From: a virus
Lineage: Duplodnaviria; Caudoviricetes
Length of the DNA: 64,000 nt
Virus record (IMG/VR): IMGVR_UViG_3300025306_000003
Span: 569 to 64,568 of that record
Reading direction: 5' to 3' (one strand)
Shown here: in pieces, positions 1-64,000 of the stretch
Layout of the letters: each line of letters opens with the position of its first letter
Position numbering within the stretch: position 1 is the stretch's first letter
The notes under the pieces: model-generated
The model's input: the letters and a program-made list of their open reading frames with translations, nothing else
The model's database searches: none
What the model was told of the DNA's origin: nothing
Program-made: the position numbers and the translations under genes

Positions 1-1369
1 GATTCAACAGATCTTTGATGTCGGTTTCTTTACGCAGCAACACCATCGGATCCATCCCCAACAGCGTCCTAAATCCTGTGACAGTCAGCTTGCCCAAATT
101 CCCAGGCAGCGGATCTAAGTTAATATTCGCTCTCGCTTCGTCAATCGTCATGACTTCCTGTGCGAGATACACAGCGTCAATCGTGGACTGCTTACCCATG
201 TCTCTCGGGTCGATGTCAGTCCAGAAAAATTCCATCTCCGCAATTGACTTGTTGCCTGTAAGCTGCGCGAGTCTGGGCAGCACATGCATCGTGATCTTGG
301 TTGCCAGCACTTGCGCTAATGGCTTTACGGCTTCTCGCAAAGTCGCTGACATGGTTACATCCGCCGTGGATCTGTTTACGTCGGCTTGGATTCCGAAGTC
401 CATCGGGTGGAGGTCAAAACAAATTGCGAGCACACGGGTTTGCAATTCGTGGAACTGAAGGAACAATCCCTCGTCACCGTTAGGTTTAAGTGGAATCGGT
501 TCGGGGCGTAACTTGCTCCCATATCCACCGACGAATCCCGGCGAACCTCTGCCACGCAATTCATTTTCCCAATACACGCGAAATGCATAGCGCTGATCCT
601 CATCCACTTCGTCGCCAAGATAAATCAACATGGACGGATACGCTTCGCTGGCGATCTGCCGCTGGTAGCTCGACAAATTCGTGAGCGTGTCCATCACTTC
701 GACTGCAGTCTCAAACGGCGAGAGCCCGAACGGGTCGAAGCTCCGCTTGCGCATCATGATGTATTCAATTTCGGAATCGAGGAACTGCGTTTGAATCTTG
801 CCGTCATCCAAGACTTGCAGCCATCGCGGCATCTTGGGATTCCCATCCCACTTTCTGTTCAATGCAATGGTAAATCCCGGCACGACCTCCATTCCCAACA
901 CATCGTTACCCACGATGTTGACAGGCTTCTCCACGTACTCCCAACATCCGGCGTCGAAGATCAAAACGTCTTCCACGATCTGTCCGAGGAACGAACACAA
1001 ATCATCGTCAGACGAATTCGGTCTCGAAAGCAAATCCTTCGCGATTCGGGTAGCCTTTTGAAACTCCTCTTTCTTTTCCTTTGCGTCCTGCACGTTCTTC
1101 GGTTGCAGTCCCCACGTGAGAGATTGGATGGCGTTACGAATCAACCGGATTGCTCTTGACGGCAGCGGAGCTTCCGAGAACATCATCAAGTCTTTTCGGG
1201 ATCTGCGCAAACGCCTGCGCTGAAACTGCTGCTTGCCTGCGGAGGGTGCCCACAGGAACGAAGTTCCCCCGGCGTCTTTCATGGAAGTGCGCTTCCGCTG
1301 TCCGGCCTCCAATTGCTGAAGCGGGCGTGCAGGTTTCGATAATCCATAATTTCTAAGAAGTTCGAACAT
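1..1369 (-). CDS. Phage portal protein (HK97-like family), 3' end runs off the window
   Basis: Absent from the ORF track because there is no stop in the window. Manual translation from ATG at 1369 gives MFELLRNYG...AIRLIRNAIQSLTW...LLSRPN...IVEDVLIFDAG...FGLSPFE...FDLHPMDFG...MTIDEARA, matching portal motifs (PN, GxSP, MTxNExR). Lies downstream of terL. Confidence 0.85.
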   Translation of the reverse strand, partial: MFELLRNYGLSKPARPLQQLEAGQRKRTSMKDAGGTSFLWAPSAGKQQFQRRRLRRSRKDLMMFSEAPLPSRAIRLIRNAIQSLTWGLQPKNVQDAKEKKEEFQKATRIAKDLLSRPNSSDDDLCSFLGQIVEDVLIFDAGCWEYVEKPVNIVGNDVLGMEVVPGFTIALNRKWDGNPKMPRWLQVLDDGKIQTQFLDSEIEYIMMRKRSFDPFGLSPFETAVEVMDTLTNLSSYQRQIASEAYPSMLIYLGDEVDEDQRYAFRVYWENELRGRGSPGFVGGYGSKLRPEPIPLKPNGDEGLFLQFHELQTRVLAICFDLHPMDFGIQADVNRSTADVTMSATLREAVKPLAQVLATKITMHVLPRLAQLTGNKSIAEMEFFWTDIDPRDMGKQSTIDAVYLAQEVMTIDEARANINLDPLPGNLGKLTVTGFRTLLGMDPMVLLRKETDIKDLLN

Positions 1370-1370
1370 G

Positions 1371-1577
1371 CTACCCCCTGAGTTTTACGAAAGGATCTTC
1401 GTTCTTCTCGAAGCGTCCGTCCAATGAAAGCCCTTTCTCTTCCACCCACACATGTACTGCGGACACAGCTTGCGCAAATCCAAAATGATCTTCGTGATCT
1501 GGATGGATCTCGGCCAGCAAAGCATCAAGATGTTCGAGCAACTCTCGCAGCATGTTTTCTACCCATCGCTTTGGCAA
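1371..1577 (-). CDS. Hypothetical protein
   Basis: ORF tightly packed against the portal start; no recognisable motif. Confidence 0.5.
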   Translation of the reverse strand: MPKRWVENMLRELLEHLDALLAEIHPDHEDHFGFAQAVSAVHVWVEEKGLSLDGRFEKNEDPFVKLRG

Positions 1578-1779
1578 AGGTTTTTACTTGAGTGCCGATC
1601 CCATACGCAACTGCCAAAACCAATTCGAGAATCAGCATCGGGAGCCAAAAGAGCGTAAGCAATCCCAACTTCGCTTCCCCAGGCTCAGTGTTGTAGTTAT
1701 AAATATATGCGAGTGTGAACAGCAGTCCGCACAGCAAGTATGCTGCACAGAGTGAAATAATCCACAGCGTGATCATCAA
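1525..1779 (-). CDS. Small membrane protein (2 predicted TM segments)
   Basis: Two hydrophobic stretches; GGAGG RBS upstream. Confidence 0.6.
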   Translation of the reverse strand: MMITLWIISLCAAYLLCGLLFTLAYIYNYNTEPGEAKLGLLTLFWLPMLILELVLAVAYGIGTQVKTFAKAMGRKHAARVARTS

Positions 1780-2000
1780 TCCTCCAAGTCTTTAGGGTCA
1801 ATGCCATTTTCGACAATCATCTGATTGTATAACGCGGCGTTATCCGCAATCAGTTCGTCATCGTCTTCGGGATCTACTTCCAAGGCAGCATGTTTCATAC
1901 GGGCTTCGCTGTGCTGCTTGAGCGTACCTTTCGACCCGCCAAAATACTTTCGCGCCTCTTTATCCAATTCTTTAAGACTCATTTCAACCCTTTCAACCAT
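1776..2000 (-). CDS. Hypothetical acidic protein
   Basis: Overlaps both neighbours in the minus-strand operon. Confidence 0.55.
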   Translation of the reverse strand: MVERVEMSLKELDKEARKYFGGSKGTLKQHSEARMKHAALEVDPEDDDELIADNAALYNQMIVENGIDPKDLED

Positions 2001-2959
2001 CCAGAAAAAACAATCGGATGGATGTAGCTGTTCAATGCCTTATCGCGACCGTTGTTCAAGTGCGTAGCGACAACATCTCCAATGTGATTGCGAGAGGCTT
2101 TGTATTCTTTCAACGTGGCCGGTTTGGGGAGACTCTTGATCATCTGCCGAGCTATCGTGGTCGCGCCCAATGTACGCCAGTTATGTGGAGTGAATCCATA
2201 CGAGTCCCCGTGCGTGAGGCTGCTGGAATATTTCAACACAGTCGCGTAGGAAACATCGCCGAAGATTCTGCCATTTGGTCCAGCAGCTTTTGCCCTCGAT
2301 ACGAGATCTTTTGCAAGTTTAGAATCATGTATCTGATACGAATTGGCAATCTTGTCTTTGCCGACAAACTTTGCAAATACCTTCCCACCCTTTTCAACGA
2401 TGTGCCTACCCTCAAGCGTGCGTGCGCCATAGATCGGGGGTTTCGTAGTTTCATCTGCCACGCGCATGAACGTGTGCGAGATTAAACGCATGATTGCAGC
2501 TTCCGGTTTGTTGCCTGTCATCTTGGCAGTCAATCTGTCCGCAACAGGTTCCAATTCAAGAATCTTTTCCCAGTGTTGTGCTCCACGTTCGGCAACTGCT
2601 TTGGGCAGGTAGATTGGTTGGAACTTGCCCTTCTCATTTACGCTGTGGACCACATGACCTTTGTCATCAGGCTTCGTGTTCACGTATGTACGCAGATACG
2701 CTTTTGCATTGGGAACCGTGACGCCCTCGTGCATCTTCAACCGTGCTTCGGTCAGCTTCTCGCGCAACATCCATAGCCCTTGACCCTTTGCGTTTTTCTT
2801 TGCTGCCCACTTATCGAGCTTCGCGATCCGACTGTCTGAGTGCTCCTGCACAGTGAATGTCTTACCCTTGGAAGATGTCTTCGAGTACGTCCTGATCTTC
2901 ACAGCCTCAAGGATTGCAAGCCTCAGCGCATCGGTGATCTCGTCTGCAAAAGTTCTCAT
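1979..2959 (-). CDS. DNA topoisomerase IB (bacterial/viral type) with an N-terminal leader
   Basis: Catalytic pentad visible: FMR(V), FVGK, HNWRT, LNN...NSY(IHP), plus YGARTL..RHI as in poxvirus/bacterial TopIB. Confidence 0.85.
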   Translation of the reverse strand: MRTFADEITDALRLAILEAVKIRTYSKTSSKGKTFTVQEHSDSRIAKLDKWAAKKNAKGQGLWMLREKLTEARLKMHEGVTVPNAKAYLRTYVNTKPDDKGHVVHSVNEKGKFQPIYLPKAVAERGAQHWEKILELEPVADRLTAKMTGNKPEAAIMRLISHTFMRVADETTKPPIYGARTLEGRHIVEKGGKVFAKFVGKDKIANSYQIHDSKLAKDLVSRAKAAGPNGRIFGDVSYATVLKYSSSLTHGDSYGFTPHNWRTLGATTIARQMIKSLPKPATLKEYKASRNHIGDVVATHLNNGRDKALNSYIHPIVFSGWLKGLK

Positions 2960-3131
2960 TGCTTCCCCTTGGGTTCAAACAAAATACCATTATCGCCTGA
3001 GATGGGCTTATCGTGTTTATCCCCCTTGAGCATAACTTGCGGAATGCCTTTGGGAAATGCATCACACCTGAATCCAGGTTTGTCGTCCTCGATCAGGTGC
3101 TTGCATTTGAAACAGACTGGAGTCGGTCCCA

Positions 3132-3944
3132 TCATTTGTGCAACCCCTTCAATACACTATTCAACATGCCGCCCGTGAAGTCGGAATGCAAATGCGTATT
3201 TACGTTTGCGAAAGCCTCAGCAAAACCTTCCTGAAAATCCCACGCTGCGTAATTGGAATACGCTGTCAGGGATTTCTTGGGAGTCTTTTCCCAATGTGAC
3301 ATCCATTTATCCTGCGCTTCAGAAGACAACGACGAAAACACAGCGTGACCGAATTCGTGAGTGATAATATATTTCCAACCGAGCTTCGAGGTTCCCTGTG
3401 CGAAGAAGTGATCCTGCTCGTTCATCTTCAGCGCCTTGGACAACAGAGCACGGTCACGTAAGTATACAGAGTTGAGAGCTATCTTATCACCAAGATTCGA
3501 CGCCTCCCCAAAAGACCAGTCATCTTTCTTGAACGGCTTGCCTGCAACTTCCTTAATCTCGTTTGCTACAGTTGGAAACGCTTTTGCCAATGAATTCCAG
3601 GTGTCGAAGATTTCCTTTTGTGAATTCACGTCCAGAGTCACGTCCCCGAAACGGATCCTGTTATCTGGGAACAGCGCCATCGGGTTGACCATCGCCTTGC
3701 GCTTGCCGTCGGCCTTTTTCTTCTTCGTGAAGGCTTTGACCTGGTTTCGACCTTGGGCAAGTTGATTCTTAATTTCATTTCCAGTCATCGGCCTGTCGTA
3801 ATGGCGCTTGTAGGTCTGAACCTGAACGGCTCCATGCTTGCCCTGGCGTTGATAGGCTTTCACCTGAACATCGGACGCAGCTAGGCTGGAAAGGACGATT
3901 TGGGTAGCAATTTGACTCAACAGATCAGTGCTAGGTTGGCTCAT
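3132..3944 (-). CDS. Zincin-like metallopeptidase domain protein with an N-terminal leader
   Basis: HEFGH followed by S-x-x-x-Y and E-x-FAEAF, typical of phage MPTase-type domains. Confidence 0.75.
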   Translation of the reverse strand: MSQPSTDLLSQIATQIVLSSLAASDVQVKAYQRQGKHGAVQVQTYKRHYDRPMTGNEIKNQLAQGRNQVKAFTKKKKADGKRKAMVNPMALFPDNRIRFGDVTLDVNSQKEIFDTWNSLAKAFPTVANEIKEVAGKPFKKDDWSFGEASNLGDKIALNSVYLRDRALLSKALKMNEQDHFFAQGTSKLGWKYIITHEFGHAVFSSLSSEAQDKWMSHWEKTPKKSLTAYSNYAAWDFQEGFAEAFANVNTHLHSDFTGGMLNSVLKGLHK

Positions 3945-3988
3945 AACCCTCGTGTAGCGGCCCCAGAGCCCAAATTACGCCCTGAGGC

Positions 3989-4411
3989 TTACGTAACCAT
4001 GTACTGATGGAATTCGGACTCACCCTGACGGTCCATCTCCCACTTCAAAAGCTCGTAATACGCGCACCTGCTACTATAAGGATAGTTTCTGCAAACCTCA
4101 GGTCGGCCTTCGTAGATTGTGCATACCCTCCGCGTGCTGTGGAAGAATTTACACATCATATCGTTGGTCAACGGATCCTTTCGCATACGAAACAACCATC
4201 TTTTTCCCGTCTGCTTCAGATGGTGCTTTTTTGCTTCTTCAATGGTCAACTCAAGATGCTTCGCAAGCCTCGGGATGTCCTTGGGCTTGAGATCAATCTC
4301 GTGATAACCACAGCAGTAACCGGGACAGTTCAAGCAATCGAAAGTTTTCCTGCGCTTGTCTGGAGCACTCTGGACTTTCGAGCTTGCAGTCTTGCGTATC
4401 GGATGACTCAT
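3989..4411 (-). CDS. YkgJ-family cysteine-cluster (Zn/Fe-S) protein
   Basis: FDCLNCPGYCC...CKFF...CTIYEGRPEVCRNYP signature. Confidence 0.85.
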   Translation of the reverse strand: MSHPIRKTASSKVQSAPDKRRKTFDCLNCPGYCCGYHEIDLKPKDIPRLAKHLELTIEEAKKHHLKQTGKRWLFRMRKDPLTNDMMCKFFHSTRRVCTIYEGRPEVCRNYPYSSRCAYYELLKWEMDRQGESEFHQYMVT

Positions 4412-4419
4412 TCTTCAAC

Positions 4420-4674
4420 CTACTTTCGTTTTCGCTTCTGCATCCGAGAAACTTCCGAAAGCCCAATCGCAATCGCCTGCTTCTGATCGGTCACGGGGTC
4501 GCCCGAAGACGACTTGAGCTTGCCCGATTTCCATTCCTTCATAACCTTGGTCATTTTCTTTTTGGCTGCAGGAGGCGCACATGCGGCCACTTCCGTCGCA
4601 AGTTTGGGATGTTGAGACATCTCTACTTGAGACGGGGTCGAAAGCTGATTCTTTCCTGATACACGCTGAAACAT
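4420..4674 (-). CDS. DUF6496-like small basic protein
   Basis: KVMKEWKSGKLKSSSG..VTDQKQAIAIGLSE matches the family motif as recalled. Confidence 0.7.
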   Translation of the reverse strand: MFQRVSGKNQLSTPSQVEMSQHPKLATEVAACAPPAAKKKMTKVMKEWKSGKLKSSSGDPVTDQKQAIAIGLSEVSRMQKRKRK

Positions 4675-4684
4675 TGCGACCTCC

Positions 4685-4936
4685 TTACGTGGGTTCGGAG
4701 ACTTCCAGAATCGAAGTCATTCCGGTGATGACTGAAGGCGTGGTCGGGCAGTAAATGTACGGCCCGCTCCTGTCCGACAGCACAGGTAGCTGCACCATCC
4801 AGCAGCCGCCCGCAATCGGAGTCAGGCTGATGAGAGAATCTGTGTAATACACGTTGATCGCGGCAGGAGCGCCACCGGGGGCGTCCAGTGCGGATACGTC
4901 GAGGTAATTCTTACCGGCTGATAGACCTGGGGTCAT
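4685..4936 (-). CDS. Hypothetical protein
   Basis: AGGAG RBS; operon position. Confidence 0.55.
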   Translation of the reverse strand: MTPGLSAGKNYLDVSALDAPGGAPAAINVYYTDSLISLTPIAGGCWMVQLPVLSDRSGPYIYCPTTPSVITGMTSILEVSEPT

Positions 4937-4946
4937 GATATTTCTC

Positions 4947-5210
4947 CTATCTTGAAATTAGAACTTCTTGGCAACGACAGTTTATACCTGTTCCGCCGTG
5001 CCTGTCTGTGAACGTTATACCATTCTTGTAAAACGGGGTGCTCAATCCTCTTTGCATTCCGTTCATTTCGGAACATTCATAACACGTGCGCTTATCCTGC
5101 ACGGCCACCCATTCAATTTTGTGCCTCTGCCCAGCGCCGAGCGCAGTGCTATTTTGCACCTGGGACGCTGTGGGCAGATTTCCATGACGGACGTTGCGAC
5201 TAAGAAACAT
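4947..5210 (-). CDS. Minimal MuF/gp7-like minor head protein (C-terminal Cys/His motif only)
   Basis: W-x4-DKRTCYEC..MNG...H....NCRC, the conserved C-terminal motif of Mu gpF / SPP1 gp7. Confidence 0.7.
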   Translation of the reverse strand: MFLSRNVRHGNLPTASQVQNSTALGAGQRHKIEWVAVQDKRTCYECSEMNGMQRGLSTPFYKNGITFTDRHGGTGINCRCQEVLISR

Positions 5211-5213
5211 TGG

Positions 5214-5663
5214 TCACTTCACTTTCAGATCAAAAGCGTGTTTACGAATGATCTCGGCCTTTGCTTCCGCAAATGTCTTGTGCGCGGAATGATCCAATGT
5301 TTCCCACTTGCCTTCCCAGAATACTTCACGCGCAGCGGCAAAATATCCACGTGGATGCTTTGTCACCAAATAACGTGTCTTCGAGCCATCACGCGCTGAG
5401 ATTGTACCGTGGTGATATTGTATGCTCCCGCTAGGAACCTTGTGCCCACGCTTGAGATTCCCTTTGGTGACGCCTTCGCTAGTGCCGAATGCATTTAGGA
5501 CGTTGCAATATGCATCATGACTACTCGCTGCTATAGAAGACTTCGACGCAAAACCGCTCCAGTCAAGACCATATGACTTCCGTGTGTGATCGTCCCAGCG
5601 AAATTGCCACCACGTGCGCATGGCGTGCAAACTGCGGACGGCGATAGTCTGCTGCTCAGTCAT
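5214..5663 (-). CDS. Hypothetical protein
   Basis: ATGA overlap with the upstream gene. Confidence 0.5.
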   Translation of the reverse strand: MTEQQTIAVRSLHAMRTWWQFRWDDHTRKSYGLDWSGFASKSSIAASSHDAYCNVLNAFGTSEGVTKGNLKRGHKVPSGSIQYHHGTISARDGSKTRYLVTKHPRGYFAAAREVFWEGKWETLDHSAHKTFAEAKAEIIRKHAFDLKVK

Positions 5664-6049
5664 GGGCGCACATTCTGAACAGGCGCGAACTGGGCAAGAG
5701 TTGCCGACCTGTCATGGAGAGCTGCTGCAAACACGTCGATGCCGTCCTGATCGGTGAGTTCAAGATCATACAGACTCGTAGGCGCGTGAGTCGCGCTGGG
5801 AACTGTACTCGCTCCGACAACATAAGCGCCGCGTATCTGAGTCACGATGTCATAGGGAATTGAGTAATCGGTGAGCACCCCCGAAGCCCCGGCAGTCCAC
5901 TGCCATTCAACCACCCAGGTATTCCGATATGCAGCGACAGTGGGAGGGGTCACGGATCCCACTGCAAACACCAAACTCGTGAACGCAAGCACAGACATCA
6001 GCAACAGAACCGAACAGAATCTTTTCATGATCCCTCCTAAATTACACAA
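5660..6049 (-). CDS. Signal-peptide-bearing beta-rich protein (probable start at MKRF, ~6029)
   Basis: MKRFCSVLLLMSVLAFTSLVFA signal peptide after an AGGAGG RBS. Confidence 0.6.
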   Translation of the reverse strand: MCNLGGIMKRFCSVLLLMSVLAFTSLVFAVGSVTPPTVAAYRNTWVVEWQWTAGASGVLTDYSIPYDIVTQIRGAYVVGASTVPSATHAPTSLYDLELTDQDGIDVFAAALHDRSATLAQFAPVQNVRP

Positions 6050-6100
6050 CGATCTTACAGCGATAGTAGTTGCGATGAGAAGCGATTCGTAACCCTAATC

Positions 6101-6187
6101 TTACTTCTTGCCGTACTTGAGGTAAGCCCAGATTCCGACACCGACACCAACGAGAAAACTGAGTACTGCGGTCAATACGTATTCCAT
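6101..6187 (-). CDS. 28-aa single-TM microprotein MEYVLTAVLSFLVGVGVGIWAYLKYGKK
   Basis: Manual translation; AAGGAGG RBS; below the ORF-track size cutoff. Confidence 0.7.
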   Translation of the reverse strand: MEYVLTAVLSFLVGVGVGIWAYLKYGKK

Positions 6188-6199
6188 GATCAATCCTCC

Positions 6200-6292
6200 T
6201 TAGAAATGAACGCCCCTAAAGAACCACACAAGCACCGCGATTGCCAGAGCAGCTATCACAAGTGCGCCAATTGCAAGACCGCTCCAGAACAT
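6200..6292 (-). CDS. 30-aa single-TM microprotein MFWSGLAIGALVIAALAIAVLVWFFRGVHF
   Basis: Manual translation; GAGGAGG RBS immediately after the terL stop. Confidence 0.7.
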   Translation of the reverse strand: MFWSGLAIGALVIAALAIAVLVWFFRGVHF

Positions 6293-6301
6293 ACCGCCTC
6301 C

Positions 6302-7942
6302 TCAGAACGCAAACGCTTTCTTTGAGCGCTCAAACGCGAGGATGGCTCCACAAGTCGCATCGGGGCCATCATCGTGTGAGTCGAAAGGAAAATTATCCCA
6401 CTGATTGTAATACGTAGTGCTGAGATGGCTGGCAAAGAAAGTGCGAGTCTTAATGACGGGTTCCAAATTATAAATCCGTTGGATCTTATTGGCAGTCTGC
6501 GTAAAGGTTCTAAGCGGCACTGTGATATTACGTTCTTTGGCGATCTTCTTGAGGTATGGAAGCAAAACACCGAAGCCGCCGTTGTCCTCGTAGTACAATG
6601 TCTTGATCGGATATGCCTGTACCAACCGCAATGCCTCTTCGCACTGCAATTCAACACGCGCCTGATTCAACCAAACATGCAGTACCCAATAAAAATTGTG
6701 CGTCAAGCTCTCCTTGGCGATGACATAATCTTTTCCATCTTTGTTTTTACCCATAAGTTCCCTACCCTGAAGGGTAATCGACTTACAAGCAACGACTGCG
6801 ATACAAGCGTAATCCGCAGCCTGAAAGTTGGATTGCTTTGGATCGCTTGGATCCCAGTACGCGATGACTCGGTAAGAATCGTCCATCTCGGCGATGAATT
6901 CCTGTGCATCGAACTTCTGAAACTTGACAGAATCGTAAACAAGTTCTTCGTCGGAAGCCTGCTTGTTCATGTACTCCAACGAGTACGCCCTGGCTCCGAT
7001 CTCTTCCCGTCTCTGATGCAGCTTCTCAAGCGGCCATCTCTCAGGCCACAAGGCTGATCCGTCTGTCTTCTTATTTCCAATCGGCCACTGTTCGTCGTGC
7101 TCATCTTGAGGAATGTTCTCCGCCCTGTAGAGTTTCCCATCCCAGGACTTTTGACGCATCAGAGTTCCGACCATGGACTCGGGGTTCAAGAAATTTCCGA
7201 TCACGAAAATGTCGCCTGGACTGGCAATCAAATTAACAAGGGTCGTTCTGAAGCGGTTCAGGAACTTTGCACGCTGATAATCAGTGGCGACTGTATCTGT
7301 GTCTTGAGGATCATCGAAGACCATCGCATCCGGTCGCCACTTGCCCTCTTTCAATCCGCGCACGTGACTGCCCATTGTACGCGCTTCGACGATTGCGCCC
7401 GATGTCACTTTGATACGGCTATCGTTCCAACTGACAAATTGCCCTTTGAAATCCATCATGGGCGACAGATGAGGATAATCGTCCAAGAGAGCTTGATTGC
7501 CTATGCTGCGATCCAGCGTATTTTGAAGCGTAGAATAATGATTCCAGAATGCCCCACCGGATCCGCCGAACAAACAGATGTACCATTTATCCTGTCTGGC
7601 TAACCACCATAATGGCGCGGCGAAGAGCAGGAAGGTGGACTTACCGCTGTCCCTGGGCTCGCATCTGACAATGCGCTTGTCTGTTTTTGGGCTCTGAACG
7701 CTGTCAATAAGATCTTGGTGATGCTCGCCCATTGCGCAATCAAAGTGCGCAGACAAGTAATGATAGATAAATTCAATGAACCAACGCCGAGCTTTCTCTT
7801 TGGCGACGATGTGTGCAAGGCTGGCGCGTTCCTTTATAAGAAAGAACGGCTGCTTAGCCTGCATTATCGGCTTGGTGTCACTGATCTCCGCGATGAGAGC
7901 ACTTTTACGAATCATGAAAGCCTTATTTGTGGATACTGTCAA
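6302..7942 (-). CDS. terL: Terminase large subunit
   Basis: Walker A PRDSGKST, Walker B VFDD, RNase H-like nuclease WDPS ... YEDN ... HDDGPDA. Confidence 0.93.
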   Translation of the reverse strand: MTVSTNKAFMIRKSALIAEISDTKPIMQAKQPFFLIKERASLAHIVAKEKARRWFIEFIYHYLSAHFDCAMGEHHQDLIDSVQSPKTDKRIVRCEPRDSGKSTFLLFAAPLWWLARQDKWYICLFGGSGGAFWNHYSTLQNTLDRSIGNQALLDDYPHLSPMMDFKGQFVSWNDSRIKVTSGAIVEARTMGSHVRGLKEGKWRPDAMVFDDPQDTDTVATDYQRAKFLNRFRTTLVNLIASPGDIFVIGNFLNPESMVGTLMRQKSWDGKLYRAENIPQDEHDEQWPIGNKKTDGSALWPERWPLEKLHQRREEIGARAYSLEYMNKQASDEELVYDSVKFQKFDAQEFIAEMDDSYRVIAYWDPSDPKQSNFQAADYACIAVVACKSITLQGRELMGKNKDGKDYVIAKESLTHNFYWVLHVWLNQARVELQCEEALRLVQAYPIKTLYYEDNGGFGVLLPYLKKIAKERNITVPLRTFTQTANKIQRIYNLEPVIKTRTFFASHLSTTYYNQWDNFPFDSHDDGPDATCGAILAFERSKKAFAF

Positions 7943-8327
7943 GAAGCCAGCGCTGCAATGACATCTGCAGCTTGGCGATGATTTCGTAACGGGACATGCC
8001 CGCTACTGCGAACCTGGGAGTCAACGTGTTGTCTTCGAGATTCTTTTCCCACCAAAAGATCATGAGCCCTTCGAGTTCTTTAGAACTTTCAGTCACTTCT
8101 TTTTGTGCCCATGCAAGCGCATCTGCGGGAGTCCAAAGCGTACAATCGTTATTCTTCTGCGCACGTCTCGCTGCAAGTTCGTCCATCATATTGTCGCTAA
8201 GCCTCGTCAGCAGAGTCTTCAAGTTGGTCGATGTCTTCCATTTCTTTTTTGAGTGCGTCTGCCTGTTCCTTGGGCAGATGCATGTAATCGATGTCAAGAT
8301 TAACTTCTTCGATGAAATCCATGTCAA
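7923..8327 (-). CDS. Hypothetical protein (probable start at MMDEL, ~8190)
   Basis: Overlaps the terL start. Confidence 0.5.
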   Translation of the reverse strand: MTWISSKKLILTSITCICPRNRQTHSKKKWKTSTNLKTLLTRLSDNMMDELAARRAQKNNDCTLWTPADALAWAQKEVTESSKELEGLMIFWWEKNLEDNTLTPRFAVAGMSRYEIIAKLQMSLQRWLLDSIHK

Positions 8328-8562
8328 TTCTCCTCGCTTGTGATCTTGCCGGTTTCGAAATCCAATGTGTGCGTGTAGGTTTTCTTTAGCAAATACTTGG
8401 TGACCCTGCGGTACACCCGATGCAGGAATTGCTTGCCAGCTTTGTGATGAAAATTACCTGGACTGCAGCACATGCAGTGCAGACCTCCTGGGCCAGCGTT
8501 TAGTTTGGCTGAGACTTCATGATACATGCGCTGATTTCTTGCTGCAGGATGTTTGGATTTCA

Positions 8563-9009
8563 TTAGCGCAGAGCCTCCATCATGTCTCGCAGCTTCAATG
8601 CTTCCTTGCGCATTGTGATTGCACCGTGGAACCACTTTCTCCGTTCCTTACTGATCGTTTTCCATCCTCTTACCAGATAGGCACGCGCCTTGCCTTCGAA
8701 CATACCGATCTGCGTGTTTGATTTCACCCAGGTTTGTTTGGATTTCTCAGAGAGGCCGATCATGCTCTTGTACTCAAAAGCTCTCGGTGTGTACACGTCC
8801 TTGTACGTTTGGATCTGACCAATCAGGTACTGCTCACGCTGCGGCGCTTTGAGCTTCGCGTACTGCTCTTTCGTGAGTTCGTCTTTCCTGGTGAAAGGTC
8901 TAACCGTGTAGCGCCTTCCCTTCGTAGAAGTCCTCGTGTGCGCTTTGACAGCTTCAAGTCTTTCGCAGATGGCTGCGTAGACTTCCCGTGCTGTGAAGAT
9001 GAGTCCCAT
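8563..9009 (-). CDS. Basic hypothetical protein with the shared LEA-VK-x-H-x-R leader
   Basis: Start at MGLIF after an AGGAG RBS; N-terminus AICERLEAVKAHTRTSTKGRRYTVRPFTR. Confidence 0.65.
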   Translation of the reverse strand: MGLIFTAREVYAAICERLEAVKAHTRTSTKGRRYTVRPFTRKDELTKEQYAKLKAPQREQYLIGQIQTYKDVYTPRAFEYKSMIGLSEKSKQTWVKSNTQIGMFEGKARAYLVRGWKTISKERRKWFHGAITMRKEALKLRDMMEALR

Positions 9010-9154
9010 TTGCGTAGCTCCTGTTTGAGTCTGCTGCTCATTGACCGCTCTGCGGCGTCGTTCCAATCAAGCTGATTCATATCATCCCGAGTTTGCTTTG
9101 GCAGGAGTCTCACCAACGTCACGTTCTCCTGCCAAAGATTATTGACCGGAACAG

Positions 9155-9304
9155 CTAGGCCGGTTTGATCAAGTTCGCCTGGATCTGAATTACAACAGCA
9201 GTGTCGTTGGACTCAATCTGATCTCTGATCGCCTCCTTCAGATCCTTCAGCTTCATGTCAGTCTCAACTTCAATCATGACGGAAACCTTCTTTTGCTTCG
9301 CCAT
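9155..9304 (-). CDS. 49-aa hypothetical protein MAKQKKVSVMIEVETDMKLKDL...
   Basis: Manual translation; strong GGAGGTG RBS. Confidence 0.6.
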   Translation of the reverse strand: MAKQKKVSVMIEVETDMKLKDLKEAIRDQIESNDTAVVIQIQANLIKPA

Positions 9305-9396
9305 TTCGCTTTCACCTCCCTCCTTCTTTAATGAATTTGCTCACAATCACTGCGATCCCGAAGATCAGGAACGCAATCGAAAACCACATGCACACA

Positions 9397-9798
9397 TCAA
9401 GAAATATCGCCATTTTCTTTGCCCCTTTCTCTGACAAGTCTTATCGTACGCGTTCTCCTGCACGGGCGTACCGTTTTCTTTAACAGTCTCTCTTCTTTCA
9501 AAATTGCTTCTGGTACACACATTTTCTTTTCCATGTTGTGCAGTACCGAGTCTGGGATCTCCTGTGCCACAAAATCGTAGCTCAATGCCGCACCTTCAAC
9601 ACGAAATTCTCTAGGCTTGATCGCTTGAACAACAGTTCTATCTTCCCCCGGCTTTGCAACGTCGTATGAGCCCAAAATTTCCTGCCTGAAATGATCCCGC
9701 ATTCTCTCTCTATGCTGCGCCTCATACTCTTTGGAGATAACCTTAATGAAAGTCTGATTCCCCCAGGCTGGGAATGAAATCTCCTTTTCATTGCTCAT
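9397..9798 (-). CDS. Hypothetical protein
   Basis: ORF track; operon position. Confidence 0.5.
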   Translation of the reverse strand: MSNEKEISFPAWGNQTFIKVISKEYEAQHRERMRDHFRQEILGSYDVAKPGEDRTVVQAIKPREFRVEGAALSYDFVAQEIPDSVLHNMEKKMCVPEAILKEERLLKKTVRPCRRTRTIRLVRERGKENGDIS

Positions 9799-9924
9799 GA
9801 CGCTTTCGCCTCTGCCAGATTTCTTTCAATCTGCTTCTTGAACTCAGGGGAGAGATTCTGTCTGGAGAGTAATTTTGTCCACTTGCTGATCCTGGCTTCT
9901 TTTGCCTCAGCCTTGGTTTGCATA

Positions 9925-10188
9925 TCAATTCACCTTTCTCAGTAAACTGCTGGATGCTTCGATGATGCGCTTCTCTTCTTTCTTTGGAGCAAGTACCGAC
10001 CAGCCCAGATCCGCCTTCATGATTACCGGCACATGGAGTGCTCCACATTTCCTGCACACCCTCTCGTCGATTGAATACGTCGGCACCAATGTCAACTGCG
10101 TTATAAACTCATTGGTGATACTCACTGACTGTGGCTGATGCAGACTCATGTCTGCTGAGCATTGCAGGCATTTGAACACGTCTCTCAC
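9925..10188 (-). CDS. Zinc-ribbon protein
   Basis: CLQC...CRKC; GTGA overlap with the terS stop. Confidence 0.6.
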   Translation of the reverse strand: MRDVFKCLQCSADMSLHQPQSVSITNEFITQLTLVPTYSIDERVCRKCGALHVPVIMKADLGWSVLAPKKEEKRIIEASSSLLRKVN

Positions 10189-10871
10189 GATACTTTCTCC
10201 TCCGGTTGATGCCGCGTGGCTATAGCTTCCAACTCGGCCAATTCACTATCTGAAAGTAAACTCATAGGGTCTTGAGCAATGGTCTGAGTATTCGGGTTAT
10301 TCACTCTAGCCCGCAATGCATCCATTGAAATAATCAGCCCCCACTGGGTAAGCTGTGAGGCCATGTCCATTACCACGCGCCACGACAATCCAAGATTCCC
10401 CGCACGCTTTGCGACCGCGATGTGATACTCGGCCTGGGAGAAGAACCAGCCCACGAATTTCTCTGGATTGAACTCAGCTACGATCTTTGCGATCTCGCCC
10501 AGAATCTTCTGTTTGTCTTTGAAGATCATGACCGATGAGACGCCGAACAAATCGGCAATCTCAATGTCACGCATTCCTTGGTGGAGTAATTCTGCAACGC
10601 AGCCTAATCTTTGTGTGCGAGTCAGGAGTTTTGCATCGACAGCACCTGATTTGATGTCCCGCAAAAGCGCCAGTGCATTTTTGGATACTTTCATCGGCTT
10701 TTCTTCGACTTCACCGACAGAAACGCCTGATTTCCGCTTCATCAGCTTCAATCCCGAGACGTATTTCTTGCGGCTTTCTTCCGAGAACGTCCTGCCGTTC
10801 TTATCGCCAGTAGTCCCCAGTCTTTCAAAGTGGCTTTGTGGGCCATCCTCATCAAACTTTTCGTCGTCCAT
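10185..10871 (-). CDS. terS: Probable terminase small subunit (HTH)
   Basis: HTH GMRDIEIADLFGVSSVMIFKD and C-terminal LSDSELAEL motif; first gene after a terminator/promoter upstream of terL. Confidence 0.65.
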   Translation of the reverse strand: MDDEKFDEDGPQSHFERLGTTGDKNGRTFSEESRKKYVSGLKLMKRKSGVSVGEVEEKPMKVSKNALALLRDIKSGAVDAKLLTRTQRLGCVAELLHQGMRDIEIADLFGVSSVMIFKDKQKILGEIAKIVAEFNPEKFVGWFFSQAEYHIAVAKRAGNLGLSWRVVMDMASQLTQWGLIISMDALRARVNNPNTQTIAQDPMSLLSDSELAELEAIATRHQPEEKVS

Positions 10872-10939
10872 TGCCCCATTTCCCTGTATATGTTAACCAA
10901 CTTCCAAATTATCATCTTTTTACTACTCTAATTACAACA

Positions 10940-10975
10940 AAAAAGGACCATAAACCTTTCGGCCATGATCCTTTT
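10940..10975 (-). terminator. Probable intrinsic terminator after the basic-peptide gene
   Basis: Imperfect stem AAAAGGA...TCCTTTT followed by a T run on the minus strand. Confidence 0.5.
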
Positions 10976-10998
10976 AAGCCCTCGTATTGACGGGATTG

Positions 10999-11208
10999 TT
11001 ACCGAACTTTCCGTACAGTTTTGGTGCGCTTCACCGGACGAACGGTTTTCTGTCGAGCCGCCCTATTCTTCGCAGCCCTTGCGTTCTGCATCCTGACATT
11101 CTTCTGCGCAGACTTGCTCAATCTGAGCTTCGAAGTCGGCACGAACGTGTAACCTTTCGGCGTGCCTCGTGCTCCACGTGCCCCCGCATTTGCTCCGCCT
11201 CCGCTCAT
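10999..11208 (-). CDS. Small Gly-leader, Arg/Lys-rich peptide (69 aa)
   Basis: MSGGGANAGARGARG...RKVR; no Asp/Glu; GGAGGTG RBS; ATGA overlap with the aminotransferase stop. Confidence 0.75.
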   Translation of the reverse strand: MSGGGANAGARGARGTPKGYTFVPTSKLRLSKSAQKNVRMQNARAAKNRAARQKTVRPVKRTKTVRKVR

Positions 11209-12407
11209 AATCTCACCTCCTTTACAGTAGACTCGAAGACCTCTGCAATCTTCTGTACATCTTTGTCAGAAAGATTCAGCGGAGGAAAGAAGTAGACTAC
11301 GTTACCGCCTGTTCCCAGCAGCAATAACCCTTTGGCGAAGCATTTTTGCATTACACGCAACACAAGCGTGTGCAGCCCAGAACCTTCGGCCTTCACATTC
11401 AATTCAACCCCAAGCATGTGCCCGTCTCCACGCACATCCTTAATCACATTATGGTGTGCACGCCAAATCCCAACCAATGCCCTTTTCAGAGCGCGAGCAC
11501 TCGCAGCAAAGAGCTTTTGAAAACTTTCGCGTTGCAAGATCTCAATGGTCTTCAACGCGGCTGCACAACTCACGGGGTTTCCCCCAAATGTCGAAGAGTG
11601 CACTCCAGAATTCCAATTGGCGACCGCTTCATTATAAATCACAGCGCTCAGCGGCAACCCATTAGCAATCCCCTTGGCTACACAAATCATATCTGGCTCA
11701 ATCCCGTAGCGCTCAACCGCGAACATGGGGCCGCTTCTACAGAAGCCGGTCTGCACTTCATCCACGACCAACAAGATTCCATAAAACGTACACAACTCAC
11801 GTAACAACTTCATAAACTTGGAAGTCGCCTTAAGCACACCCCCGCTCCCGAGGATCGGCTCTACAAAGATTGCGGCAACCTCCCAAGGGTCCACCAAATG
11901 TCGGAACAAAGATCCTTCCAAATACATTTCGTCATTGTATGGAATACGAAATGCATTCGAGTCGAAACCCGTGTTGTAAAACGTGTAGCTACTCTGCAGT
12001 GTCAAAGCGCCCAAACTGTAACCGTGAAATCCACCGATACAACATACAAATTTCCTGCGCCCCGTAGAAAGGGTCGCCATCTTCATAGCAGACTCTATGG
12101 CCTCGGCACCCGAACACGCAAAGAAAACCTCCTTACGGGACTTCCCAGGCGCAATCGCAGCAAGCTTCTCCGCAAGTTCAACAGGTGTCTCAGACAGAAA
12201 CTCCCCTGCAGGCATCGCGGGCAAGCGTTTCATTTGAGTGATTGCGGCGTCTACAATCTCGGAGTGCGCATGCCCCAAAGGCACAGTCATCATCCCACTG
12301 GTCGCATCCAAGTAAGTGTTCCCACGCGTGTCTGTCACGTAAGCACCATACGCACACGCCACAATCAAATCAGGAAACAGATGATAAGACAACCTACTGT
12401 TGTGCAT
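11205..12407 (-). CDS. Class III PLP-dependent aminotransferase (ArgD/GabT family)
   Basis: SGAEA, FHG, EPILGSGG, DEVQTG, AKG (PLP lysine), STFGGN. Confidence 0.92.
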   Translation of the reverse strand: MHNSRLSYHLFPDLIVACAYGAYVTDTRGNTYLDATSGMMTVPLGHAHSEIVDAAITQMKRLPAMPAGEFLSETPVELAEKLAAIAPGKSRKEVFFACSGAEAIESAMKMATLSTGRRKFVCCIGGFHGYSLGALTLQSSYTFYNTGFDSNAFRIPYNDEMYLEGSLFRHLVDPWEVAAIFVEPILGSGGVLKATSKFMKLLRELCTFYGILLVVDEVQTGFCRSGPMFAVERYGIEPDMICVAKGIANGLPLSAVIYNEAVANWNSGVHSSTFGGNPVSCAAALKTIEILQRESFQKLFAASARALKRALVGIWRAHHNVIKDVRGDGHMLGVELNVKAEGSGLHTLVLRVMQKCFAKGLLLLGTGGNVVYFFPPLNLSDKDVQKIAEVFESTVKEVRL

Positions 12408-13734
12408 CTTTTTTAGACTTCTTCCTAACGATACCGTCTTTTGCTTTCTTAGGAGCCTTCACCATCGCATTCTTCTTGCGCATACTGATAATACTTGGAA
12501 GCCATTGATACACCGGCCCGTGCGGGATCCCCGCAATGATTTCTTCCTTATGCTGCTCCCCACTGTACATGAGCACAACTTCTGGCTTCACAACCCTCAC
12601 CATCTGAGCAAAGCCTTTGAAGAAGTACTCGGTTGAAATGCCCCCCGCGTCGTGCCTGGGGGAAAACGCCTGACATTGCATGCTTACCACAGGCGCATGC
12701 TGTGGGATTCCCAAAAAACTAAACTCAAAGCTCGCGTCGTCGGTCCAATTCATATCAGGGATGATCTTGATACCAGCTTCCTGCCAGTAACGCGCAACCC
12801 AACGGGATCTATAGATCTCATACATCTGCAACACACGGGGTGCATCCAACCACATCGAGAAGTTCGGGGATATAATCGACCCCCAACCTTGCTCTAGCAA
12901 CATTTGCGTGGTTCCCGCCACATCGCTCCAAACACCTGCAAAGCGATCATCCCAAGAGTAATATCCGAGCACGGCACCCTGAACGATTTCAATCTGCCTC
13001 TGCGGCGGGAGCCATGCAGTCAGAAACAAAGTCTTCTCGGGCGTGAACTCAGGCTGTCTCCAGTAAACTTCCGTAGGCACCTGATCGGAAAGCATATCCA
13101 ATCTCAAATCAGGAATGCCCCACTTATTTGAGGACGGCAGAATAACTTCATCATTATTCACCAATGCCACAACAGATGTTGCTTCCTGTGCAACGTCCCT
13201 CTCACGGTCAGTCGGTTCCGATGACTCGGGAATATCCGGCATGATGTTCTCTTTGGGAAACATCTTGTCGAGATCCAACGTGAAATCGGGAATCTCAATC
13301 ATGCTGGCAAAGTTCGGGAGATCGAGATCGGCGGCAAAGTTCCTCAGACCATCTTCGGTGATCCTCCCGTACCTGCTCGATATCAACAGGATTTTCTGCT
13401 TTGCTTCCTTCATGTCTTTCGCTTCCACCCAAACCACCGGCAGAGGCGGAATCTTCCAACCCTCTTTTGCCATCTGCTTCAAGACTGAATCGCGCTGATG
13501 ACCATCGAGGATGTACGTGATCTTCTTGAATTTCCACGCCAAGAACGGAAACGAAACGCCATGCTGAATCAGAGATGCACGAATCTTGTCTGCATCTTTT
13601 TGAGACAAAGATTTCAAATCGCCCTGCAACGGAACCAAGGATTCAATCGCCACTGTATCAGCAGCCTTACACGTAACTTTCAGTTCAGACATCTTTGTAT
13701 GGACACGTCGCGTCTTTGCAACGGCCTCCTTCAA
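12394..13734 (-). CDS. ParB/Srx-like N-terminal domain fused to a DUF4417-like domain
   Basis: N-term: IRASLIQHG...P...ILDGHQR. C-term: DDRF...SPNFSMWLDAP...IYRSRW...WQEAGIKIIP..W......F.GIP, the DUF4417 pattern as recalled. Confidence 0.8.
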   Translation of the reverse strand: MKEAVAKTRRVHTKMSELKVTCKAADTVAIESLVPLQGDLKSLSQKDADKIRASLIQHGVSFPFLAWKFKKITYILDGHQRDSVLKQMAKEGWKIPPLPVVWVEAKDMKEAKQKILLISSRYGRITEDGLRNFAADLDLPNFASMIEIPDFTLDLDKMFPKENIMPDIPESSEPTDRERDVAQEATSVVALVNNDEVILPSSNKWGIPDLRLDMLSDQVPTEVYWRQPEFTPEKTLFLTAWLPPQRQIEIVQGAVLGYYSWDDRFAGVWSDVAGTTQMLLEQGWGSIISPNFSMWLDAPRVLQMYEIYRSRWVARYWQEAGIKIIPDMNWTDDASFEFSFLGIPQHAPVVSMQCQAFSPRHDAGGISTEYFFKGFAQMVRVVKPEVVLMYSGEQHKEEIIAGIPHGPVYQWLPSIISMRKKNAMVKAPKKAKDGIVRKKSKKDAQQ

Positions 13735-14019
13735 GATGAGTGTGAATGAATTTGTCGGGAGCGCACCTAACCACCACTTTGCAATATCTTATAAGAGCCG
13801 CTCTGTGACTGCGTTGCATCGCTCCTCCGCAAAAAGACACGAAACGCCGATTGAGTGCCGACAGGTAACGAACGATCCCATCGGCACCCTTTCTACGGAA
13901 AATCCGCGCTACAAACTGTATCTCATCATATAAACCCCATCGATCAGAAGTTGACATCGACAACCTCAACAAGTACCAGTCTTTACGTGTCAAACAGTGA
14001 AAGCAAGAACTATTTTGCC

Positions 14020-14442
14020 CTATTCCCCATTCCAAACTCCCGCATCAAGCAATCGCTCAATAAGCTTGACCGCATCAACACCCCAGAACTTGAACAGAGT
14101 ATCCCGCGTGCTCACGCCTGGATCCGGCTTCACAACCTCTTCGTCGAATTTGATAACGTCGAAACCTATCGCCAATCCCTTAATGGATCTCACGTCGAAG
14201 AACTCAGCCAGATCCCTCTCGAAGTGCGCATTGAATGCCCCATGCGTTTCATGAAAGCATTTTTTCAACTCTCGAATGGAAAACATCACTTGCCCCCTTT
14301 GCCTACAAGCGCCAACGTGGATTTCGCACGGCGTGAGCGTTTGAGCTTCACGTGCTCGACAACCGCAAAGTCTTTCTGTACTGCAGAGCCTCCAAATTGC
14401 AACGCCACAGATAGCAACTGAGGACTTGCGCAGTAAGGACAA
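14020..14442 (-). CDS. Hypothetical protein (probable start at MFSIR, ~14286)
   Basis: ORF track; operon position. Confidence 0.5.
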   Translation of the reverse strand: MSLLRKSSVAICGVAIWRLCSTERLCGCRAREAQTLTPCEIHVGACRQRGQVMFSIRELKKCFHETHGAFNAHFERDLAEFFDVRSIKGLAIGFDVIKFDEEVVKPDPGVSTRDTLFKFWGVDAVKLIERLLDAGVWNGE

Positions 14443-14564
14443 ATCTCAGTTTGACTAAAACTGTAAATCGTTTCGCAATTCAAGCACAACACAGCTTCTC
14501 CCAACGGGATCCCCTGTACTACACGCTTGGGAGGTTCACCCAACCATAATATTGGCATATTCAA
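14286..14564 (-). CDS. Zinc-ribbon protein
   Basis: CLNC...CPYC; AAGGA RBS. Confidence 0.6.
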   Translation of the reverse strand: MNMPILWLGEPPKRVVQGIPLGEAVLCLNCETIYSFSQTEICPYCASPQLLSVALQFGGSAVQKDFAVVEHVKLKRSRRAKSTLALVGKGGK

Positions 14565-14759
14565 TCCTTTCTTTTAGGATGGACCCTGCAGAGGCTCGGG
14601 TGTGTACGCACCCAACATCTGGCGATGCGCCCCTGCAGAGATAAATTGCTTCTACACAACTTTCAAATTACGTTTTTCCAATTCGGGGATTGTACGGATT
14701 TTCTTGCTCGTCGGTGGCGACGACTGGAATGTCCACGTCAAATTCAACATGTACTCGTT

Positions 14760-15095
14760 TCATTTCCCCACCTTCCTTGCTCGTTCGAGCCAGTCGCTAG
14801 CTTCCCCCAAACCATATATCTGATTAAAAAATCTGCATCGTTCCTCGTCGAGGATAATAGATGGTATTGCTTTCTTCACCAACTCCTTTAATTGTACATA
14901 CTCGGGCTCTCCATCTTTAACAGCCTGCTTGTATCCTGCGTAGTACCCATGCTTAAAATCATCACTCAATCGAGTGTCGTCGGATACAGACCAAACTATA
15001 GTTCCGCACGAATCATGATGTTCCTGAAATGTAACTTGGTGGCCGTCAACCTCATGTTTGCAGTTTGGACACCACCAAATATTTCCATTACTCAT
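14760..15095 (-). CDS. Modular small protein (Zn-finger N-term, W-x-ERA C-term)
   Basis: CPNC...HDSC; ends LKELVKKA...WLERARKVGK. Confidence 0.65.
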   Translation of the reverse strand: MSNGNIWWCPNCKHEVDGHQVTFQEHHDSCGTIVWSVSDDTRLSDDFKHGYYAGYKQAVKDGEPEYVQLKELVKKAIPSIILDEERCRFFNQIYGLGEASDWLERARKVGK

Positions 15096-15382
15096 TTCTC
15101 CACCATCTTTCTTGCGCGTTCACACCATATAGGGTTATCCAACGAATCAACTATACTTAAAGCATCTAACACCAGCTCCCGCAGGGTGGCGTTCTCGATT
15201 TTCAACAGTTCAACGGTCTGTGCGTAACTACCACGCTGGTCAATCTCGTCCTTGAGCTTGGCGTTCTCGGCTTCGAGTTCTGGGTATAAACATTCCAAAC
15301 ATTTGTCATCTTCGCTACAGTTGTCCTTATCACAAACAAAGTACCCACCACATTTTGGACAGTCATGGCAATGATCACTCAT
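15092..15382 (-). CDS. Modular small protein (Cys-rich N-term, coiled coil, W-x-ERA C-term)
   Basis: CPKC..C..C..CLEC, LEAENAKLK, WCERARKMVEK. Confidence 0.65.
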   Translation of the reverse strand: MSDHCHDCPKCGGYFVCDKDNCSEDDKCLECLYPELEAENAKLKDEIDQRGSYAQTVELLKIENATLRELVLDALSIVDSLDNPIWCERARKMVEK

Positions 15383-15392
15383 CCCTGCCTCC

Positions 15393-15599
15393 TTATAATT
15401 TCAGCCACCAACATATTGTTTGCTTGTCATAATCAGTTTTTATCGCACCTACCCAGTCGTACTTATTTGTTTCAGCGCCATCTTCGTAGACTTTACCATT
15501 GAGCACCCAAATACTGATCCACTTTGACGGGCGCTTGAACACGGAAAACGGTGCCGCTATAACTGCAAATAGAGATCCGAAAAATGTTCTACGTTTCAT
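15393..15599 (-). CDS. Small protein with a Tat-like N-terminus
   Basis: MKRRTFFGSLFAVIAA (twin-arginine-like). Confidence 0.55.
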   Translation of the reverse strand: MKRRTFFGSLFAVIAAPFSVFKRPSKWISIWVLNGKVYEDGAETNKYDWVGAIKTDYDKQTICWWLKL

Positions 15600-16111
15600 T
15601 TTCCTACCTCTTTCTTAGCCCGTTCAATCCATCCTGTGCAATCCACCGAATAGACCGTGTTGGGCCATTTCATTGCTTCTTGAACTAAAACTTTCAGTAC
15701 ATCGTTCTTGGATTTTAACGTTTCATATGCACACACTAAGCACCAGGAATATCTGGTGATGCCTTCTTTGTGAAGCTCACAAATAGGCAATGACAACTTC
15801 CATTTCTGAAGATCGCTTAATAATTCTATCCATTGATCGCAATCATCCCCCCATCTATCCGACGATTTATGATCTAAATCATGTAGGTATTCCAACCGAT
15901 CTTTGTCCTTGGCCATAATAATGTTATCAGATTTAAGTTTAATGTTCTCGGCTTCAAGTTTAGTGAATCTCCTATCCGTTTCACAGCAGTCACGGCAAAC
16001 AGTATAGTCACCAAAAGCAGCAACACTCCGACCGCAGTACTTGCATTTCGCTGGATAATCGTGTTTCTGGTTTCCAAATACGTTACACTTACTGCCTAAT
16101 GGATCACTCAT
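15596..16111 (-). CDS. Modular small protein (Zn-finger, coiled coil, W-x-ERA C-term)
   Basis: CKYC...CRDC, LEAENIKLK, WIERAKKEVGK. Confidence 0.65.
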   Translation of the reverse strand: MSDPLGSKCNVFGNQKHDYPAKCKYCGRSVAAFGDYTVCRDCCETDRRFTKLEAENIKLKSDNIIMAKDKDRLEYLHDLDHKSSDRWGDDCDQWIELLSDLQKWKLSLPICELHKEGITRYSWCLVCAYETLKSKNDVLKVLVQEAMKWPNTVYSVDCTGWIERAKKEVGK

Positions 16112-16506
16112 TCCCCGCCTCCTGCTGCATCATTACTGGGCTCTTGGATTGGACCGGCCCACGTGTCGTTGCAAGAATCAATCTGGACACCGATCACAAT
16201 GTAGTTGTTCCACCCGGACTTGCTCTTCATCCAATAATACGCTTCTGTGTCTGGGACTGCCCCTGTCTGCCACGTCAACTCGCTTGCAGCAAGATCGTAT
16301 TCCAGCTTGCCTATGATCTCGTTGGCGTGGTCGAAGGCTAGACGTTCATCGGAGAGTTGGATTTTCAGCCGCTCAATCTCTTTATTCCCCTCTTCCCAAT
16401 TGAGGAGGGCGGTTTCGCGTTCCAATTTGAGCTTGGCGTTCTCGGCTTCGAGTTTGGTGATGTGCTCATCCCTCACCAATATCTCATTGATATAATTGTC
16501 ACTCAT
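16108..16506 (-). CDS. Modular coiled-coil protein
   Basis: LEAENAKLK module; ATGA overlap. Confidence 0.6.
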   Translation of the reverse strand: MSDNYINEILVRDEHITKLEAENAKLKLERETALLNWEEGNKEIERLKIQLSDERLAFDHANEIIGKLEYDLAASELTWQTGAVPDTEAYYWMKSKSGWNNYIVIGVQIDSCNDTWAGPIQEPSNDAAGGGE

Positions 16507-16795
16507 CCCCGCACTCCTTGGTTTTGCATCGGTCGCATTTCTTGAAAGCGTTATGGTAGACCATATACCCAGTATTGTCGCTCATATTGCCGGGACTGTA
16601 AGTATTAACAAATTCTGGTGGAGCAACCTCCACACATTCAACTCTACTTAAAAAGTATACACATAGATGACCATGCCGAAGAATGCATGAACCACAGTAT
16701 TTCCCTTTTGGAATAGTTAAGGTCACTTGTAATTCACTCATCACCGCCTCCTTCCCGTAGTGCCTTGGTTGCAGCATGGAATCTAATCGCGCCAA
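16499..16795 (-). CDS. Cys-rich hypothetical protein (probable start at MSELQ, ~16741)
   Basis: CGSC...C...CDRC. Confidence 0.5.
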   Translation of the reverse strand: MARLDSMLQPRHYGKEAVMSELQVTLTIPKGKYCGSCILRHGHLCVYFLSRVECVEVAPPEFVNTYSPGNMSDNTGYMVYHNAFKKCDRCKTKECGDE

Positions 16796-17099
16796 GTTCC
16801 ATGAGTCTAAATTTCGCTTGCAATGTTTCTACACCACCGATATCAGTGAAAATAAAGAGTACTTCCAGTAGGTCCTTTAGCGCGGCGGCGTAGCGGTCGC
16901 GCTCCAGCTTCGCTTCTCCAGCCACCTTGGTCATGTTTGACAGCAGGTTTATATATTCATCCCGCTCCTTCTGGCACTCGGCAAGTTGCTTTTCGAGTTC
17001 CAGAATTCTTGCCTGTTCAAGAGAGTAACTTGACAGCCCGCACATGCAGATAGTGCGGTTCCCATGGTACACATGCACAAACTCATTGCAGTAGGTCAT
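16734..17099 (-). CDS. Coiled-coil hypothetical protein
   Basis: ARILELEKQLAE...ERD repeats. Confidence 0.55.
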   Translation of the reverse strand: MTYCNEFVHVYHGNRTICMCGLSSYSLEQARILELEKQLAECQKERDEYINLLSNMTKVAGEAKLERDRYAAALKDLLEVLFIFTDIGGVETLQAKFRLMELGAIRFHAATKALREGGGDE

Positions 17100-17533
17100 A
17101 CGTGCTCCTCCACAAAATCTTCAATGAGAATACCGTTCTGTACACACCATGCCGACAACAACTCTTTGAAAAATTCGTCGGAAACCGTAACGAATTGTCG
17201 CTTATCGAACTTCAAATGCTGAATCAAAACCAAGCGATCATCTTTTCGTGTGAAGTACTTCTTCTCAGTCTTTTTGAAGATCGAAGCCGTTTCACACTTT
17301 GCACGCTTTTTTACTTCTACATACAAAGCAGGAAAAGACAAACCGTCTGGCGAAACCAATTTGTCCTTGATCACACGCGGAGGATTCGTATCTAACGTAT
17401 GTTCGGGGCCAAAACCCGTCACGTCATCCGCGACGGTTGCGTATGAACCTAAACCGACTCGCGTTCTCCTCCGACCTCCTGGAAACAAACGCGCCGCTTT
17501 TCTTTCGCTGTCTTTCCACCCGCTCTGATTCAT
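17096..17533 (-). CDS. PD-(D/E)xK nuclease, Holliday-junction-resolvase-like
   Basis: GWKDSERKAARLF.GGRR...DD...VEVKKR, an Hjc-like E...D...ExK pattern. Confidence 0.65.
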   Translation of the reverse strand: MNQSGWKDSERKAARLFPGGRRRTRVGLGSYATVADDVTGFGPEHTLDTNPPRVIKDKLVSPDGLSFPALYVEVKKRAKCETASIFKKTEKKYFTRKDDRLVLIQHLKFDKRQFVTVSDEFFKELLSAWCVQNGILIEDFVEEHV

Positions 17534-17907
17534 TGAGCACCTTTCGCGTGGTTTTTTGGCGAGCGGGCTTCTCTTGTGAGATGCACACTGCACACAGCCA
17601 CTCTTCCCTACTGCGATCAATTACAGTGTAGCGCCATCCGGCCTGCGCAAGTTCTTTTCTTGCAACAAGCTCAGATGGCGCAGTTTTGAAAAACCCCTTA
17701 CCACACTTTTTACAAACGCCGTGAAGACCAGTCAGAACCATACCTACCCCCTCCAAGGCGCGAGCGCGGGAGCATACTTGCGGATCCTCTGCCTGAAAAC
17801 GGTCGTGTTTTCCTGCATCTTGATCTGTGCCTGCCAACGTGTACATGCCGCCAGTTCTGTTGGTTGCCAGATTTCCCCGACGAGTTTTTCGACCACCCAA
17901 ATATGCA

Positions 17908-18315
17908 TCACTTCCTCTCACGGAATTTAAGCTGCGCAAGTTCCCGTTTGCACGACACAAGCTCCCTACCACACACCGCAAGTTCGATGCGCAGTTTATC
18001 CGCCAATTCATCCGCAGCTTTCAACTGTGTGTGCAAACCTTCGATCTCGCGAATCTCAGCAACGTCCACAGGTTCGTAAGTCATCTGAAAGACTTCGTTC
18101 ACGCACGGATAGAACTCACCCATAACCCCGTGAATAATCCAATCACCAAAATTGCAATGCACCCACGTAGTGTGTAGAGTATCCCACACATGGATACCAT
18201 GATCATTGACGAGATACAGCGCCATATCGCTGAACGGAAGGTCTTTGAATTGCACAATCCGCTCGGCATTAATTACAATCGGTTTCTTGCGGAACTTCAT
18301 GTCTCCTCCTCTCAA
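17908..18315 (-). CDS. Conserved phage protein with a C-terminal coiled coil
   Basis: KFRKKPIVINA...GDWIIHGVMGEFYPC...F..TYEPV, a common phage family of unknown function. Confidence 0.7.
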   Translation of the reverse strand: MRGGDMKFRKKPIVINAERIVQFKDLPFSDMALYLVNDHGIHVWDTLHTTWVHCNFGDWIIHGVMGEFYPCVNEVFQMTYEPVDVAEIREIEGLHTQLKAADELADKLRIELAVCGRELVSCKRELAQLKFRERK

Positions 18316-18578
18316 TCATGTTTTATGCGAAACACCTTCCAACCCAAAGACTCTAATACAAGAGTCTTGCGAGCATCTGCATGCTGTGTACTCAACCTTT
18401 TATGAGCAGGGCCGTACCCCTTTCACGATTCACTTGCTGATGTTTGATCCGCGATAATCTATTTGCGTGACAGACCAAACAAAGCCTGTCATCAAATAAC
18501 CTATCGATGTGCGCAGGATTGTTTTCGCACTTCTCCAACGGGCGTTTGCTACGTGAAGTCATGTAATCCTTTGACATA

Positions 18579-18848
18579 TCACCTCCCAGAAATTGGACGC
18601 GCTACGTATTGCAGGGGGATAAACTCCACTGCGTATGCACGCTGCTCTGACAGATTTGCGTGGTAATCGATTTTGTACAGATACCCTGAAGCGTCCAATC
18701 CCAAGAGCACACCTTCGTATTCCATGATCTGCACGAATTTGAGAGAACTAGGCATAACCCCCGAACCGGACCCCGGATCAGAACGCTGCCCGAAAAGCAA
18801 CACACTTGCTACCAAAAATACAACGAGCACTAAACATAATTTTTTCAT
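18579..18848 (-). CDS. Small secreted/membrane protein
   Basis: MKKLCLVLVVFLVASVLLFG signal; GGAGGAG RBS. Confidence 0.6.
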   Translation of the reverse strand: MKKLCLVLVVFLVASVLLFGQRSDPGSGSGVMPSSLKFVQIMEYEGVLLGLDASGYLYKIDYHANLSEQRAYAVEFIPLQYVARPISGR

Positions 18849-18956
18849 AACTCCTCCGGTTTACATTGCAGGTTCGGGCGCTTTCTGTGGATATATAAAT
18901 GCACCCAGCGTTGATCCCACACCATCTTCGCTTCGGCTCCCTGCAAAAATCGTGAA

Positions 18957-19307
18957 CTACTTTCCCAACCGCAAATTGAGCTTCTTCGGTCGAGGCATGA
19001 GCTTCACACGCGCAGGCTTGTTAGTGAACGTCTTCGCATCTTTGTCTGTGAAAGGAAGCTCCTCGCCAAGGATGACCTTGCGAGTGTCCACATCGAGGAT
19101 GAACCATTTAGTGCCGCCGAATTCCTTCAGCGCCTGATTGTAAAATCGCTTCACAGTCGGCAACGATTCTGACATGACATTCAATTCGGCGGTGTCGTCG
19201 ATGATCTCATACAAACCATATTTCCGTGCTGGAACTTGATCAAGCTTTAGCATTTGCCCTGCTCCTTTTGGATGCCCAGATGTCAAAGACCTCGCGTCCA
19301 TAAACAA
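18957..19307 (-). CDS. Hypothetical protein
   Basis: ORF track; probable start at MLKLD. Confidence 0.5.
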   Translation of the reverse strand: MFMDARSLTSGHPKGAGQMLKLDQVPARKYGLYEIIDDTAELNVMSESLPTVKRFYNQALKEFGGTKWFILDVDTRKVILGEELPFTDKDAKTFTNKPARVKLMPRPKKLNLRLGK

Positions 19308-19896
19308 TCAAGGCTGTTAGTAATAAAATCGCTTTTACAAACGTGTCTTGTGAGGAGTCTTTCTCACAAGTAAAAAATTTCAATGCTGTAAGCACACACT
19401 CCACGATATAAGCATCCGCAGATGCGGACCGCATCATGATCTGCGTACAGACCTCCAAGTGATCCTGCTGCCACGACTCCGGCAGATCTGTGCCGGAAGT
19501 TATCCTCTTCAAGTCTTCCATGATAGTCTGATTGCTCAATGGAGACTGCCACACAGCCAACCCTTCCCACAAAACATGCGCAAATCCACACAAAGGCTGA
19601 CCTGCTTCGACCATATCGCCCTTCGCCGCAGCAGCATACTGTTCCGAGACAGCCGCCCACACCAGCGCTGCAACAACAACCTGTTTGGAAGCAGCGCTGC
19701 CCAATACTGCAAGAATCTCTTCTTGCGATGTCGGTTTGACACGTGTTGCCAGATCACTAAGCTTAGATCCTGCAATCTGCGGCAGAACATGTGCCATCAA
19801 TCTCAGATATTCCATATTATGCCTCCACGATTCGAGACTCGCCGCCCTCTCTACGAACAGTGAGCACGTTCTCAAAACGATTCGCCATGTGCGCAT
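19240..19896 (-). CDS. Helical hypothetical protein (probable start at MEYLR, ~19816)
   Basis: Follows the SbcC-like gene directly. Confidence 0.55.
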   Translation of the reverse strand: MRTWRIVLRTCSLFVERAASLESWRHNMEYLRLMAHVLPQIAGSKLSDLATRVKPTSQEEILAVLGSAASKQVVVAALVWAAVSEQYAAAAKGDMVEAGQPLCGFAHVLWEGLAVWQSPLSNQTIMEDLKRITSGTDLPESWQQDHLEVCTQIMMRSASADAYIVECVLTALKFFTCEKDSSQDTFVKAILLLTALIVYGREVFDIWASKRSRANAKA

Positions 19897-21616
19897 TGTG
19901 GGAAATTACGAATACCGAACCCTTACGAGATGCTTCGGTCTGCAGAAACTCTGCAAACGCATCAACACCTGTCGCATCCAACCCAGCATCAAATTCATCT
20001 ATGATTGAGAAGTTCAATTTCTCCTCCCCCTCTGCTGCGGCCTGCCACGCCAACGCAATGCAAAGATCCACACGGCGCATCTGCCCATTGCTGGACATGA
20101 TATAAGATTGCGCCGACTTCTCGACATCGACTTTCACCCCAAGTTTGTCGCTGTCGTTTTTGGAGAGTTCGATGTCGATCTCGCCGCCGGTCAGCCAGCT
20201 TGAGAACTTCTGAATCAATTCATTCAAATGCTCAATCAGACTCTTATAGCAGTTGTCTTTGATCGCCTTGTACCCAACAACCCAAAACTCGGCTATCGCC
20301 TTCTCTTCGCGCATCCCCTCCTGCATCTTGATCGCCGCCGATCTACGCTTTCCCGCATCAGCGGCCTTCTTCTTCGCTGCAGCAATCTTGTCGTCGATTG
20401 CCTGAATGTTTTTCTTCGCGATCTCTTCTGCACCCTCAGCAGCAGCAACTGTCGCCTGTAAGCGTGCGATCTCCGTCTGAAGCTCGCGATGCACTTTCAT
20501 CTGCGCAGCCTCGTGCGAGGCTTTCTCATTCAAGTCACGCAACGCAATCGCCAACGCATTGACCTTCTCAGTCAATCCCTCCAACTCAGCTATCTTCTTC
20601 TGCAACACGATGTTGGTTCTACGCTCGTGATCAAACACATGCTGCTCCCCGACCACCTGCATACATTCGGGACAAGTCTCTCCCGCACGGAACTTACTAC
20701 GCAATCTACGCAATGCCGCAACATCCCCTCCCACAGTTCGCTGCTTCTCTTCCAACTTTGAGAACTCCCGCTCTTTCTCCAAAATTTTGCTATCGATGGC
20801 TTTCTGCCCCAACAACACCAACTTGGACTGTCTGACCTTGGCTGCGGCCAATTGCTTCTTCAAAGAAATCAAATCCCCAACTTTCGAAGTCTTTGCAGTT
20901 GATACACGTAACGCATCCAGATTGCTGATCGAATCCTGAACGGTCTGAAGCTCAAAATCAGCCTGTGCCTGTTTACTCTCCCATTCAGCTATCGCTTTGG
21001 TGATGTCGCGAACGTCCTCTTTTGCCTTCGCGAGCGCATTGTCAAAATCCGAGAAGTCGAAAAAGTCCTCCATGATCTTTCGACGCTCTGCATCTGTGCA
21101 TTGCGTAAAACGCTTGATGGAACCTTGCGCAAACACGGCGCTGTTGCAATACGTCTGATAATCCATACCGATAAGAACTTCAATCTTCCTATCGGTCTCT
21201 TCCACAGTCTCGCCTGTGAGAGTTGCACCTTCACACGTAAGAGTGACTTTGTTTTTGAACTGAGAATGCTTCCGATATCTCGTAGCACAATATTCATGTC
21301 CACCGGATTCAAACAATACGCTCACAAAACAATCCTTGCCCTCATCGAGATTAACCACATCGTCGGCCTTAAACTCCTGACTGGTTTTGCCGAAGACCTT
21401 TTCTCTGATTGTCTCGCCGAAAAGACACCATGGAACAGCATCCACCAATAAACATGATTTGCCGCTCCCATTGCTCGAAGCATTTATGGAATCCAAGTTC
21501 TCACCCAACACAAGCACCAATCCCTGATCCGCAATCGGCAAGACGGCATGCTTAAATCCCAAAAAATTATTCACTTCCACAGATAACAATTTACTCATGA
21601 TTTTTTGTTCCCCCAT
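19817..21616 (-). CDS. SbcC/Rad50/T4 gp46-like SMC ATPase
   Basis: NGSGKS Walker A, Q-loop, coiled coil with CPEC zinc hook, SSNGQ signature, IIDE Walker B, ISH. Confidence 0.92.
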   Translation of the reverse strand: MGEQKIMSKLLSVEVNNFLGFKHAVLPIADQGLVLVLGENLDSINASSNGSGKSCLLVDAVPWCLFGETIREKVFGKTSQEFKADDVVNLDEGKDCFVSVLFESGGHEYCATRYRKHSQFKNKVTLTCEGATLTGETVEETDRKIEVLIGMDYQTYCNSAVFAQGSIKRFTQCTDAERRKIMEDFFDFSDFDNALAKAKEDVRDITKAIAEWESKQAQADFELQTVQDSISNLDALRVSTAKTSKVGDLISLKKQLAAAKVRQSKLVLLGQKAIDSKILEKEREFSKLEEKQRTVGGDVAALRRLRSKFRAGETCPECMQVVGEQHVFDHERRTNIVLQKKIAELEGLTEKVNALAIALRDLNEKASHEAAQMKVHRELQTEIARLQATVAAAEGAEEIAKKNIQAIDDKIAAAKKKAADAGKRRSAAIKMQEGMREEKAIAEFWVVGYKAIKDNCYKSLIEHLNELIQKFSSWLTGGEIDIELSKNDSDKLGVKVDVEKSAQSYIMSSNGQMRRVDLCIALAWQAAAEGEEKLNFSIIDEFDAGLDATGVDAFAEFLQTEASRKGSVFVISHNAHMANRFENVLTVRREGGESRIVEA

Positions 21617-21957
21617 TTGATGCAGAGTTCCATGTGCCCAAGCCTAGCATCCTCAGGATCGTTGTACCCACGAAAATCCACCTGCTTATCAAAATTCGCG
21701 CAGTATGGACAGCACTTACTGCCATCGTCCTGCTTTTTGGATTTGAAAACCATCGTCTCATACTTACGATCAAGTCCAATATCATGGTACTTGGGTTTCT
21801 CGCCAGACTCGCGTATGGACTTAGGCATGATAAGTTCCCCCACGGTCGAGACTATGTATTTTCCAACCCACGTGTTCAAACAAAACTCGCAGTCTCGGGC
21901 AGCACAAAAATGACCTGGATGAGGCATCCAAATCCACTTTGAGCTATCACGCATCAC
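21595..21957 (-). CDS. Hypothetical Cys/His-rich protein
   Basis: YETMVF motif; operon position. Confidence 0.55.
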   Translation of the reverse strand: MMRDSSKWIWMPHPGHFCAARDCEFCLNTWVGKYIVSTVGELIMPKSIRESGEKPKYHDIGLDRKYETMVFKSKKQDDGSKCCPYCANFDKQVDFRGYNDPEDARLGHMELCIKWGNKKS

Positions 21958-22336
21958 ACACCTCGTTTTTAAGAAGTTCTATACGCTCCATTTCGGACAT
22001 GATGTGGTGTAATGCAACCAGTCCGCATGTGAGCAAACCCTCCACATCTTTTATACGTGACCCCCATACAGGAAATGCGTAAGCGATATCCATCAATGTT
22101 CCCCGAGTACGGGCAATGTCATCTCGCACACCAGAAATAATTGCACTCAAAGACTTCGAGAAATCAGTATGATAAATCGGATCCTCACGATAGCGTTTCG
22201 CTTCCAATACCTGCCCCGAAACGGTAAGCCTGTTGCATCCCGAACATCTTTCTAATTCCATCACACCACCTCCTCTGCTGCAGTGCGGGGCATCGCTCCT
22301 TTTGAATCGCCCCTTGGAAGTCTCAACATGTCCCAC
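21947..22336 (-). CDS. Hypothetical protein
   Basis: ORF track; probable start at MELER. Confidence 0.5.
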   Translation of the reverse strand: MGHVETSKGRFKRSDAPHCSRGGGVMELERCSGCNRLTVSGQVLEAKRYREDPIYHTDFSKSLSAIISGVRDDIARTRGTLMDIAYAFPVWGSRIKDVEGLLTCGLVALHHIMSEMERIELLKNEVCDA

Positions 22337-22659
22337 ACTTCATCGGGGACAAACGCCATTCGACACCCGATGATCTGCTCTGCGAGTTCTGGAGGATTCA
22401 CCATTCTCCGAATCGCGTCTTCTTTGATCACAACCCAACCACCAGTACGGTAGGGATTGTCTTTATCAGTGGACAATTTCTCATCCACCGAGATCAAAAT
22501 AATCCCCAACTTCATGTGCTCTTCGCACTTGGTGCAGGGCCGCTTGTTGTAGCAAGCCAATCGAGGAATCACCTTGCGCAAGCGCCTGTGGAGCAAAACC
22601 TCACTCGGCTCTAAACAGTAATAGCACTGCGACATTCCCACGAAGTCTTTTTTGCTCAT
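22261..22659 (-). CDS. Zinc-binding hypothetical protein
   Basis: CYYC...PCTKC...NPYRTG. Confidence 0.6.
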   Translation of the reverse strand: MSKKDFVGMSQCYYCLEPSEVLLHRRLRKVIPRLACYNKRPCTKCEEHMKLGIILISVDEKLSTDKDNPYRTGGWVVIKEDAIRRMVNPPELAEQIIGCRMAFVPDEVWDMLRLPRGDSKGAMPRTAAEEVV

Positions 22660-22804
22660 TGCGTCCTACCTTTCCCATTTCTTAGGAAGAAAACCGCCTG
22701 TTGACATCCACCTATCAAGCGCCCCCCACAAAACGATGAGTCTCTCGATATCGCCTATGTCCCAAGTAGGTTGTGCAAACAACTCTTCGAGTTCATCCAA
22801 TGTT

Positions 22805-23326
22805 TTACTGGGGTCCATTGATTTTCCCCTCCTTTTTCAATTGCATCCAGATAAATTCCATCAAAAGCTCAGTCCACACATTGGACTTGAGTATGGCTTT
22901 ACGGATGAACTTTTCGGGAATCACGATTCCAAAATAATCGTCCCCGCAAAGCTTGTACTTCGAACCCAACCACGTCGGATCAACAATCTTCCCGCACGCA
23001 TCAACCAACCACGCGTGTGAAAGTGGAAGTCCTGCGGTGCAAGTCGCAAAACCTTCACAATAATAAAAACCACTGCCAGGATTGACCACAATGCGCTGAC
23101 AGTTGGCGTAGCATTCCTTAAGCTTGCAGCCATACTTTTGTTTGACGGCCTTGGAAGACTTGTGGTCTATCTCATCGGAGGTATATTCGATCCCATGATC
23201 CAAAATGTACTCGTACCCCAACGTGTACGGAGGCCGCCCATTCTTACGCCCCAACTCAGCAACCATCTGCACGTACTCTCTGCAGGGGTTCATTCGGGCA
23301 CCCCATAAATTTCGAGACTTGCCCAC
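22805..23326 (-). CDS. Transglutaminase/papain-like fold protein
   Basis: CYANC...YCEG...HAWL...IVDPTW, a Cys-His-Asp triad pattern. Confidence 0.6.
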   Translation of the reverse strand: MGKSRNLWGARMNPCREYVQMVAELGRKNGRPPYTLGYEYILDHGIEYTSDEIDHKSSKAVKQKYGCKLKECYANCQRIVVNPGSGFYYCEGFATCTAGLPLSHAWLVDACGKIVDPTWLGSKYKLCGDDYFGIVIPEKFIRKAILKSNVWTELLMEFIWMQLKKEGKINGPQ

Positions 23327-23553
23327 ATCGGGAAATTGTCAAATGTCCGCACCACCCCCGAGTGCAATCTGTACAACATCTCCTTTTCGTAATGCTTGCG
23401 ACACAATAACAAGTTTCCCTGCGAAGGATCCCCACCGCAAGGGAGCTTCCGAACTTCGCGACACACATGCCCATAATCGCAGATGGATTGCAAATGTCGA
23501 GACGCTCGCATGTCGGCCACCAATTCTTTCACGGCGACAATTTTGAATTTCAT
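23290..23553 (-). CDS. Hypothetical protein
   Basis: ATGA overlaps on both sides. Confidence 0.55.
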   Translation of the reverse strand: MKFKIVAVKELVADMRASRHLQSICDYGHVCREVRKLPCGGDPSQGNLLLCRKHYEKEMLYRLHSGVVRTFDNFPMWASLEIYGVPE

Positions 23554-23741
23554 GAGTACCTCCCATAAATGGATTCGAGAAGCGCAAGCTGCGCGTCTGA
23601 AAGTTTGTGAACTCGGTTGTAAAACTCCTCAATGCTGATCATGGTCGCCAAGTCTTTCTCCGACATGGCACCCGCCAAATCGCGGGACTTAAAAATCCAC
23701 TCAGTTCTCTTCTTCTCCTGCTCAGTCAAAGGTCGGATCAT
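23550..23741 (-). CDS. Hypothetical protein
   Basis: ATGA overlaps; AGGAGG RBS. Confidence 0.55.
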   Translation of the reverse strand: MIRPLTEQEKKRTEWIFKSRDLAGAMSEKDLATMISIEEFYNRVHKLSDAQLALLESIYGRYS

Positions 23742-24880
23742 TCCTGCACCTCCTTAGCAGAATCGTAGTAGTTCAAACCATTACTCAAATACTGCTTGCG
23801 TCGATCATCGGGCGCATGTTGCTGCGCGTACGATTGAACTAATTCCCGATGTTTGTGAACATCAGAACTCGCGAACGCAGTCTCTTTCCTGTCGTGAGGT
23901 TTGTACTCCACAAGCGCTCTGCCCTTGAGATTTGTCTTAACGAGCTTCCGAGCTTCGTCAACGTAGTCGGTAACTTGAAAGCGTATAAAAGCATTTGGCA
24001 GAAAATCTACCAGTGATAACGCCGCAAGATCAGAATCCGTCAACGTCGTAAACAACGGACTGTCGGGGTACTCCACGAATTTTGCAGTACGCTTATCGGT
24101 GTCGATCTCCCAAATGCCCTTTGTGTTCCCCTCATCCCCGAAGTCCATTTGGTACGGAGAACCTGGAATCAAAATAATCTTTCCAATCGGAAATACATCG
24201 CCATCCTGCAACTTCGTGATTTTCTGCAAAGCAGTTTTGTGCTTCCCACGTTTTGACTTGGAACGCCACATGACCTGACCAAGATGGATGTCGCCGCAGA
24301 TACAGAGGTCAACATCATTCGAATTCATGAAGCTGAGAATTGCATCCGCGTCATACCCACCACCTCGGGAGATGTACCCTGTAGGATACGCCGCTCCCAC
24401 AAGGCATTCGTGGATCATGAGAATACGAAAAGCTCGCTCACGCGGAGGCAATTTCTCCGGAGGAGTCCCTGCACCGAAACTGTGGATCTCAGCGTCACCC
24501 TGTGAATCATGACCCTGTGTCCTTACATGAAAAGATCCACTCTGCAAAGCGTGCAACGAATGCACATCACCGCTCTGCAAATATTGATCATGATTACCTG
24601 GAATTGCCAGCACTGTCGGACAGTTGTGATTGAACAAATCATAAACCCGATTGTACAGTGGAACTGGAATCGCGTTCTTTTGCGAGAACAAGTCCCCCGC
24701 TAATAAGTGCAAGTCGGCAGGTTGCTTCAAAAACCATTCGAGGAAGCTCAACCCCACCTCTGCCCTTGTGGAAAGCCCGTCAGATTTTGGTCGGGAGAAC
24801 ATGCCTCCAATTTGCAAATGAGTATCTGCAGTCGCGAGAATTATCATAAGTTCCTCTTCGGATGAACAAGTGAACGCCAC
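23738..24880 (-). CDS. SbcD/Mre11/T4 gp47-like metallophosphoesterase nuclease
   Basis: DTH, GDLF, GNHD, H, GDIH motifs. Confidence 0.9.
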   Translation of the reverse strand: MAFTCSSEEELMIILATADTHLQIGGMFSRPKSDGLSTRAEVGLSFLEWFLKQPADLHLLAGDLFSQKNAIPVPLYNRVYDLFNHNCPTVLAIPGNHDQYLQSGDVHSLHALQSGSFHVRTQGHDSQGDAEIHSFGAGTPPEKLPPRERAFRILMIHECLVGAAYPTGYISRGGGYDADAILSFMNSNDVDLCICGDIHLGQVMWRSKSKRGKHKTALQKITKLQDGDVFPIGKIILIPGSPYQMDFGDEGNTKGIWEIDTDKRTAKFVEYPDSPLFTTLTDSDLAALSLVDFLPNAFIRFQVTDYVDEARKLVKTNLKGRALVEYKPHDRKETAFASSDVHKHRELVQSYAQQHAPDDRRKQYLSNGLNYYDSAKEVQE

Positions 24881-25161
24881 ACACGCAATGGTCGCCTGTG
24901 TGCTGCGGGGCGCTTGGATTCTTGAAAGTCGCCAGTACGTTCGATCAAACTATTCTTCACAGCAAGTCGCATCTGATGACCGAGCGCACTCGGATGCGGA
25001 AACGCTACTGTGTAATTCGAAATGTACATCCACACATCGTCGGTCGTGAAATACTGAAACTCTTTCGCGCACCATTCGACAGCACTCACAAGGATGGCTG
25101 TCCAATCGGGGTCCAACGCTTCGTGAGATTTCTTGATTCCCTCTTCAATGATTTCAGTCAT
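24844..25161 (-). CDS. Hypothetical protein (possible winged HTH)
   Basis: FTTDDVW...ALG...LIERTG...HRRPLRVW. Confidence 0.55.
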   Translation of the reverse strand: MTEIIEEGIKKSHEALDPDWTAILVSAVEWCAKEFQYFTTDDVWMYISNYTVAFPHPSALGHQMRLAVKNSLIERTGDFQESKRPAAHRRPLRVWRSLVHPKRNL

Positions 25162-25376
25162 ACGCGGTTTTTCCTCTCTTACGAGTTATACGAGTTTTCT
25201 TCCCAACAAAAACATCTTCCCAGAAAACGTCTTCGTTGAATGCAGGATCATCCTTCATCAATACATTAATCGTGTCGATCAAGATCGAGTTAAAAATGCT
25301 ACGGGACTGCCCGTCCTTTTTGACCACAGTCTGGTAAGCGTGTCTGAATCCTTTTGCGAGAAGCTGATAATCAGAC

Positions 25377-26336
25377 TCATTCACTCTCAACCTCCTCAGT
25401 TTCAGGTTCAGACTCCCCCTTTTCAACCCCAGCAAGGCCAACCTTGGGGGAGATCCGCACTCTCGCACGTTTGAACGCCACACCAACCTTGTTTTTGACG
25501 TTTGCAATCATAGTTTGAATTGAACCATCGGGGAACTTCTGCATACGCTTTACTGCAACTCGAACAGAACACATATGCAAAAGTGCATGTCCCCCAGGAG
25601 TCTTCAGCTTGTCCCCATACATCACACCAATATTATCCCGAACCTGATTCAAAAAAATCAGCAACACATCGTTATTCGAGATGAATCTACAAAGCGCTTT
25701 CAAATTGGTGGACAACGCCCGAGACAACGCGCCAATACGATGCTTGTCTGTGTAAGATTTAGAATCCAATTCCTCTTTCGTAAGAGTGCAATAAATCGTA
25801 TCCATCACAACCGTGATAAACCCCTCAGGCATGATCTTCCGCGCCTTAAGCACAATGTCCTCAATCATGTCAAAAAATGATTCGACACAGGACTCATCGT
25901 TTGGAAGAATGACGATCAATTTGTCTGGATCCACGCCCATCATCTTTGCCCATTCGGGGTCGTAGCTAAGCTCAGTGTCAAGCAAGATCGCGATTCCACC
26001 AAGTCTTTGCGTTGCGCCCAAAAGGAAGTACGCCAACGAAGACTTCCCGTGAGATTCCATCCCAAATATTTCCAGAAGTTTCCCACAAGGAAGCCCTTGA
26101 CCATCTCTACCCAACACAGCATCGAGTTTAGGCACGCCCGTGGGCATCCAATTTTTCACCTTGCCCACCAACAAGGAAGCCACCTCTTCACCCGCATAAA
26201 TCGGCGCTAAGGACTCTTCCCCATAAATACGCACAATGCTCTCGCGAATTCCTGTGAGCGCCTTCAAAACCTTCGGGTTTTCACCCTGAACCTGTACCTG
26301 CTGTCTCAATCTGCGAATCTTCTTCGGTTTAGGCAT
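25377..26336 (-). CDS. recA: RecA/UvsX-like recombinase
   Basis: PTG..LD, EIFGMESHGKS, DTE, FLNQVR..IGVMYG...TPGGHAL, KNKV. Confidence 0.92.
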   Translation of the reverse strand: MPKPKKIRRLRQQVQVQGENPKVLKALTGIRESIVRIYGEESLAPIYAGEEVASLLVGKVKNWMPTGVPKLDAVLGRDGQGLPCGKLLEIFGMESHGKSSLAYFLLGATQRLGGIAILLDTELSYDPEWAKMMGVDPDKLIVILPNDESCVESFFDMIEDIVLKARKIMPEGFITVVMDTIYCTLTKEELDSKSYTDKHRIGALSRALSTNLKALCRFISNNDVLLIFLNQVRDNIGVMYGDKLKTPGGHALLHMCSVRVAVKRMQKFPDGSIQTMIANVKNKVGVAFKRARVRISPKVGLAGVEKGESEPETEEVESE

Positions 26337-26428
26337 CTAAAACACCTCATAATTGCGTTGTACGGCCTTCTAAGACGGGAAATAGGGGTGCCCGACCCTT
26401 AAGGCACCCCCAGACATCTGAAAAGAAC

Positions 26429-27556
26429 CTAGCGCCGCTTACGGGCAGGTGCTGGCGGTGTGCGTTTAACTGGCGCTGAAGGCTTTGCTACTACTCTTCT
26501 AGTAGGAGCAGTTGGCTTCGCGGCAACCTGCGGACGCATCTGGACTCCGCAATCGGACTTCAAGACGCATTCCTGACACGCTGGCGAGGAAGACTTGTAC
26601 TTGGTGCTGTAGCACTTGGACTCGCCCTTCGACTGAGACAAGGCGACTCGTTTCTCCGGTCCAGAGAGATTATCGGCCAAGAGAACGGAAGTTCGTGGAC
26701 CATCCTCGGTGCCATACCCCCAAGTATCAGACTCCTCAACGGAATCCTCCTCAGGTTCCTCCTCCCCCTCTTCTTCTTCTGACTCTTCTGTTTCCTCCTC
26801 CTCCTCTTCTTCTGCAGGTTCCTCCTCGGCGGGCTCTTCTTCAGGGGCCTCTTCTTCACTGTCCCCTGCGAGCCCATATGCGTCGGCCATGAGCTTCTTG
26901 ATGTCATCCTCACTCATACTCTCAACCTCGTCATCGAGATCAACAAGTTTGAGTTTGGAGATGTCGCACTTGGAAGGATCCCCTGGCATCATGACGTACT
27001 CGGTGTCGTCGAACGTAGTGCCTGTGCGTTTGAGAATCACATCACGTCCGGTGTCAGAGTCTGTGATGTCACCATGCTCGCTGAAGTATCCCTGAATGTC
27101 CTTGTAGCGTTCCCAACCGACAACCCAGACCTGCACACCCTTGGCAGCGGTCGCCTTGGAAGTGCGATCCAAAATGTTCCAAAAATACTTGCGACGACGC
27201 ACCAACTTTTCGAGAATGGCGGCGTCGTCTTCGTTACCGCCGTCCGCAGACTCGCGCAACGCGGGAACCAGTACGTCACACACGTAGCAGTTTCCCGATT
27301 TGGTGATGGGGTCAATGCCACACGTGAACGGGGTGAATTTCCCCTTCGCGTTGACCTCGTGCCGGTACACGTACTTGAAGGGAACCGGACTGTCTCCCCA
27401 CGGAGGGAGAAGACGCAATACATTCCTCCCACCTGCAGCCTTGAAATACTTGCCGCCGCCCGACTGAGCTTCAGCGTCGTCATATAGCTGCTGCATGAGA
27501 GACAGGTCCACGCCTTTTTTCTTTGGTGCTGCTGAGGTTCTCGATTTGAATGCCAT
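26429..27556 (-). CDS. gp32-like single-stranded DNA-binding protein with an acidic tract and a C-terminal Cys4 finger
   Basis: RLLPP...H...C...CYVC...DITD...GRDV...R.GT...TEY; long Glu-rich linker. Confidence 0.8.
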   Translation of the reverse strand: MAFKSRTSAAPKKKGVDLSLMQQLYDDAEAQSGGGKYFKAAGGRNVLRLLPPWGDSPVPFKYVYRHEVNAKGKFTPFTCGIDPITKSGNCYVCDVLVPALRESADGGNEDDAAILEKLVRRRKYFWNILDRTSKATAAKGVQVWVVGWERYKDIQGYFSEHGDITDSDTGRDVILKRTGTTFDDTEYVMMPGDPSKCDISKLKLVDLDDEVESMSEDDIKKLMADAYGLAGDSEEEAPEEEPAEEEPAEEEEEEETEESEEEEGEEEPEEDSVEESDTWGYGTEDGPRTSVLLADNLSGPEKRVALSQSKGESKCYSTKYKSSSPACQECVLKSDCGVQMRPQVAAKPTAPTRRVVAKPSAPVKRTPPAPARKRR

Positions 27557-27557
27557 A

Positions 27558-28157
27558 CTAACTTATGACCTTTCTGCGCCGGACGCCCGACGCTTCGCGT
27601 TTGAGTTGATCAACATCTGCTCGTGCTGTTGCTTTTGAAGACATGACTTGCATACCGCCCGACTTCTGCTCTGACTGAGCCAAGTAGCCAAGCGTGGTTA
27701 AAATATCAGTGCGTTTGGAAAAGATCTTCTCCGCGAGAGACAAAATTCCCACAGTGAATTCCAGTTCGACGAGTTCTTCTTTTAACCCATCCAAACCGCG
27801 CTGACTTCCGAGATACTGTTCATCCTGCAAAACTTTGGAATCGATCAGTTTCTCGGTGACTTTGAAGCTGCCGTCCTGAGACGCTACAAGCAACTGCTTG
27901 CGATAAAACTCGTTTGTGGTCGCCTCCAGACTCTGGTGTTCACGTTTCGCGATCTCATACGCCAACGTAGCGCGTTCATGCAGACGCACGGCAATTGCGC
28001 TGAGCTTGCCGTACTTCCAATACGACGCGCCATGACGTGTCATCGCGTGTTGCAAATCATCAAGATTCACATCCAAGTCTTCTTCAAACTTGGACTCTTC
28101 GAAAACTTCGGACTCGTCCACAGTGATCAGCGAACGTGCTTTTTGCTGCTGTTTCAT
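27558..28157 (-). CDS. UvsY-like recombination mediator
   Basis: Helical protein with KVTEK.I...V..D..Y, adjacent to SSB and RecA. Confidence 0.6.
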   Translation of the reverse strand: MKQQQKARSLITVDESEVFEESKFEEDLDVNLDDLQHAMTRHGASYWKYGKLSAIAVRLHERATLAYEIAKREHQSLEATTNEFYRKQLLVASQDGSFKVTEKLIDSKVLQDEQYLGSQRGLDGLKEELVELEFTVGILSLAEKIFSKRTDILTTLGYLAQSEQKSGGMQVMSSKATARADVDQLKREASGVRRRKVIS

Positions 28158-28203
28158 CGCCTCACCTCACGGTATCTTGCTGTGTTTCAATTAGGATAGG
28201 AGA

Positions 28204-28238
28204 ATTGTAATCGAAAATTTACGCAAAAGCAACTAAAA
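28204..28238 (-). promoter_or_regulatory. sigma70-type promoter for uvsY-ssb-recA
   Basis: TTGCTT-17-TACAAT, preceded by TTTTAG. Confidence 0.6.
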
Positions 28239-28550
28239 AACTCTGGGAATCGCCATGTGCCGAAAGGCTCGGACCAATGCGATTGTGATCCCACGTTCCA
28301 CGTTCATGATCTCACGAACGCTCTTATCTGTCATACCGATGCCGACAGCCTCATCACCTGAAGTAAGAATCACGGTCGTTCTACCTCTGACCCTCCACCA
28401 CTCAGCGCCGGTCGCGAGCGCAAGTTTTCCTTGATCGCGGATTTCGCATTTGATTCTTGTGGACAACAACGTATGAAAATCCCCAGGAACCAAAATACCA
28501 TGTTCGCTATTGTGTGCCATACACACCTCACTTTCGGTAGCATCAAACAA
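28233..28550 (-). CDS. Hypothetical protein
   Basis: GRTTVIL...GIG...S..E..N.ERG..IAL.RA pattern, common in phage proteins. Confidence 0.55.
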   Translation of the reverse strand: MFDATESEVCMAHNSEHGILVPGDFHTLLSTRIKCEIRDQGKLALATGAEWWRVRGRTTVILTSGDEAVGIGMTDKSVREIMNVERGITIALVRAFRHMAIPRVF

Positions 28551-28576
28551 AAGGGCCGAGACTTATGCCCCGGCCC
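28545..28576 (-). terminator. Intrinsic terminator
   Basis: GGGCCGGGGC-ATAA-GTCTCGGCCC followed by TTTTGTTT on the minus strand. Confidence 0.7.
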
Positions 28577-28616
28577 GACCTCACTGGAATGGGTCTACTA
28601 CATCCAAGTAGAACTC

Positions 28617-28973
28617 TCAAGCGAGCATTGAGTACCCAAACAGATACCGAACTTCGTGTCGCCGCGTATCAATGTATCCTATATTGTTAGATGCAATCAC
28701 GCACAGGTCATCGAACTTCAAGTAGGCGACAGATACGTTTGGGCACACAACCCAAGTGTCAGTAACTTTCAAATTTATCGTGGAGGGCTGACTCATGAAC
28801 TGCGGAGGACCGACTCCGATAATCACAAGCGGTTTAGTATTGTCGAAGTTCGTCGCGGTCGCGACCAAGGATCCCAGCAGAAGCGCCAGCACCGCCATGA
28901 GCAAAAGCGTCATTACGGTTCTCAACATATTGGCTCTCCCAGTTAGAGTACAAACGCAAACGCAGTTTAGCAC
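28617..28973 (-). CDS. Membrane-anchored/secreted protein
   Basis: Hydrophobic N-terminus MLRTVMTLLLMAVLALLLG. Confidence 0.55.
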   Translation of the reverse strand: MLNCVCVCTLTGRANMLRTVMTLLLMAVLALLLGSLVATATNFDNTKPLVIIGVGPPQFMSQPSTINLKVTDTWVVCPNVSVAYLKFDDLCVIASNNIGYIDTRRHEVRYLFGYSMLA

Positions 28974-28978
28974 AACTC

Positions 28979-29296
28979 CTAATTTACCGCACCCCCTTTC
29001 TTCCGCAACATGTGCTTACGGAGATTCGCATAAAATGCATTCAAGTGTTTCCTGAGAGGTTCCACCATGTACGGTGCGACATTCTCAATTCGTAAAACGC
29101 GCTCCACCAAGTCTTCCCACTGATCCGCATCAATCAGTTTGGAGCATTCTCGACAAGCGCACCAATCCCCTACGGATTCCAACACCAACACCGGCCCGTC
29201 GATAACTTTGTGCGTGCCGGTGATGTACGTTTCCGCAGAGATACGCTTCTCAGCGTCTTTCGGAACCTGCAAGTTACAAAAATCACAATGCAACAT
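28979..29296 (-). CDS. Zinc-binding hypothetical protein
   Basis: CDFC...WCACREC; GGAGG RBS. Confidence 0.6.
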   Translation of the reverse strand: MLHCDFCNLQVPKDAEKRISAETYITGTHKVIDGPVLVLESVGDWCACRECSKLIDADQWEDLVERVLRIENVAPYMVEPLRKHLNAFYANLRKHMLRKKGGAVN

Positions 29297-29587
29297 TTAA
29301 GACCTCCAAGTCTTCTTTTGCCGCGAATGGAAAATCATGATACCCGCGTCGGAACTTGAGAGAAAACCTCCTCCTCGAACAGGAATTGAAAAGAACGTAT
29401 CTGGAATGCCGCACCTGACTACTTGCAACTTTCCAGTATCTGAATTGTAAGCTCTAGCTCTACGAATCATCGCGCCCGAGGGATACGTGATCTCTTCCGG
29501 TTCCAACCACGTACCCAAAATGTCGGAAGGCGCTTCGGTGCGCATACCAAAGTAGTTCGCAACACGCGGACGCGGCTCTTTCCTCAT
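29297..29587 (-). CDS. Hypothetical protein
   Basis: ATGA overlap with the polymerase stop. Confidence 0.55.
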   Translation of the reverse strand: MRKEPRPRVANYFGMRTEAPSDILGTWLEPEEITYPSGAMIRRARAYNSDTGKLQVVRCGIPDTFFSIPVRGGGFLSSSDAGIMIFHSRQKKTWRS

Positions 29588-32500
29588 ACAGCTTCCTCCT
29601 TTTCGAGACTACCCAATGCAATTCCGTATTTCATGTCGGCCTTGATGGGCACTTTGAGTTTCTTTCCCAACCACTTCAACGTATCTGGGTTGTTCATAAT
29701 GTTCTGAACGAATGCCATTTCCTTTTTGAGATATTTCTTCGGGATTTCAAGGTACACAGCGTCGTGCTGCTCCATAATGAATTTGTAATGGTGTGTCGGA
29801 TACGCCTCCAGTAACATCGCGATCTGCACAAGCAAAACGTCGTGCGCCGACGATTGAATCGGCGTATTGATCGCCTGATTCGCGCCATGCTTATCAATCA
29901 CATTGAGGTGTCTGCGTCTGCCAAACAAGTTTTCAACGTAACCATGTTTCTTAGCAAATGCAATCATCCCCCTTTGCCACTTCAGCAATTGTGGGAATCT
30001 TTGATAGTACCGTCTATGAAAATCCGCTACTTCTTGTGGAGACATAGAAAAATTAGAAATTTTCCTGCACAATTGATCATACAATCCATCAGCATCCAAA
30101 CCGTAGGCAGTTCCAAAGTTTACGGATTTTGCTACAGTACGTTGCCAATCTGCCAATTCAGCATCATCAGGCTTTTCACCAAACAAAAATTGACGGGTTT
30201 CCTCATGAAAATCAGCATCATCAATAAAAATCTGAAGCAGGGCTTTATCCTCAGACATCTCAGCCAGCACCCGCATTTCGATCTGGCTGCTGTCAAACTT
30301 GACAAGCACATGTCCGGGGGCTGCTACGAATTGGTCAAGCAATTCCTTTTTCTTTTTAATATTGTGCAACCGATACGAAGCGCGACCTGTATTGTGATTC
30401 ATAACAGCATTGGCAACAAAACCATGTGTTACTGGGACGGTCAAATCATAGACTGGAATAACAGGTCCAGGTTCTCTGTGCATCAACTTCACATAAAGAC
30501 CATCCTTTCTGAAATTGTGCTCTGACCAAGAGCGAGTATGGGGAATCTTCGCACGAAATACCTTAGCAATTCCCGCTTGTTTCTGACTCAAACACCCCAC
30601 CTCAGACAAGTAACGCAGGATTGAATGTCCGGTCACATCCAAGCTGTAATAATAAGGTGCCGTGGCATTTCCAGTCCGTCGAACTGGATGCTTGTACTCT
30701 GTGCGTTTGAAATGGCACCGCACCCCCAAGTTCCAAAGTACTTGCTGAACAATCTCCAATCGGAACTTGTCCAAAGAACGAAACCTGATTAGATACTGTA
30801 AGCATTTCCCATTACGCACAACACACCAGCTACTATCTAGCGAAACCCCACGAACGAATGCACACATCGCTGACTTGTCTCCCCCCAAGATCCACGCAGG
30901 CACGTGCTTCTCCGCCGCACCATTCAAAGGGAAATCCATCAACCATTTAGCAGTAACGTCCTTTCCGGTTATGTGTACGCTGCCATTGCTGGCATCCCAA
31001 GAAGTCTCCCGAGCGTATAAAACCTGAGAAATTGCATTTACACGTTTTAGAACATAAATATCTCTATTTGAAATGGACAAAGAGTAATGTCCCGAATTCT
31101 CCCGGTTTGTGATGTGCCCATCAGACAAAAACATACCCAATAATTCAGCTTCCTCACTAGAACAAGTAGAAACACTTGGGAAGAAATTTGCACCAAATCC
31201 AGTCTGGATGTAATCTGCAGATGTGAGATCGGCTGCCTCCTTCCAGCCCGTTTCTGTCAACAACGGGTGCTCCGGCGTACAGCACAAATGTAGTCCGCAC
31301 CCAAAAGTGAGATTCAACGTCGTGCGCCTCCGCGCAACATACGTATATGAAGTATTTCTAGGACCGTCTGGCGACAAAATCCCAATCCTGCGGGAAACAA
31401 ATCCCTCCTTATGATCACACAAGACATCTGCGAACGCGAGACCCTCGCTGGTCCAAATCAACGTATCTGCAGACACACAGTCGGTTCCGTGAAGAAACAA
31501 CGGAGCACGCGCACGGTCGTCCGCACCCACGATCTCCCAGATACCATCGACAAACGTACCTTTGTCTTTGCTTAGATCCTTGAAATCGGAGAACGCCTCC
31601 AATACAGGATTCTTCACATACTTATTGAGGATCGTGATGACTGGATCAGAAACAGACCAGCGCCCTGTAGGCGTTTTCATGTTTCCGATTTCCTGAATAC
31701 CTTCACGTGGGAGCTTTTTATGGAGCTTCAATCTATCGAATAATGCCGCACCCATCTGTGGACCCGAATTCACGTTGATGCTCGGATCCCCCACGGCCAA
31801 CCTAACCCTGCGTTCCAAATGACGAATACGCTTCTCCAAGTCTTTGGAAAGTTTCTTGGAGTAAGGCATATCAAAACCGATTCCGTTTTTCTCCATCGCT
31901 TCGTATGCACGTGAAACGAATGCGTACAATCTGCCGAGGCGCTGCTGATCTTCTGTCAGATGCGTTCTCTGCTGATCCGCAGCGATATGCGTTACGCACG
32001 CATCCAAACCATTATACTTGCAGAGAAGGTCTTCGGGCACTGAACTGAGGTGCGACATGAATTCAGAATACATCGCATTCGACTCGCGCTTGTACCCCTG
32101 AAGCTTTCTGCGATACTCCACAAACTCGTAATCATAGCCCCCCATCTTGGCGAATCGCGCCGCAACCATGTCCAAGTCATGAATCCCCCTACGTTCGTCC
32201 CACAAATAAGAACCATACATGGTGTCCCATGCATAATTCTCCACATCACAAACGAAAACGCCTTCAAGCATCCCACGATCATAGCCGTTGAAGTTCTGCC
32301 CAACCTTTGCGATCTTGGAGTCTGCCAAAATCTGCTGAAATTTTGCGTAGACCTTAGCGGTAATAAGCCGTCTCGGGACCACAAGCGCTTTGTAATCGTC
32401 ATCGAAGGTCATGGCGATACTCAAGATCTTTGCGCCTTCACCTTCAACGTCTATCGCAGTTTCGCCTTTCACCCAACCCAAAAGCGTCAAAGCCTCATGT

Positions 32501-33129
32501 TCGGATCTCGCCACAAACACCTTCGGATTTTTGGGGACGGGCTTGGTCAGAAGCTCTTGTGCCAACTGCAAATCGGAAATGAACTGATCAATTACAGTCG
32601 GGTCAAAGTTCCTGACACGCATCACGTAACTGGGATGCCAAGTCGGCACAACAAAAATCGATTTGTTTCTGTACCTAAAAATCGTTCCACGCATCTTGGC
32701 AATACCATCGCGATTAAGCAACGCCATACACGGCGTGTTGCCCAATGCGACGATGACCTTAGGCTGACACTTCGAGATTGTTTCCTCCAAGTATTTTGAG
32801 CAACAGTAAACTTCCTGATCGGTAGGCGCTCTATTTGCCTTTCCAAGAGTCGGCCGACACTTCGCGGCATTCGCAATCGACACCTGAAGCGGATCAATGC
32901 CAACAGCACGCATTGCAAGCCGCAACGTCTGTCCAGCTTTACCGATGAAAGGGACTCCCTGTGCAACTTCGTCCTCTCCAGGGGCTTCGCCGACGAAGAG
33001 CAATCCACCAGCACCAATATTTGGGAGGTATGGTCGAACTTGCCCCTCAAAATTCGCAGTTCTGTTGATATTTAGTGGACAAACATCGCAGCCCCTGAAG
33101 TTGGGATCGAACGCGCTCTTTTTTGCCAT
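29584..33129 (-). CDS. polA: Family A DNA polymerase with an N-terminal family-4-like uracil-DNA glycosylase domain, 3'-5' exonuclease and an intein
   Basis: UDG: CDVCPL, GEAPG, PFIG, KCRP, HPS. Exo: DVE, YD, YNGLD. Pol: DSSQIEMR, R..AKSVNFG..YG, QHD. Confidence 0.93.
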   Translation of the reverse strand: MAKKSAFDPNFRGCDVCPLNINRTANFEGQVRPYLPNIGAGGLLFVGEAPGEDEVAQGVPFIGKAGQTLRLAMRAVGIDPLQVSIANAAKCRPTLGKANRAPTDQEVYCCSKYLEETISKCQPKVIVALGNTPCMALLNRDGIAKMRGTIFRYRNKSIFVVPTWHPSYVMRVRNFDPTVIDQFISDLQLAQELLTKPVPKNPKVFVARSEHEALTLLGWVKGETAIDVEGEGAKILSIAMTFDDDYKALVVPRRLITAKVYAKFQQILADSKIAKVGQNFNGYDRGMLEGVFVCDVENYAWDTMYGSYLWDERRGIHDLDMVAARFAKMGGYDYEFVEYRRKLQGYKRESNAMYSEFMSHLSSVPEDLLCKYNGLDACVTHIAADQQRTHLTEDQQRLGRLYAFVSRAYEAMEKNGIGFDMPYSKKLSKDLEKRIRHLERRVRLAVGDPSINVNSGPQMGAALFDRLKLHKKLPREGIQEIGNMKTPTGRWSVSDPVITILNKYVKNPVLEAFSDFKDLSKDKGTFVDGIWEIVGADDRARAPLFLHGTDCVSADTLIWTSEGLAFADVLCDHKEGFVSRRIGILSPDGPRNTSYTYVARRRTTLNLTFGCGLHLCCTPEHPLLTETGWKEAADLTSADYIQTGFGANFFPSVSTCSSEEAELLGMFLSDGHITNRENSGHYSLSISNRDIYVLKRVNAISQVLYARETSWDASNGSVHITGKDVTAKWLMDFPLNGAAEKHVPAWILGGDKSAMCAFVRGVSLDSSWCVVRNGKCLQYLIRFRSLDKFRLEIVQQVLWNLGVRCHFKRTEYKHPVRRTGNATAPYYYSLDVTGHSILRYLSEVGCLSQKQAGIAKVFRAKIPHTRSWSEHNFRKDGLYVKLMHREPGPVIPVYDLTVPVTHGFVANAVMNHNTGRASYRLHNIKKKKELLDQFVAAPGHVLVKFDSSQIEMRVLAEMSEDKALLQIFIDDADFHEETRQFLFGEKPDDAELADWQRTVAKSVNFGTAYGLDADGLYDQLCRKISNFSMSPQEVADFHRRYYQRFPQLLKWQRGMIAFAKKHGYVENLFGRRRHLNVIDKHGANQAINTPIQSSAHDVLLVQIAMLLEAYPTHHYKFIMEQHDAVYLEIPKKYLKKEMAFVQNIMNNPDTLKWLGKKLKVPIKADMKYGIALGSLEKEEAV
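30391..31479 (-). mobile_element. Intein (363 aa) with a LAGLIDADG homing endonuclease
   Basis: HGTD|CVSADT...CTPEHP...LLGMFLSDG...VYDLTV...NHN|TGR; removal restores the GTxTGR polymerase motif. Confidence 0.93.
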
Positions 33130-33363
33130 GCTAACCCCTATACTTTCTCAAAACAAGTCTTTAATTGTCCCCGCCACGCTACTATCCGCTCACCGGATGT
33201 CCTCCGAGTTTGAGCGGCAAACGTGGCGGGGTTTCGTGGACGACTGCGGAATCGAACCGGCACATCCTTAGTAGAAGGGGTCACGTGTTGGGAAAGCACT
33301 GGCCTTGTCAGCCCAAACCGCACTATCCGACTGCGGCCCACCCCTGTCGCCCACGAAGATCAA

Positions 33364-33792
33364 TTACAAATACTGAGCGTACTGCTCATCGTTTCTGCCG
33401 CCGATGTTGACAGTCTCGTCACAAGACAGCTCCAGCAACTTGAGTTGCCGAGTCGCGTAATCAAGTTTGTGAGTCAAAAAATCAAGCTTGTTCTTGAACT
33501 CCTGCGCCGTACGGTCGCGCCTGAATTCGTGTGGAACCTCATCTTCAGGAATCTGAGTCTCCACACGCACGGAAAACAAACCACCACCTTGATGCATGAC
33601 CTCGACATTCTTGACACACAACGCGGTATCTGCGAGCATTGCAGTCGCAAACGCAACGAGGTCCACCGGAGATGTCTGAGAAGACAAACCGCTATATGCA
33701 TCACTCTGTGCCCTCACCTCAGCAAACGTGGCTTGGCACTTCTCGATGTACTCTTTGACTTTCCCGATTAAGACTTCGCGTTTTACTTTCAT
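33364..33792 (-). CDS. Hypothetical protein
   Basis: AAGGAG RBS. Confidence 0.6.
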   Translation of the reverse strand: MKVKREVLIGKVKEYIEKCQATFAEVRAQSDAYSGLSSQTSPVDLVAFATAMLADTALCVKNVEVMHQGGGLFSVRVETQIPEDEVPHEFRRDRTAQEFKNKLDFLTHKLDYATRQLKLLELSCDETVNIGGRNDEQYAQYL

Positions 33793-33858
33793 TTGGAATC
33801 TCCTTTTTTGAATTCACAAGTTATATACACACCAAGACTTTTTCGCCGTGCAGGACTC

Positions 33859-34395
33859 CTACTCCGTACCAACGAATTTCCACCTTCGAAACGTAATAAT
33901 ATTATGAATCGCCGAACAACAAACACCAAATTTACGAGAAAGAGATTTTAGTGTCTCGCCTCCCGAAGAATACAATTTACGAATTTGTATCACCTTGAAA
34001 GATGTTAACTTTGCATAGTGATGTAATTCCCCCGAAGGAGCGTTGCGCCGATTTTTATTGATACAATCTTGATTGTTAATTGCGAAGGTGCCTAGAAATA
34101 AATGTTTTGGATTCACACAAAGCGGAATATCACACTTATGAAGCACACAAAGCCCTTTTGGGATTTTGCCGTTGTGAAGCACCCAAGAAACTCTGTGTGC
34201 ACGAGTTGGTTTGCCAAATTGACCTCCGCTAAAGATGTTGCCATACCCCGATTTGAAAGTCCCCGCAGTCCACAGCCAACAACGAGTTCCCAAAATAGGA
34301 TGGATGGGGCCGTGCTTATTGACTTTTTTCCAAAAACGAACACCCACAGGAACTGGTGGGCGTCCGCGTCTTGAGATACAATTTTGAGCAACCAT
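33859..34395 (-). CDS. Free-standing HNH homing endonuclease with a C-terminal HTH
   Basis: CWLW...GYG...AHRVSW...VLHKCD.P.CVNPKHLFLGT...N. Confidence 0.9.
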   Translation of the reverse strand: MVAQNCISRRGRPPVPVGVRFWKKVNKHGPIHPILGTRCWLWTAGTFKSGYGNIFSGGQFGKPTRAHRVSWVLHNGKIPKGLCVLHKCDIPLCVNPKHLFLGTFAINNQDCINKNRRNAPSGELHHYAKLTSFKVIQIRKLYSSGGETLKSLSRKFGVCCSAIHNIITFRRWKFVGTE

Positions 34396-34470
34396 GCAGT
34401 CCTCAAAAAGAATGGCACGGCCCGTTCGGGACGTTCTTGCCCGACCGAACCATATGCCTGTTTGGAATTA

Positions 34471-34872
34471 TTAAACGAGGGTTGAAACTTCTTTTCGACG
34501 GCCCCTAGCGCGGAGCTTGAACTTTTCGCCATCAATTACATCGTAAACGGTAAAATCCCCATCCTCACGCCTGACAAGGAGCAAGTTTGGGAATGCTCCC
34601 GTCCTACCGAAAAGTTCAATCACCAAAAGAATACTGGGGTCGGTCAGCCCTGGCGTGAGAATGTAAACTGCACAACGCTCTAACAACGCCTTCCCATCAA
34701 GCTGGCGCTCAACAGCATCCACGGTCGCAACAATCTGGCGCTCCATGGGAGCACTGAAATCAATTCGAAGTCTTTGATGCACGTACAAAAAATTTTCGCC
34801 AAACTTTTCTTTTAGAAAGGCCGTTGATTGTTCGCTGGGAATATGTCCAAAGTTCAAAACCAAATTTTGCAT
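34471..34872 (-). CDS. Csx15-like protein (type III CRISPR-associated ring-nuclease family)
   Basis: LNFGH...IDFSAPMERQI...VDAV...TPGL....ILL.IELFGRTGAFP...R...F.V.DVID......ARGRR aligns end to end with the recalled Csx15 consensus (LNFSHP...PPGL...AELHGRMGYFP...EV.EI.....R..AR.RR). Confidence 0.7.
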   Translation of the reverse strand: MQNLVLNFGHIPSEQSTAFLKEKFGENFLYVHQRLRIDFSAPMERQIVATVDAVERQLDGKALLERCAVYILTPGLTDPSILLVIELFGRTGAFPNLLLVRREDGDFTVYDVIDGEKFKLRARGRRKEVSTLV

Positions 34873-34934
34873 ATCACCTCCTCAAAAGGGGATTCTAGTT
34901 GGTCAAGGTACTGCATGCAACCAATTCGAACCCC

Positions 34935-36551
34935 TTATATTGAGAAGAGATTGCTGAGAATGGTATCCTCTTTGTCTCCAGGAACGTGCATGACTTTGCC
35001 GAGCTTGCTCAATTCCTGTACACCATACGCCTCCTCATCTAAAGAATCACCGATGAACACAGGGAACACATCAAACTTCAAACGCTCCCTCTCGTTATTG
35101 AAATGCGCAAGCACAGGACCAGAAATTTGGCAGTCCCCATCCGAAATGAAAATGCAATCAGAGTCTTTTTGATTCTCCAGGTGCGAGAGATATTCCCGCA
35201 ACGGCGGATCAAAGCTTGTGCCCCCACCTGTGAAAGCCCCAAAAAAGATCTCCAAGTCTTTCACAGTTGGAGTCGTGCCTTTAGGAACGATCAGCTTTTT
35301 GCCGACCACGTAATCAAACAACACTGCCACGTAATCGCGCTTCTGCTTAACTGCGATGGACAACAACGCAATACCGACCGCCTTGGCCCACTGCTCACGG
35401 GAATACACATTTGAATTCAATGTGGGATTGCCCTCTGCATCCGTCGAATAGGACTCCTCGCCATTCGGGCACACCATTCCTGTCATAGAACCTGAGCTGT
35501 CTAACGCGACGAAGACTGGCCCCTGACCCTTTGAGTCGGTGCCTCTCAATTCATATTGAGTGAGCTTTGCGTCAAGAAAATCCTTGTAGAAAATGTCCTC
35601 CAAATCAGGGTCTTCCAGTTTGATAAACTCTTCGGGAACCACGTCTGCCAGAATATTTCCCAGCTCGATCCCCTCAACTTCAGTGCGAATGTATTCGACT
35701 TTCTCCGACTGCTTACGCTCTGCAATCGCGATCATCCTGCCAGCCAACCGCGCCAACTTGTGAAGATCAGGCATACTGTGAACCTTGTGCGCCAACTTCA
35801 TACGCTCTTGCAAGCTAACCTTTGTTTCCGTTCCAACACCTGTGCCCCACCCGAATGCTTCGGATAATTCCTGGTTGGCATCCACCTCCTCTTGAGCCTT
35901 CTGCAACTCCTTTCGAACGATCCTGCGGATCTTGCCAGCGTTGTTTTTGAGCGACTTTTGCAATTTCTTTTGTGCGACTTGCTTATCTTTGACCTTCTTC
36001 TCGGCCTCAGGCACGTCTGCAGGATCACCTTTATCGAGCAAATCGTCCAAGTCTTTCTGAATTGAATCGACTTTGTTTTGCCCATCGCGCACTTCTTTTG
36101 GCAGCTTCTTAAAGGCTTCTTCCACAGCGATCAATGCACCAACAGCGTTGATCTCATCGCCTCTGGAAAACGCCCTGAGGTGTTGATACTCAGGAAGGCC
36201 CATGACTGATTCGATCACCTGCGCGTTGGCGCTACGCGCTTCAGGAACTTCATCAAGTATTTTCGGAGCATACTTGTAGAAGATCCCGAAGCCGTCTGTC
36301 ATAAGATCCCGAAATGGCTGAGACTGCTTCCCCATCTGCGCCATCATATGTGGATGCATTTTGACAAGGGACGAAAACAATTCCTTATCCATTGTATCCA
36401 CATTGGTAGTGTACTTCGCGACACCCTCTCGGGCGTCCGTTCCAATCGGCACACCATCCTCGTCCACAAGTTCCTGCTCAGGGTCGTTCTGAGCAAGAAC
36501 CTGTTTCGGAGTCGGCGGGACCGGAGCAATCATCCGTCTGCGTCTTCGCAT
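34935..36551 (-). CDS. ViaA-like von Willebrand factor A domain protein
   Basis: MIDAS LDSSGSM, GGGTSF, ISDG; directly downstream of the MoxR ATPase. Confidence 0.88.
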   Translation of the reverse strand: MRRRRRMIAPVPPTPKQVLAQNDPEQELVDEDGVPIGTDAREGVAKYTTNVDTMDKELFSSLVKMHPHMMAQMGKQSQPFRDLMTDGFGIFYKYAPKILDEVPEARSANAQVIESVMGLPEYQHLRAFSRGDEINAVGALIAVEEAFKKLPKEVRDGQNKVDSIQKDLDDLLDKGDPADVPEAEKKVKDKQVAQKKLQKSLKNNAGKIRRIVRKELQKAQEEVDANQELSEAFGWGTGVGTETKVSLQERMKLAHKVHSMPDLHKLARLAGRMIAIAERKQSEKVEYIRTEVEGIELGNILADVVPEEFIKLEDPDLEDIFYKDFLDAKLTQYELRGTDSKGQGPVFVALDSSGSMTGMVCPNGEESYSTDAEGNPTLNSNVYSREQWAKAVGIALLSIAVKQKRDYVAVLFDYVVGKKLIVPKGTTPTVKDLEIFFGAFTGGGTSFDPPLREYLSHLENQKDSDCIFISDGDCQISGPVLAHFNNERERLKFDVFPVFIGDSLDEEAYGVQELSKLGKVMHVPGDKEDTILSNLFSI

Positions 36552-36563
36552 AAAACCCCCTAA

Positions 36564-38503
36564 CTAAAAGGAGAATCCAATACAGTCCTTAATAATATCA
36601 CGTTGCATCTTGAGAAGTTGCGCCTGAATATCTTCGATCTTGCGATCTTTACGAAGCTTGCCAGCGTCCGCAATGAGCTTTTTCAGCTTCTCATTGCTTT
36701 CTATCCCCACGTCGGACTTTTTCGAGTCCATCGCGTTTTTATGGACCTCGGAAGCTTTGTCCAAAATATCCAGTGCGAGTTGAATGTCGGGCGAGACCAT
36801 CTGCAAGATGATTCTGGACGAAACCTTGATGTCGGCAGGTTTCTCCCACAACACGTGCTGCAGAATCGAGAACTCCTCAGCAGTCACTTGATCCTTGCCA
36901 TTCAAGAACGCTTCCGCCTGCAGGACTTTCTTACTCTCACGCCAACGCCTAGGCGAAAACGTCAAACCTTCAGTTTTCAGCTTGCCACGAAGATCTCGGC
37001 ACAAAGACGGCACCTGAGAAGCGTCTACAGCATCGACTGCGACCCAAGCTTTTTCCAAGTCTTTCATTGGAATCATGCCAGGACAACCCTGGATCCTCAC
37101 TGTGGTCATCATCTTTTCGAAGTTCGAATCGTCGATGATGTCACCTACCGGATACCTGAGAATCAGCCTATCGTACAACGCGGCCAACTCCTGAGACTCT
37201 GGCAGTTCATTCGACGCCGCGAACATAGACACCAACGGGGTCTGCAAAATTTCATCGCCGTTGAAAAAGAGTCGCCGCTCGTCCAACAACGCCAATAACG
37301 AATTGAGTAAAGAACCTGTGGCTTTGAAACCTTTGTGTTAGCTTACGTTCGCACGTAAGAGCAGACTATATCTTCATCTTGATTCTGGCTTTCTCTTGCC
37401 AACGGATACGGGCACAACATCGTACACATCGCCCATGACTTTCGTGCCTACGCTCTGTCGTGTTGCAAATAATACAAGCATCATAATGAAACGCCCACCG
37501 ACCCGCATACTTACTTTTCAAAGCAGCACACAATTCCTGTCGATGACGCAACAAATGACACCCACGACAAAACCCCATCAACCTCTCAGGCGAATGTCCA
37601 GGAGTCAAACCCAAAGATTCGTAAGATCTCCCATCGCCATCCAGATGATGCACTACGGTAGCTTTCGCACCACAGTCAAAACATCTGCCCCAAGTCTTTT
37701 TGAAAATCTCAACTCGCAAAATTCCAAAATGCCGAAGTTCACGTTTGAGCTTTTCCTTTCGCCTGAAAGCCTTATCTAATCGCAGTACGGCATAACACTC
37801 CCGCGACCTTTCAATCAGGTGTTGACGGTGCTTCTGATAATACTTTTTGTAATAGTCGGGATCAGATGGTTTTCCGCCCATAGCGTTCTCCTTATGCTTT
37901 GAATAGCATAACAGAAAACACTAAGGATTTCAAGAGCAAGGCGTGTAGTCGTTGAGGGGCCAATCACGGCTTCCCTGCGGATTTTCTGCACCCAAACATT
38001 TTTACCGACATCCGGTGATAAGCCTCGGTAGTTTAGGATACTCAGACGTTCCCGCATACAGCCCTGTTACGTATCGCAAGTCACCCTGCGAGTGAGTCCG
38101 TAAAGTCAAACTCATCCAAGAACGCAAAATGCACAGAGGGGAACATGCCATCAATATTCCGACGATAGACATCCTTCTTGAGACCGGACAAGCGGATGGG
38201 ACCAAAGAGATCTTCGGGTTTGGTGAACTTGTTCACAAGGTGCTCGAAGTACGCAGAGTCCGCGAACGTCTCACAGACCTTTTCAACCAACAGGGATTTG
38301 GTCACGCCCTTCGGGCCAATCTGAAAGTGGTGCTTCTGTGCCAGCACCGCAACCATCGCGCCGTGCAGGACTTCGGTGCGCTCCACAAACTGATCATCCA
38401 AAGCACTCACAGCAGCATTGAAATGCGTGTACAGTTTGCCATTACCATTCGAAGACACATTGCGGACCTTGCGGACATGAGAGGAACTTTTTTTGCCTAT
38501 CAT
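36564..38503 (-). CDS. MoxR/RavA-like AAA+ ATPase, spliced (exon 1 38503-38109, exon 2 37329-36564; ~386 aa)
   Basis: GPKGVTKS Walker A, EDLFGP, FLDE|(F)FKA...LLN.LL..LDER, ASNELP, ALYDR, SPRRW. Confidence 0.88.
37330..38108 (-). ncRNA. Group I intron (~779 nt) in the MoxR gene
   Basis: Minus strand: P UGCGGGAA, Q AAUCCGCAG, R CUCAACGACUA, S AAGAUAUAGUC; P9 CUUACGU-GCGA-ACGUAAG; terminal G; P1 UGAGUU/GACUCA with a U.G pair at the splice site; splicing restores the frame. Confidence 0.9.
37366..37881 (-). CDS. Intron-encoded HNH homing endonuclease
   Basis: CFDC...VHHLDG...CRGCH plus a C-terminal Cys finger; lies between the R and S elements. Confidence 0.82.
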   Translation of the reverse strand: MGGKPSDPDYYKKYYQKHRQHLIERSRECYAVLRLDKAFRRKEKLKRELRHFGILRVEIFKKTWGRCFDCGAKATVVHHLDGDGRSYESLGLTPGHSPERLMGFCRGCHLLRHRQELCAALKSKYAGRWAFHYDACIICNTTERRHESHGRCVRCCARIRWQEKARIKMKI

Positions 38504-38639
38504 ATACTCTCCTAAGTTTAGGTTAAATGTTTCCAAGTCTTTTCTGGAGAGAGGTTCACGAAACCCCTTGAGTAAGGCACTCTAGGGTGTCGCCTTATTT
38601 AAGCGCCAAGCGCTGATTCGCGAACCTCTCACAACTCAA

Positions 38640-39062
38640 TTACTGAACTCTGCTGCTTGCGGGTTTCGCCTGAGTAAGATCTTTCTTTGAGACCTTCCGA
38701 CGGGATTTCTCAACAGTGACCCTATTACCCAAAGTCTCGAACACAAAAGAGGCATGCTTCACAAGCGCCTGTTCGACCAACTCATCCAAATTAGTCTCGT
38801 ACCCATTCTGGGACATCGACCGCAGTGCATCTTGCATAAGCAACGCCCCACAAGACGCCAAGCACAGAGTGTACATGATACCGTCCATAAACTTCCGATC
38901 ACTATCGGAGAGAGGCTGCAACGCTTCCTTACACGCATCCGCCAAGTTCGACAACTGCTGCCTATCGGCACCGTTAAGATGCGGAATAAGCAACAACATA
39001 ATATCATCCAGCTTCATACTACCTCCCCCGCAGCTTTGGGTTGACCTTCGTATAACCGCCAT
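38640..39062 (-). CDS. Hypothetical early protein (probable start at MKLDD)
   Basis: GGAGGT RBS. Confidence 0.55.
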   Translation of the reverse strand: MAVIRRSTQSCGGGSMKLDDIMLLLIPHLNGADRQQLSNLADACKEALQPLSDSDRKFMDGIMYTLCLASCGALLMQDALRSMSQNGYETNLDELVEQALVKHASFVFETLGNRVTVEKSRRKVSKKDLTQAKPASSRVQ

Positions 39063-39528
39063 CGTAGCACTCGCCTTCGAGAATCTCCACCAAGTCTTTC
39101 AAACTGGTTTGCACGTTCTCGATTTGATCCAGAACATCTTCGACCGTTTGCTCTTCGTTGCGATAGCCCAAGATGGTATTGAGCGTTCTGCTAAGACAGG
39201 ACACCGTAGCACTCAACGTGGTTTCTTCACTAGACGAAGCCCACGTGCTCCCGTCAGGGTAGACGGCCGCTGAAGTTTTCCTCCTGCTGATGCCAGGCTT
39301 TTTGGCTTTGATAAAGTTCTTTTTCGAAGCGGTAGCACCTTTTTTGACAACCGCTTTTTTGATTGGGTGTCTTTTGACGAGCATGATTTGATCTCCTTTT
39401 TGAAGAGAAGTTTGTAACCGAAGTTTCTGACTGCCCATGCGGTCAGCATGGACTTGCTTTCCTGAATGATGATATCGTTGACCATCGTGGAACGATTCCC
39501 CTTTCCCCGTTTGAGATTCTCGGGCCAA
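39019..39528 (-). CDS. Hypothetical protein with a basic N-terminus (probable start at MLVKR, ~39384)
   Basis: AAGGAG RBS. Confidence 0.55.
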   Translation of the reverse strand: MARESQTGKGESFHDGQRYHHSGKQVHADRMGSQKLRLQTSLQKGDQIMLVKRHPIKKAVVKKGATASKKNFIKAKKPGISRRKTSAAVYPDGSTWASSSEETTLSATVSCLSRTLNTILGYRNEEQTVEDVLDQIENVQTSLKDLVEILEGECYDGGYTKVNPKLRGR

Positions 39529-39725
39529 GAGTCTATGACGCGAGAGTTATCCTGCCAGTTACCCCCAAGGTGATTGGTTGCCGCAAAAGCCTCTTCGATG
39601 GTCTCAGCCTTAACCTCAGCAACCAACACATACGGCACCCAGGGATCAAAATTCTGCTCCAAAAACCTGAAGTCTTTTACAAGCTTCTGGTGAAGCACTA
39701 ACCAAATTGCCATACCAACCTCCAA
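39213..39725 (-). CDS. Hypothetical early protein
   Basis: IEEAF..TN...W...RSTMVNDII motif; GGAGG RBS. Confidence 0.55.
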   Translation of the reverse strand: MEVGMAIWLVLHQKLVKDFRFLEQNFDPWVPYVLVAEVKAETIEEAFAATNHLGGNWQDNSRVIDSWPENLKRGKGNRSTMVNDIIIQESKSMLTAWAVRNFGYKLLFKKEIKSCSSKDTQSKKRLSKKVLPLRKRTLSKPKSLASAGGKLQRPSTLTGARGLRLVKKPR

Positions 39726-39777
39726 GTCTTCTGTGGCCCCCTCGTCGTGAGGGGGCCGATGGATTGAATTGAAACCT

Positions 39778-40212
39778 CTAGGACTCCAACTCTTTCGAAG
39801 CGTCCACGAGGTAGAGGCGAACGCGGTTGCGAACGTCGCTCGCCAGCTTCAAACTGGCAGTGCCATCCTCAACTGCCTTGTCCCACGATCCCAACAGGGG
39901 CTCAACCTTACGGACAACGACTGACCACGCGCTGTTGATCATATCGTCGATGGCGTTGATCATGGCGCGGTCGGTCGGGGTGAGTTCCTTCACCGCCGAA
40001 GTCTCGGGAGCCTTGGGGCGACGCACCGGAGCCTCGATAACGGCCTCGACAACCTGCTTCCCAGGCTTGGTGCGCTTGATCGCAGGGTTGATCGCGGGAG
40101 CGGGAGAAGCCTTCACAACTGCCTTCGCCTTCACCGAAGTCTTCACAACGGCCTTGTTCGTTGCCTTGTTGATCTTGCCGATTACATGCGCTACGCTATT
40201 GCTGATTTTCAT
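39778..40212 (-). CDS. Lys/Ala/Pro-rich early protein
   Basis: Low-complexity basic N-terminus; strongly biased codon usage. Confidence 0.65.
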   Translation of the reverse strand: MKISNSVAHVIGKINKATNKAVVKTSVKAKAVVKASPAPAINPAIKRTKPGKQVVEAVIEAPVRRPKAPETSAVKELTPTDRAMINAIDDMINSAWSVVVRKVEPLLGSWDKAVEDGTASLKLASDVRNRVRLYLVDASKELES

Positions 40213-40653
40213 ATGTTCCCCTTTTCTTCTTTTTGAAAGTGAGTTGAACTACCGCTCTTCGAAGCGGTCCATTCGCCTATCGTCTTCGCGATAAGCGGAT
40301 GAAACGCTTGGGGCGCGACCTCTCAGCCGCGCCCCTCTTACTTACCGCATTAGTATTTCCCTGAGTCTCTTTGCATCTTGTCAAGATGGTCTCAATTCGA
40401 GACTCGCGCCTTTTCGCGGCGCACGGGCATAGACAATATCCTCCAAGTATTTTCAATCGTCACACGTAACCATTCGAGCCATCATAACCCCAACCCTAAT
40501 TCCCCGACACCTCTTTTTGGACGGGGACTTCGTGAATCGCAATCACATAGCATCGCGCACAGAGTTGAACCAACATACCCCGAAGCAGTTTCGGGAATTT
40601 GACCTCTACCTTGTTGCATCTCCTGCAAAGTCTTTTCAATCGCATAAAAACCC

Positions 40654-40929
40654 CTAAGACAAACAATTGTGTTTGTGATAAAACTTCCGACCCCGCTGTT
40701 CGACGTTCTCGTCGTCTGGATCAATTGCCTGAAAGCACCATTCGCACCGAAGCAACAAGTGCCCCCGCAATACGGGGAGCTTCTTGCCTCGGAGATTCTT
40801 GCGAATCCTCGCAATGACCATCATGCCTTCTTCCCGCGTCAAACCATCCTTCTTCATCAAAGCCTTCAGATGATCACCCCAACCTTCTGCAATAAATCTA
40901 CGCTCTGCAATCGACATAAAGTTCTCCAA
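40654..40929 (-). CDS. Hypothetical zinc-finger protein
   Basis: CEWC...YHKHNC. Confidence 0.5.
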   Translation of the reverse strand: MENFMSIAERRFIAEGWGDHLKALMKKDGLTREEGMMVIARIRKNLRGKKLPVLRGHLLLRCEWCFQAIDPDDENVEQRGRKFYHKHNCLS

Positions 40930-40982
40930 GTCTTTCTTACGTTATGGGGGCGAGACCACCCCGCCCCCAAGGCCGTTACCAA

Positions 40983-41255
40983 CTACGCCATCAACTTCTT
41001 CCCAAGCTGCTTCTTGAACTTAGGCCAACTGGTTGCGATCAGGTCCATCACGTCGGGGCCGATCCGCTTCATGGGCCAAGTGCGAACGGAACCGAACGCA
41101 TCGGGGGAACTCTTCCCCATGACCGCGATCTTGGGTTTGCCTCCGTCATAGGACATCAGCGCGAGTACCACTTCGTAGTCCTCGATGTTGCCGACCGTAA
41201 TGGTCGCGATCACTTTGTCTTTTGAAGCATCAAAAGCATTTGCGAATCTTGCCAT
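40983..41255 (-). CDS. PC4/YdbC-like putative ssDNA-binding protein; first gene after the long leader
   Basis: Start MARF after a GAGGTG RBS; FDASKDKVI...SYDGGKPKI...KRI. Confidence 0.55.
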   Translation of the reverse strand: MARFANAFDASKDKVIATITVGNIEDYEVVLALMSYDGGKPKIAVMGKSSPDAFGSVRTWPMKRIGPDVMDLIATSWPKFKKQLGKKLMA

Positions 41256-42184
41256 ACTATTCACCTCTTCTTTTTGGATGATGGTTGAAAATCCGAGTCT
41301 TTTACCAGACCGTACCAACATGGTGCAGCCATTTCGGGGCTCACGTGCGTCACCGTCGTGGAAGCCCCGTACATCGCCGCTCATATCGTCTGTTTGGATT
41401 GTGTCCTAAAGGTAGGTTTTTTGATTTGAGTGAGGTTTATCCTATGGACCCTCACTGACATTCGTTTCTGTGCCATCGCGCACAATGAGCAATGTTGAAC
41501 TCATGCAGATTCTACTTGGTTGCCTTCAAGGGAGATATTCACTGAGATCAACGTGTGACGCCTAGCGGCCAATCCACGTCTCTCATCTCACTGCGCCAAT
41601 CCTTTCCCTAACACCCTTCAAGCTTGTTCGTCCTCGCCGGACTTCCACCTGTCGGAGTTTCGCTCACGGGATTTAGCGTCTCAAGGTCTTTCGTATCGGA
41701 GTACTGCGACCCCTGCCGTGTTTGTTTCAACACGGACTTTCCTCACTATCGCTGAGTCACGCCAAGTCTTTTTTCCGATCCCTCGCGGGCATCTCGCCCA
41801 CTTGATCGATTAGACTCTGCGCTAACCTGCTACCCGATTTGCTATGTCGGGAAAAATGTTTGTACGGGTTCTCAGGACTTCTCGTGGCATCTCAAGGATG
41901 CTATCCTTGCCCTCTTGTCAGACTCACCGTCCAGAAGTGGCAATCAGAACCAAGCGCCCAAGTCTTTTTCGTTGCGGCCTCGCCAATCGCCCTAGTCCCA
42001 AAACATCCCTTGTCGGCGTCATCCATGCGGGTCCACCGCTCTGGACTTTTTGGTTTCGAAAGAGGTGAATGTTCGACCCCTTTCAAGGGTTGTGGGCTCG
42101 TCCCAGCGGGCTCTCACTCCCACATCCCTCCCACTTGAATCAGATTCAAGCTCCATTTCGAGCGTACACTCTAGTGGAAGTGTA

Positions 42185-42219
42185 ATAGTAACATACCGTA
42201 TGTCTATAGTCAACTAAAA
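42185..42219 (-). promoter_or_regulatory. Strong sigma70-type early promoter
   Basis: TTGACT(42213-42208)-17-TACTAT(42190-42185) with extended TG, AT-rich upstream sequence, and palindrome ACATAC-C-GTATGT in the spacer. Confidence 0.8.
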
Positions 42220-42484
42220 AGATGAAATAAAATGAGCTTGCTACTATAAGAGTAGTAATAAGACATTTCACACAGCGAAACGCTAAGAATGAAATCACGT
42301 TTCACACAGTAAAACGCAGATCTCCAAGTCTTTTTACTTCGAAATCACGTCCCACAATCGGAGCACTGAGCGTCTTCCGAACCAGAGCAAGCTTCGCAGT
42401 ACATCTTGCCGCAGTCCTCGCACCCACACAGTTCATCGGGATTTACAAACTCCCCGCACACATCACAGAGACCTTCGGTCTGAC

Positions 42485-42934
42485 TCATGCACACCTCTTT
42501 TTGACTGACTTGATTGTAAGTGTAACCTCGCCAGGATCGGTCGAGTAAATGATCTTACCAAATCGCTCCACGCTGCCTAAGCGCCTCGGAAGCACGGTGT
42601 GGTGCAGCATACCGGAGGCGACAGGGATCTTGACGTACAAGATCACCCTCAGACCCTCTTCGTCAAACAACCCTGCAATCAACACCTTGGTATTTTTGGG
42701 GACCGAGTTGGTATGCAACTGCCACGCGGGATACCTATAAACACGGTCGCTTGTGGTCATACCTATAGATCCCAGGTTCATGGTGCGCACCACAACAAGC
42801 TCACCAGCACTATCTCGATAGCACCTACTTCGATTGGTCGGTCCCATTGTGTGCCTCAAGGGATAACCCAAATCCGAAAGGACTTTCAACACGATATCCT
42901 CCCGGTCGTTCAGACTCCAAATCTTGTTCTTCAT
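42485..42934 (-). CDS. Hypothetical protein
   Basis: ATGA overlap with the primase. Confidence 0.55.
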   Translation of the reverse strand: MKNKIWSLNDREDIVLKVLSDLGYPLRHTMGPTNRSRCYRDSAGELVVVRTMNLGSIGMTTSDRVYRYPAWQLHTNSVPKNTKVLIAGLFDEEGLRVILYVKIPVASGMLHHTVLPRRLGSVERFGKIIYSTDPGEVTLTIKSVKKRCA

Positions 42935-43914
42935 AAGAAAGCTCCTAACCCATAATTCACATTACGCAACGCTTGTGCCACAACGTGGTCGATCTCACAT
43001 TGCTCAGCCTCACCTGGATCCTTCGCTTGCACGAACGTCACGGAGATATGCATAAATGCCGACAACGCTCTTGCCATCTCAGCAGCGAACTTCGCAGCAT
43101 CGCGGTCCAGCATTATCACGGCCCTACCCCAGGTGCGAGTGATCAATAACTTTTGACGCTCGGATAAACGATTCCCAAATAATGCAACTGCGCTATCTGG
43201 AAGTCTCATTGCATCGTACGGCCCCTCGGTGAGCACCACATATGAACTGCTCTTGGCATTGTCGAAGTTGTACAAATAATCCGCAGCTTTGAATCCCGGC
43301 GGAAACTTGTACTTAGGCTTTTCGTCTGGAGAAATTGCTCTCGCAGTGAACCCCACCATCACGCCCTCATGTTCGACGGGAAGAACCACTCTCTGTGCAT
43401 AGTCGCCCAAGACGCAAAATCCCAGTTTGTACTTCTCGATCAGATCCTGACCGACGCCACGCTTGTATAGATAACGAAGTGCTGCGGCATGTCTGGGTCT
43501 CGTACCGCTCAAAGGCTTGCACTCTTTGGGTACGGGGAAGGCTTGCGCCACAACCTTCCCTGAGATCGGAGCGGTCAAAGGGGGGAACGTCCCTTGACGG
43601 CCTCGCTTGAGCCCGATCAATACGTGAGCATCTTTCCAAGGCAACCCAAGCTCATGAAGCAATTCCAACACCGAACCGCTGCTGTCACACCGAAAACAAT
43701 GGAATGCTTGAAAATTCTCTTTCAGAGAAATCCCCATATGAAACTTCGTATCGGGAGACTTCCCATGATTCTCACATAGGGGACAACAAGCTCGATAAGC
43801 ATCGCCCCTATCACGCTTCACCCTCAAATGAGATTCCAACCATTCCAACAGCATCGCGGCCTCGCACACAAAACAGCAGGAGGGCTCCCGAATATCGATT
43901 CGGGATTTAGGCAC
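42931..43914 (-). CDS. DnaG-type DNA primase
   Basis: CPLC...HCFRC zinc ribbon, YL..RG, GF.AR, PKY, TEGPYD, DRD toprim. Confidence 0.92.
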   Translation of the reverse strand: MPKSRIDIREPSCCFVCEAAMLLEWLESHLRVKRDRGDAYRACCPLCENHGKSPDTKFHMGISLKENFQAFHCFRCDSSGSVLELLHELGLPWKDAHVLIGLKRGRQGTFPPLTAPISGKVVAQAFPVPKECKPLSGTRPRHAAALRYLYKRGVGQDLIEKYKLGFCVLGDYAQRVVLPVEHEGVMVGFTARAISPDEKPKYKFPPGFKAADYLYNFDNAKSSSYVVLTEGPYDAMRLPDSAVALFGNRLSERQKLLITRTWGRAVIMLDRDAAKFAAEMARALSAFMHISVTFVQAKDPGEAEQCEIDHVVAQALRNVNYGLGAFL

Positions 43915-43961
43915 TCGGCCAACCCTCCATACTGTTCAGCAATTTCCCAGCTCAAAGTACT

Positions 43962-43991
43962 ATTATACTAAAGTAAGATTTCCAATAGCAA
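43962..43991 (-). promoter_or_regulatory. sigma70-type promoter upstream of the primase
   Basis: TTGCTA-18-TATAAT. Confidence 0.55.
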
Positions 43992-44004
43992 GAGAATAAT
44001 GAAA

Positions 44005-44310
44005 TTAAAAAGGAAGTTCCTCAAGAGGTTCCAACTCCCCAGGCCGAGGTCTTGGAAGCGTCTTGGCATTGCAAGACTTACACAAAAGCTCCAAGTTGCC
44101 TTCCGCAAAATCCCGCTCATAGTGATTCATTCGCAAGTATGGATTCATCGACCGCGCAATCCAATCCCGCCCATAAGGGTGGTGAAACTCCAATTTCTCA
44201 ACCTGCCCGCATTGCTGGCAGGCACCCCCCATCTTTTTAAGCAATGCATCTCTGCGCCGTTTACGCGCAATCTTCAACCATACATTATTACGTTCAGTCT
44301 TTGTCATCAC
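44005..44310 (-). CDS. Small HNH endonuclease
   Basis: GGACQQCG...LEFHH...NLELLCKSCN. Confidence 0.82.
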   Translation of the reverse strand: MMTKTERNNVWLKIARKRRRDALLKKMGGACQQCGQVEKLEFHHPYGRDWIARSMNPYLRMNHYERDFAEGNLELLCKSCNAKTLPRPRPGELEPLEELPF

Positions 44311-45749
44311 AGCACCCGAGTTCTTGCATTGGAGCGTCTACGTGTGGCAGTCGTTCCTGCTTTCAATTCCTGCTCAGCGTTGTAACCTTTGATCTCATCT
44401 CCAAGAACCATAGTAGCCGAGCTGGAATAAAAGATTCCGTGTGTGAAATCACATGCGAAACTCACATCGTATTTATCTCCGCGACCTCTGTGCTTGGTTA
44501 CAAACAATCGGACCACACGTTCGTTGTGCAGCACGTCTTTCTCTTCCCACTGTCGATTCTTAGTATCGAAGATAATATTGCGGTTGAAACCTATAAAAAT
44601 ATCCGAGACACGAACCTTCTCATAACTGTCACCTACTTCCAATTCGGTAATACGTTTGACACCGACACCGGATCTCGCTGATTGAGTAGCGACCCAAATT
44701 GCTATGTTCTCCTCCACAGCAAACGCTTTCAATGCACGCCACACCATCCCCTGCTCTTCGTATCTGTTCTTTCCATTCGTTGCCAACAGATCGCCATAGT
44801 CAATAATTACGAGACTGGGTTTCCCATCTCTTGCAGCACGATTCCGAAAGTCCTGGCGAAGCGCCTCTACTTTTGAGCGCTTTGCAGTTTCACCGTAACC
44901 AAATGCAAGGTACACCACCTGCAGTGCCCCACCATGCTGCTGAAATGTCCGCACACGCTTTGCCAACTTTCTCGCGATTGCAGAATTCGAAAGCTCTTCC
45001 TCAGTCGCGCCGATGAACATCTGATCGTAACGTGTGATGATTTCATCCCTGGACATTTCCAACGTGTAATGAAAAACGGACATCCCCTGTGCAAGTGCGG
45101 CCTTGCCGAGATGTACTAGAAAAAATGACTTCCCCACTCCCGAGGGAGACATGATAGTTCCTACTTGACCAAGCTTGATTCCTTTCATCTTTGCATCCAA
45201 AGGATGTATAAGTGTAGCTATCGGAGGGGCTTCTTCCTCTGCCATTCGAGCTACGCTTCTGTGCCACGTCTCCGCAAGTACGTCGGGCACTCCTTCTTCA
45301 GCTTCCTGCTTTTGACTCTGGATGCGCATAAGAGGCGCAGTCAGTTCCGACAGATCATATTCACCGGAGGAAAACTTCGGTAGAAAATCCTCCAGCACTT
45401 GACGCATCTCGGAATGCTGAATGAATTTGTTCACCTCTTCGATGACATAGGATTCGTCCCCGAGTTCTGAGGGGGCCAGTTCGTCGATGAGATCAAGAAT
45501 CAACATTTGACCTTCATCAGAAACCTTCGTGCGCTTTGCGTACTTGAGAACCTCATTCGAAATGTTGTCCCCAGGCGCTACCGCAAACTTATCAAAGTAT
45601 GCGTATGCTAAGGAACACACCGTCCACTGTTCCTTCGATGGAAAATGTTCGGGCTGTAATCTCTCGCGCATGGTGTTCAAAAACTCAGTGGAATAAACCA
45701 CCATTGCGAGCACTTTCGTTTGCATGGATTGTGTAAGGTCTAGTTTCAC
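44307..45749 (-). CDS. DnaB-like (SF4) replicative helicase
   Basis: SPSGVGKS, TLEM, IIDYGDL, ATQ, K.R. Confidence 0.9.
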   Translation of the reverse strand: MKLDLTQSMQTKVLAMVVYSTEFLNTMRERLQPEHFPSKEQWTVCSLAYAYFDKFAVAPGDNISNEVLKYAKRTKVSDEGQMLILDLIDELAPSELGDESYVIEEVNKFIQHSEMRQVLEDFLPKFSSGEYDLSELTAPLMRIQSQKQEAEEGVPDVLAETWHRSVARMAEEEAPPIATLIHPLDAKMKGIKLGQVGTIMSPSGVGKSFFLVHLGKAALAQGMSVFHYTLEMSRDEIITRYDQMFIGATEEELSNSAIARKLAKRVRTFQQHGGALQVVYLAFGYGETAKRSKVEALRQDFRNRAARDGKPSLVIIDYGDLLATNGKNRYEEQGMVWRALKAFAVEENIAIWVATQSARSGVGVKRITELEVGDSYEKVRVSDIFIGFNRNIIFDTKNRQWEEKDVLHNERVVRLFVTKHRGRGDKYDVSFACDFTHGIFYSSSATMVLGDEIKGYNAEQELKAGTTATRRRSNARTRVL

Positions 45750-47287
45750 TGTACATACTCCTCTCTGTGTCGGGCTTTTTCTTCTTCGGTCATGAGCCTC
45801 TCTGGCATCTCTTCGATCTCACAATACAAAGACGGTTCTTTTATTTGCATGTGAGCAGTCGCTCTTTGCCGAGCAAACTCGCCCATCAACTCTTCGTAAG
45901 TACGACCTCTTTGATTTTTGATGTACTCAATATTCGCTTGCAAGTAATACCTTGGGGGCAGTCCCTGACGGTACAACTGTGCATGACGCATTTGCTGATC
46001 TTGAAAATCCTTGTAGGATTTCAAAAGGATCCACTGATTGAACTCTTTCAAGAACTTCCCCCCATGCGTTCTCGGATCAGGCATCCTCAATAATCTTGCG
46101 ACAGTTGACGCCTGTAATCCCCAACGCTCCAATTCAATTTCGTGTGCAGCTAACTCTTCGGGCTCAGTGGTTCTGTACCAATTCATTTGTCCATGAGCTT
46201 TGCACATGGACTCCAAACAATAAATCATTTGTTCGCAGTGCAAACTCTTGTGTGGAGGAAATCTTCGATAAATAAGCTTGTGGTATGCGAATGCACCTTT
46301 AATCAAAGAAAGCATCTCTTCGGTGTCCGTAAAACCAAGCTCCACAAAACCCTCGCCCAGAACACACATGCACTCTCGCACATTGGCATGAACTGTTTCC
46401 CAAGCGGCTTTGAAGACACCTCTTCGACCTGCCACAGCTCTGTAAGCTTGGTGCATCAAGTTGAACACACGCTTCCCGCCAAGGTTGCGAACTAACTGTG
46501 CCTTTTTTGGGGGTAAATCTACGGCTGGAAGGCGTTTTTTCTGCTTTTTTGGGGCTAACTCGTTTGAAATGTGTACTTTACTTGGAGAAGTTGCAAAACC
46601 GTCGTGTTCTCTACTAAGTAAAGAGTTATTACTTATTATATTATTATACTTAGTAGAGAAACTGCCATTTTTGCAACTTTTGAGGTTATCTGATTGACCG
46701 CGCTCAACTTCCGCCATTTCCAGCACATCTGCCAACTCATCCATGAGCGGCTCGTATTCTTCACGCGGTAGATACTTCTTTGCCGATATGAGACGTGTTC
46801 CTGACTCTGAGAGTCGTTTTCGCAGGTATTTCACGTATGCATTCACACCACGTGTCTCTGGTTCTCCCAACCTCTGCAACACGGTTATTTGAATGGAAAC
46901 CTCAGAAAACAACTGCCGCGCACGCCCTTTTTTGGTGAGTGCTTCAATTGTCGAGAGCTTTCGCACAGCGTCATAAGCCACAAGGAGCGGACTCACGTAG
47001 CCCCGAGGCTGCTTGAACGCGATGACATACTCCCGCCCAATCGTGTTTTGCAAAACCCCTGTGTTGTGCAACGCTGCTAGTGCTGCATAGGCCGTACGCT
47101 GCGACACTTTCGCAGCTTTTGCAATCTGCCAAGGAAGCCAAACTCCCAAGAGCATGTCATCCTGCAATCGTGCTCCGTCGGTAGCTCCCCCATTTTCGAT
47201 TGCTGCTATTGCTTGTTGGATATCGTCTCTCAATACTTGCACCACTCTTCGTGTTCCGATGGACATGTTCGCCCCCCTCCGTATCAC
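45746..47287 (-). CDS. Putative replication initiator/origin-binding protein
   Basis: N-terminal HTH-like QIAKAAKVSQRTAYAALAAL; central low-complexity linker over an AT-rich palindrome; coupled to the helicase gene. Confidence 0.5.
   Translation of the reverse strand: MIRRGANMSIGTRRVVQVLRDDIQQAIAAIENGGATDGARLQDDMLLGVWLPWQIAKAAKVSQRTAYAALAALHNTGVLQNTIGREYVIAFKQPRGYVSPLLVAYDAVRKLSTIEALTKKGRARQLFSEVSIQITVLQRLGEPETRGVNAYVKYLRKRLSESGTRLISAKKYLPREEYEPLMDELADVLEMAEVERGQSDNLKSCKNGSFSTKYNNIISNNSLLSREHDGFATSPSKVHISNELAPKKQKKRLPAVDLPPKKAQLVRNLGGKRVFNLMHQAYRAVAGRRGVFKAAWETVHANVRECMCVLGEGFVELGFTDTEEMLSLIKGAFAYHKLIYRRFPPHKSLHCEQMIYCLESMCKAHGQMNWYRTTEPEELAAHEIELERWGLQASTVARLLRMPDPRTHGGKFLKEFNQWILLKSYKDFQDQQMRHAQLYRQGLPPRYYLQANIEYIKNQRGRTYEELMGEFARQRATAHMQIKEPSLYCEIEEMPERLMTEEEKARHREEYVQ
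46588..46679. repeat. Large nested inverted repeat around an AT-rich core (candidate origin)
   Basis: TTCTCTACTAAGTA (46607-46620)/TACTTAGTAGAGAA (46647-46660) and AAGTTGCAAAA (46588-46598)/TTTTGCAACTT (46669-46679) share one symmetry axis. Confidence 0.75.
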
Positions 47288-48698
47288 GTATGATTACTTG
47301 TTGTTTCAATTTGTATTTGCAAGTTCGTATTCGAGAATTTGCGTGTGCTAAAAGATGCCTGTTTGTGTTGTCCAAAAAATCGATGTACTGCAATTCCGTT
47401 TTTCCCTCTGCGATTCGTAAACCTCTTCCGAACATCTGTGTAAAAACCACGGGAGATTTTCCGCCTGCCGCATTTATCAAAGCATCAACAACCGGAATAT
47501 CCACACCTTCGCCAAAAAGCTTTCTGGTAACGATAAGGATTTTTACTTGTCGATCTTTGGTGAGTTGTTTTACATCCGCAATATATTCTGCGTCATCGTT
47601 ACCTGATAAAAAGATAGAATCCTCGATAAGCTCATTGAGAATTTCTCCATGGTCAATTCTTTCCACAAACACCAAAACAATCCGGCCTTCTTTTGCTAAG
47701 CGCTCCGCTTCCTGTTTTACAAGAGCATTGCGAGGGACACTCTTCACAATTCCGTAGAGGTATGCATTGCGGTAGTTTTCGTAATGGAGATTTGGAGAAG
47801 ATATTTCGAGGAATTTGATTTGAGATGTGGAGAGATGTCCCTGCCCTTGCAACTCTGAGATTGGAATCTCATGAATAATTGGACCAATTGCAGCTTCCAA
47901 TAACATGCCAGTTTTTTTGAGATTGGGTGTTGCCGTAAGGCCAAATCGAATGTGTGCGTTTGTGAAATGTCTTGATGACACGTACCAGCTCGCTTTTTGT
48001 CCGGTGCTACTGACGTGATGAACTTCATCGATGACCAAAATCTGAAACTTATCAAGTTGTGTTCGTGCATTTTTACTCTTGATCAAACGCATCAAACTTT
48101 GAACTGTGAAGATGGTAACTCTCCCGAATTCCTTTCGGCCTCCACCGTAAACTTTCACATCGATTCCTGCCTTTTGAAATACCTCGGCAGTCTGACTCAA
48201 GAGGGTTTTGGTGTGGACTACGAAAGCGGTAGGCAAATCGAGGATTTTTAGCGCTGCTACTACTGTTATAGTTTTTCCCGCGCCCGTGGACAAAACCAGC
48301 ACACCACGCTGGAATTTGAGCATGGAGACGAGCGCACCCTGCTGAAATGGCCTTAATTCGACGCCTACGGCTCTCAGAGGCTGCAAAAAGTCTTCGGAGC
48401 TACCCTGATATGCCTTTTTTAGGTCGTTGATTGTGGGGCTTTTGGTGCGGGAATCTTCGATTCGGTATTTTACACCGTTTGCGGCCAAAATACCTACTAC
48501 TCTAGTAGTAAGTCCAGCGGGGAAAGTGCCATTCTTGAAAAGGTGGATTTTTCCGTCCCATCGACCACCTCGAAAGGCGGGACTGAAGCGATACCCTTCC
48601 AAGCTATATGAAAGCTCTTTGTCGATCTGTGCGAAACACGGACAGCTCCCAGAAATGGAAGTATCCACGTTCGCCACGTGAAGCACACATTCGGCCAT
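47157..48698 (-). CDS. SF2 DExH helicase (UvsW-like)
   Basis: WDGK, STGAGKT, DEVHH, GLTATP, EGVD.P, Q.FGRGLR. Confidence 0.92.
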   Translation of the reverse strand: MAECVLHVANVDTSISGSCPCFAQIDKELSYSLEGYRFSPAFRGGRWDGKIHLFKNGTFPAGLTTRVVGILAANGVKYRIEDSRTKSPTINDLKKAYQGSSEDFLQPLRAVGVELRPFQQGALVSMLKFQRGVLVLSTGAGKTITVVAALKILDLPTAFVVHTKTLLSQTAEVFQKAGIDVKVYGGGRKEFGRVTIFTVQSLMRLIKSKNARTQLDKFQILVIDEVHHVSSTGQKASWYVSSRHFTNAHIRFGLTATPNLKKTGMLLEAAIGPIIHEIPISELQGQGHLSTSQIKFLEISSPNLHYENYRNAYLYGIVKSVPRNALVKQEAERLAKEGRIVLVFVERIDHGEILNELIEDSIFLSGNDDAEYIADVKQLTKDRQVKILIVTRKLFGEGVDIPVVDALINAAGGKSPVVFTQMFGRGLRIAEGKTELQYIDFLDNTNRHLLAHANSRIRTCKYKLKQQVIIRDTEGGEHVHRNTKSGASIERRYPTSNSSNRKWGSYRRSTIAG

Positions 48699-48733
48699 GA
48701 CGACGCTCCTGATTAAGTTGTTTTGAAGAGTAG

Positions 48734-48769
48734 ATTATGTCGCAGTCAGAAGAGCGTTGTCAACTAAAA
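48734..48769 (-). promoter_or_regulatory. sigma70-type promoter for the replication operon
   Basis: TTGACA-18-CATAAT, preceded by TTTTAG. Confidence 0.7.
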
Positions 48770-48772
48770 TGC

Positions 48773-48803
48773 AATGGGGAGACAAAAAATAAATCTCCCC
48801 ATT
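48773..48803. terminator. Hairpin/terminator ending the late operon
   Basis: AATGGGGAGA...TCTCCCCATT 10-bp stem. Confidence 0.6.
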
Positions 48804-48815
48804 TTTGCGCTTGAC

Positions 48816-49265
48816 TTACTTGGGTTCGACAGGGCCGAATTCGATCTCAAAACCGACCGCATCTCCCGCAACCAGTTGAATGTCTGCGAGAGAAGTAATC
48901 GTCTTCACGCCAGCACCCAAGTCGGCATCGCCTGTCACTTTCAACTGCACGTTGCCGACAGCACCATTCGGGAGAATCTCTGCGGACATGCCATCTGCTG
49001 AAATGACAAGCTCGCAAGCTTCTGGAATGGACAGCGCGTACGCGGGCAGGCCGTCCAATCGGGCAGGATTGCCATAAGCATCCACAGGGCGTACAACTCG
49101 TACTGAGGTTTTTTTATCGACGGGGAGAGTAAACATACCGAATCCTTTCAGGGTTATGATGCGACCTGTTATGGGATCAACCACATCCAGCCAGATCGCG
49201 ACTGCGGGACGCGGCATACCTATGAGACGTAAAAACCAACTGATGATTGCTTGAATGATTCTCAT
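48816..49265 (-). CDS. Ig-like domain protein
   Basis: DAYGNPA...beta-rich...V.GDAD. Confidence 0.55.
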   Translation of the reverse strand: MRIIQAIISWFLRLIGMPRPAVAIWLDVVDPITGRIITLKGFGMFTLPVDKKTSVRVVRPVDAYGNPARLDGLPAYALSIPEACELVISADGMSAEILPNGAVGNVQLKVTGDADLGAGVKTITSLADIQLVAGDAVGFEIEFGPVEPK

Positions 49266-50371
49266 TTTGTGAGGAACGAACCTTTCGCATCCGTACGGTC
49301 GGCCGTGCTCTCGGAGATCGCAGTGTAGCTGTACAATTTTCCTGAAGTCAAGTTTGCTAATCTCACGTAATGATCAGTGACGAGTGTGCTGCTGACGGTC
49401 ACAGTTTTCAACGCACCACCTGCGGCTTGGTATTCGAGTCTTGTGGTACATGGCACTGATGTCTTCCATGACAGTTGCGCAGTCGTGGCAGTCAGATCCA
49501 CAACCAATGGGCCTGTGATCGCGATAGCGCTTGTCACCGGCAGAGATGCTGTTATGAACGAGAAATCCGCAGACAGGATGCTGTTGGACCTCACTCGGTA
49601 ATGATAAAGCTTCGCCGCCTGTAATCCCTGCACTGAAAGTGCGTGCGTCGTAACCTGCGCCGCATCGGTCAGGAAAGTCCCATAAGAAGTTGTCAAGCCA
49701 TACTCGACGTAGGAATCTGCTGAGATATCCGTTGTCCATGTGATGCTCGCAGTCTTATCGGTTATGTTCTTGGCCGTGATTTGGCTGAGAACGGGGTTTT
49801 GTGTAGGAGGGCTCAGAGTTGAAAATGTGAAGTCAGAACTGACAGTCGGTCCCGATGTAACCCGTGCGTGATACAGCGTGCTGGGAGTCAGCCCTGACAG
49901 CGGCAATGTGTGGGAAGTTACGGATGCGGCGTCTGTCGCAATTCCCCCATAACTTGTGGACGTTCCATAATCCACTCTTGAATTAGCTGCGAGATCGGTT
50001 GTCCATGTGATCGAGGCTTGCGTGGGCGTGATGTTTACGGCAGCGATTTGACTGATGACAGGATTCTGAACCGGAGGCTCGCCCGCGATTGTCGTACTGA
50101 CTTCATTTGAGAAACCGCTTTCCAATCCTGCTGTGTTGTAGGCAGTCACCACAAAGAAATATGTGCCTGGGGCCAGGTTTTGCACTGTGTACGTGGGAGC
50201 AGTAGAAACTCCTGCAGTCTGCGGAGGGGATGCGTACTGACCCGAAATGGTGCCGTAGTAAACCTTGTATCCCGCTAAGTCTGTTTCTGAATTGGGATCC
50301 CACGCGAGTTGCACAGAGCCTGACAGGATCAGCACACGCAATGCAGCGAGGAGCCACAATGTTATTTGCAT
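49262..50371 (-). CDS. Four-domain fibronectin type III protein with a signal-like N-terminus
   Basis: LAWDPN...GYKVYYG...L.PGTY.F.VTAY, then three A.I.W.T...S.V.YG...H...L.GL....YH repeats. Confidence 0.82.
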   Translation of the reverse strand: MQITLWLLAALRVLILSGSVQLAWDPNSETDLAGYKVYYGTISGQYASPPQTAGVSTAPTYTVQNLAPGTYFFVVTAYNTAGLESGFSNEVSTTIAGEPPVQNPVISQIAAVNITPTQASITWTTDLAANSRVDYGTSTSYGGIATDAASVTSHTLPLSGLTPSTLYHARVTSGPTVSSDFTFSTLSPPTQNPVLSQITAKNITDKTASITWTTDISADSYVEYGLTTSYGTFLTDAAQVTTHALSVQGLQAAKLYHYRVRSNSILSADFSFITASLPVTSAIAITGPLVVDLTATTAQLSWKTSVPCTTRLEYQAAGGALKTVTVSSTLVTDHYVRLANLTSGKLYSYTAISESTADRTDAKGSFLTK

Positions 50372-50745
50372 TTTGCAGTACCCAGCGAAAATACCTTTTT
50401 CACTTTGCACCAGAATCCGGTTTTCTTGGTGACGGTATTATAAAGCTGTTGGTACAAATCCGCACGTTCTTTCTGGAGGTCTTTTTCCCTTTCGGCAAGT
50501 GCGGTAGCCGATTTTTCTATTTCCAGTGCGCGTTCCCAGTTAATCTTTTCCTGTGTGCGCAGCGCTTCTTCCTTAACTCGTGTGTCCGTAAGCAGTTGCA
50601 GTCGTGCCTCTTGCGCAACAAGTTTGTACAGAAGTTCGAGAACAATTCTTTTGTCACTTTCCGACAGCGGAGGACTTATATCCTGACAGAAAAGCGCGGA
50701 TGGCATCATCCAACATATCACCACGAAGGTTACGAATTTTTTCAT
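50362..50745 (-). CDS. Possible o-spanin-like secreted/lipoprotein
   Basis: Signal peptide ending ALFC, coiled coil; overlaps the upstream TM/coiled-coil gene. Confidence 0.45.
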   Translation of the reverse strand: MKKFVTFVVICWMMPSALFCQDISPPLSESDKRIVLELLYKLVAQEARLQLLTDTRVKEEALRTQEKINWERALEIEKSATALAEREKDLQKERADLYQQLYNTVTKKTGFWCKVKKVFSLGTAKCK

Positions 50746-51097
50746 AATCCTCCTTCAGTTTATTTTGTATGTCCTGCATCGAAGCGTCAACGCTTAACTC
50801 GAGCGTGGTGCGCAGCTTTTCGAGATCTCGCCGCTCCAGCACGTTTGATTTGTGATCTGAGATGTTTTGTTTTTCTTGCGCTTGCAGCAGAGCTTCGCGC
50901 TGCTTCCACTCCAGGGCTTTTGCTTTCTCGATCTCCGTTGTTGCCGAAATCCTCCCCTGCTGCTCGCCGTTTGACCATTGCCGAGCGCCGTAGCGAAGGA
51001 TGCACAAGTAACTCACCGACAAAACGACGAGTGCCAAAATCACCCATAAAATCATCTTCCGCACAGGCGCTGGAATCATTAGCCACCATGCAAACAT
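50654..51097 (-). CDS. Possible i-spanin (N-terminal TM plus coiled coil)
   Basis: Start MFAWW after a GGAGG RBS; follows the holin. Confidence 0.55.
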   Translation of the reverse strand: MFAWWLMIPAPVRKMILWVILALVVLSVSYLCILRYGARQWSNGEQQGRISATTEIEKAKALEWKQREALLQAQEKQNISDHKSNVLERRDLEKLRTTLELSVDASMQDIQNKLKEDYEKIRNLRGDMLDDAIRAFLSGYKSSAVGK

Positions 51098-51108
51098 ACC
51101 TCCCTCCA

Positions 51109-51471
51109 CTATTCGTCTTTGGGGAATGGAATTTTGTTGATCACGAATTTGGTCGCCGCAGGCGCTGCGAATTCCATGATGGACCCAAACAGTCCTGCAA
51201 TAGCAGGATGAATTGGAATCGCAGAAAAGTACTCGGGAAACAACCACGTCACTTTGTCAATGTACAGTGCGCCGAACAGCCACACCACGAAAATGGTTGT
51301 GATCCACGAGATTTTGTCTTCAAACAGTCCGATATCAAACCACTCGTGTGTGCTGAGGAGCACAGGTTTTTTCAGCTTTTTTCCCGTGTGGCACCATTTG
51401 GCCCACTTCCAAACAAGTGTGAGAACCGCTGCAGACAAATAAAAAATCCATGCGAATGTTGTAGGTTTCAT
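51109..51471 (-). CDS. Holin candidate (3 TM)
   Basis: Three hydrophobic segments; ATGA overlap with the endolysin. Confidence 0.6.
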   Translation of the reverse strand: MKPTTFAWIFYLSAAVLTLVWKWAKWCHTGKKLKKPVLLSTHEWFDIGLFEDKISWITTIFVVWLFGALYIDKVTWLFPEYFSAIPIHPAIAGLFGSIMEFAAPAATKFVINKIPFPKDE

Positions 51472-51911
51472 ATGACTCCCCCACGCAATATGTTGGCTAA
51501 ACGCCCGTATCTATTCGGCAGACTCCGCGCCGCATCGCTATCAAGACATTCCTTTGCGGCAGTTTTCCAATCTTGAATTTTCAATGCAGCAAGCATCTTT
51601 TTGAATTTAGACAGACGGGGCATCCCCAAGTTATATCGCATATTCACCAATGCCGCCTGACGAACAACGTCAAGATCGGCGAACCAAGGCAGGGCTCGAA
51701 CCAAGTCAGCAACACACTGGTTAATCTTGCTGTTGAGCAACCACGCAGCCTCTGCTTTTGTGACACCTTCGAGATTTATGTTGAGTCCGTATCCTATCAC
51801 CAACGTGTTGCCTGTGTCGGCTGCGGGAAACTGTGAATAACCTTCATCCTCTTTTAGGCTAATGAAAGCAGAATTACGAACGGCATCTATATCTAACATT
51901 TGTTTCTCCAC
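51468..51911 (-). CDS. Endolysin, T4-lysozyme-like (GH24)
   Basis: EG.......DT.....IGYG...RQAALVNM.YNLG...KFKKML.AL...DW..AA.E.LDS. Confidence 0.88.
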   Translation of the reverse strand: MEKQMLDIDAVRNSAFISLKEDEGYSQFPAADTGNTLVIGYGLNINLEGVTKAEAAWLLNSKINQCVADLVRALPWFADLDVVRQAALVNMRYNLGMPRLSKFKKMLAALKIQDWKTAAKECLDSDAARSLPNRYGRLANILRGGVI

Positions 51912-51917
51912 AGGTTT

Positions 51918-52469
51918 TCATGCCATCAACCACTGCAATTTGCGCTTCAGTATGTCGTAAGCCTCGTGCAACATCTGACTGATTCGACACTCTACCACGT
52001 TGAGCACTATGCCTATTTCCTTTTCACTCAATTCATCGTAGTAGCGCAGCATGATTACCAATCGTAACTTCTTGGGCAGTCCTAGTATGGCTTGTCTAAC
52101 GTGGTATATTCGCTCGTTGTGCCACGTGCGCGTGTACGGAGAATGCCCAACTGCCACATATGAGCGGATGTGACTTTCGTTCAATTTCGTGCAGGGACAA
52201 CCTTCGTGATTGCGACTGCTGCCAGCATTGAGCCAGGACATCTGATGATGGACGCCATCTATCAACGCGCCATTGATCAGAATCTTTGCGTATGCACGAA
52301 AGGGAACACCTTTTGACTCGTCGTACTTTTTAGCTGCGTTCATCAATCCAAGAGCAGCAAACTGATTCATGTCGTCAAGCTCATCGTACTGCTTAGTGCG
52401 CTTGACGTATGAAGCTGCGAGCATCTTGGCAAGCCCCAGGTTTGAAGTGACGAGTTCTTCGGTGGTCAT
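51918..52469 (-). CDS. Phage sigma factor, FliA/SigF (sigma-28)-like
   Basis: LV..NLGL...DDMNQ...LGLM.A..KYD.SKGVPF.AYA...I.GA..D; region 4 LP...R.VI.LRYY.ELS.KEIG.VL.V...RISQ. Confidence 0.88.
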   Translation of the reverse strand: MTTEELVTSNLGLAKMLAASYVKRTKQYDELDDMNQFAALGLMNAAKKYDESKGVPFRAYAKILINGALIDGVHHQMSWLNAGSSRNHEGCPCTKLNESHIRSYVAVGHSPYTRTWHNERIYHVRQAILGLPKKLRLVIMLRYYDELSEKEIGIVLNVVECRISQMLHEAYDILKRKLQWLMA

Positions 52470-52900
52470 TTCTGCAATTCCAGATCCCTGATATCCTTCA
52501 TACGTTTTTCCATTACGATGACCAAATCATTCTTGCGTTTGTCGAGCACCCGGATCTTTGCCATCAGATTAGCGACATCTCGATCTCCCTTATGGCACTC
52601 TACACACGACGGTTGACTCAACCACGTTCCATGTTGCAGTTGTCGATAGTAGCCGTTGCGCTCTTCATTGATCCTCAAAATCGTCAGTTCGTCCTGCAAG
52701 ATGACGAGACGCAGACCGTTGAGGTTTATGCTTTTCTGATTCGATAACATGACGATATCCTGTGTGGTGATGTCATGTGCAATCCAGGTCAACCAAGCCG
52801 AGAGCAACCCAATCAGGATCAGGAACACCACAAAGATTTGCCACATCATTCGGGTCTGTCGGTATGCTACAGCATCCACACTTGTGAACGTATCAATCAT
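52466..52900 (-). CDS. Membrane-anchored protein with a CxxCH motif
   Basis: One TM helix, then coiled coil with SCVECH. Confidence 0.6.
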   Translation of the reverse strand: MIDTFTSVDAVAYRQTRMMWQIFVVFLILIGLLSAWLTWIAHDITTQDIVMLSNQKSINLNGLRLVILQDELTILRINEERNGYYRQLQHGTWLSQPSCVECHKGDRDVANLMAKIRVLDKRKNDLVIVMEKRMKDIRDLELQK

Positions 52901-53166
52901 GGTTTCTTCGCCACCCAATAATAAATGAGCACCAAAATAGCCGGGATCAACCCCGCCAACGCACCCCAAATGCCAGACTTCAACCGCAGCTCCGTACCCA
53001 GCATACCAATTGCGGTTTTGATCTCCTGCGTCTTTTCATTGAACTTCTCATTCATATTGGAATGATCTTTCCGCAGTTGGTCACATTGCTCGTTCAACCG
53101 TTCTAATTCTTTTAAAACGTACTTGCTCCATTCTGACCAACCATTAGTCTCATCAGCTTTTACCAT
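52897..53166 (-). CDS. Coiled-coil plus C-terminal TM protein (XhlA/holin-like)
   Basis: Architecture and position next to the lysis genes. Confidence 0.6.
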   Translation of the reverse strand: MVKADETNGWSEWSKYVLKELERLNEQCDQLRKDHSNMNEKFNEKTQEIKTAIGMLGTELRLKSGIWGALAGLIPAILVLIYYWVAKKP

Positions 53167-53620
53167 TGGGAAACTCCGTGGAATCGGGAATGACGATAGC
53201 TAAAACAAAAGCATCGTTGTCACAATGACATGAATGTGGTGTGCTGGGCTTCAAAGTAATGCTTTCAGTTGGGTGCAACACTACTATCTCTCCGTCATCT
53301 AAATGCACTTCAAAGACTCCAAGTACACAGATGATAATTTCCGTTTGAGGATGGGAATGCCTTGAATGTGTTGTGTTTGCAGCAAAATCTCCGGTTACAA
53401 TGGAGCATTTTCCTGGTTCATTGTATACCCCAAGCAAATCGCACGAACCCCCGATGGTTGCCAGCGCCATCCTATCACGATTTTTCCACAATACAGTTTC
53501 GGATAAAGTACTCAGCTTACCCGTTAAGATCCGCAGTTTTTCCAGATTGGAATTTTCATCCATGAGCGATCTCCAAGTCGGGTAAAGGTAGAGGCGCAAA
53601 AGTCGGAACTGATTCCACAA
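53153..53620 (-). CDS. Cupin-domain protein
   Basis: HSHPQTE...G...L.P..S....P.TPHS. Confidence 0.75.
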   Translation of the reverse strand: MWNQFRLLRLYLYPTWRSLMDENSNLEKLRILTGKLSTLSETVLWKNRDRMALATIGGSCDLLGVYNEPGKCSIVTGDFAANTTHSRHSHPQTEIIICVLGVFEVHLDDGEIVVLHPTESITLKPSTPHSCHCDNDAFVLAIVIPDSTEFPNGKS

Positions 53621-54143
53621 CCGCTTCCGTCGCAGGAACCCCCCATAGTTTTTCGGCCATCACCGCGAACAATCCCTCGTCGTGCAAATCGGTCAGGATC
53701 TGATTGAGATCGAAAACCGTTTTCCCTTCGCAGTATTTGTCCCAAAGCTCCGGAGTTTCCCTGCGATTGATTCGCCACATTGCAACCGGATGATTACGGT
53801 CCAAGCTGCGATGAAATACGCCGTCGGCATCGTACGCGCCAATGGCTACAATGGCCTGAAAATCACCCTCTTCCAAGTCCAAACTGAGCTTGATGACTTT
53901 CGGCGCATTGATGGGCAGTCCGGTATACGTGTGGGCCTCCGCGTCTGCGAGCACGGGCACAAAGCCCAGTTGCGCTTCGGTCTTCGTCACAACCCCATCC
54001 GCGTCACGAGTCACTTTTTGCAATGTTACCGTAGGTTGAAATGCTGCTTTAACTTCTCCCATCACGACCTCCTGTCTTCTCATCCTGTGTCTTAACCGCA
54101 GCTTCTTCTTTGCGCTTTGCGGTGTCACGCTCCACGATTGCAT
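53556..54143 (-). CDS. Hypothetical tail-associated protein (probable start at MGEVK)
   Basis: AGGAGG RBS; follows the tail protein. Confidence 0.55.
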   Translation of the reverse strand: MQSWSVTPQSAKKKLRLRHRMRRQEVVMGEVKAAFQPTVTLQKVTRDADGVVTKTEAQLGFVPVLADAEAHTYTGLPINAPKVIKLSLDLEEGDFQAIVAIGAYDADGVFHRSLDRNHPVAMWRINRRETPELWDKYCEGKTVFDLNQILTDLHDEGLFAVMAEKLWGVPATEAVVESVPTFAPLPLPDLEIAHG

Positions 54144-54233
54144 TTGCGAGATCTCTCTGTAACGCGAATAAGCTTATGGCCTGATCCGCGATAATCAATT
54201 TCAAATCATCAACTGTGATCATACACTCCTCCT

Positions 54234-57200
54234 TTAGATCAGTGCCTTCAGTGAAATTAATTGTGCCTCACTTAATGTTGTTGATCCAAGTGTCATTGAC
54301 GCGCCCTTGAGAACTCCTGCAGTATCTATGCCACCGGATCCGGTGAACTTCCCATTTTCATCAATAACGTATTGACTTCCGGTGATGGCAAATTTATGAC
54401 CCTTAACGTCGCCGTTGGTGGTCGCAATGTCAGCACTGGCGACCGACACACCTACCGCTAATGTACCTCCAGAAAAGTACGAGGCCGCGGCATATGCTGA
54501 ATCATGATTATGATTCCCTGCGGCAACGTCCCCAGAACCTGTGCCGGTATTCTTGGCGGCTGCGTCTCCAAGAGTGGGTAATCCAGATAACGAAGAGTAA
54601 GCATGCGTATGTCCGATGAGATTCAACACGGATGTCAGTTGAGAAGATGTCATCGCTACAGCATCGATCGTCAATGATGTGTCGCAAGCGAGCGTTCCCG
54701 CGATGTCTACGGCTCCACTTGTGGCCGATAGTACGGTGGTTGAGCCCATTTTGAGATAGACATAATCAGAATATCCAGCCGAGCAGATCGATATGCTTTT
54801 TGCGCTGAAGATTCCACCAATAGATATGGATGCGTTCGCTGGGGTGAAAACGATTTGACCCCCGCCCGGCTCCGTGAAGGATGCGGCTGTCGTACCTCCG
54901 AGCATTAACTTCACACCGTCGTCAGTTGAGCGCACTTCGTAGGCCTTGATGTAACCATCAACACCTATCTGTCCTCTGAGCACGCTGCCACTATCGTAGG
55001 ATCTCACTCCATATGTGCCGTCGATCTCGACACGAGCACCAGACGCGGCAGAACGTATCTGAAAGTACGAGCCTAGTAATGAAATTCCGGTGTCGGAGAA
55101 TTGCCCGACCAGCACCGGACCAGTTACGTAGACACGAATTCCGTTCACGGAATCCATTTCTACGCGCCCGCCGCTGGCGGCAGTTCTGATTGTTGCTCCG
55201 GTAATCACCATTCCGTCAATGGCAGTTGCTGCGAGTTCAACACTCGAAATCGTCCCAGCGTAGATTTTACTTGCTGTAATCGTATTTGCTGCGATTTCAT
55301 AAGCGGTGATCGTCCCAGCGGCGATCTTGGCTGCGGTGATTGCCCTGGATTGAATCGCGTCACCGTCCACCTGATTCGGATTCACGGAGCCATCCGCCCC
55401 AAGGCCGGTAGCTAAACGAAGGGCCAACGCTTCGTCCATCGGCAGCATACTGAAGCTGTCGATCTCCGATTCATTGTCGTTGTGATCTTCACCCCCCGGC
55501 CAGTTCAAAAGAAAGGCTGGTTGGCAATATGCCGTCCCAGTTTTCCATTTGAATGGGGTATCTAAAGTGCCGGATCCAAAATCAGAAGAAGCCTCTCCTT
55601 TCAAGTATACGGTAAACTCAACCCATTCGTTAATACCATAGTTTTTAAGATTTAATCCGGCAACCCAATAAAACCAACCTGCGGATATGTTAACTATATC
55701 TTTATCATAAATGTAAAACCCCACAAGGTAAGTCTGTGAAGTAGTAGTGGAAGCCGTTCGTCTAACTCTGCCTGTAACGCGATACATTCGGTTTTTGTCT
55801 ACAGGATAGAGCCCATTCGTGATTGCATAATATGGGCCTGTGGCATGCAAAACCTTTCCGCCATTGACCCCATTCGAAGGGTAGGTTGGTGCATGATCCC
55901 TCTGAGGGCAATTATATGCTCGCTCACTTGCTTCTTCGAATGTTTCTACATATGGAGCGGTACTGGGATCAAGGTCGGAAGGTTGAACCGCCATTGGTGC
56001 GATAGCCCCAGATACGACTTTCCCCGAAGCAACATCTCCACCGGAAGTCAGGCCGGTATTGGCGCGGTAAAATCCGCTGGACGCTGCCGAAGTCAGGCGT
56101 GCATCCGGTACCTCTGTTTGGATGATTCCAGAAGAGCTTAGCCCAGTATATACTGATGTCGTGATGCGTTCTTCAACCGTGTCAATTGTGATGCTGTCAA
56201 TTTCTAAAGTTGATGTGCCATTTACGGCGGCATGATTTACGGCCACGCAGGGCGCGAAATATGCAACGTCAGTTCCCAAAGGACACGGTGAAAGAGGATC
56301 ATTATAATTCGACAATTCATAATCCGGCGAACCTGTCGTCCCCTTGAACCATCCGGTATATTCATACCACTGATCTTTCACCATCTCATCGGCCCATAGA
56401 AAATTAGCTACGTGCCAACAATAATTAATGAATCCTCCTGTCGAATTAAATACCGACCACCCAACATGCGTGCGCGAATGTTCCGTGACGCCATCTTCGC
56501 TGGTTCTTCGCAGTCTTATTCTATACCGATGCAATTTACTGGAATTATACGGAATCCTGTCGGAACTTGCGAGAGTGGATGTCAGTGCAGTAAGAGAAAA
56601 TACTTTACCTCCAGCTAATCCATGCGTTGGATATGTTGCGCCAAGGGAATCCGCATTCCACCCCGCACCTGCATCTTCCCAATACTCGCTAAAAACACCA
56701 TTACTTGCACCAGCCGCACCAGTCAAGGATCTAGGAGTTACTCTCCCCGCAACAACATTCCTCGCCAAATCTCCACTGCTATCCAATCCAGAGTTCGCTC
56801 TGGCAAACCCACTAGAAGCTGTAGCGGATAGTTTGTGATCGGGAACTTCTCTGGCAACATCACCGCTGGTGGCTAGTCCGACGTATCCACGATTGCCCCC
56901 GTCCCTTGCATTGGGGGGCACTCTCACGTAGGAAGATCCGTCAGCATCGACGTAATCCGCACTGATCAAGCGGCCACCCGTAGTCAAACCTGCAGTTGCG
57001 CGAGAAAACCCACTGGAGGCGGCTACTGACAGTTTGTGATCAGGGACTTCCCGAGCGACATCTCCAGCAGTTGTAAGACCAGCATTGGCTCGTGCAAACC
57101 CTGCGGAGGCTGTTGCAGACAATCTACTGTCTGCTACTTCTTTAGCGACGTACCCGGCAGTGTCCAATCCTCGCGTGGCGCGGGCTGCGCCGTCTCGCAC

Positions 57201-58841
57201 ATCAGGATCCACAACCATTCCACTTGACGTGAGCCCCGAGGTTGCGCGATTTACCGCATCTTGCACGACTGCTGAAAGCTGCGTGTCTGAAATCGAAGTC
57301 GGAGTGTAGACTTTTGGTGTGTAAGAAGACGCAACTGCTCCCCATGAATGTGTGACTGCGGCTAAGCAAATCACAGTGACCATGTGGCGACCGTTGGTTA
57401 CAACACTGTGCGCAATGTGTGCGATGAAAAAGTCTTCGTCGTAGAAATGCCCCGTGTTCGAATCCGCGTGAATATGCACACGGTCGCCAACGTCCATGCG
57501 TTGAGCTTCCGTCAGTAACTCAGTGCTGGCGTTCGCATCGAAGGTCAACGTGACTCCGACGTGCATGTCTTTTCCCAGCGCCAAAATATGCTGCGCCCAC
57601 GCACGAGCTTCGGTTTCGGATCCGATGTACTTCGGATTGATGCCGCATATCTTCTCGCCATAAGCTGTAACGCTGGCAGCATCCACTTCCGTAATTGTGT
57701 AGCTGTCACGTTGAATCTCATTCGAACCGATGATGCGGAACGAGATCAGCCAACCATTCTGCTCAGAGCTGTTGTTGGTAACTCTACACGCCCAACCATC
57801 CATGTATGGAGTTGCAGAAGCAGAACAACTCGCTGTGATATCTAAACCGCTGCCATCTTGCGCGGTGTTGACTTCAAATTCGACTGATACGGTTGCAGCG
57901 GCGGCGACCGCGTTTACTGTCATCTTAGGATTGAACTTCGCGGAGAAGTCGAAAGGGTGAGACATCCCCGTGAACTTCTCAAGGTACACGACGCCACTGG
58001 CAAATTCCCAAAGAACCCCCCCAGGCTCTGTGTACGTGTCATAGTTTTGAACTGTCACGTTCACAGTATTGATAATCGCACTTTCGGTGTTTATAGGTAC
58101 TATCGTTGCGTAGCGAAGCGTTCCCGTGGGTGAGTTGGTGTAAGTGGCTTGCACGACAGTGTGTGGAGAACTAAGCATGTGCGCACGATCTTCATAAGCG
58201 ATCTTACCATCTCTGGTTTCCCGAATCTTTCCGCATTCGAGATCTTCAAGTTCATTCAACGCTGCGCGAACATCGCCCTTCACACGTAAACCATAATTGT
58301 CCTGAGAACCCAAGATCCATTTTAGGACTGTGGTTTGTCCGGTATCCAAAGTGTACTTTGATGACGGAACTCCCGCAGCATCGAGAATCAATTGTGCGGC
58401 ATACCCAGTAGCTACGCTCCCTTGCGCGGGGACGAATGATTGAATCCCTGTGAGCGAAGCCAATAACCCATTCGCAGCCAAGCTCACGCTTTTCTGCGTG
58501 GGCAAATCAGAAGCCTGTGGCAGAGGAGTTTCGAGGTAGCCATAAAACATCGTAATCCATGAACCGGAGTCTACTTGCATTCGAATTCGCAGAGGGCGCT
58601 TGGCTACCAAATTCCTATAATACGGACCCGATGGGTTGTTGGGAGAGAATCGATTGTCCCAATTCATCAACGTGAACGTGCCCTTGGCTGGGAGCCATCG
58701 TCCAGACACAGCGGACACATTATCCGTACCATAATTCCAGTCAGCTTTAAGTACATAAGCAGTGATATTATCATCCCCATTTGGGTCTATGGAACCGTCG
58801 TTATTCCAATCGATGCAATATTCGTAATGTGCGAGTGCCAT
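54234..58841 (-). CDS. Large tail-tip/central-fibre (host specificity) protein
   Basis: 1535 aa directly after the tape measure. N-terminal hub-like region, RA..GL...G repeats, two aromatic-rich beta domains, ITA.KI.AGTITA repeats, LPTLGDAA.KNTGT..G.VAAGNH fibre motif. Confidence 0.8.
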   Translation of the reverse strand: MALAHYEYCIDWNNDGSIDPNGDDNITAYVLKADWNYGTDNVSAVSGRWLPAKGTFTLMNWDNRFSPNNPSGPYYRNLVAKRPLRIRMQVDSGSWITMFYGYLETPLPQASDLPTQKSVSLAANGLLASLTGIQSFVPAQGSVATGYAAQLILDAAGVPSSKYTLDTGQTTVLKWILGSQDNYGLRVKGDVRAALNELEDLECGKIRETRDGKIAYEDRAHMLSSPHTVVQATYTNSPTGTLRYATIVPINTESAIINTVNVTVQNYDTYTEPGGVLWEFASGVVYLEKFTGMSHPFDFSAKFNPKMTVNAVAAAATVSVEFEVNTAQDGSGLDITASCSASATPYMDGWACRVTNNSSEQNGWLISFRIIGSNEIQRDSYTITEVDAASVTAYGEKICGINPKYIGSETEARAWAQHILALGKDMHVGVTLTFDANASTELLTEAQRMDVGDRVHIHADSNTGHFYDEDFFIAHIAHSVVTNGRHMVTVICLAAVTHSWGAVASSYTPKVYTPTSISDTQLSAVVQDAVNRATSGLTSSGMVVDPDVRDGAARATRGLDTAGYVAKEVADSRLSATASAGFARANAGLTTAGDVAREVPDHKLSVAASSGFSRATAGLTTGGRLISADYVDADGSSYVRVPPNARDGGNRGYVGLATSGDVAREVPDHKLSATASSGFARANSGLDSSGDLARNVVAGRVTPRSLTGAAGASNGVFSEYWEDAGAGWNADSLGATYPTHGLAGGKVFSLTALTSTLASSDRIPYNSSKLHRYRIRLRRTSEDGVTEHSRTHVGWSVFNSTGGFINYCWHVANFLWADEMVKDQWYEYTGWFKGTTGSPDYELSNYNDPLSPCPLGTDVAYFAPCVAVNHAAVNGTSTLEIDSITIDTVEERITTSVYTGLSSSGIIQTEVPDARLTSAASSGFYRANTGLTSGGDVASGKVVSGAIAPMAVQPSDLDPSTAPYVETFEEASERAYNCPQRDHAPTYPSNGVNGGKVLHATGPYYAITNGLYPVDKNRMYRVTGRVRRTASTTTSQTYLVGFYIYDKDIVNISAGWFYWVAGLNLKNYGINEWVEFTVYLKGEASSDFGSGTLDTPFKWKTGTAYCQPAFLLNWPGGEDHNDNESEIDSFSMLPMDEALALRLATGLGADGSVNPNQVDGDAIQSRAITAAKIAAGTITAYEIAANTITASKIYAGTISSVELAATAIDGMVITGATIRTAASGGRVEMDSVNGIRVYVTGPVLVGQFSDTGISLLGSYFQIRSAASGARVEIDGTYGVRSYDSGSVLRGQIGVDGYIKAYEVRSTDDGVKLMLGGTTAASFTEPGGGQIVFTPANASISIGGIFSAKSISICSAGYSDYVYLKMGSTTVLSATSGAVDIAGTLACDTSLTIDAVAMTSSQLTSVLNLIGHTHAYSSLSGLPTLGDAAAKNTGTGSGDVAAGNHNHDSAYAAASYFSGGTLAVGVSVASADIATTNGDVKGHKFAITGSQYVIDENGKFTGSGGIDTAGVLKGASMTLGSTTLSEAQLISLKALI

Positions 58842-58844
58842 GAT

Positions 58845-61800
58845 TTATGTAGTCCTCGCTATGTAAGGGAACCCGCCGCGTTTGTACCATGCATCCCATG
58901 CCGAAATCACAGTCTGCTGCAAATCTTCCGTGCTGTTAATCGTTGACCCCTCCAGATGCAAGTGTACTTCCACAGTAGTTGCCTCTGACGAATTAGATCT
59001 ACTGCCTGCAGTTGCTCTGAGGTCTTGATTTTCAGGCAAGGTGTCGGGTTCGTTTGTGGTATTGGAAATAACCACAACTGGGAGAGGTTTCGTTGCGCTG
59101 GCAGCATCGAGAATCGCATTTGTGATATCGTCTTGGCGTGTTTTGACCGCGCCAGAAATCGTTTGCAATTCAGTGAGCAAGTACCCAGCTTGTGTCTTGA
59201 TTGTCAAATCAAGAGCGTTGCCGATAGTAGTCAAAGAATCATTCAAGGTTTTCAGCTTGTCTCCGATTTGTGTGTCCAACGAACCTGTGATCTTAGTGAG
59301 TTCCGCAATCATCTCTTCTGCCTTGAGGCGAATGCGATCATCCAGTACAGTGCTCAAAGCTGTCAGTGCAAGAGTAACCGCAGTAGAGGTGTTCTTGATG
59401 TTCTCTGAAAGACCCGTCCACATGTTGTTAGTGATTTCAACCAGCGCACGCGCAGTTTCCTGCATACGTCCATCAAGACCTGTATTCATGTAATCAATTT
59501 CAGTCTGCACTGCTTTGGATGCTTGATACGTAGCTTCCGTAATCGAAGCATTCACGGCGTTCAATGCATTAGTCAATGCTTCTTGAATCCCATCAATTTG
59601 TTCGCCGGTCTTGGTTGACAATATTCCAAGCTCGGTGTTGAGTTCAGAGGCCGCAGCGCTCTTGGCAGTGCCTAAGCTCTTGGATACAGCTTCGACCAAC
59701 ACATCGATTGATCCACCTTTAAGCAAGGATTGAATCAATTCGGGAGTGAGTGTTTGCGTTGTGGTGGCCGCCCCTCCCACGCCGGGAATGCCGACAGTTA
59801 GACCAGTACCGTACTTGGTGATGAAATCGACCATCTCTTTAGTGATTACGCTGTTCGCGCCGATTTGCTGTTTGTACATCTCCCACTGCGCAGTCGCGCC
59901 CGCGATCTTTTCAGATACGTATTGATGCATGTCTGTTCCAAGACGTTGCAACATGTCGTAGGAGTCCCCGCCGAACTTGCCAATCCATGAACGGAGAAGC
60001 TGTTCGCGCTGCGCGTCGTTGGTTTCCGCTAAGCGCCACTGTTTCTCAAATGAAGTTTGCAAGCTTAGGCCGAAACTCTGCGCAAATGCCTTAGCCTGCT
60101 CGCCTGCCCACAAGAAAGCCTTCCCCGCATCCCCGCCGTACTTGGACGCAAGATCGATGAAGTCTTTGGTTTTTTCTCCTGTCTTCTGGTAAGTATCCAA
60201 AGCGATCTTCCAGCGGTTTTCATCTTGCACGACACTGCCGTACTTTTGAAATTTGGAAACGTCCGCGCCCTTTGCGGTAAGCTGTGCCATCATGCCTTCG
60301 TCAATGGTGCCTTCAGTCATGAACTTCCCCATTCCGGTTTTGGGGATGTACTGTTGGATGTCAGCACGCAAAGCATCAATGTCACTCTTGAAACTCACAA
60401 GCCCAGGCAGCATTTCCGCCTTGTCTAACGCGGAAAGATCGCCATTGAACTGTTTGAAAATCTCGCGCATCTCCGCAAGACCTTTTCCGGTGCTCGTGAT
60501 GCTCTGAGTCAACTTGTCAAATTTGGCCCGCACTGTTTGCATCGCGGCAAGATTATCCAGTTTGGTGATGTCCCCACCGAGATTCTTGAACTGATCGCGC
60601 AAAGCATCTGTGATTATCCCTGTGCGTTGAAACTCGGTGTAGATGTCGTTAAGCGTTTTCTTCATACCGGCAAACTTCGCGAACTGTTCAAACTGACCGA
60701 TATCGCCGTTAAGTCCGGTAACAGCATCGCGCAAATCTTGAGTAACTTCACCTGTGCGTGCGAACTTTTCCCACACAGTTTCCTGATCCATTGCGAGCGT
60801 GTGAAAACTGTTGCGCAAAGCATCCAAACCTTTTTGCGATGCGAGCAACTTTGGAAGCATCTTGGTGGACTCATTCTCGAAGTCATTCAGATTTCCTCCC
60901 GCTGCCGTAATGACATCTCGAAATTCTTGAGTCATCTCTCCGGTCTGCATAAAGACCTGTGAGAGTTCCACGAATTGATTTTTCAACTTTGCGAGCTGTG
61001 CGAATTCGGTAAACGTGCTCAGATTCCCACCAAGATCCGTGATCTGCTTTGCCAAATTCGCTGTGATTTCGCCGGTGGAATTGAACTTGCTGAAATCATC
61101 TCCCGCGATTGACATCATCGCGGATTTGATCCCTTCGAAGCCCGACTTCGCAGACCCCAGTTCGCGCAGGGATTTTCCTAAGTCTGCAAACTCAGATATC
61201 TTCTCCGCGCTCACACCCAAATCCGTAAGCGTTTTGCGGAATGCTTCGGTCATTTCTCCGGTCTGCCGAAATGTATTTGAAAGCTCCACGAAAGATGTCT
61301 TCAGTTTGGTGAGTCGCGAGAACTCCTCGAACTTGCCGAGGTCTCCACCCAAGTCTGTTATTTTCGCAGCTAACCCTTCAGTGATGTCTCCCAATGAAGT
61401 GAATGCCGAGAAATCATCTCCCAGTAATGCATCAAGCGAGGTTTTGATGGAATCAAAACCTGTTTGCATGTCATTCAGGTTTTTGATTGTGGCTTCCGAC
61501 TCTTTCCATTTCGCGACTGCTTGTTGTGCGCTATACAACTGATCCGCAAACATATCGGATGATGCTGCGACGGCGTCAAGCTGTACTTTGTTCTTCTCAA
61601 GAAAATCCGCGAAGTCCTGAGTCATCGTTTTCGAGTCTTTGAACCGTGTAAATAAAGATTCAAAATCGGTGGCTGCTTTCTTAGCAGCGTCCCCTGCCAT
61701 CAGGAGCTTCTTTTCCCAATCTGGAAGACTCTGATTCAACGCTTGCGAGTCTTTGAACGCGGCCTTGAAGACCTCATCAAGCTTCGTCCAATCGCCTGTG

Positions 61801-64000
61801 AGCGCTCCGAACTCGTACTCTTTTCTGAAATCAAAAGTCCCCCATGCAGTCTTGACTTCAGAGAGCGAAGCGAGAAATTCTTTTGTTTTCCCTTGTGCAG
61901 CGGCCATCGGCCCTAGCACTTCAGCCAACATCTTGGGGCTGGAGGTAATATCTTTACGAATGTTCCACGCGGCACTCTCAGAGATGCCCATGCTGGCAAG
62001 AGCATTTTTGAATTCGTCGGAAGCCATATCAACTTTGAAATCCCGCGTGACCTCCATCGAGCCTGCAGTACCGACATCCTTGCCGATGATGATTTTGATG
62101 CCTCGGGCAATCACACCTGCAAGGGCTCCAATCGCTGCACCCAGCGGACCTCCCATCGCAAATCCTGCTGCAGCACCTCCACCAATAGTCTCCATCCAGC
62201 CAGTGACACCGCTACGTTTTATTCCATCCATAAATGCTGCGATGCCTGCTGCGGCTATTGCTCCTCCGATGGGACCGCCGATACCTTTTTCGCTGAAACC
62301 TCCTGCAGGTAAACCGAATGGACCTTTAGCAGCGCCCTGTATCGGCCCCACGAAACCTCCCCAGTCAACACTGCCAGCACCTGTGCCAAAGGCTGGGGCC
62401 GCACCCATCGCGCCCAGAAGTGGAGACTGAGTTTCAGTCATGGACATGATATTTTGTGATATGCCCTGAACGCTTTGGGAGACCGTCTTACGGTATACAG
62501 ATGCAGTACCGCTCGTAGCATCGAAGATACTACGTACAACTTTCTGCAAAGAATCCTGAATTGGCTTGAACACAGACTCCAGGAACATGCGTGTAACCGA
62601 CTTGCCGAATTCCTTGAAGATATTCAGCAGCATGTCGGACATCTTCTGACCGGAGAAGATGACATCGGAAACACCCTTGCTGAAATCGGTGACGATGGTG
62701 GAAACCTGATTCTGCCAGAGTTCTGAAAGCTTGCCGGTCGCCCTGTCGCTGCGTTTGATAATCTCCGTGTTGATCTTTTCGATATCGTCCGGCAACTGCC
62801 CGTTCGCGTTGCGTACGGTCTTCAGATACTCTTCCCACACAGGCATGAGCTTTTCGCGCATCGCCTGAGTGCCATTCAACATCTCCGTAACCATCTTGTT
62901 GACGGCATCAATGCCCATCTCGCCGTGGATCTTGACTACATCTTGATAGTACTTTGTCCAGAGATCCCAGGCAGCACCTTTGGTGTAATCGTTGGTGGAA
63001 TTGGTCATCTTATCCAGCATAGTGATCCATGCTGAATCCACATCTTGAAAGCCTGCGGACATGTCCGAAAGTTGTCGCGACAGCATCTGCAAAAGTTGAG
63101 GATCGCCGCCTACTTCTACGACTTTGCGCATGGCTTCTGCGTCTGCATTGAGTTCATCTGCTGTTTTCGCGGCAGTTACCCCTAATCTTGCGCACGCATC
63201 CGTGTACTCCTTCGTGACCATTGCAAGCGTTGGCATCGTTGCCAACATTGGCGCAGTAGCCGCAGTTTGGGCAGCATCCAAAGCTTGGTACTGTTTCGTT
63301 GCTTCTGCCAGTGCTGCTGAAGCGCTACTCCATCCCTTTTCAGTGATCAAAATCGCGGCATTGGCGCGGATAATTTCGGCCGCATGAGGCTTCAACGCTT
63401 CGGTAGTCAGCTTCATGATCGCAAGCTGCATATCCGATTCTGCTTTGATTGACGCCTCCAACTCTTTGGTATAAGCCTCCTGTTCTTTGAGACGCGCCGC
63501 TGCGTCCGAGGACGATGCAAATGCACCCGCTTGTTTTTGCAGCACCATACTTTCACGCGCCAACCGCACGCCCTCTGCGTTCACAGAATTCAAAGTGTCT
63601 TCGTCTTTTGTCATCTGACGCACCAGACCTATGAATTTCTCTTCGTTGGAGGCGCGTTCCTGCTCTGCGAGTGCAAGTCTGTAATTTGCACGTTCTTGGT
63701 CAGACAAGATCTGAGTGTGCGCCATCTCAACTTCGGAGGCTTTTACTACCGCTGCAGCGTTTTGCTTAACTGCTGTTTCCATGCTTCCAGTAACACTCGC
63801 AACGTGTGCAAGCTTTTTGTTCAATTCATCCAAAGGTGCATACGCATCTTTTGAGGCCAGCATTTCTTGCACAGCCTTCATGTTTTCTTTGGCTTGCTTC
63901 AAATCCCCCGCAGCACGGAGATAATTAGACTTGTACGCCGGACCCGCAGCAGCTTTCTCAGCTTCAGCCATGTCACTTTGTGCTTTGGTTAATTGCCTTG
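58845..64000 (-). CDS. Tail tape measure protein (5' end outside the window)
   Basis: >1700 aa Ala/Gln/Lys-rich helical protein with a Gly-rich hydrophobic segment and ~100-aa internal repeats. Confidence 0.88.
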   Translation of the reverse strand, partial: RQLTKAQSDMAEAEKAAAGPAYKSNYLRAAGDLKQAKENMKAVQEMLASKDAYAPLDELNKKLAHVASVTGSMETAVKQNAAAVVKASEVEMAHTQILSDQERANYRLALAEQERASNEEKFIGLVRQMTKDEDTLNSVNAEGVRLARESMVLQKQAGAFASSSDAAARLKEQEAYTKELEASIKAESDMQLAIMKLTTEALKPHAAEIIRANAAILITEKGWSSASAALAEATKQYQALDAAQTAATAPMLATMPTLAMVTKEYTDACARLGVTAAKTADELNADAEAMRKVVEVGGDPQLLQMLSRQLSDMSAGFQDVDSAWITMLDKMTNSTNDYTKGAAWDLWTKYYQDVVKIHGEMGIDAVNKMVTEMLNGTQAMREKLMPVWEEYLKTVRNANGQLPDDIEKINTEIIKRSDRATGKLSELWQNQVSTIVTDFSKGVSDVIFSGQKMSDMLLNIFKEFGKSVTRMFLESVFKPIQDSLQKVVRSIFDATSGTASVYRKTVSQSVQGISQNIMSMTETQSPLLGAMGAAPAFGTGAGSVDWGGFVGPIQGAAKGPFGLPAGGFSEKGIGGPIGGAIAAAGIAAFMDGIKRSGVTGWMETIGGGAAAGFAMGGPLGAAIGALAGVIARGIKIIIGKDVGTAGSMEVTRDFKVDMASDEFKNALASMGISESAAWNIRKDITSSPKMLAEVLGPMAAAQGKTKEFLASLSEVKTAWGTFDFRKEYEFGALTGDWTKLDEVFKAAFKDSQALNQSLPDWEKKLLMAGDAAKKAATDFESLFTRFKDSKTMTQDFADFLEKNKVQLDAVAASSDMFADQLYSAQQAVAKWKESEATIKNLNDMQTGFDSIKTSLDALLGDDFSAFTSLGDITEGLAAKITDLGGDLGKFEEFSRLTKLKTSFVELSNTFRQTGEMTEAFRKTLTDLGVSAEKISEFADLGKSLRELGSAKSGFEGIKSAMMSIAGDDFSKFNSTGEITANLAKQITDLGGNLSTFTEFAQLAKLKNQFVELSQVFMQTGEMTQEFRDVITAAGGNLNDFENESTKMLPKLLASQKGLDALRNSFHTLAMDQETVWEKFARTGEVTQDLRDAVTGLNGDIGQFEQFAKFAGMKKTLNDIYTEFQRTGIITDALRDQFKNLGGDITKLDNLAAMQTVRAKFDKLTQSITSTGKGLAEMREIFKQFNGDLSALDKAEMLPGLVSFKSDIDALRADIQQYIPKTGMGKFMTEGTIDEGMMAQLTAKGADVSKFQKYGSVVQDENRWKIALDTYQKTGEKTKDFIDLASKYGGDAGKAFLWAGEQAKAFAQSFGLSLQTSFEKQWRLAETNDAQREQLLRSWIGKFGGDSYDMLQRLGTDMHQYVSEKIAGATAQWEMYKQQIGANSVITKEMVDFITKYGTGLTVGIPGVGGAATTTQTLTPELIQSLLKGGSIDVLVEAVSKSLGTAKSAAASELNTELGILSTKTGEQIDGIQEALTNALNAVNASITEATYQASKAVQTEIDYMNTGLDGRMQETARALVEITNNMWTGLSENIKNTSTAVTLALTALSTVLDDRIRLKAEEMIAELTKITGSLDTQIGDKLKTLNDSLTTIGNALDLTIKTQAGYLLTELQTISGAVKTRQDDITNAILDAASATKPLPVVVISNTTNEPDTLPENQDLRATAGSRSNSSEATTVEVHLHLEGSTINSTEDLQQTVISAWDAWYKRGGFPYIARTT

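Follow-up and report, generated by a model that had tools for sequence, protein, structure and literature searches.

The question raised by this locus is why a freshwater phage should encode, in a single operon, a ParB-like protein fused to a DUF4417 domain, a vitamin-B6 (PLP) enzyme and a very small, very basic peptide with a glycine-rich start, and whether the three act together. The window analyzed is a 64,000-nucleotide stretch of IMG/VR record IMGVR_UViG_3300025306_000003. The first-pass annotation had described three translationally coupled genes closed by a terminator just before terS, and had proposed that the DUF4417 enzyme and the aminotransferase install an amine-containing base modification during packaging, or activate or attach the peptide's N-terminus to DNA as a protamine-like shield. 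Re-examination of the sequence confirmed that the genes and their arrangement are as described. The proposed function was supported only in part, as set out below. The features of the locus are as follows.

13685..14035 (-), upstream 116-aa Cys-rich ORF
12394..13734 (-), ParB-like + DUF4417 fusion protein, 446 aa from TTG 13734 or 432 aa from ATG 13692
13294..13668 (-), ParB/sulfiredoxin-fold N-terminal domain (about residues 23-147)
13168..13293 (-), acidic, low-confidence linker (residues 148-189)
12439..13167 (-), DUF4417 domain, a predicted (beta/alpha) barrel (residues 190-432)
11205..12407 (-), divergent class-III (fold-type I) PLP enzyme, 400 aa
11216..11220 (-), GGAGG ribosome-binding site, inside the end of the PLP-enzyme gene
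10999..11208 (-), 69-aa glycine-tagged, protamine-like basic peptide
10935..10975 (-), intrinsic terminator, a GAAA-loop hairpin followed by a U run

The first and second genes of the operon overlap by 14 bp (12394-12407) and the second and third by 4 bp (ATGA, 11205-11208). The peptide starts MSGGGANAGARGARG and contains 11 Arg, 9 Lys and no Asp or Glu. The GGAGG lies 7 nt before its ATG, and the peptide is the only Gly-tagged ORF with a ribosome-binding site in the window. The terminator hairpin at 10941-10975 was missed by a simple terminator scan. However, it folds at -16.8 kcal/mol with a z score of -3.25, and none of 200 shuffled sequences was as good. A 220-nt contig from another study matched positions 12290-12509 without a single difference, and bridges the junction between the aminotransferase and DUF4417 genes. 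The start of the first gene may be ATG 13692, which gives the 432-aa protein of the database gene call. That ATG overlaps the stop of the 116-aa ORF, which may therefore be translationally coupled, although it has no Pfam or PHROG hit and may not belong to the module.

The placement of the operon beside the terminase or terS is not shown. The 228-aa gene that follows the terminator (10185-10871) had no hit in Pfam, PHROGs or NCBIfam, and its only look-alikes in the Atlas, at a score of 0.90, were HTH_23 and sigma-70 region 4 proteins. The large terminase gene (6302-7942) starts about 3 kb further on. In relatives the module lies after the replication genes and before terL and portal, that is, between replication and packaging genes.

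The domains of the first protein were then examined. The Pfam model of DUF4417 (PF14386) matched residues 254-397 with 108.2 bits against a cut-off of 28.9 (E 4.4e-31), and phrog_940 matched over the full length (E 4.1e-46). The Pfam ParB model, PF02195, gave no hit at E <= 0.01, although it is recorded on 6 of the listed homologues. Nevertheless, a family profile compared with PDB chains matched ParB proteins at E 7e-10 to 6e-6 (4umk, 7e-10; 7bnk, 5e-9; 6sdk, 8e-9), and the full-length structural model, with a mean pLDDT of 81, matched sulfiredoxin 6ky4 (Z 8.5, rmsd 3.0, 89 residues aligned) and ParB-N 5k5d (Z 8.5). The domain has the motif LDGHQRD, in which Gly78 is invariant in 36 relatives and which resembles DGQQR, the nucleotide-binding motif of the NTPases DpdB and SspE (PMC10164549) where ParB has GxxRxxA. 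The linker was modeled with pLDDT below 50 at residues 147-155 and 158-189.

The DUF4417 domain modeled alone as a (beta/alpha) barrel with a pLDDT of 89.2 and a pTM of 0.87. When the model was compared with 48,161 chains using VIA-align, the four best matches were all tRNA/DNA-guanine transglycosylases (TGTs): arcTGT 1iq8 (Z 10.5, rmsd 4.2, 208 residues aligned), the DNA preQ0 insertase DpdA 7ui4 (Z 10.3, rmsd 3.7, 180 aligned), QTRT2 6fv5 (Z 10.2) and bacterial TGT 3unt (Z 9.1). The next row, a generic barrel, scored 8.9, so that the best match is only about 1.5 Z above generic TIM barrels. The same three chains were best with the full-length model, where 3unt tied with a generic barrel (6rg0) at Z 8.8. 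Cap10 (9ntn) scored Z 7.5. The likeness to TGTs is at the level of fold only, and other comparisons gave no support beyond a generic barrel. Foldseek found no match at E <= 0.001 for the domain and ranked generic barrels first, with TGT 4gcx at rank 47 (E 0.037). An hhalign comparison of the DUF4417 alignment with a phage DpdA alignment, which was narrow (19 sequences at >= 70% identity), gave a probability of 0.44%, and the Pfam TGT model (PF01702) matched neither the protein nor anything else in the record. TGTs have a catalytic Asp pair and a structural zinc site. Among 59 DUF4417 sequences, with 19% mean column identity, Asp262 was the only invariant acidic residue and no Cys or His was conserved, so a zinc site is unlikely. 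Ser293 of the PNFS motif and a YRSRWxARYWQEAG helix are nearly invariant. The subfamily to which the window's protein belongs has Asn where most members have Asp in this motif (PDFS).

The first-pass annotation had also suggested that DUF4417 genes are often followed by ORFs with a glycine-rich start, and this rule was found to hold. At least 6 Gly in a 12-residue window occurred just downstream of DUF4417 in 18 of 44 dereplicated IMG/VR loci, against 8 of 245 control gene ends of the same loci (p 4e-11). When genome and metagenome loci were added, the figures were 26 of 64 against 23 of 335 (p 7e-11). The glycine codons differ between loci and the start codons overlap the DUF4417 stop, indicating that the signal is in the protein and not in the DNA. 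However, 38 of the 64 dereplicated loci failed this criterion, only 10 of 64 have a start codon directly followed by Gly-Gly, some of them doubtful, and none starts MSGG. In three relatives the same Gly-run and basic tail are carried on the C-terminus of ParB-DUF4417 itself. Other relatives encode a leadered peptide (...ELIGN-GGGG...), and a small C39-like Cys peptidase lies beside the leadered or fused forms in 18 of 78 and 16 of 48 loci. The Q, C, H and D of this peptidase are invariant and its best PDB match is the double-glycine peptidase domain of ComA (5xe8 and 3k8u; E 1.5e-4), although the family falls below the Pfam cut-off (best E 2.5e-4, 6 of 11 members). These observations fit a need for a free glycine-rich end. 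In bacteriocin and RiPP export, C39 peptidases cut double-glycine leaders, but here no transporter lies nearby. Moreover, an HMM built from the peptidases of 9 relatives found nothing in the six-frame translation of the window at E <= 10, and the window's peptide has no leader.

The first-pass annotation had called the aminotransferase intact, which holds for the fold and the PLP motifs but not for the substrate-binding arginines. PF00202 matched over the full length with 317.6 bits against a cut-off of 30.5 (E 1.3e-94). All 25 NCBIfam families listed, among them acetylornithine, GABA, BioA, putrescine, daptide and LysJ enzymes, scored below their curated cut-offs, the best being NF004426 with 364.1 bits against 552. 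Close PDB relatives (7vno, 9wqz and 5wya) include amino-acid racemases and epimerases, and the nearest homologues are bacterial proteins of the "GABA / acetylornithine aminotransferase family", at no more than 44% identity, with no close relative among 5.8 billion clusters. Of 171 columns highly conserved among the homologues, 112 are kept, including the PLP-binding motifs (DEVQTG at residue 216 and AKG at 244), and 59 are changed. The changes include R130Y, R372Y and E188S, at positions where 119 of 119 homologues have Arg, Arg and Glu. These would be the carboxylate-binding and gating residues of GabT (R141, R398 and E211). The G+C content of the gene is like that of its surroundings. The co-occurrence of the aminotransferase with DUF4417, whose absence the first-pass annotation had named as part of what would refute its proposal, was not found. 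There was no class-III homologue in 78 and 48 DUF4417 loci (0 of 126) and none in 45 whole phage records, nor was a DegT-type enzyme present in any of the 45. Co-occurrence thus gives the PLP enzyme no support, and it may be a passenger.

Several known systems offer precedents or comparisons. In type IV CBASS, the TGT-like Cap10 and the QueC-like Cap9 act on the CD-NTase CdnD, and Cap10 holds its processed, glycine-rich Gly2 tail (GGSGGS...) (bioRxiv 10.1101/2025.04.06.647259), and in a related system Gly2 of QatB enters QatC (PMC13376578). The free N-terminal amine is the reactive group. However, the present module is a phage module rather than a defense module, its barrel is fused to ParB, its tag starts with Ser, its partner is a tiny basic peptide and not a nucleotidyltransferase, and Cap10 is only a middling fold match. 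Furthermore, the QueC model (PF06508) had no match in the record, which is 80% complete, or in any of 45 DUF4417 phage records, 7 of them at least 90% complete, while the control was detected in 13 of 14 genomes. On this evidence a Cap9-type nucleobase conjugation cannot be encoded by the phage, and the locus is not a copy of CBASS deazaguanylation. In the Dpd 7-deazaguanine DNA modification system, DpdA, a TGT-fold enzyme acting on DNA, needs the ParB-like ATPase DpdB, which has a DGQQR motif (PMC10164549). The window joins a DGHQR ParB domain to a barrel whose second-best fold match is DpdA, but it shows no profile similarity to the phage DpdA alignment and has no preQ0 pathway genes, and the Dpd system lacks a conserved peptide partner. 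Finally, the same ParB-CTPase-fold + DUF4417 architecture was reported as enriched in phages and prophages, alongside ParB-methylase fusions (bioRxiv 10.1101/2025.10.10.680097). Four relatives of the window's ParB domain carry an N6/N4 DNA methylase in place of DUF4417. No function, no fold for DUF4417, no partner gene and no mention of the glycine-tagged partner, the C39-like peptidase or the PLP enzyme were found in that preprint, although its supplementary figures, which were not seen, may hold neighborhood data. No paper describing the pairing of DUF4417 with a glycine-tagged partner was found.

The best reading is that the locus is one member of a widespread phage module, with no function described in print, in which a DUF4417 barrel enzyme works on a partner whose free N-terminus is glycine-rich. 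Here the enzyme is fused to a domain of the ParB NTPase/DNA-clamp type. In this phage the partner would be the 69-aa peptide with the charge of a protamine. Since it starts Met-Ser-Gly-Gly-Gly, removal of Met would expose the tag without any peptidase. In this view the ParB domain puts the enzyme on replicated phage DNA, the transglycosylase-like barrel takes the N-terminal tail of the peptide into its pocket, as Cap10 holds the tail of CdnD, and the barrel then modifies the peptide or loads it onto DNA just before packaging. The PLP enzyme would be a lineage-specific accessory that, having lost both arginines, most likely acts on an amine without a neighboring carboxylate, the peptide's own N-terminal amine being the obvious candidate, interconverted with a carbonyl. 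The analysis itself establishes the order of the genes, their domains, the fold as modeled, the recurrent pairing and the remodeled PLP site. Binding of the tail in the barrel, NTP binding, any modification of peptide or base, any peptide-DNA adduct, DNA as the target and the role of the PLP enzyme are inferred from sequence and predicted structure, without expression or protein data. That DUF4417 and the peptide are functional partners is considered likely. That the PLP enzyme belongs to the same pathway is somewhat less likely than not, and the statement as a whole remains tentative.

The possibility that the aminotransferase is a passenger, an auxiliary metabolic gene or racemase-like enzyme acting on host metabolites that happened to land between DUF4417 and its partner, is about as plausible as the full model. 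Its absence from the other loci and records and the bacterial affinities of its homologues favor this view. However, it is inserted exactly between the two conserved partners, with overlaps at both ends, and carries the ribosome-binding site of the peptide in its last codons. Furthermore, its many changes at conserved columns, including both arginines, together with retention of the PLP motifs and the lack of a close relative, indicate long residence under a changed selection.

It was also considered that no covalent chemistry occurs, and that DUF4417 is an adaptor or chaperone that recognizes the glycine tag and delivers tagged proteins, here a DNA-condensing peptide, to the DNA or procapsid for co-packaging and injection. 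This is unlikely but not excluded. The tagged partners in other phages have unrelated bodies (phrog_38558, phrog_6170 and phrog_5057, all of unknown function), the module sits next to the packaging genes, few candidate catalytic residues are invariant, and Cap10 itself acts as a holder of the tail in the published structure. On the other hand, Asp262, Ser293 and the conserved helix look like an active site or a fixed interface, and a dedicated peptidase and a PLP enzyme suggest chemistry at the N-terminus.

Less likely still is a base exchange of the DpdA/DpdB type, the first alternative of the first-pass annotation, in which ParB-DUF4417 swaps a DNA base for a small amine-bearing base or precursor that the PLP enzyme helps to make, and the peptide is only a DNA-binding helper or an unrelated packaged counter-ion. 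The fold matches, the attached DGxQR domain, the ParB-methylase fusions and the position before packaging are compatible with this reading. However, no base-precursor genes were found, the QueC and TGT models being absent from the record, and none of the 20 large window proteins scanned is a nucleotide-modifying enzyme other than a UDG-like domain on the polymerase. Moreover, among the loci and records examined the PLP enzyme is unique to this phage, whereas the peptide partner is the conserved feature.

Similarly unlikely, though it is not excluded by the evidence, is that ParB-DUF4417 is a transglycosylase-type enzyme that covalently joins the N-terminus of the peptide to phage DNA, either by base exchange with the terminal amine, or a nucleobase carried on it, as the incoming group, or through a carbonyl that the PLP enzyme makes from the N-terminal Ser/Gly amine. 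The packaged genome would then carry protamine-like peptides as a new kind of DNA hypermodification that shields it from host nucleases.

The weakest reading, that ParB-DUF4417 is a nuclease that helps terminase cutting or host-DNA breakdown and that the small ORF is incidental, rests on the label of phrog_940, on RefSeq annotation of mycobacteriophage homologues and on ParB-fold nucleases such as 5k5a ("ParB domain protein nuclease"), but these labels are untested, the same proteins are "hypothetical" or "DNA modification methylase" in other records, no nuclease was among the top fold matches of the barrel, and the glycine-tagged partner, the fusion and the peptidase are left unexplained.

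DUF4417 is common in phages, tblastn having found it in 525 of 50,697 phage records, 385 of them from mycobacteriophages. The ParB fusion is known, yet no paper that gives it a function was found. A transglycosylase-like barrel, an enriched partner with a free glycine-rich N-terminus and, in relatives, a dedicated double-glycine-type peptidase or a direct fusion turn this anonymous domain into a testable hypothesis of N-terminus-directed chemistry on, or next to, phage DNA at the time of packaging. The hypothesis parallels protein deazaguanylation in CBASS, discovered only in 2025, and the DpdA/DpdB system, but the module lacks their precursor enzymes. This phage adds a natural experiment, a PLP enzyme with a rebuilt substrate pocket wedged between enzyme and peptide. 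If the module marks or coats DNA, it bears on restriction evasion, on how phages neutralize DNA charge in the capsid, and on new enzymes for joining peptides to nucleic acids.

On the minus strand of the IMG/VR virus record, which is linear, 64.6 kb long and 80% complete by CheckV, three overlapping ORFs were found, with overlaps of 14 bp and 4 bp. The three genes and the other features of the window considered here are as follows.

12394-13734, minus strand: ParB-like + DUF4417 protein, 446 aa.
11205-12407, minus strand: class-III PLP enzyme, 400 aa.
10999-11208, minus strand: glycine-tagged basic peptide, 69 aa.
13685-14035, minus strand: upstream Cys-rich ORF, 116 aa.
14020-17100: the rest of a run of small Cys-rich ORFs, of which the 116-aa ORF is the last; none has a family hit.
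6302-7942: large terminase.
29584-33129, minus strand: DNA polymerase A, 1181 aa, with an N-terminal uracil-DNA-glycosylase-superfamily domain and an intein with a LAGLIDADG-like insert.
36564-37295, minus strand: MoxR-type AAA protein.

The 69-aa ORF has a GGAGG 7 nt before its ATG and is followed by a GAAA-loop hairpin and a U run. A simple terminator scan did not list this terminator because its loop rule is too strict, but folding showed the hairpin (-16.8 kcal/mol, z -3.25). The first gene may really start at ATG 13692, the start used by the database gene call (P0121, 432 aa), and this ATG overlaps the stop of the 116-aa ORF. A 220-nt contig from a different study matches 12290-12509 without a difference, indicating that the aminotransferase/DUF4417 junction is not an assembly artefact, although the contig is from the same phage and is not independent evolutionary evidence. 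Short contigs identical to parts of 10800-14100 occur in lake-water metagenomes of a second study (three runs, X3-X5), therefore the same phage is present beyond the likely source samples. The first-pass annotation had described three translationally coupled genes closed by a terminator, and that observation is confirmed.

The first gene carries PF14386 (DUF4417) on residues 254-397 (E 4.4e-31) and matches phrog_940 over its full length. A profile of 36 relatives, compared with PDB sequences, matched ParB, Noc and Spo0J chains with the N-terminal 140 residues (E 7e-10 and weaker) and nothing with the barrel. The motif LDGHQRD resembles the DGQQR motif of the ParB-superfamily NTPases DpdB and SspE (PMC10164549). 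The nearest relative, P0122, is 46% identical over 95% of the query and is encoded on a 4.2-kb contig. Single-protein scans of IMG/VR for close relatives of the DUF4417 protein and of the aminotransferase found none, and neither did a metagenome scan with an alignment of the window protein and P0122.

The second gene encodes a full-length class-III PLP enzyme (PF00202, 317.6 bits) that lies below every NCBIfam cut-off, the best score being 364 against 552. Its nearest relative among 5.8 billion clusters is 44% identical and bacterial. Among phage records, tblastn hits were 34% identical or less and were mostly unannotated fragments or records that also hold host DNA. The third gene, which has no Pfam, PHROG or NCBIfam hit, encodes 11 Arg, 9 Lys and no Asp or Glu. 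The next gene (228 aa), named terS in the first-pass annotation, encodes an HTH / sigma-region-4-like protein without a family hit, and the name terS is a guess. The rest of the window is a phage replication and structural set comprising the PolA, RecA, gp32-like, SbcCD-like, primase, DnaB, UvsW-like and a sigma factor. No nucleotide-precursor enzymes were among the 20 large proteins scanned. The MoxR-type protein matches only the C-terminal part of its family (AAA lid, bpMoxR positions 120-178), which is compatible with the intron-split MoxR gene proposed separately in the first-pass annotation.

The DUF4417 domain alone, modelled with a 59-sequence alignment, gave a good prediction (pLDDT 89.2, pTM 0.87) of a barrel of about seven strand-helix units. 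When the model was compared by VIA-align with 48,161 representative chains, four transglycosylases ranked first: archaeosine TGT 1iq8 (Z 10.5, rmsd 4.2, 208 aligned), the DNA preQ0 insertase DpdA 7ui4 (Z 10.3, rmsd 3.7, 180 aligned), QTRT2 6fv5 (Z 10.2) and bacterial TGT 3unt (Z 9.1). Generic TIM barrels followed at 8.9 and below, and Cap10 (9ntn) scored 7.5. The full-length model gave much the same order, with a generic barrel (6rg0) tied with 3unt at Z 8.8. However, other results argue against a specific TGT relationship. Foldseek found nothing at E <= 0.001 and listed generic barrels first, with TGT at rank 47. Pfam TGT did not hit, although this is weak evidence against a transglycosylase relationship, since bona fide phage DpdA homologues (P0169-P0288, relatives of phage 9g DpdA) carry no precomputed Pfam domain in the protein collection either. 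An hhalign comparison with a phage DpdA alignment gave a probability of 0.44%, but that alignment was narrow because the search had returned only proteins of >= 70% identity. TGTs have a zinc site and an Asp pair; no Cys or His is conserved in the 59 DUF4417 sequences. A search of the ESM Atlas with the domain gave no usable hit. We therefore describe the predicted domain as a TGT-like barrel at fold level, not as a family member. Asp262 is the only invariant residue in 59 sequences, while Ser293 (P-D/N-F-S) and the helix YRSRWxARYWQEAG are nearly invariant. Complex prediction of the domain with the 69-aa peptide, made without controls, scored 0.24 and 0.00 against a mark of 0.32, and no conclusion is drawn from it.

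To determine whether the peptide is a recurrent partner, 78 IMG/VR loci and 48 genome or metagenome loci with DUF4417 relatives were collected; the two sets share some contigs. Of the IMG/VR loci dereplicated at 70% identity, 18 of 44 have at least 6 Gly in a 12-residue window within -60 to +260 nt of the DUF4417 stop, against 8 of 245 control gene ends of the same loci (Fisher p 4e-11). When all loci were combined (70 clusters, 64 testable) under a slightly different rule, the counts were 26 of 64 against 23 of 335 (p 7e-11). Small, very basic ORFs were found in 20 of 64 against 51 of 335 (p 0.004), a control rate that is inflated by spurious ORFs. Neither rule was satisfied by 28 of 64, although by eye several of these do have such ORFs that the thresholds missed.

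Three layouts occur. In the first, the partner starts directly with Met-Gly-Gly, which held in 10 of 64 clusters in this sample, some of them doubtful. In the second, a short leader precedes the Gly run, as in ...DELIGCK..., ...SILGGDGK... and ...TELIGNGGGG.... In the third, the Gly run and basic tail are fused to the C-terminus of ParB-DUF4417, as in the proteins P0127 and P0128 and in locus L081, an Acidobacteria MAG contig. In L081 the fused gene (1148-2572, plus strand; ...NESIGN-GGGGGGGG...) is followed by a C39-like peptidase, a 224-aa gene and terL. The leadered and fused layouts come with a small (about 120-150 aa), usually convergent Cys peptidase, which is present in 18 of 78 and 16 of 48 loci. 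Members include the following.

L017, 6992-7435, minus strand: C39-like peptidase.
L021, 7500-7928, minus strand: C39-like peptidase.
L081, 2569-2958, minus strand: C39-like peptidase.

The Gln, Cys, His and Asp of this peptidase family are invariant, its profile best matches the ComA double-glycine peptidase domain (E 1.5e-4), and Pfam C39 hits 6 of 11 members below the cut-off. Taken together, the three layouts suggest that the system needs a free glycine-rich end. The window has the first layout, but its peptide starts Met-Ser-Gly-Gly-Gly; no such peptidase was found in the window, and this is its only tagged ORF.

Partners in other phages have unrelated bodies of unknown function. In two named, cultivable phages, Mycobacterium phage Whirlwind (gene 116, L079:3623-4009, plus strand) and Streptococcus phage Javan394 (L080:5241-6056, plus strand), the DUF4417 gene is followed by proteins of unknown function (phrog_6170, phrog_5057). 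One starts MGRGRS, overlapping the DUF4417 stop, and the other has an internal GGRGASSGKMGGG stretch. These are possible model systems, and Whirlwind genes 115/116 are a cultivable example of the simple pair, whereas the phage of the window is an uncultured freshwater phage. In relatives, the module lies after the replication genes (primase, DnaB, PolA) and before terL and portal.

The PLP enzyme does not travel with DUF4417. No homologue was found by blastp in 78 and 48 loci (0 of each), PF00202 was found in 0 of 45 whole records, and DegT-type enzymes in 0 of 45. Nor is it an ordinary copy. At the 171 columns shared by at least 90% of its 119 nearest homologues, the enzyme keeps 112, including the PLP motifs, but has Tyr for Arg at residues 130 and 372 and Ser for Glu at 188, where all 119 homologues agree. 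PDB alignments show the same replacements, FHGRT against FHGYS and ...IRLIPPL against ...VYFFPPL, and the close PDB relatives include racemases and epimerases of this fold. These positions would correspond to the two carboxylate-binding arginines and the gating glutamate of GABA aminotransferase. By inference only, the pocket would no longer suit dicarboxylic or omega-amino acids, whereas a substrate amine with no nearby carboxylate would fit, and the N-terminus of a strongly cationic peptide is one.

The possibility was considered that the enzyme is a recent accidental passenger. The exact position of the gene between two conserved partners, its overlaps, and its G+C, which matches the surroundings, argue against this without excluding it. 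A secreted-peptide (RiPP) reading is likewise not excluded, but no transporter was found. A lipoprotein signal was considered for the ...LIGC... leaders and rejected because no hydrophobic signal segment precedes them. A DNA signal in the glycine run, such as a pac or parS-like G-rich site, was rejected because the codons vary between loci while the reading frame and the start codon, which often overlaps the DUF4417 stop, are kept, indicating that the constraint is on the protein.

The ParB-DUF4417 architecture is in print without a function, and DUF4417 also appears as a gene label beside the terminase genes of Streptococcus phage A25. Literature searches on DUF4417, on PF14386, on glycine-rich proteins with ParB, terminase or C39, and on phage-encoded deazaguanylation found no description of the DUF4417/glycine-tag pairing, although papers such as PMC5478533 and PMC3482391 were judged from their listings, and the supplementary files of the ParB-CTPase preprint, which were not covered, may bear on the neighbourhood claim. 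The deazaguanylation papers concerned defence systems, and none of those on the glycine-rich topic was relevant by title or abstract. New in this window are the class-III PLP insertion with its rebuilt pocket and the Ser-first tag.

Published precedents exist for parts of such a system. Cap10 holds the Gly2 tail of CdnD, which Cap9 has joined to a deazaguanine, and the authors note that the free N9 might allow insertion into nucleic acid. QatB Gly2 enters QatC, and DpdA needs the ParB-like ATPase DpdB (PMC10164549). However, several results argue against a simple copy of these systems: no QueC-like gene was found here or in relatives (0 of 45), no preQ0 genes were found, and no sequence similarity to TGT or to the narrow DpdA alignment was found. 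The proposal in the first-pass annotation, that the DUF4417 enzyme and the aminotransferase may install an amine-containing base modification or attach the peptide to DNA, is partly supported. The overlapping genes, the recurrent pairing and the altered PLP site are shown by the analysis, whereas entry of the tail into the barrel, any chemistry, the action on DNA and the still unproven link to the aminotransferase are inferred. The locus combines a ParB domain and a predicted transglycosylase-like barrel with an N-terminal-glycine partner, and the PLP gene is set between the ParB-DUF4417 gene and the partner gene. In the reading that we prefer, which remains tentative as a whole, the ParB domain would tether the enzyme to replicated DNA, the barrel would receive the N-terminal tail of the peptide, and the peptide would then be modified or loaded on DNA before packaging, with the PLP enzyme editing the amine of the tail in this lineage.

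What the first reader, a model, noticed from the sequence alone, without database searches (positions are those of the whole stretch)
23648..42333. Strand-polarised motif AAGACTTGG concentrated in the early/middle region: stoperator-, antiterminator- or Chi-like system
Seen: at least 17 copies of a non-palindromic 9-10-mer, where ~0.25 would be expected per strand for a 9-mer at uniform composition. All read AAGACTTGG in the direction of transcription; I saw none reversed and none beyond 42.4 kb. Sixteen lie in 23.6-42.3 kb, densest near the early promoter. They occur in non-coding DNA (41762, 41958, 42324), just before RBSs (1784, 29306, 38533, 39722, 40926), and inside genes in two different frames (KDL and KTW), including the intron HNH. 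One-mismatch copies also precede other genes (33153, 33832). Established analogies: mycobacteriophage stoperators, boxA-type antitermination sites, Chi sites. Inference: a genome-wide binding site for a phage or host factor, at DNA or RNA level.
Basis: partly seen in the sequence, partly recalled or inferred. Interest (0 to 1): 0.78.

Follow-up and report, generated by a model that had tools for sequence, protein, structure and literature searches.

The report
One-strand DNA word array, phage replication arm
An uncultured freshwater phage writes the exact nine-letter DNA word AAGACTTGG 18 times on one strand and never on the other, almost all within one 19-kb stretch of replication genes; it most resembles the programmed single-strand cut sites of a few cultured phages, but what reads it is not yet shown.

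Summary
AAGACTTGG occurs 18 times on the gene strand and 0 times on the other (shuffles give 0.55). 17 copies lie in 23648-42332. It is the commonest 9-mer on that strand and survives a protein-preserving codon shuffle (11 in-gene copies against 1.5).

The array starts 13 nt after the primase operon. There are no copies in the 21.7 kb upstream (P=3e-9). It crosses a terminator and a new promoter.

It is not a promoter half-site: no partner element is found, and host sigma-70-type promoters already serve the block. The held 80% of the genome has no integrase, HTH_3 repressor, NusG homologue, ligase or DxDxD polymerase.

In form it best matches the proven nick sites of Pseudomonas phage tf (exact 9-mer, 14:0 strand bias, early half, about 1 per 3.3 kb). 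I rate programmed nicking most likely (0.30). Rivals are a Chi-like signal (0.20), a stoperator-like roadblock (0.17), a single-element promoter (0.12) and an RNA-level site (0.08).

Nothing here tests nicking directly. No relative was reachable, the host is unknown, and the runs are held only as contigs. This scan has noted similar one-way words in early regions of other uncultured phages.

The parts
42324..42332 (-). Copy 1. Non-coding, 13 nt after the stop of the last primase-operon gene, 6 nt before the first of two palindromes, about 110 nt upstream of the -35 of the strong promoter. Long form AAAAAGACTTGG.
41958..41966 (-). Copy 2, in the about 920-nt untranslated leader. Long form AAAAAGACTTGG.
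41762..41770 (-). Copy 3, in the leader. Long form AAAAAGACTTGG.
40926..40934 (-). Copy 4: GC-rich hairpin, 10 nt, word, GGAG overlap, ATG of gene A 8 nt after the word. Absent, together with gene A, from the X2 variant, which keeps a one-mismatch copy at the same junction.
39722..39730 (-). Copy 5: GC-rich hairpin, 4 nt, word overlapping GGAGG, ATG 8 nt after the word.
39090..39098 (-). Copy 6, 72 nt before the start at 39017. Not inside a confidently called gene.
38533..38541 (-). Copy 7, non-coding, 29 nt before the start of MoxR exon 1.
37690..37698 (-). Copy 8, inside the ORF that lies within the intron splitting the MoxR gene (frame K-T-W).
37055..37063 (-). Copy 9, inside MoxR exon 2 (x-D-L-x frame).
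36047..36055 (-). Copy 10, inside the vWA gene (x-D-L-x frame).
35252..35260 (-). Copy 11, inside the vWA gene (x-D-L-x frame).
31836..31844 (-). Copy 12, inside the UDG-PolA gene, 2248 nt before the next start codon.
29306..29314 (-). Copy 13, at the end of gene 29297-29587, overlapping GGAGG. ATG of the next gene is 9 nt after the word.
29107..29115 (-). Copy 14, inside gene 28979-29296.
28073..28081 (-). Copy 15, inside gene 27558-28157. It lies downstream of the strong terminator 28576-28553 and of a new sigma-70-type promoter, that is, in a second transcription unit.
25999..26007 (-). Copy 16, inside the UvsX/RecA-like gene (third frame, x-R-L-G).
23648..23656 (-). Copy 17, the last of the array, inside small gene 23550-23741 after SbcD.
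1784..1792 (-). Outlier copy, 40.6 kb downstream of the onset. It overlaps GGAGG 7 nt before the ATG at 1776 and lies about 190 nt downstream of the TopIB gene. It may be chance: 0.17 expected in 45 kb at uniform composition (my arithmetic).
42185..42213 (-). Strong host-type promoter (TTGACT, 17 nt with TG, TACTAT) that starts the leader and the early genes. No copy of the word overlaps it.
42263..42317 (-). Two 21-nt near-identical palindromes (86% alike) between copy 1 and the promoter. They could be tandem terminators of the primase operon or operators.
33859..34395 (-). Free-standing HNH endonuclease inside the array. This is a candidate nickase by inference only.
   Evidence: PF13392, E 9.3e-13; no match among solved structures
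51918..52469 (-). Phage sigma factor with regions 2 and 4. It is a candidate reader under the promoter rival.
1979..2959 (-). Type IB topoisomerase. It is a candidate reader only under the novel case.

Best explanation
The word is a DNA-level, strand-specific recognition site for a phage-encoded enzyme. The most likely mechanism is programmed single-strand nicking, meaning 'localized single-strand interruptions' of the kind proven in Pseudomonas phage tf and known in T5 and phiKMV-like phages. On this reading a site-specific nickase cuts the sense strand at or in AAGACTTGG late in infection. The candidate is one of the phage's HNH endonucleases, for example 33859-34395. The packaged DNA would then carry about 17 nicks along its replication/recombination arm, and a host ligase would seal them after entry. 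A further inference concerns function. This phage has UvsX, UvsW, SSB and SbcCD, so nicks could be converted by fork run-off into ends that start recombination-dependent replication and that promote exchange of gene cassettes. Shown here: the array, its polarity, its selection at nucleotide level and its geometry. Inferred: the nick itself, the enzyme and the function.
For: (1) The form matches tf (PMC3517423: abstract, passages and Discussion read). tf has an exact asymmetric 9-mer (11 identical copies plus 3 with one substitution), 14 on the top strand and 0 on the bottom, 11 of 14 in the left half, and 14 per 46.3 kb. Here the counts are 18:0, 17 of 18 in one 18.7-kb arm, and 18 per 64.6 kb. 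The spacing at tf's dense end, taken from its Table 1 percentages, is about 0.7-1.4 kb; here the first ten intervals average 707 nt. (2) The word is selected on the DNA whatever the frame or coding status. It has no partner element. (3) The array follows position, not gene class or operon. There are 0 copies in the 21.66 kb upstream (P=2.8e-9), although that stretch holds two sigma-70-driven replication operons. The array continues across terminator 28576-28553 and a new promoter. (4) The gene content is that of a virulent phage. No integrase or HTH_3 repressor is found, and HNH endonucleases are present, one of them inside the array. (5) The word looks private to this phage. That favours a phage-encoded reader over a host-encoded one. 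(6) An indel variant has one end beside copy 40926, as expected if such sites promote recombination.
Against: There is no direct evidence of a nick. All four runs that hold the phage are kept as contigs, which cannot show molecule ends. No nickase is identified; HNH_3 is only a family match and has no solved relative by sequence. The held 80% of the genome has no DNA ligase, though I did not establish that tf-like phages have one. One-mismatch copies occur on both strands (25 vs 10), whereas in tf all 17 variants are on one strand. The confinement (17 of 18 copies in 29% of the contig) is more extreme than in tf. Nicking does not explain why 4 copies overlap a Shine-Dalgarno sequence at 7-9 nt from ATG (3 of 17 in the block, P=0.004). 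It does not explain why two copies follow GC-rich hairpins, or why the X2 variant keeps a near-copy at the same junction. 'Cheap accommodation' next to a needed GGAG is possible but ad hoc. Conservation in relatives, a key argument in tf, could not be tested.
Confidence: 0.3

Rival explanations
1. Chi-like signal. The word, or its complement CCAAGTCTT, is recognised by a host RecBCD/AddAB-type helicase-nuclease (or a phage enzyme) that enters at a DNA end or rolling-circle tail near 42.4 kb and travels along the arm. A dense series near the entry point switches the enzyme from degradation to recombination.
For: There is a published precedent (PMC12315714, passages read). [quoted passage not shown] Phage MD8 has 32:0. 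Here the word is strictly polar, frame-independent and top-ranked. It has a sharp onset at a point beside the helicase/primase genes and a long non-coding region. It thins downstream at 8, 3, 4, 2 copies per 5 kb. The array ignores operon boundaries.
Against: The two Chi words in that paper are 8 nt; this one is 9-10 nt exact and not G-rich. In that paper abundant Chi goes with absence of anti-RecBCD or recombination modules, whereas this phage has UvsX, UvsW, SSB and SbcCD. No genome end is known near 42.4 kb, and assemblies run through it. The within-block gradient is not significant (KS P=0.14). No other phage in the scans shows the word as an array, and there is no enrichment in 1.11 Mb of other loci, which is weak evidence against a host-wide word. 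The host is unknown, so the defining test was impossible.
Confidence: 0.2
2. Stoperator-like roadblock or other regulator site. A phage DNA-binding protein binds the asymmetric word inside transcribed DNA and, in this orientation only, blocks or modulates elongating host RNA polymerase, shutting down the early/middle arm later in infection.
For: All copies lie in the sense orientation in DNA that host-type promoters transcribe. The length of 10-12 bp with degenerate near-copies (10 vs 3 in the block) is typical of a protein site. Non-coding DNA is preferred (7 of 17 copies vs 16% of the DNA, P=0.013). The first ten intervals are evenly spaced (CV 0.42, P=0.003, a post hoc subset). The X2 variant keeps a near-copy at a diverged hairpin-to-start junction.
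Against: The held 80% has no integrase and no HTH_3 repressor, with working controls. No copy overlaps the promoter at 42213-42185 as an operator would; copy 1 lies about 110 nt upstream of it. Two similar sigma-70 operons just upstream have no copy. 10 of 17 copies are inside genes.
Confidence: 0.17
3. Single-element promoter. The word is read by host core polymerase carrying the phage sigma (51918-52469), or by a phage polymerase encoded in the missing 20% of the genome. Transcripts would start a few bases downstream, giving leaderless or near-leaderless mRNAs at the four copies that sit 7-9 nt before ATG.
For: A phage sigma is encoded. There is a precedent: phiEco32 gp36 reads a single 9-bp element, tAATGTAtA, with starts 6-8 bp downstream (PMC8948821, passages read). 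P23-45, another phage with a giant tape measure, has two phage polymerases each with its own short motif (PMC10770324), and the tape-measure gene here is cut off by the contig end. Two copies follow hairpins directly before genes.
Against: The same paper ties the single element to gp36 lacking region 4, while the sigma of phage 7-11, which has region 4, reads a bipartite promoter. The sigma here has region 4 above cut-off, and no partner element exists. No called protein has a DxDxD motif. The PF00940 search found nothing, but its controls were silent, so it is uninformative. Apart from the 4 copies beside starts, distances to the next start look random (29 to 2248 nt). Ordinary sigma-70-type promoters already serve the block. 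The late genes, where a phage sigma would be expected to act, have no copy.
Confidence: 0.12
4. RNA-level site. The word is read in the mRNA, either as an operator for a translational repressor or activator at ribosome-binding sites, or as a cleavage site for a sequence-specific endoribonuclease that separates cistrons after protective hairpins.
For: 4 copies and at least 2 near-copies (40443 and the X2 variant) overlap GGAG at 7-9 nt before ATG. The hairpin-word-start architecture occurs at 40926 and 39722. All copies are on the transcribed sense strand.
Against: 10 of 17 copies are inside genes far from starts, with no in-frame start after them. The flanks have no conserved structure. No phage transcript carries a complementary seed (4 vs 8.6 expected, none in the leader). 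No listed run holding the phage is RNA, so expression could not be examined.
Confidence: 0.08

Closest known systems
Localized single-strand interruption (nick) sites of Pseudomonas phage tf and LUZ24-like phages; also T5/BF23 and phiKMV-like phages (PMC3517423)
   Same: Both are exact, non-palindromic 9-nt words found on one strand only (14:0 in tf, 18:0 here). The overall density is similar (1 per 3.3 kb vs 1 per 3.6 kb). Both are concentrated in the early half with about 1-kb spacing at the dense end. Both are in virulent-type phages, and in both the enzyme and the function are unknown.
   Different: The word is different (TACT/RTGMC in tf, R/GCGCRGG in T5). No nick has been shown here. One-mismatch copies occur on both strands here but on one strand only in tf. 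The confinement to one arm is stronger here. Several copies are fused to ribosome-binding sites. The phage lineage is unrelated: an uncultured freshwater siphovirus-like phage with a giant tape measure, with best protein identities to cultured phages of 28% or less.
Terminally clustered Chi sites of lambdoid phages LLS and MD8 (PMC12315714)
   Same: Both are exact short words, top-ranked among k-mers, with extreme strand bias (20:3 and 32:0) and regional clustering at about 1 per 1-2 kb.
   Different: There the word is the host's known 8-nt Chi, the phages are temperate and lack recombination or anti-RecBCD genes, and the cluster sits at a defined cos end. Here the host, the genome ends and any host-wide enrichment are unknown, the word is 9-10 nt, and the phage has its own recombination genes.
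Stoperators of cluster A mycobacteriophages (L5 gp71, Bxb1).
   Same: Both are asymmetric sites of about a dozen base pairs, dozens per genome, in one orientation relative to transcription and inside transcribed DNA.
   Different: No repressor, integrase or operator-on-promoter copy is found here. Most copies here are inside genes. The array covers one arm only.
Single-element promoters of phage sigma factors (phiEco32 gp36; PMC8948821)
   Same: Both involve a single 9-bp word with no second element, and a phage-encoded sigma is present.
   Different: gp36 lacks region 4, whereas the sigma here has it. phiEco32 has 6 such promoters before middle and late genes. Here 10 of 17 copies lie inside genes and none lies before a late gene.
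PeSL (promoter-early stem-loop) cassettes of T4-type phages.
   Same: A stem-loop followed by a short conserved signal sits directly before small early genes, and a strain variant has gained or lost one gene cassette at such a junction.
   Different: Only 2 or 3 of 17 copies have the hairpin. The word is not a sigma-70 promoter. Most copies are not at cassette boundaries.

Membership tests
Phage nick (sci) sites, tf/T5/phiKMV type | Exact or near-exact asymmetric consensus present on one strand only | tested here: met
   18 vs 0 exact copies. However, one-mismatch copies are 25 vs 10, whereas in tf 17 of 17 are on one strand.
Phage nick (sci) sites, tf/T5/phiKMV type | Physical, ligase-repairable nick in packaged DNA at the site | not testable with these tools
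   All 4 runs are held as contigs, and the table of molecule ends is empty.
Phage nick (sci) sites, tf/T5/phiKMV type | Uneven distribution, densest in one (early, first-packed) half of the genome | tested here: met
   17 of 18 copies lie in 18.7 kb. KS test against uniform over the 42.3 kb downstream of the onset gives P=1e-4. Which end is packed first is unknown.
Phage nick (sci) sites, tf/T5/phiKMV type | Word and positions conserved in related phages | tested here: inconclusive
   The nearest relatives (PolA 37-46% identical) could not be fetched. The 80 distant loci have at most 2 copies each.
Chi sites | The word is the host's Chi: over-represented and strand-skewed in the host chromosome and recognised by its RecBCD/AddAB | not testable with these tools
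   The host is unknown. 81 unrelated metagenome and genome loci hold 11 copies vs 8.5 expected, which says nothing about the true host.
Chi sites | Orientation and clustering defined relative to a DNA end open to the nuclease | tested here: inconclusive
   The onset at 42332 is sharp, but no end is known there, and the contigs run through it.
Chi sites | In phages, abundance goes with lack of anti-RecBCD or recombination genes (PMC12315714) | tested here: not met
   UvsX, UvsW, SSB, SbcC and SbcD are present. An anti-RecBCD gene cannot be recognised or excluded.
Stoperators (cluster A mycobacteriophages) | A cognate immunity repressor in a temperate phage | tested here: not met
   No PF00589 integrase and no PF01381 HTH in six frames of the held 80%; controls rang in 14 of 14 genomes. 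Other repressor folds were not excluded.
Stoperators (cluster A mycobacteriophages) | The same site also acts as an operator overlapping the early promoter | tested here: not met
   No copy overlaps 42185-42213. The nearest copy (42324) is about 110 nt upstream.
Stoperators (cluster A mycobacteriophages) | Asymmetric sites in one orientation relative to transcription, within transcribed DNA | tested here: met
   All 18 are in the sense orientation. Because every gene near them is on the same strand, transcription polarity cannot be separated from DNA polarity.
Single-element sigma promoters (phiEco32 gp36 type) | A phage sigma without region 4 | tested here: not met
   Sigma70_r4 scores 33.0 bits (cut-off 24.1) and r4_2 scores 29.3 bits (cut-off 25.7) in the 183-aa sigma.
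Single-element sigma promoters (phiEco32 gp36 type) | Sites lie upstream of genes, with transcript starts 6-9 nt downstream | tested here: inconclusive
   4 of 18 copies end 7-9 nt before an ATG. The other 14 lie 29-2248 nt from the next start. There are no RNA data.
Bipartite (ECF-type or activator-box) promoters | A second conserved element at fixed spacing | tested here: not met
   No column beyond -1 to +10 is informative. The best gapped k-mer has p about 1e-4 over 4096 tests.
boxA/nut-type antitermination sites | A conserved box followed by a hairpin in the leader RNA, plus Nus-type factors | tested here: not met
   There is no conserved downstream hairpin or flank. Most copies are not in leaders. 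No NusG-family gene is found.
Poxvirus-type TopIB cleavage sites | Pentamer (C/T)CCTT on the scissile strand (PMC2666729) | tested here: not met
   The complement CCAAGTCTT shares only the last 3 of the 5 letters. A TopIB gene is present but is closest to the Deinococcus enzyme, and that paper reports relaxed or undefined specificity for the bacterial enzymes.

The most novel reading that the evidence does not exclude
The word, read as CCAAGTCTT on the complementary strand, is the docking or cleavage site of the phage's own type IB topoisomerase. That gene sits among the head genes, and the only copy outside the array lies about 190 nt downstream of it. The enzyme would be delivered with the DNA and would act at a dense series of sites on the arm that holds the strongest host-type promoter. 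It would relieve the torsional stress of early transcription or replication on partly constrained DNA. This would be a bacteriophage counterpart of the virion-packaged, sequence-specific poxvirus topoisomerase. A wider version: the one-way words that this scan keeps finding in early regions of unrelated uncultured phages are one undescribed class of signals that mark the early arm for a phage-supplied DNA enzyme.
Probability: 0.05. Interest if true: 0.85.

Novelty: new variant of a known kind. Interest (0 to 1): 0.55.

Why it matters
Exact, one-strand word arrays are among the clearest signs that a machine reads phage DNA directionally. Only three kinds have been explained by experiment: nick sites, Chi clusters and stoperators. 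For nick sites, neither the enzyme nor the purpose is known, decades after T5. This array is unusually clean (18:0, robust to codon controls). It is dense and sharply bounded, and it lies in a lineage with no cultured relative. It also sits in the same genome as a small set of candidate readers: HNH nucleases, a TopIB and a sigma factor. If it proves to be a nick-site set, it extends programmed nicking to a new phage group. It would also offer a tractable pairing of word and enzyme, and a possible link to recombination-dependent replication. If it is Chi-like, it reveals the Chi word of an unknown freshwater host. This scan has noted similar arrays in other uncultured phages, so a single explanation could apply widely.

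Tried and rejected
Relatives. The vWA protein has no close homologue. TerL, vWA and PolA match cultured phages at 28% identity or less. P0005 is not in viral contigs.

The dense hits were tandem coding repeats or a paralogue family. The best dispersed cases (L027 and L117, 4 copies each, and homologous to each other) are within what multiple testing allows (the estimate is mine).

Read data. No RNA holder is listed. All four runs are contigs of nearly identical strains, so there was no conservation test and no information on molecule ends.

Phage polymerase. No DxDxD motif is found. PF00940 was silent, but so were its controls. I could not compare the word with the P23-45 promoter logos, because figures and supplements are not held.

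Bipartite or activator-box promoter: rejected (a by-eye check of the downstream stretches printed found a TAnnnT-like hexamer at a suitable distance in 2 of 18).

sRNA target: rejected.

Known RNA in the 920-nt leader: none, even at E<=1. My recalled resemblance of one 12-mer to RNase P RNA has no support.

Extended anti-Shine-Dalgarno pairing, internal translation starts, primase sites, DnaA/IHF-type boxes, uptake sequences and KOPS-like signals were considered by eye or from memory only, and I dropped them for lack of any fit.

Identity of the T5 or tf nickase: nothing found (search; passages of one preprint). Supplements of the tf, LLS and P23-45 papers (site tables, logos) were not opened and may bear on the comparisons.

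Full report
OBSERVATION. AAGACTTGG occurs 18 times in the window, every time on the - strand. 100 dinucleotide-preserving shuffles gave a mean of 0.55 and a maximum of 3. The whole 64,568-b record, an IMG/VR contig estimated 80% complete, gives the same 0 forward and 18 reverse; the backwards-read control gives 0 and 1. An unbiased k-mer count shows it is the commonest 9-mer on the gene strand (18 vs 0). AGACTTGG is 19 vs 0 and AAAGACTTGG is 14 vs 0. One-mismatch copies number 25 on the gene strand and 10 on the other. Inside 23.6-42.4 kb they number 10 and 3. 17 of the 18 exact copies lie in 23648-42332 and one lies at 1784.

CONTROLS. I permuted synonymous codons within each gene while keeping every protein. 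This leaves 1.53 +/- 1.17 in-gene copies (maximum 7 in 1000), against 11 observed. Permuting codon order leaves 0.60 +/- 0.80. In the block, all 7 of 7 [K/E/Q]-D-L-[G/A/V/D/E] peptide words, 2 of 2 KTW and 1 of 1 x-R-L-G are spelled with the word. Outside it the figures are 1 of 3 and 0 of 4. The in-gene copies use all three frames. The enrichment is therefore selected on the nucleic acid and is not a by-product of codon usage or protein sequence.

CONTEXT. Nearly all genes are on the - strand. The exception is a probable strand switch near 1370. Read in the gene direction, the order is as follows. First comes a tape-measure gene cut off by the contig end, a 1535-aa protein with no family match, and small genes. 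Next come a sigma factor with regions 2 and 4 (51918-52469), an endolysin and an fn3 protein. Then come a UvsW-like helicase, an unassigned 468-aa ORF, a DnaB-like helicase and a primase. A non-coding stretch of about 1 kb follows, and after it small genes of no known family. Then come a MoxR ATPase split by an ORF-bearing insert, its vWA partner, an HNH endonuclease and a UDG-PolA with an intein. After these come SSB, a UvsX/RecA-like recombinase, SbcD, SbcC, a ParB-like nuclease and an aminotransferase. Last come the large terminase and a type IB topoisomerase. The best identities to cultured phages are 28% or less. Runs holding the sequence are freshwater or lake metagenomes. Host-type promoters are plain to see. 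One is TTGACT-17-TACTAT, with an extended TG, at 42213-42185. Others, read by eye from the printed intergenic regions, precede the helicase operon, the primase operon, the intron ORF and gene 27558-28157. A strong canonical terminator lies at 28576-28553.

ANATOMY OF THE SITES. The consensus is R (A 14, G 4 of 18), then AAGACTTGG, then a (11 of 18), then g (13 of 18). No other column between -25 and +35 carries information, apart from a weak T at +18 (12 of 18). A gapped search for a second element on either side found nothing that survives multiple testing. The three copies in the non-coding region share the longer form AAAAAGACTTGG. In the block, 7 of 17 copies are not fully inside coding sequence, whereas 16% of the DNA is non-coding (P=0.013). 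3 of 17 end 8-9 nt before a start codon (P=0.004), with their last GG opening a GGAG. The outlier at 1784 does the same at 7 nt. Two copies (40926 and 39722) directly follow GC-rich hairpins that lack a T tract. The remaining 10 are inside genes, 94 to 2248 nt from the next start.

A STRAIN VARIANT. In run X2 one contig replaces 40650-40946 with 25 other letters. Read on the gene strand, this removes an 87-aa gene together with copy 40926. It brings the next gene directly behind the same hairpin. The new 25 letters differ from the reference but again contain a one-mismatch copy (AAGACaTGG) followed by GGAG and the start codon. So either the word is kept at this junction despite divergence, or the junction is a place where cassettes are exchanged.

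GEOMETRY. Copy 1 lies 13 nt after the stop of the last gene of the primase operon. It lies before two 21-nt near-identical palindromes and about 110 nt upstream of the strong promoter. No copy lies in the 21.66 kb upstream (P=2.8e-9 at the block's rate), although that stretch holds two sigma-70-driven replication operons. Downstream, the copies per 5 kb are 8, 3, 4, 2, 0, 0, 0, 0, 1. Clustering towards the onset over the 42.3 kb is significant (KS P=1e-4). The decline within the block is not (P=0.14). The first ten intervals are more even than random (mean 707 nt, CV 0.42, P=0.003), but I picked that subset after seeing the data. The array continues past the terminator at 28.55 kb and a new promoter, so it spans at least two transcription units. 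It follows position rather than gene class or operon.

TESTS OF THE READINGS. Promoter: the phage sigma has region 4. In the one system I could read about, a single-element promoter goes with a sigma that lacks region 4, and a region-4 sigma reads a bipartite promoter (PMC8948821). No partner element exists here. No DxDxD polymerase is visible. The T7-type family search was uninformative. Host-type promoters already serve the block.

Stoperator: the held 80% has no integrase, no HTH_3 and no operator copy on the promoter. Antitermination: no conserved flank and no NusG family. RNA target of a phage sRNA: no complementary seed. Known RNA family in the leader: none.

Chi-like: the published LLS and MD8 arrays (20:3 and 32:0, clustered at one end; PMC12315714) look alike in form. 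But the host, any host-wide enrichment and the genome ends are unknown here. This word is also longer than the two 8-nt Chi words in that paper, and the phage has its own recombination genes.

TopIB: the gene is real. The complement of the word shares only 3 of the 5 letters of the poxvirus site, and bacterial homologues are reported as relaxed in preference (PMC2666729). By sequence the enzyme here is nearest to the Deinococcus one.

Nick sites: phage tf carries 14 experimentally proven, ligase-repairable nicks in an exact asymmetric 9-mer. All are on the top strand, and 11 of 14 are in the left half. The same word and similar positions occur in three relatives. T5 and phiKMV-like phages have analogous sites. 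The enzyme and the function are unknown, and the authors expect many more such phages (PMC3517423). In length, exactness, strand exclusivity, overall density and early-half bias, this is the closest match to what I see.

IS THE WORD PRIVATE? None of the 80 loci around distant UDG-PolA genes has more than 2 copies. They gave only tandem repeats, one paralogue family and a chance-level pair of related contigs with 4 copies each. 1.11 Mb of other fetched loci hold 11 copies, with 8.5 expected. This is weak evidence for a phage-encoded reader rather than a host-wide one.

VERDICT. The word is a directional signal on the DNA (or, less likely, the RNA) of one arm of the genome, and its reader is not identified. 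I rank the readings as follows: programmed nick sites 0.30, Chi-like 0.20, stoperator-like or other regulator site 0.17, single-element promoter 0.12, RNA-level site 0.08, TopIB site 0.05, and something else for the rest. The ranking rests on formal resemblance and on exclusions, not on any direct test. The features that nicking explains worst are the fusion of four copies to ribosome-binding sites and the retention of a near-copy in the variant.

This scan has noted comparable one-way words in early regions of other uncultured phages. Those are unverified AI notes, and I do not count them as support. The array is a new variant of a known kind. The decisive experiment is cheap: map strand-specific DNA ends in raw reads or virion DNA.

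Noticed in passing
window 41256-42180 (- strand): About 920 nt after the strongest host-type promoter have no credible ORF and many stems. No Rfam family matches, even at E<=1. One 12-mer reminded me of a conserved RNase P RNA box (recalled), but nothing supports that. Two copies of the word lie inside the stretch.
   Followed up: partly
window 42263-42283 and 42297-42317: Two 21-nt palindromic elements, 86% alike and 34 nt apart, lie between the end of the primase operon and the strong promoter. They may be tandem terminators or binding sites for a regulator.
   Followed up: no
window 51918-52469 (- strand): A phage-encoded sigma-70 family protein of 183 aa with regions 2 and 4 sits next to the endolysin (51468-51899). 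I did not find its promoters; no shared bipartite motif was visible by eye before late genes.
   Followed up: partly
window 40526-40568 and 40650-40946: Strain variation in run X2. There is a 43-nt patch with 12 changed letters, and an indel that removes an 87-aa gene (40654-40917; weak DUF3781 match, below cut-off).
   Followed up: partly
window 29584-33129 (- strand): The DNA polymerase is a fusion of a family-4-type uracil-DNA glycosylase domain, a 3'-5' exonuclease and PolA, and is interrupted by an intein with a LAGLIDADG-like insert. UDG-PolA fusions without the intein are common in metagenomic phage contigs.
   Followed up: partly
window 15-1356 (+ strand): [quoted passage not shown] No portal or major capsid gene was recognised anywhere in the contig.
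   Followed up: no
L199 and L192 (distant UDG-PolA phage loci, GC 61-63%): Their commonest dispersed 9-mers share the core CCACACC and are strand-biased, 9:2 and 8:2. This may be an analogous polar word in another lineage.
   Followed up: no
L083 (IMG/VR contig of 94 kb): Ten tandem paralogous small genes each end with the same roughly 40-nt block, which happens to contain the word and overlaps the next gene's start. This is a paralogue family, not a dispersed signal.
   Followed up: partly
window 34139-34332: Several short, low-identity contigs from runs X1 and X2 lie on part of the HNH gene with 11-13 differences. Related HNH genes probably exist in other members of the same communities.
   Followed up: no
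window 45746-47152 (- strand): A 468-aa ORF between the UvsW-like and DnaB-like helicase genes has no Pfam match at E<=0.01.
   Followed up: no

Follow-up and report, generated by a model that had tools for sequence, protein, structure and literature searches.

Csx15 is a family of CRISPR-associated proteins that was characterised only in 2026. An earlier preprint had found no clear activity for it and suggested a function as a sponge (Hoikkala et al., bioRxiv 10.1101/2024.09.24.614671). The preprint of Chi et al. (bioRxiv 10.64898/2026.01.21.700848) subsequently described sponging of cyclic tetra-adenylate (cA4) together with slow cleavage by Csx15, and reported that CliCsx15 lifts, in E. coli, a plasmid immunity that depends on cA4. 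Its authors state that phage genomes were not seen to carry Csx15, and they doubt that it is used as an anti-CRISPR; sponging was described as a poor strategy against the large cyclic oligoadenylate (cOA) output of type III systems. Broad, filament-dependent ring-nuclease activity of Csx15 was then reported in the preprint of Klimavicius et al. (October 2026, bioRxiv 10.64898/2026.10.26.761840), which lists a single viral homologue from ClusteredNR and more than 20 from env_nr and IMG/VR, mostly in prophage regions. The name AcrIII-3 is proposed therein for viral Csx15 (vCsx15), whose role is predicted only, and the same account holds that the slow turnover of Csx15 would suit viruses badly. 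A search of the full-text literature returned the name AcrIII-3 from this preprint only. The cellular proteins of solved structure, CliCsx15 (PDB 9teu) and PfCsx15 (PDB 9tet), comprise one from a type III-A locus and one orphan, and 25% of the RefSeq genomes with Csx15 have no type III locus, so that the link of the family to type III systems is not a strict one.

Also comparable are the viral proteins AcrIII-1 and AcrIII-2. AcrIII-1 (DUF1874/STIV_B116-like, PF08960) shares with the phage protein described below the proposed role, viral removal of cA4, but is unrelated in fold and family, and PF08960 has no match in the protein or in the record that encodes it. vSAVED/AcrIII-2 (PDB 9r8s) is a viral ring nuclease with head-to-tail composite sites which, unlike the phage protein, is a 238-residue, two-subdomain SAVED protein and belongs to a different family.

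The present gene is found on IMG/VR record IMGVR_UViG_3300025306_000003, a linear sequence of 64,568 b with a CheckV completeness estimate of 80%. The window, meaning the whole 64,000-nucleotide stretch that was analysed, spans bases 569-64568 of this record, and all positions below are window positions. The record looks like an uncultured freshwater tailed phage, and appears to be a free phage genome, about 80% complete. Nearly all long open reading frames (ORFs) of the window are held by the minus strand. The features needed for the comparison are as follows.

2-1369, portal protein, named by family scan
1979-2959, minus strand, type IB topoisomerase-like protein (PF01028, E 1.9e-12), flanked by the portal and terminase genes
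6302-7942, large terminase (TerL), named by family scan
29584-33129, minus strand, DNA polymerase A of 1181 aa, with an N-terminal UDG domain and an intein
33364-33792, minus strand, ORF of 142 aa without a family hit
33859-34395, minus strand, free-standing HNH endonuclease of homing type
34471-34872, minus strand, Csx15-family gene, 133 aa plus stop
34877-34883, minus strand, Shine-Dalgarno-like GAGGAGG (reverse complement of cctcctc), 4 nt before the Csx15 ATG
34935-36551, vWA-like protein (phrog_24053)
36564-37295, minus strand, C-terminal half of a MoxR-type AAA+ ATPase
37366-37881, minus strand, ORF of 171 aa between the MoxR halves, without a family hit
38081-38536, minus strand, N-terminal half of the MoxR-type AAA+ ATPase

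Family scans further named SbcC- and SbcD-like nucleases, a UvsX-like recombinase, a single-stranded DNA-binding protein (SSB), a primase, a DnaB-like helicase, a second helicase, and tail genes including one for a tape-measure-like protein. The Csx15 gene thus sits inside the replication module, with the vWA-like gene on one side and the HNH endonuclease and polymerase A genes on the other. A preliminary description of this DNA, made from the sequence alone, had placed the gene in the early region; the position within the replication module holds, while early timing would be a reasonable reading of that position. Two neighbours have features of their own. The polymerase A (29584-33129, minus strand) combines an N-terminal uracil-DNA-glycosylase-superfamily domain with a 3'-5' exonuclease domain and carries its intein inside the polymerase domain, with a weak LAGLIDADG match. 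The MoxR ATPase is split in two (36564-38536, minus strand), the pieces covering positions 3-106 and 120-178 of bpMoxR and positions 33-157 and 171-376 of phrog_19600.

All family hits in the scanned ORFs are phage functions, many small ORFs lying outside the scan. In the 64.6-kb record, searches for Cas10 (models TIGR02578 and TIGR02577) and for CRISPR-like direct repeats gave nothing, the only repeats being four families of short coding repeats, and the earlier remark that cas genes and an array are lacking is thereby borne out. No Cas10 locus therefore accompanies the gene, an absence that is expected of a viral copy. The record likewise has no match to a tyrosine integrase or a resolvase, which sets it apart from the mostly prophage-borne vCsx15, and no tRNA was found in the window. 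Against 50,697 deposited phage records, neither tblastn of the Csx15-like protein nor megablast of the surrounding 11 kb gave a match, and the TerL and vWA proteins are less than 30% identical to any of these genomes.

The ORF (34471..34872, minus strand) has an ATG start and an intact frame, and its 133-aa product is a stand-alone, phage-encoded member of the Csx15 family. The equivalog model NF040560 of NCBIfam (CAS_Csx15) matches protein residues 4-126 over profile positions 1-125 of 125, with an E-value of 2.5e-11 and a score of 43.9 bits, the curated cut-off being 35. The resemblance to Csx15 along the whole length, which the preliminary description had noted by comparison with a consensus and proposed to check by a profile search, is hence confirmed at full length and above the curated cut-off. 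The PADLOC Csx15 model also matches (E 2.7e-7), and a six-frame search of the whole record returned this single Csx15 match, at 43.3 bits. Pfam-A and PHROGs contributed no families for the protein. Pairwise similarity to the solved members is low (phmmer to 9tet, E 0.0026), and a profile built from the phage protein and 11 relatives matches the Csx15 structures 9teu (E 7.2e-10) and 9tet (E 7.3e-9) as well as the Csx15 domain of CbCash (9ylu, E 4.1e-5). As with vCsx15/AcrIII-3, this is a stand-alone Csx15-fold protein on a viral metagenomic sequence, here within a viral genome, and it may already be among the viral sequences of Klimavicius et al. What it contributes is one more case and a sequence variant of a recently proposed kind of protein, and no new principle. 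The interest lies in its being a clean, full-length viral example without an integrase found on the record, in a phage context in which no lysogeny genes were found, and in its placement in a clade that lacks the second conserved histidine of the family. The protein also offers a test of whether Csx15 can serve a virus at all.

The predicted fold agrees with this assignment. An AlphaFold2 model computed from a 38-row alignment (mean pLDDT 93.3, pTM 0.85) has strands at residues 3-7, 28-32, 68-72, 96-103 and 106-113 and helices at 14-24, 43-57, 77-91 and 115-124. Their order is beta-alpha-beta-alpha-beta-alpha followed by a beta-hairpin and a C-terminal helix, the Rossmann-like arrangement of the Csx15 fold. 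The ESM Atlas model of the protein superimposes on clusters named 'CRISPR-associated protein Csx15' with TM scores of 0.80-0.86 over 121 residues, so that the structural hit to Csx15, whose absence would have spoken against the preliminary description, is present. A comparison with 48,161 chains of solved structures ranked the viral SAVED ring nuclease 9r8s first (Z 8.4, rmsd 3.1 Å, 111 residues aligned), ahead of the SAVED domains of Cap5, CHAT, TIR-SAVED and Cap4 and of CARF proteins, with Z-scores of 6-7.4. Only residues 116-235 of 9r8s, the C-terminal subdomain, are matched, at 10% identity, and the phage protein is a single domain without the two fused CARF-like subdomains of SAVED. These matches agree with the likeness of Csx15 to a SAVED subdomain that is put forward in the preprint of Klimavicius et al. 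A Foldseek search of the PDB gave nothing at E <= 0.001 and weak SAVED/CARF-type hits only. The Csx15 structures 9tet and 9teu appeared in the results of neither structural search, perhaps owing to the date of the libraries. A homo-oligomer prediction with four copies and four AMP, run without controls, scored 0.02 against a mark of 0.42, which speaks neither for nor against oligomerisation.

Two structural look-alikes of viral or phage origin were noted in passing. The best viral match of the model is the BFVD entry A0A1S5Y369, an uncharacterised protein of 123 aa from an uncultured archaeal virus (Foldseek E 2.8e-4, TM about 0.55), and the Atlas yielded the phage family Pam3_gp32 (PF23992; feature score 0.88, TM 0.55). 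Both are leads to further small viral proteins of Csx15/SAVED-like type.

Residues were related to the characterised proteins through HMMER alignments and a 7-residue tag offset that reproduces the published numbering (Pf S9/H11/H82; Cli H13/H90/Y113), while the mapping to HaCsx15 and CsCsx15 rests on a spacing of 4 and 3 and on the alignment to 9teu and 9tet. Conservation was counted in the 38-row alignment A3, which excludes P0013, P0022, P0026 and P0037 (a fragment and longer fusion proteins). The head-face histidine is kept as H10, corresponding to Pf H11, Cli H13 and, by position, H8 of the Ha/Cs proteins, and position 10 is His in 35 of 36 non-gap rows. The stacking aromatic is F107, equivalent to Cli Y113, CbCash F275 and Ha/Pf F106, with an aromatic in 37 of 38 rows. 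The basic triad of the tail face is K119, R123 and R126, with a spacing of 4 and 3, which correspond to Ha R118, R122 and R125 and to Pf R116, R120 and R123. Arg occupies positions 123 and 126 in 36 of 37 rows each, and position 119 is Arg in 26 and Lys in 11 of 37 rows, the phage protein having Lys at this first triad position. Hence, the phage protein resembles CliCsx15 and PfCsx15 in family, length class, head His, stacking aromatic and C-terminal basic triad, whereas these are cellular proteins and it is encoded by a phage. It differs from them further in reading NFGH, without the Ser insertion of NFSGH. HaCsx15 and CsCsx15 share with it the catalytic pair (H8 and R125/R126, here H10 and R126) and the pi-stacking arginine (R122/R123, here R123), whereas their R118/R119 is replaced by Lys119.

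The most conspicuous change concerns the motif ELHGR, which reads ELFGR in the phage protein, as the preliminary description had noticed. F88 aligns with the second conserved His, Pf H82 and Cli H90 of 9tet and 9teu. His is the commonest residue in this column (19 of 38 rows), followed by Phe (7), Ala (4), Ser (4) and Leu, Tyr, Gln and Met (1 each). The ELHGR His being common and not universal in the family, the protein is filed under Csx15 despite F88. CbCash has Gln at the aligned position and its Csx15 domain nevertheless binds cA4, so that this His is not required for binding.

Mutations described for the characterised proteins allow the consequences to be judged. According to the preprint of Klimavicius et al. 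(bioRxiv 10.64898/2026.10.26.761840), the HaCsx15 exchanges H8A and R125A abolish cleavage while cA4-induced assembly is kept, and R118A causes loss of binding, filaments and cleavage altogether. Chi et al. (bioRxiv 10.64898/2026.01.21.700848) report that cleavage is abolished in CliCsx15 H13A, and that H90A retains very low ring-nuclease activity and loses cA4-induced oligomerisation; PfCsx15, which has this His, sponges cA4 and does not cleave it. As F88 replaces the His needed in CliCsx15, stacking and cleavage could both be impaired. From the alignments, then, the phage protein keeps the catalytic pair of one group together with the ligand-stacking residues, and is without the stacking and cleavage His of the other group. 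A pair of the H8/R125 type kept alongside the loss of the second His amounts to a natural test of which residues serve cleavage and which serve sequestration.

On these grounds the protein probably depletes cA4 by sequestration, cleavage or both, keeping type III CRISPR effectors silent. Its ligand, oligomerisation, cleavage and anti-CRISPR role are inferred by homology to HaCsx15, CsCsx15, CliCsx15 and PfCsx15. In such a mechanism cA4, and possibly other cyclic oligonucleotides, would be removed from the infected cell. Dimers would take cA4 on their 'head' face, where H10 and F107 would stack on the adenines, and K119, R123 and R126 on the 'tail' face of the following dimer would clamp the phosphates. 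The resulting head-to-tail stack would sequester the ligand, with a possible cut at the composite H10/R126 site, and the cA4-activated effectors of a host type III CRISPR system would stay off during infection. With F88 in place of the CliCsx15 H90, tight binding and slow or weakened cleavage are expected, which would place the protein closer to a sponge than to a fast nuclease. A point against depletion of cA4 is K119, which stands in place of the Arg whose Ala mutant lost binding in HaCsx15. The preliminary description had read the gene as a candidate anti-type III CRISPR gene encoding a ring nuclease or cOA sponge. Both activities are described for cellular Csx15 in the two 2026 preprints, which supports that reading as a candidate, and a viral anti-CRISPR role is proposed independently in the later one (bioRxiv 10.64898/2026.10.26.761840).

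The same structural and biochemical evidence raises the question of another ligand. The best structural matches being SAVED domains, including those of the CBASS proteins Cap4 and Cap5, the real target might be CBASS or another cyclic-oligonucleotide signal (cA3, cAAG and others), with the protein serving as an anti-CBASS nuclease or sponge. CsCsx15 and HaCsx15 are indeed reported to cleave 3'3'3'-cAAG and 2'3'3'-cAAA as well as cA3-cA6, and a broad-spectrum viral use is raised in the same preprint (Klimavicius et al., bioRxiv 10.64898/2026.10.26.761840). Such a target is nonetheless rather improbable, given that the Csx15 family is described as strongly linked to Cas10 and weakly to CBASS, that adaptation to cA4 is ascribed to its symmetric dimer site, and that Cas10 matches are present in four of the five genomes holding the nearest cellular relatives of the phage protein.

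A role inside the phage itself was also considered, in which the protein would be a nucleotide sensor or regulator, for example together with the MoxR-vWA pair or in superinfection exclusion. The gene lies directly downstream of the vWA-like and MoxR ATPase genes, and a promoter and terminator scan of 33000-39000 gave counts no higher than in shuffled sequence, so that between Csx15 and these genes no such signal rises above chance; Csx15 domains are, moreover, the cA4 sensors of Cash effectors. Set against this, the phage protein consists of the Csx15 domain alone (133 aa), lacking any effector or DNA-binding part, and the phages with the most similar vWA proteins, Moorella phage MTATph1 and Bacillus phage 0305phi8-36, have no Csx15. 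From the latter result, obtained by tblastn over the 50,697 records, vWA/MoxR and Csx15 are not a conserved pair, and a sensor function is considered unlikely.

An exhaustive search for relatives of the protein among 1.84 billion representatives gave only 39 proteins at E <= 0.001, with 7 at E <= 1e-10. A word-indexed search recovered the exact protein in 5 contigs, the longest of 65,211 b, and two relatives of 55-57% identity. The 9 nearest clusters that were looked up are all on contigs shorter than 5 kb from JGI, ENA or Logan, none with an NCBI source. On L002 and L003, two contigs of the nearest relatives, the Csx15 gene is the only part in common with the window. Its neighbours there comprise a transposase of the IS3 type, a reverse transcriptase of the group II intron kind and a sequence that matches sigma-70 region 2 weakly and below the cut-off. 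Scans of IMG/VR with A2, P0006, P0008 and the vWA neighbour gave no relative, the phage's own record perhaps having been skipped, and the only relative found in IMG/VR is the P0021-like protein of the contig L016.

Cellular genomes were scanned by motif. Motifs of the Phe type gave no relative in 185,579 species genomes, and E[IL][HF]GR[TS]GxFP gave 12 cellular relatives, each of which has His and shares no more than 36% identity with the phage protein. This set is biased by the motif, and its Chloroflexota majority (9 of 12) is accordingly not evidence of the host. Cas10 is about 16 kb from Csx15 on an Anaerolineae chromosome and about 6 kb from it in a Fimbriiglobus metagenome-assembled genome, apparently on the same contig; the canonical cellular relatives are thus CRISPR-linked, as published. 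The further suggestion of the preliminary description, that the gene was captured, did not find backing: the scans brought up no cellular donor, identity to the nearest cellular sequences reaches 36% at most, and the GC content of the gene is 46.8% vs 49.0% for the phage.

A maximum-likelihood tree of 46 rows was rooted at its midpoint after P0005, P0020 and L008 (shorter than 110 aa) and L011 (a 57-aa fragment) had been dropped; a 'clade' here is accordingly one side of a starred branch. One such branch, which is well supported (96/88), splits the tree into groups of 14 and 32 rows. No row of the smaller group has His at position 88, the group being composed of the phage protein, relatives with Phe, Leu, Ala or Tyr, and a branch with Ser or Met. 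The larger group has 27 rows labelled His and includes all 11 cellular-genome sequences. These labels were assigned in the tree by regular expression, giving '?' for P0029 and 'I' for P0039 where A3 has H and A, respectively; the counts of His at position 88 given above are from A3. Of the seven Phe88 rows, six belong to a 9-row starred clade around the phage protein, the fragment P0005 being left out.

The clade without the ELHGR His has so far been met only in two viral records and on short contigs that may be viral or cellular, which hints at a virus-associated lineage. More tentatively, it might be a virus-adapted Csx15 lineage, retuned by loss of the central His of the tail face, although this remains a rather doubtful extension. 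Were it so, its members could be tight stoichiometric traps for cA4 or, alternatively, enzymes freed of the slow filament turnover that the literature deems unsuitable for viruses, and with the present protein such an anti-CRISPR would be seen for the first time in a phage that is apparently non-temperate.

The other viral record of this clade is L016, a 52-kb IMG/VR contig, in which a Csx15-like protein of 137 aa (6001-6414, plus strand), near-identical to P0021, has an ORF the size of a Dam-like methyltransferase upstream of its gene. The protein falls in the branch with Ser or Met and has N, S and F in the columns of H10, F88 and R123, and these substitutions make it look like a viral Csx15 that has been disarmed more completely. 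Longer proteins were also met with, in which the Csx15-like part occupies residues 135-254 of P0022 (327 aa), 108-216 of P0026 (246 aa) and 1-106 of P0037 (346 aa). Fusions are known from the literature, and these three are presumably further cases.

The gap between the vWA-like and polymerase genes is shared by Csx15, the HNH endonuclease (33859-34395) and the 142-aa ORF (33364-33792), and may be a small accessory islet. Since the gene adjoins a homing-type endonuclease and one conserved His has been lost, it might be supposed that Csx15 is a decaying or neutral passenger of a variable islet. This is very improbable in view of the full-length, intact frame and strong ribosome-binding site, the retention of residues that are near-invariant in the family, a GC content in keeping with that of the phage, and the finding of identical sequence in contigs of other studies. 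Phe88 itself, being shared within the clade of the phage protein, looks like the result of selection and not of decay.

Matching DNA was found in three studies, one of which may be the source, in runs whose label is freshwater or lake-water metagenome. A contig of the second study (X2 record 10, 33322-34898) holds the whole Csx15 gene with 0 differences, and a 209-b contig of the third (X4 record 21) covers 34400-34608, again with 0 differences; for X3 and X4 the uncovered parts of the 8-kb stretch carry no information. No RNA run was among those holding the DNA. Inside the HNH gene, at 34139-34332, short contig pieces from X1 and X2 match at less than 90% and run into unlike sequence; these partial matches are probably HNH genes of other elements.
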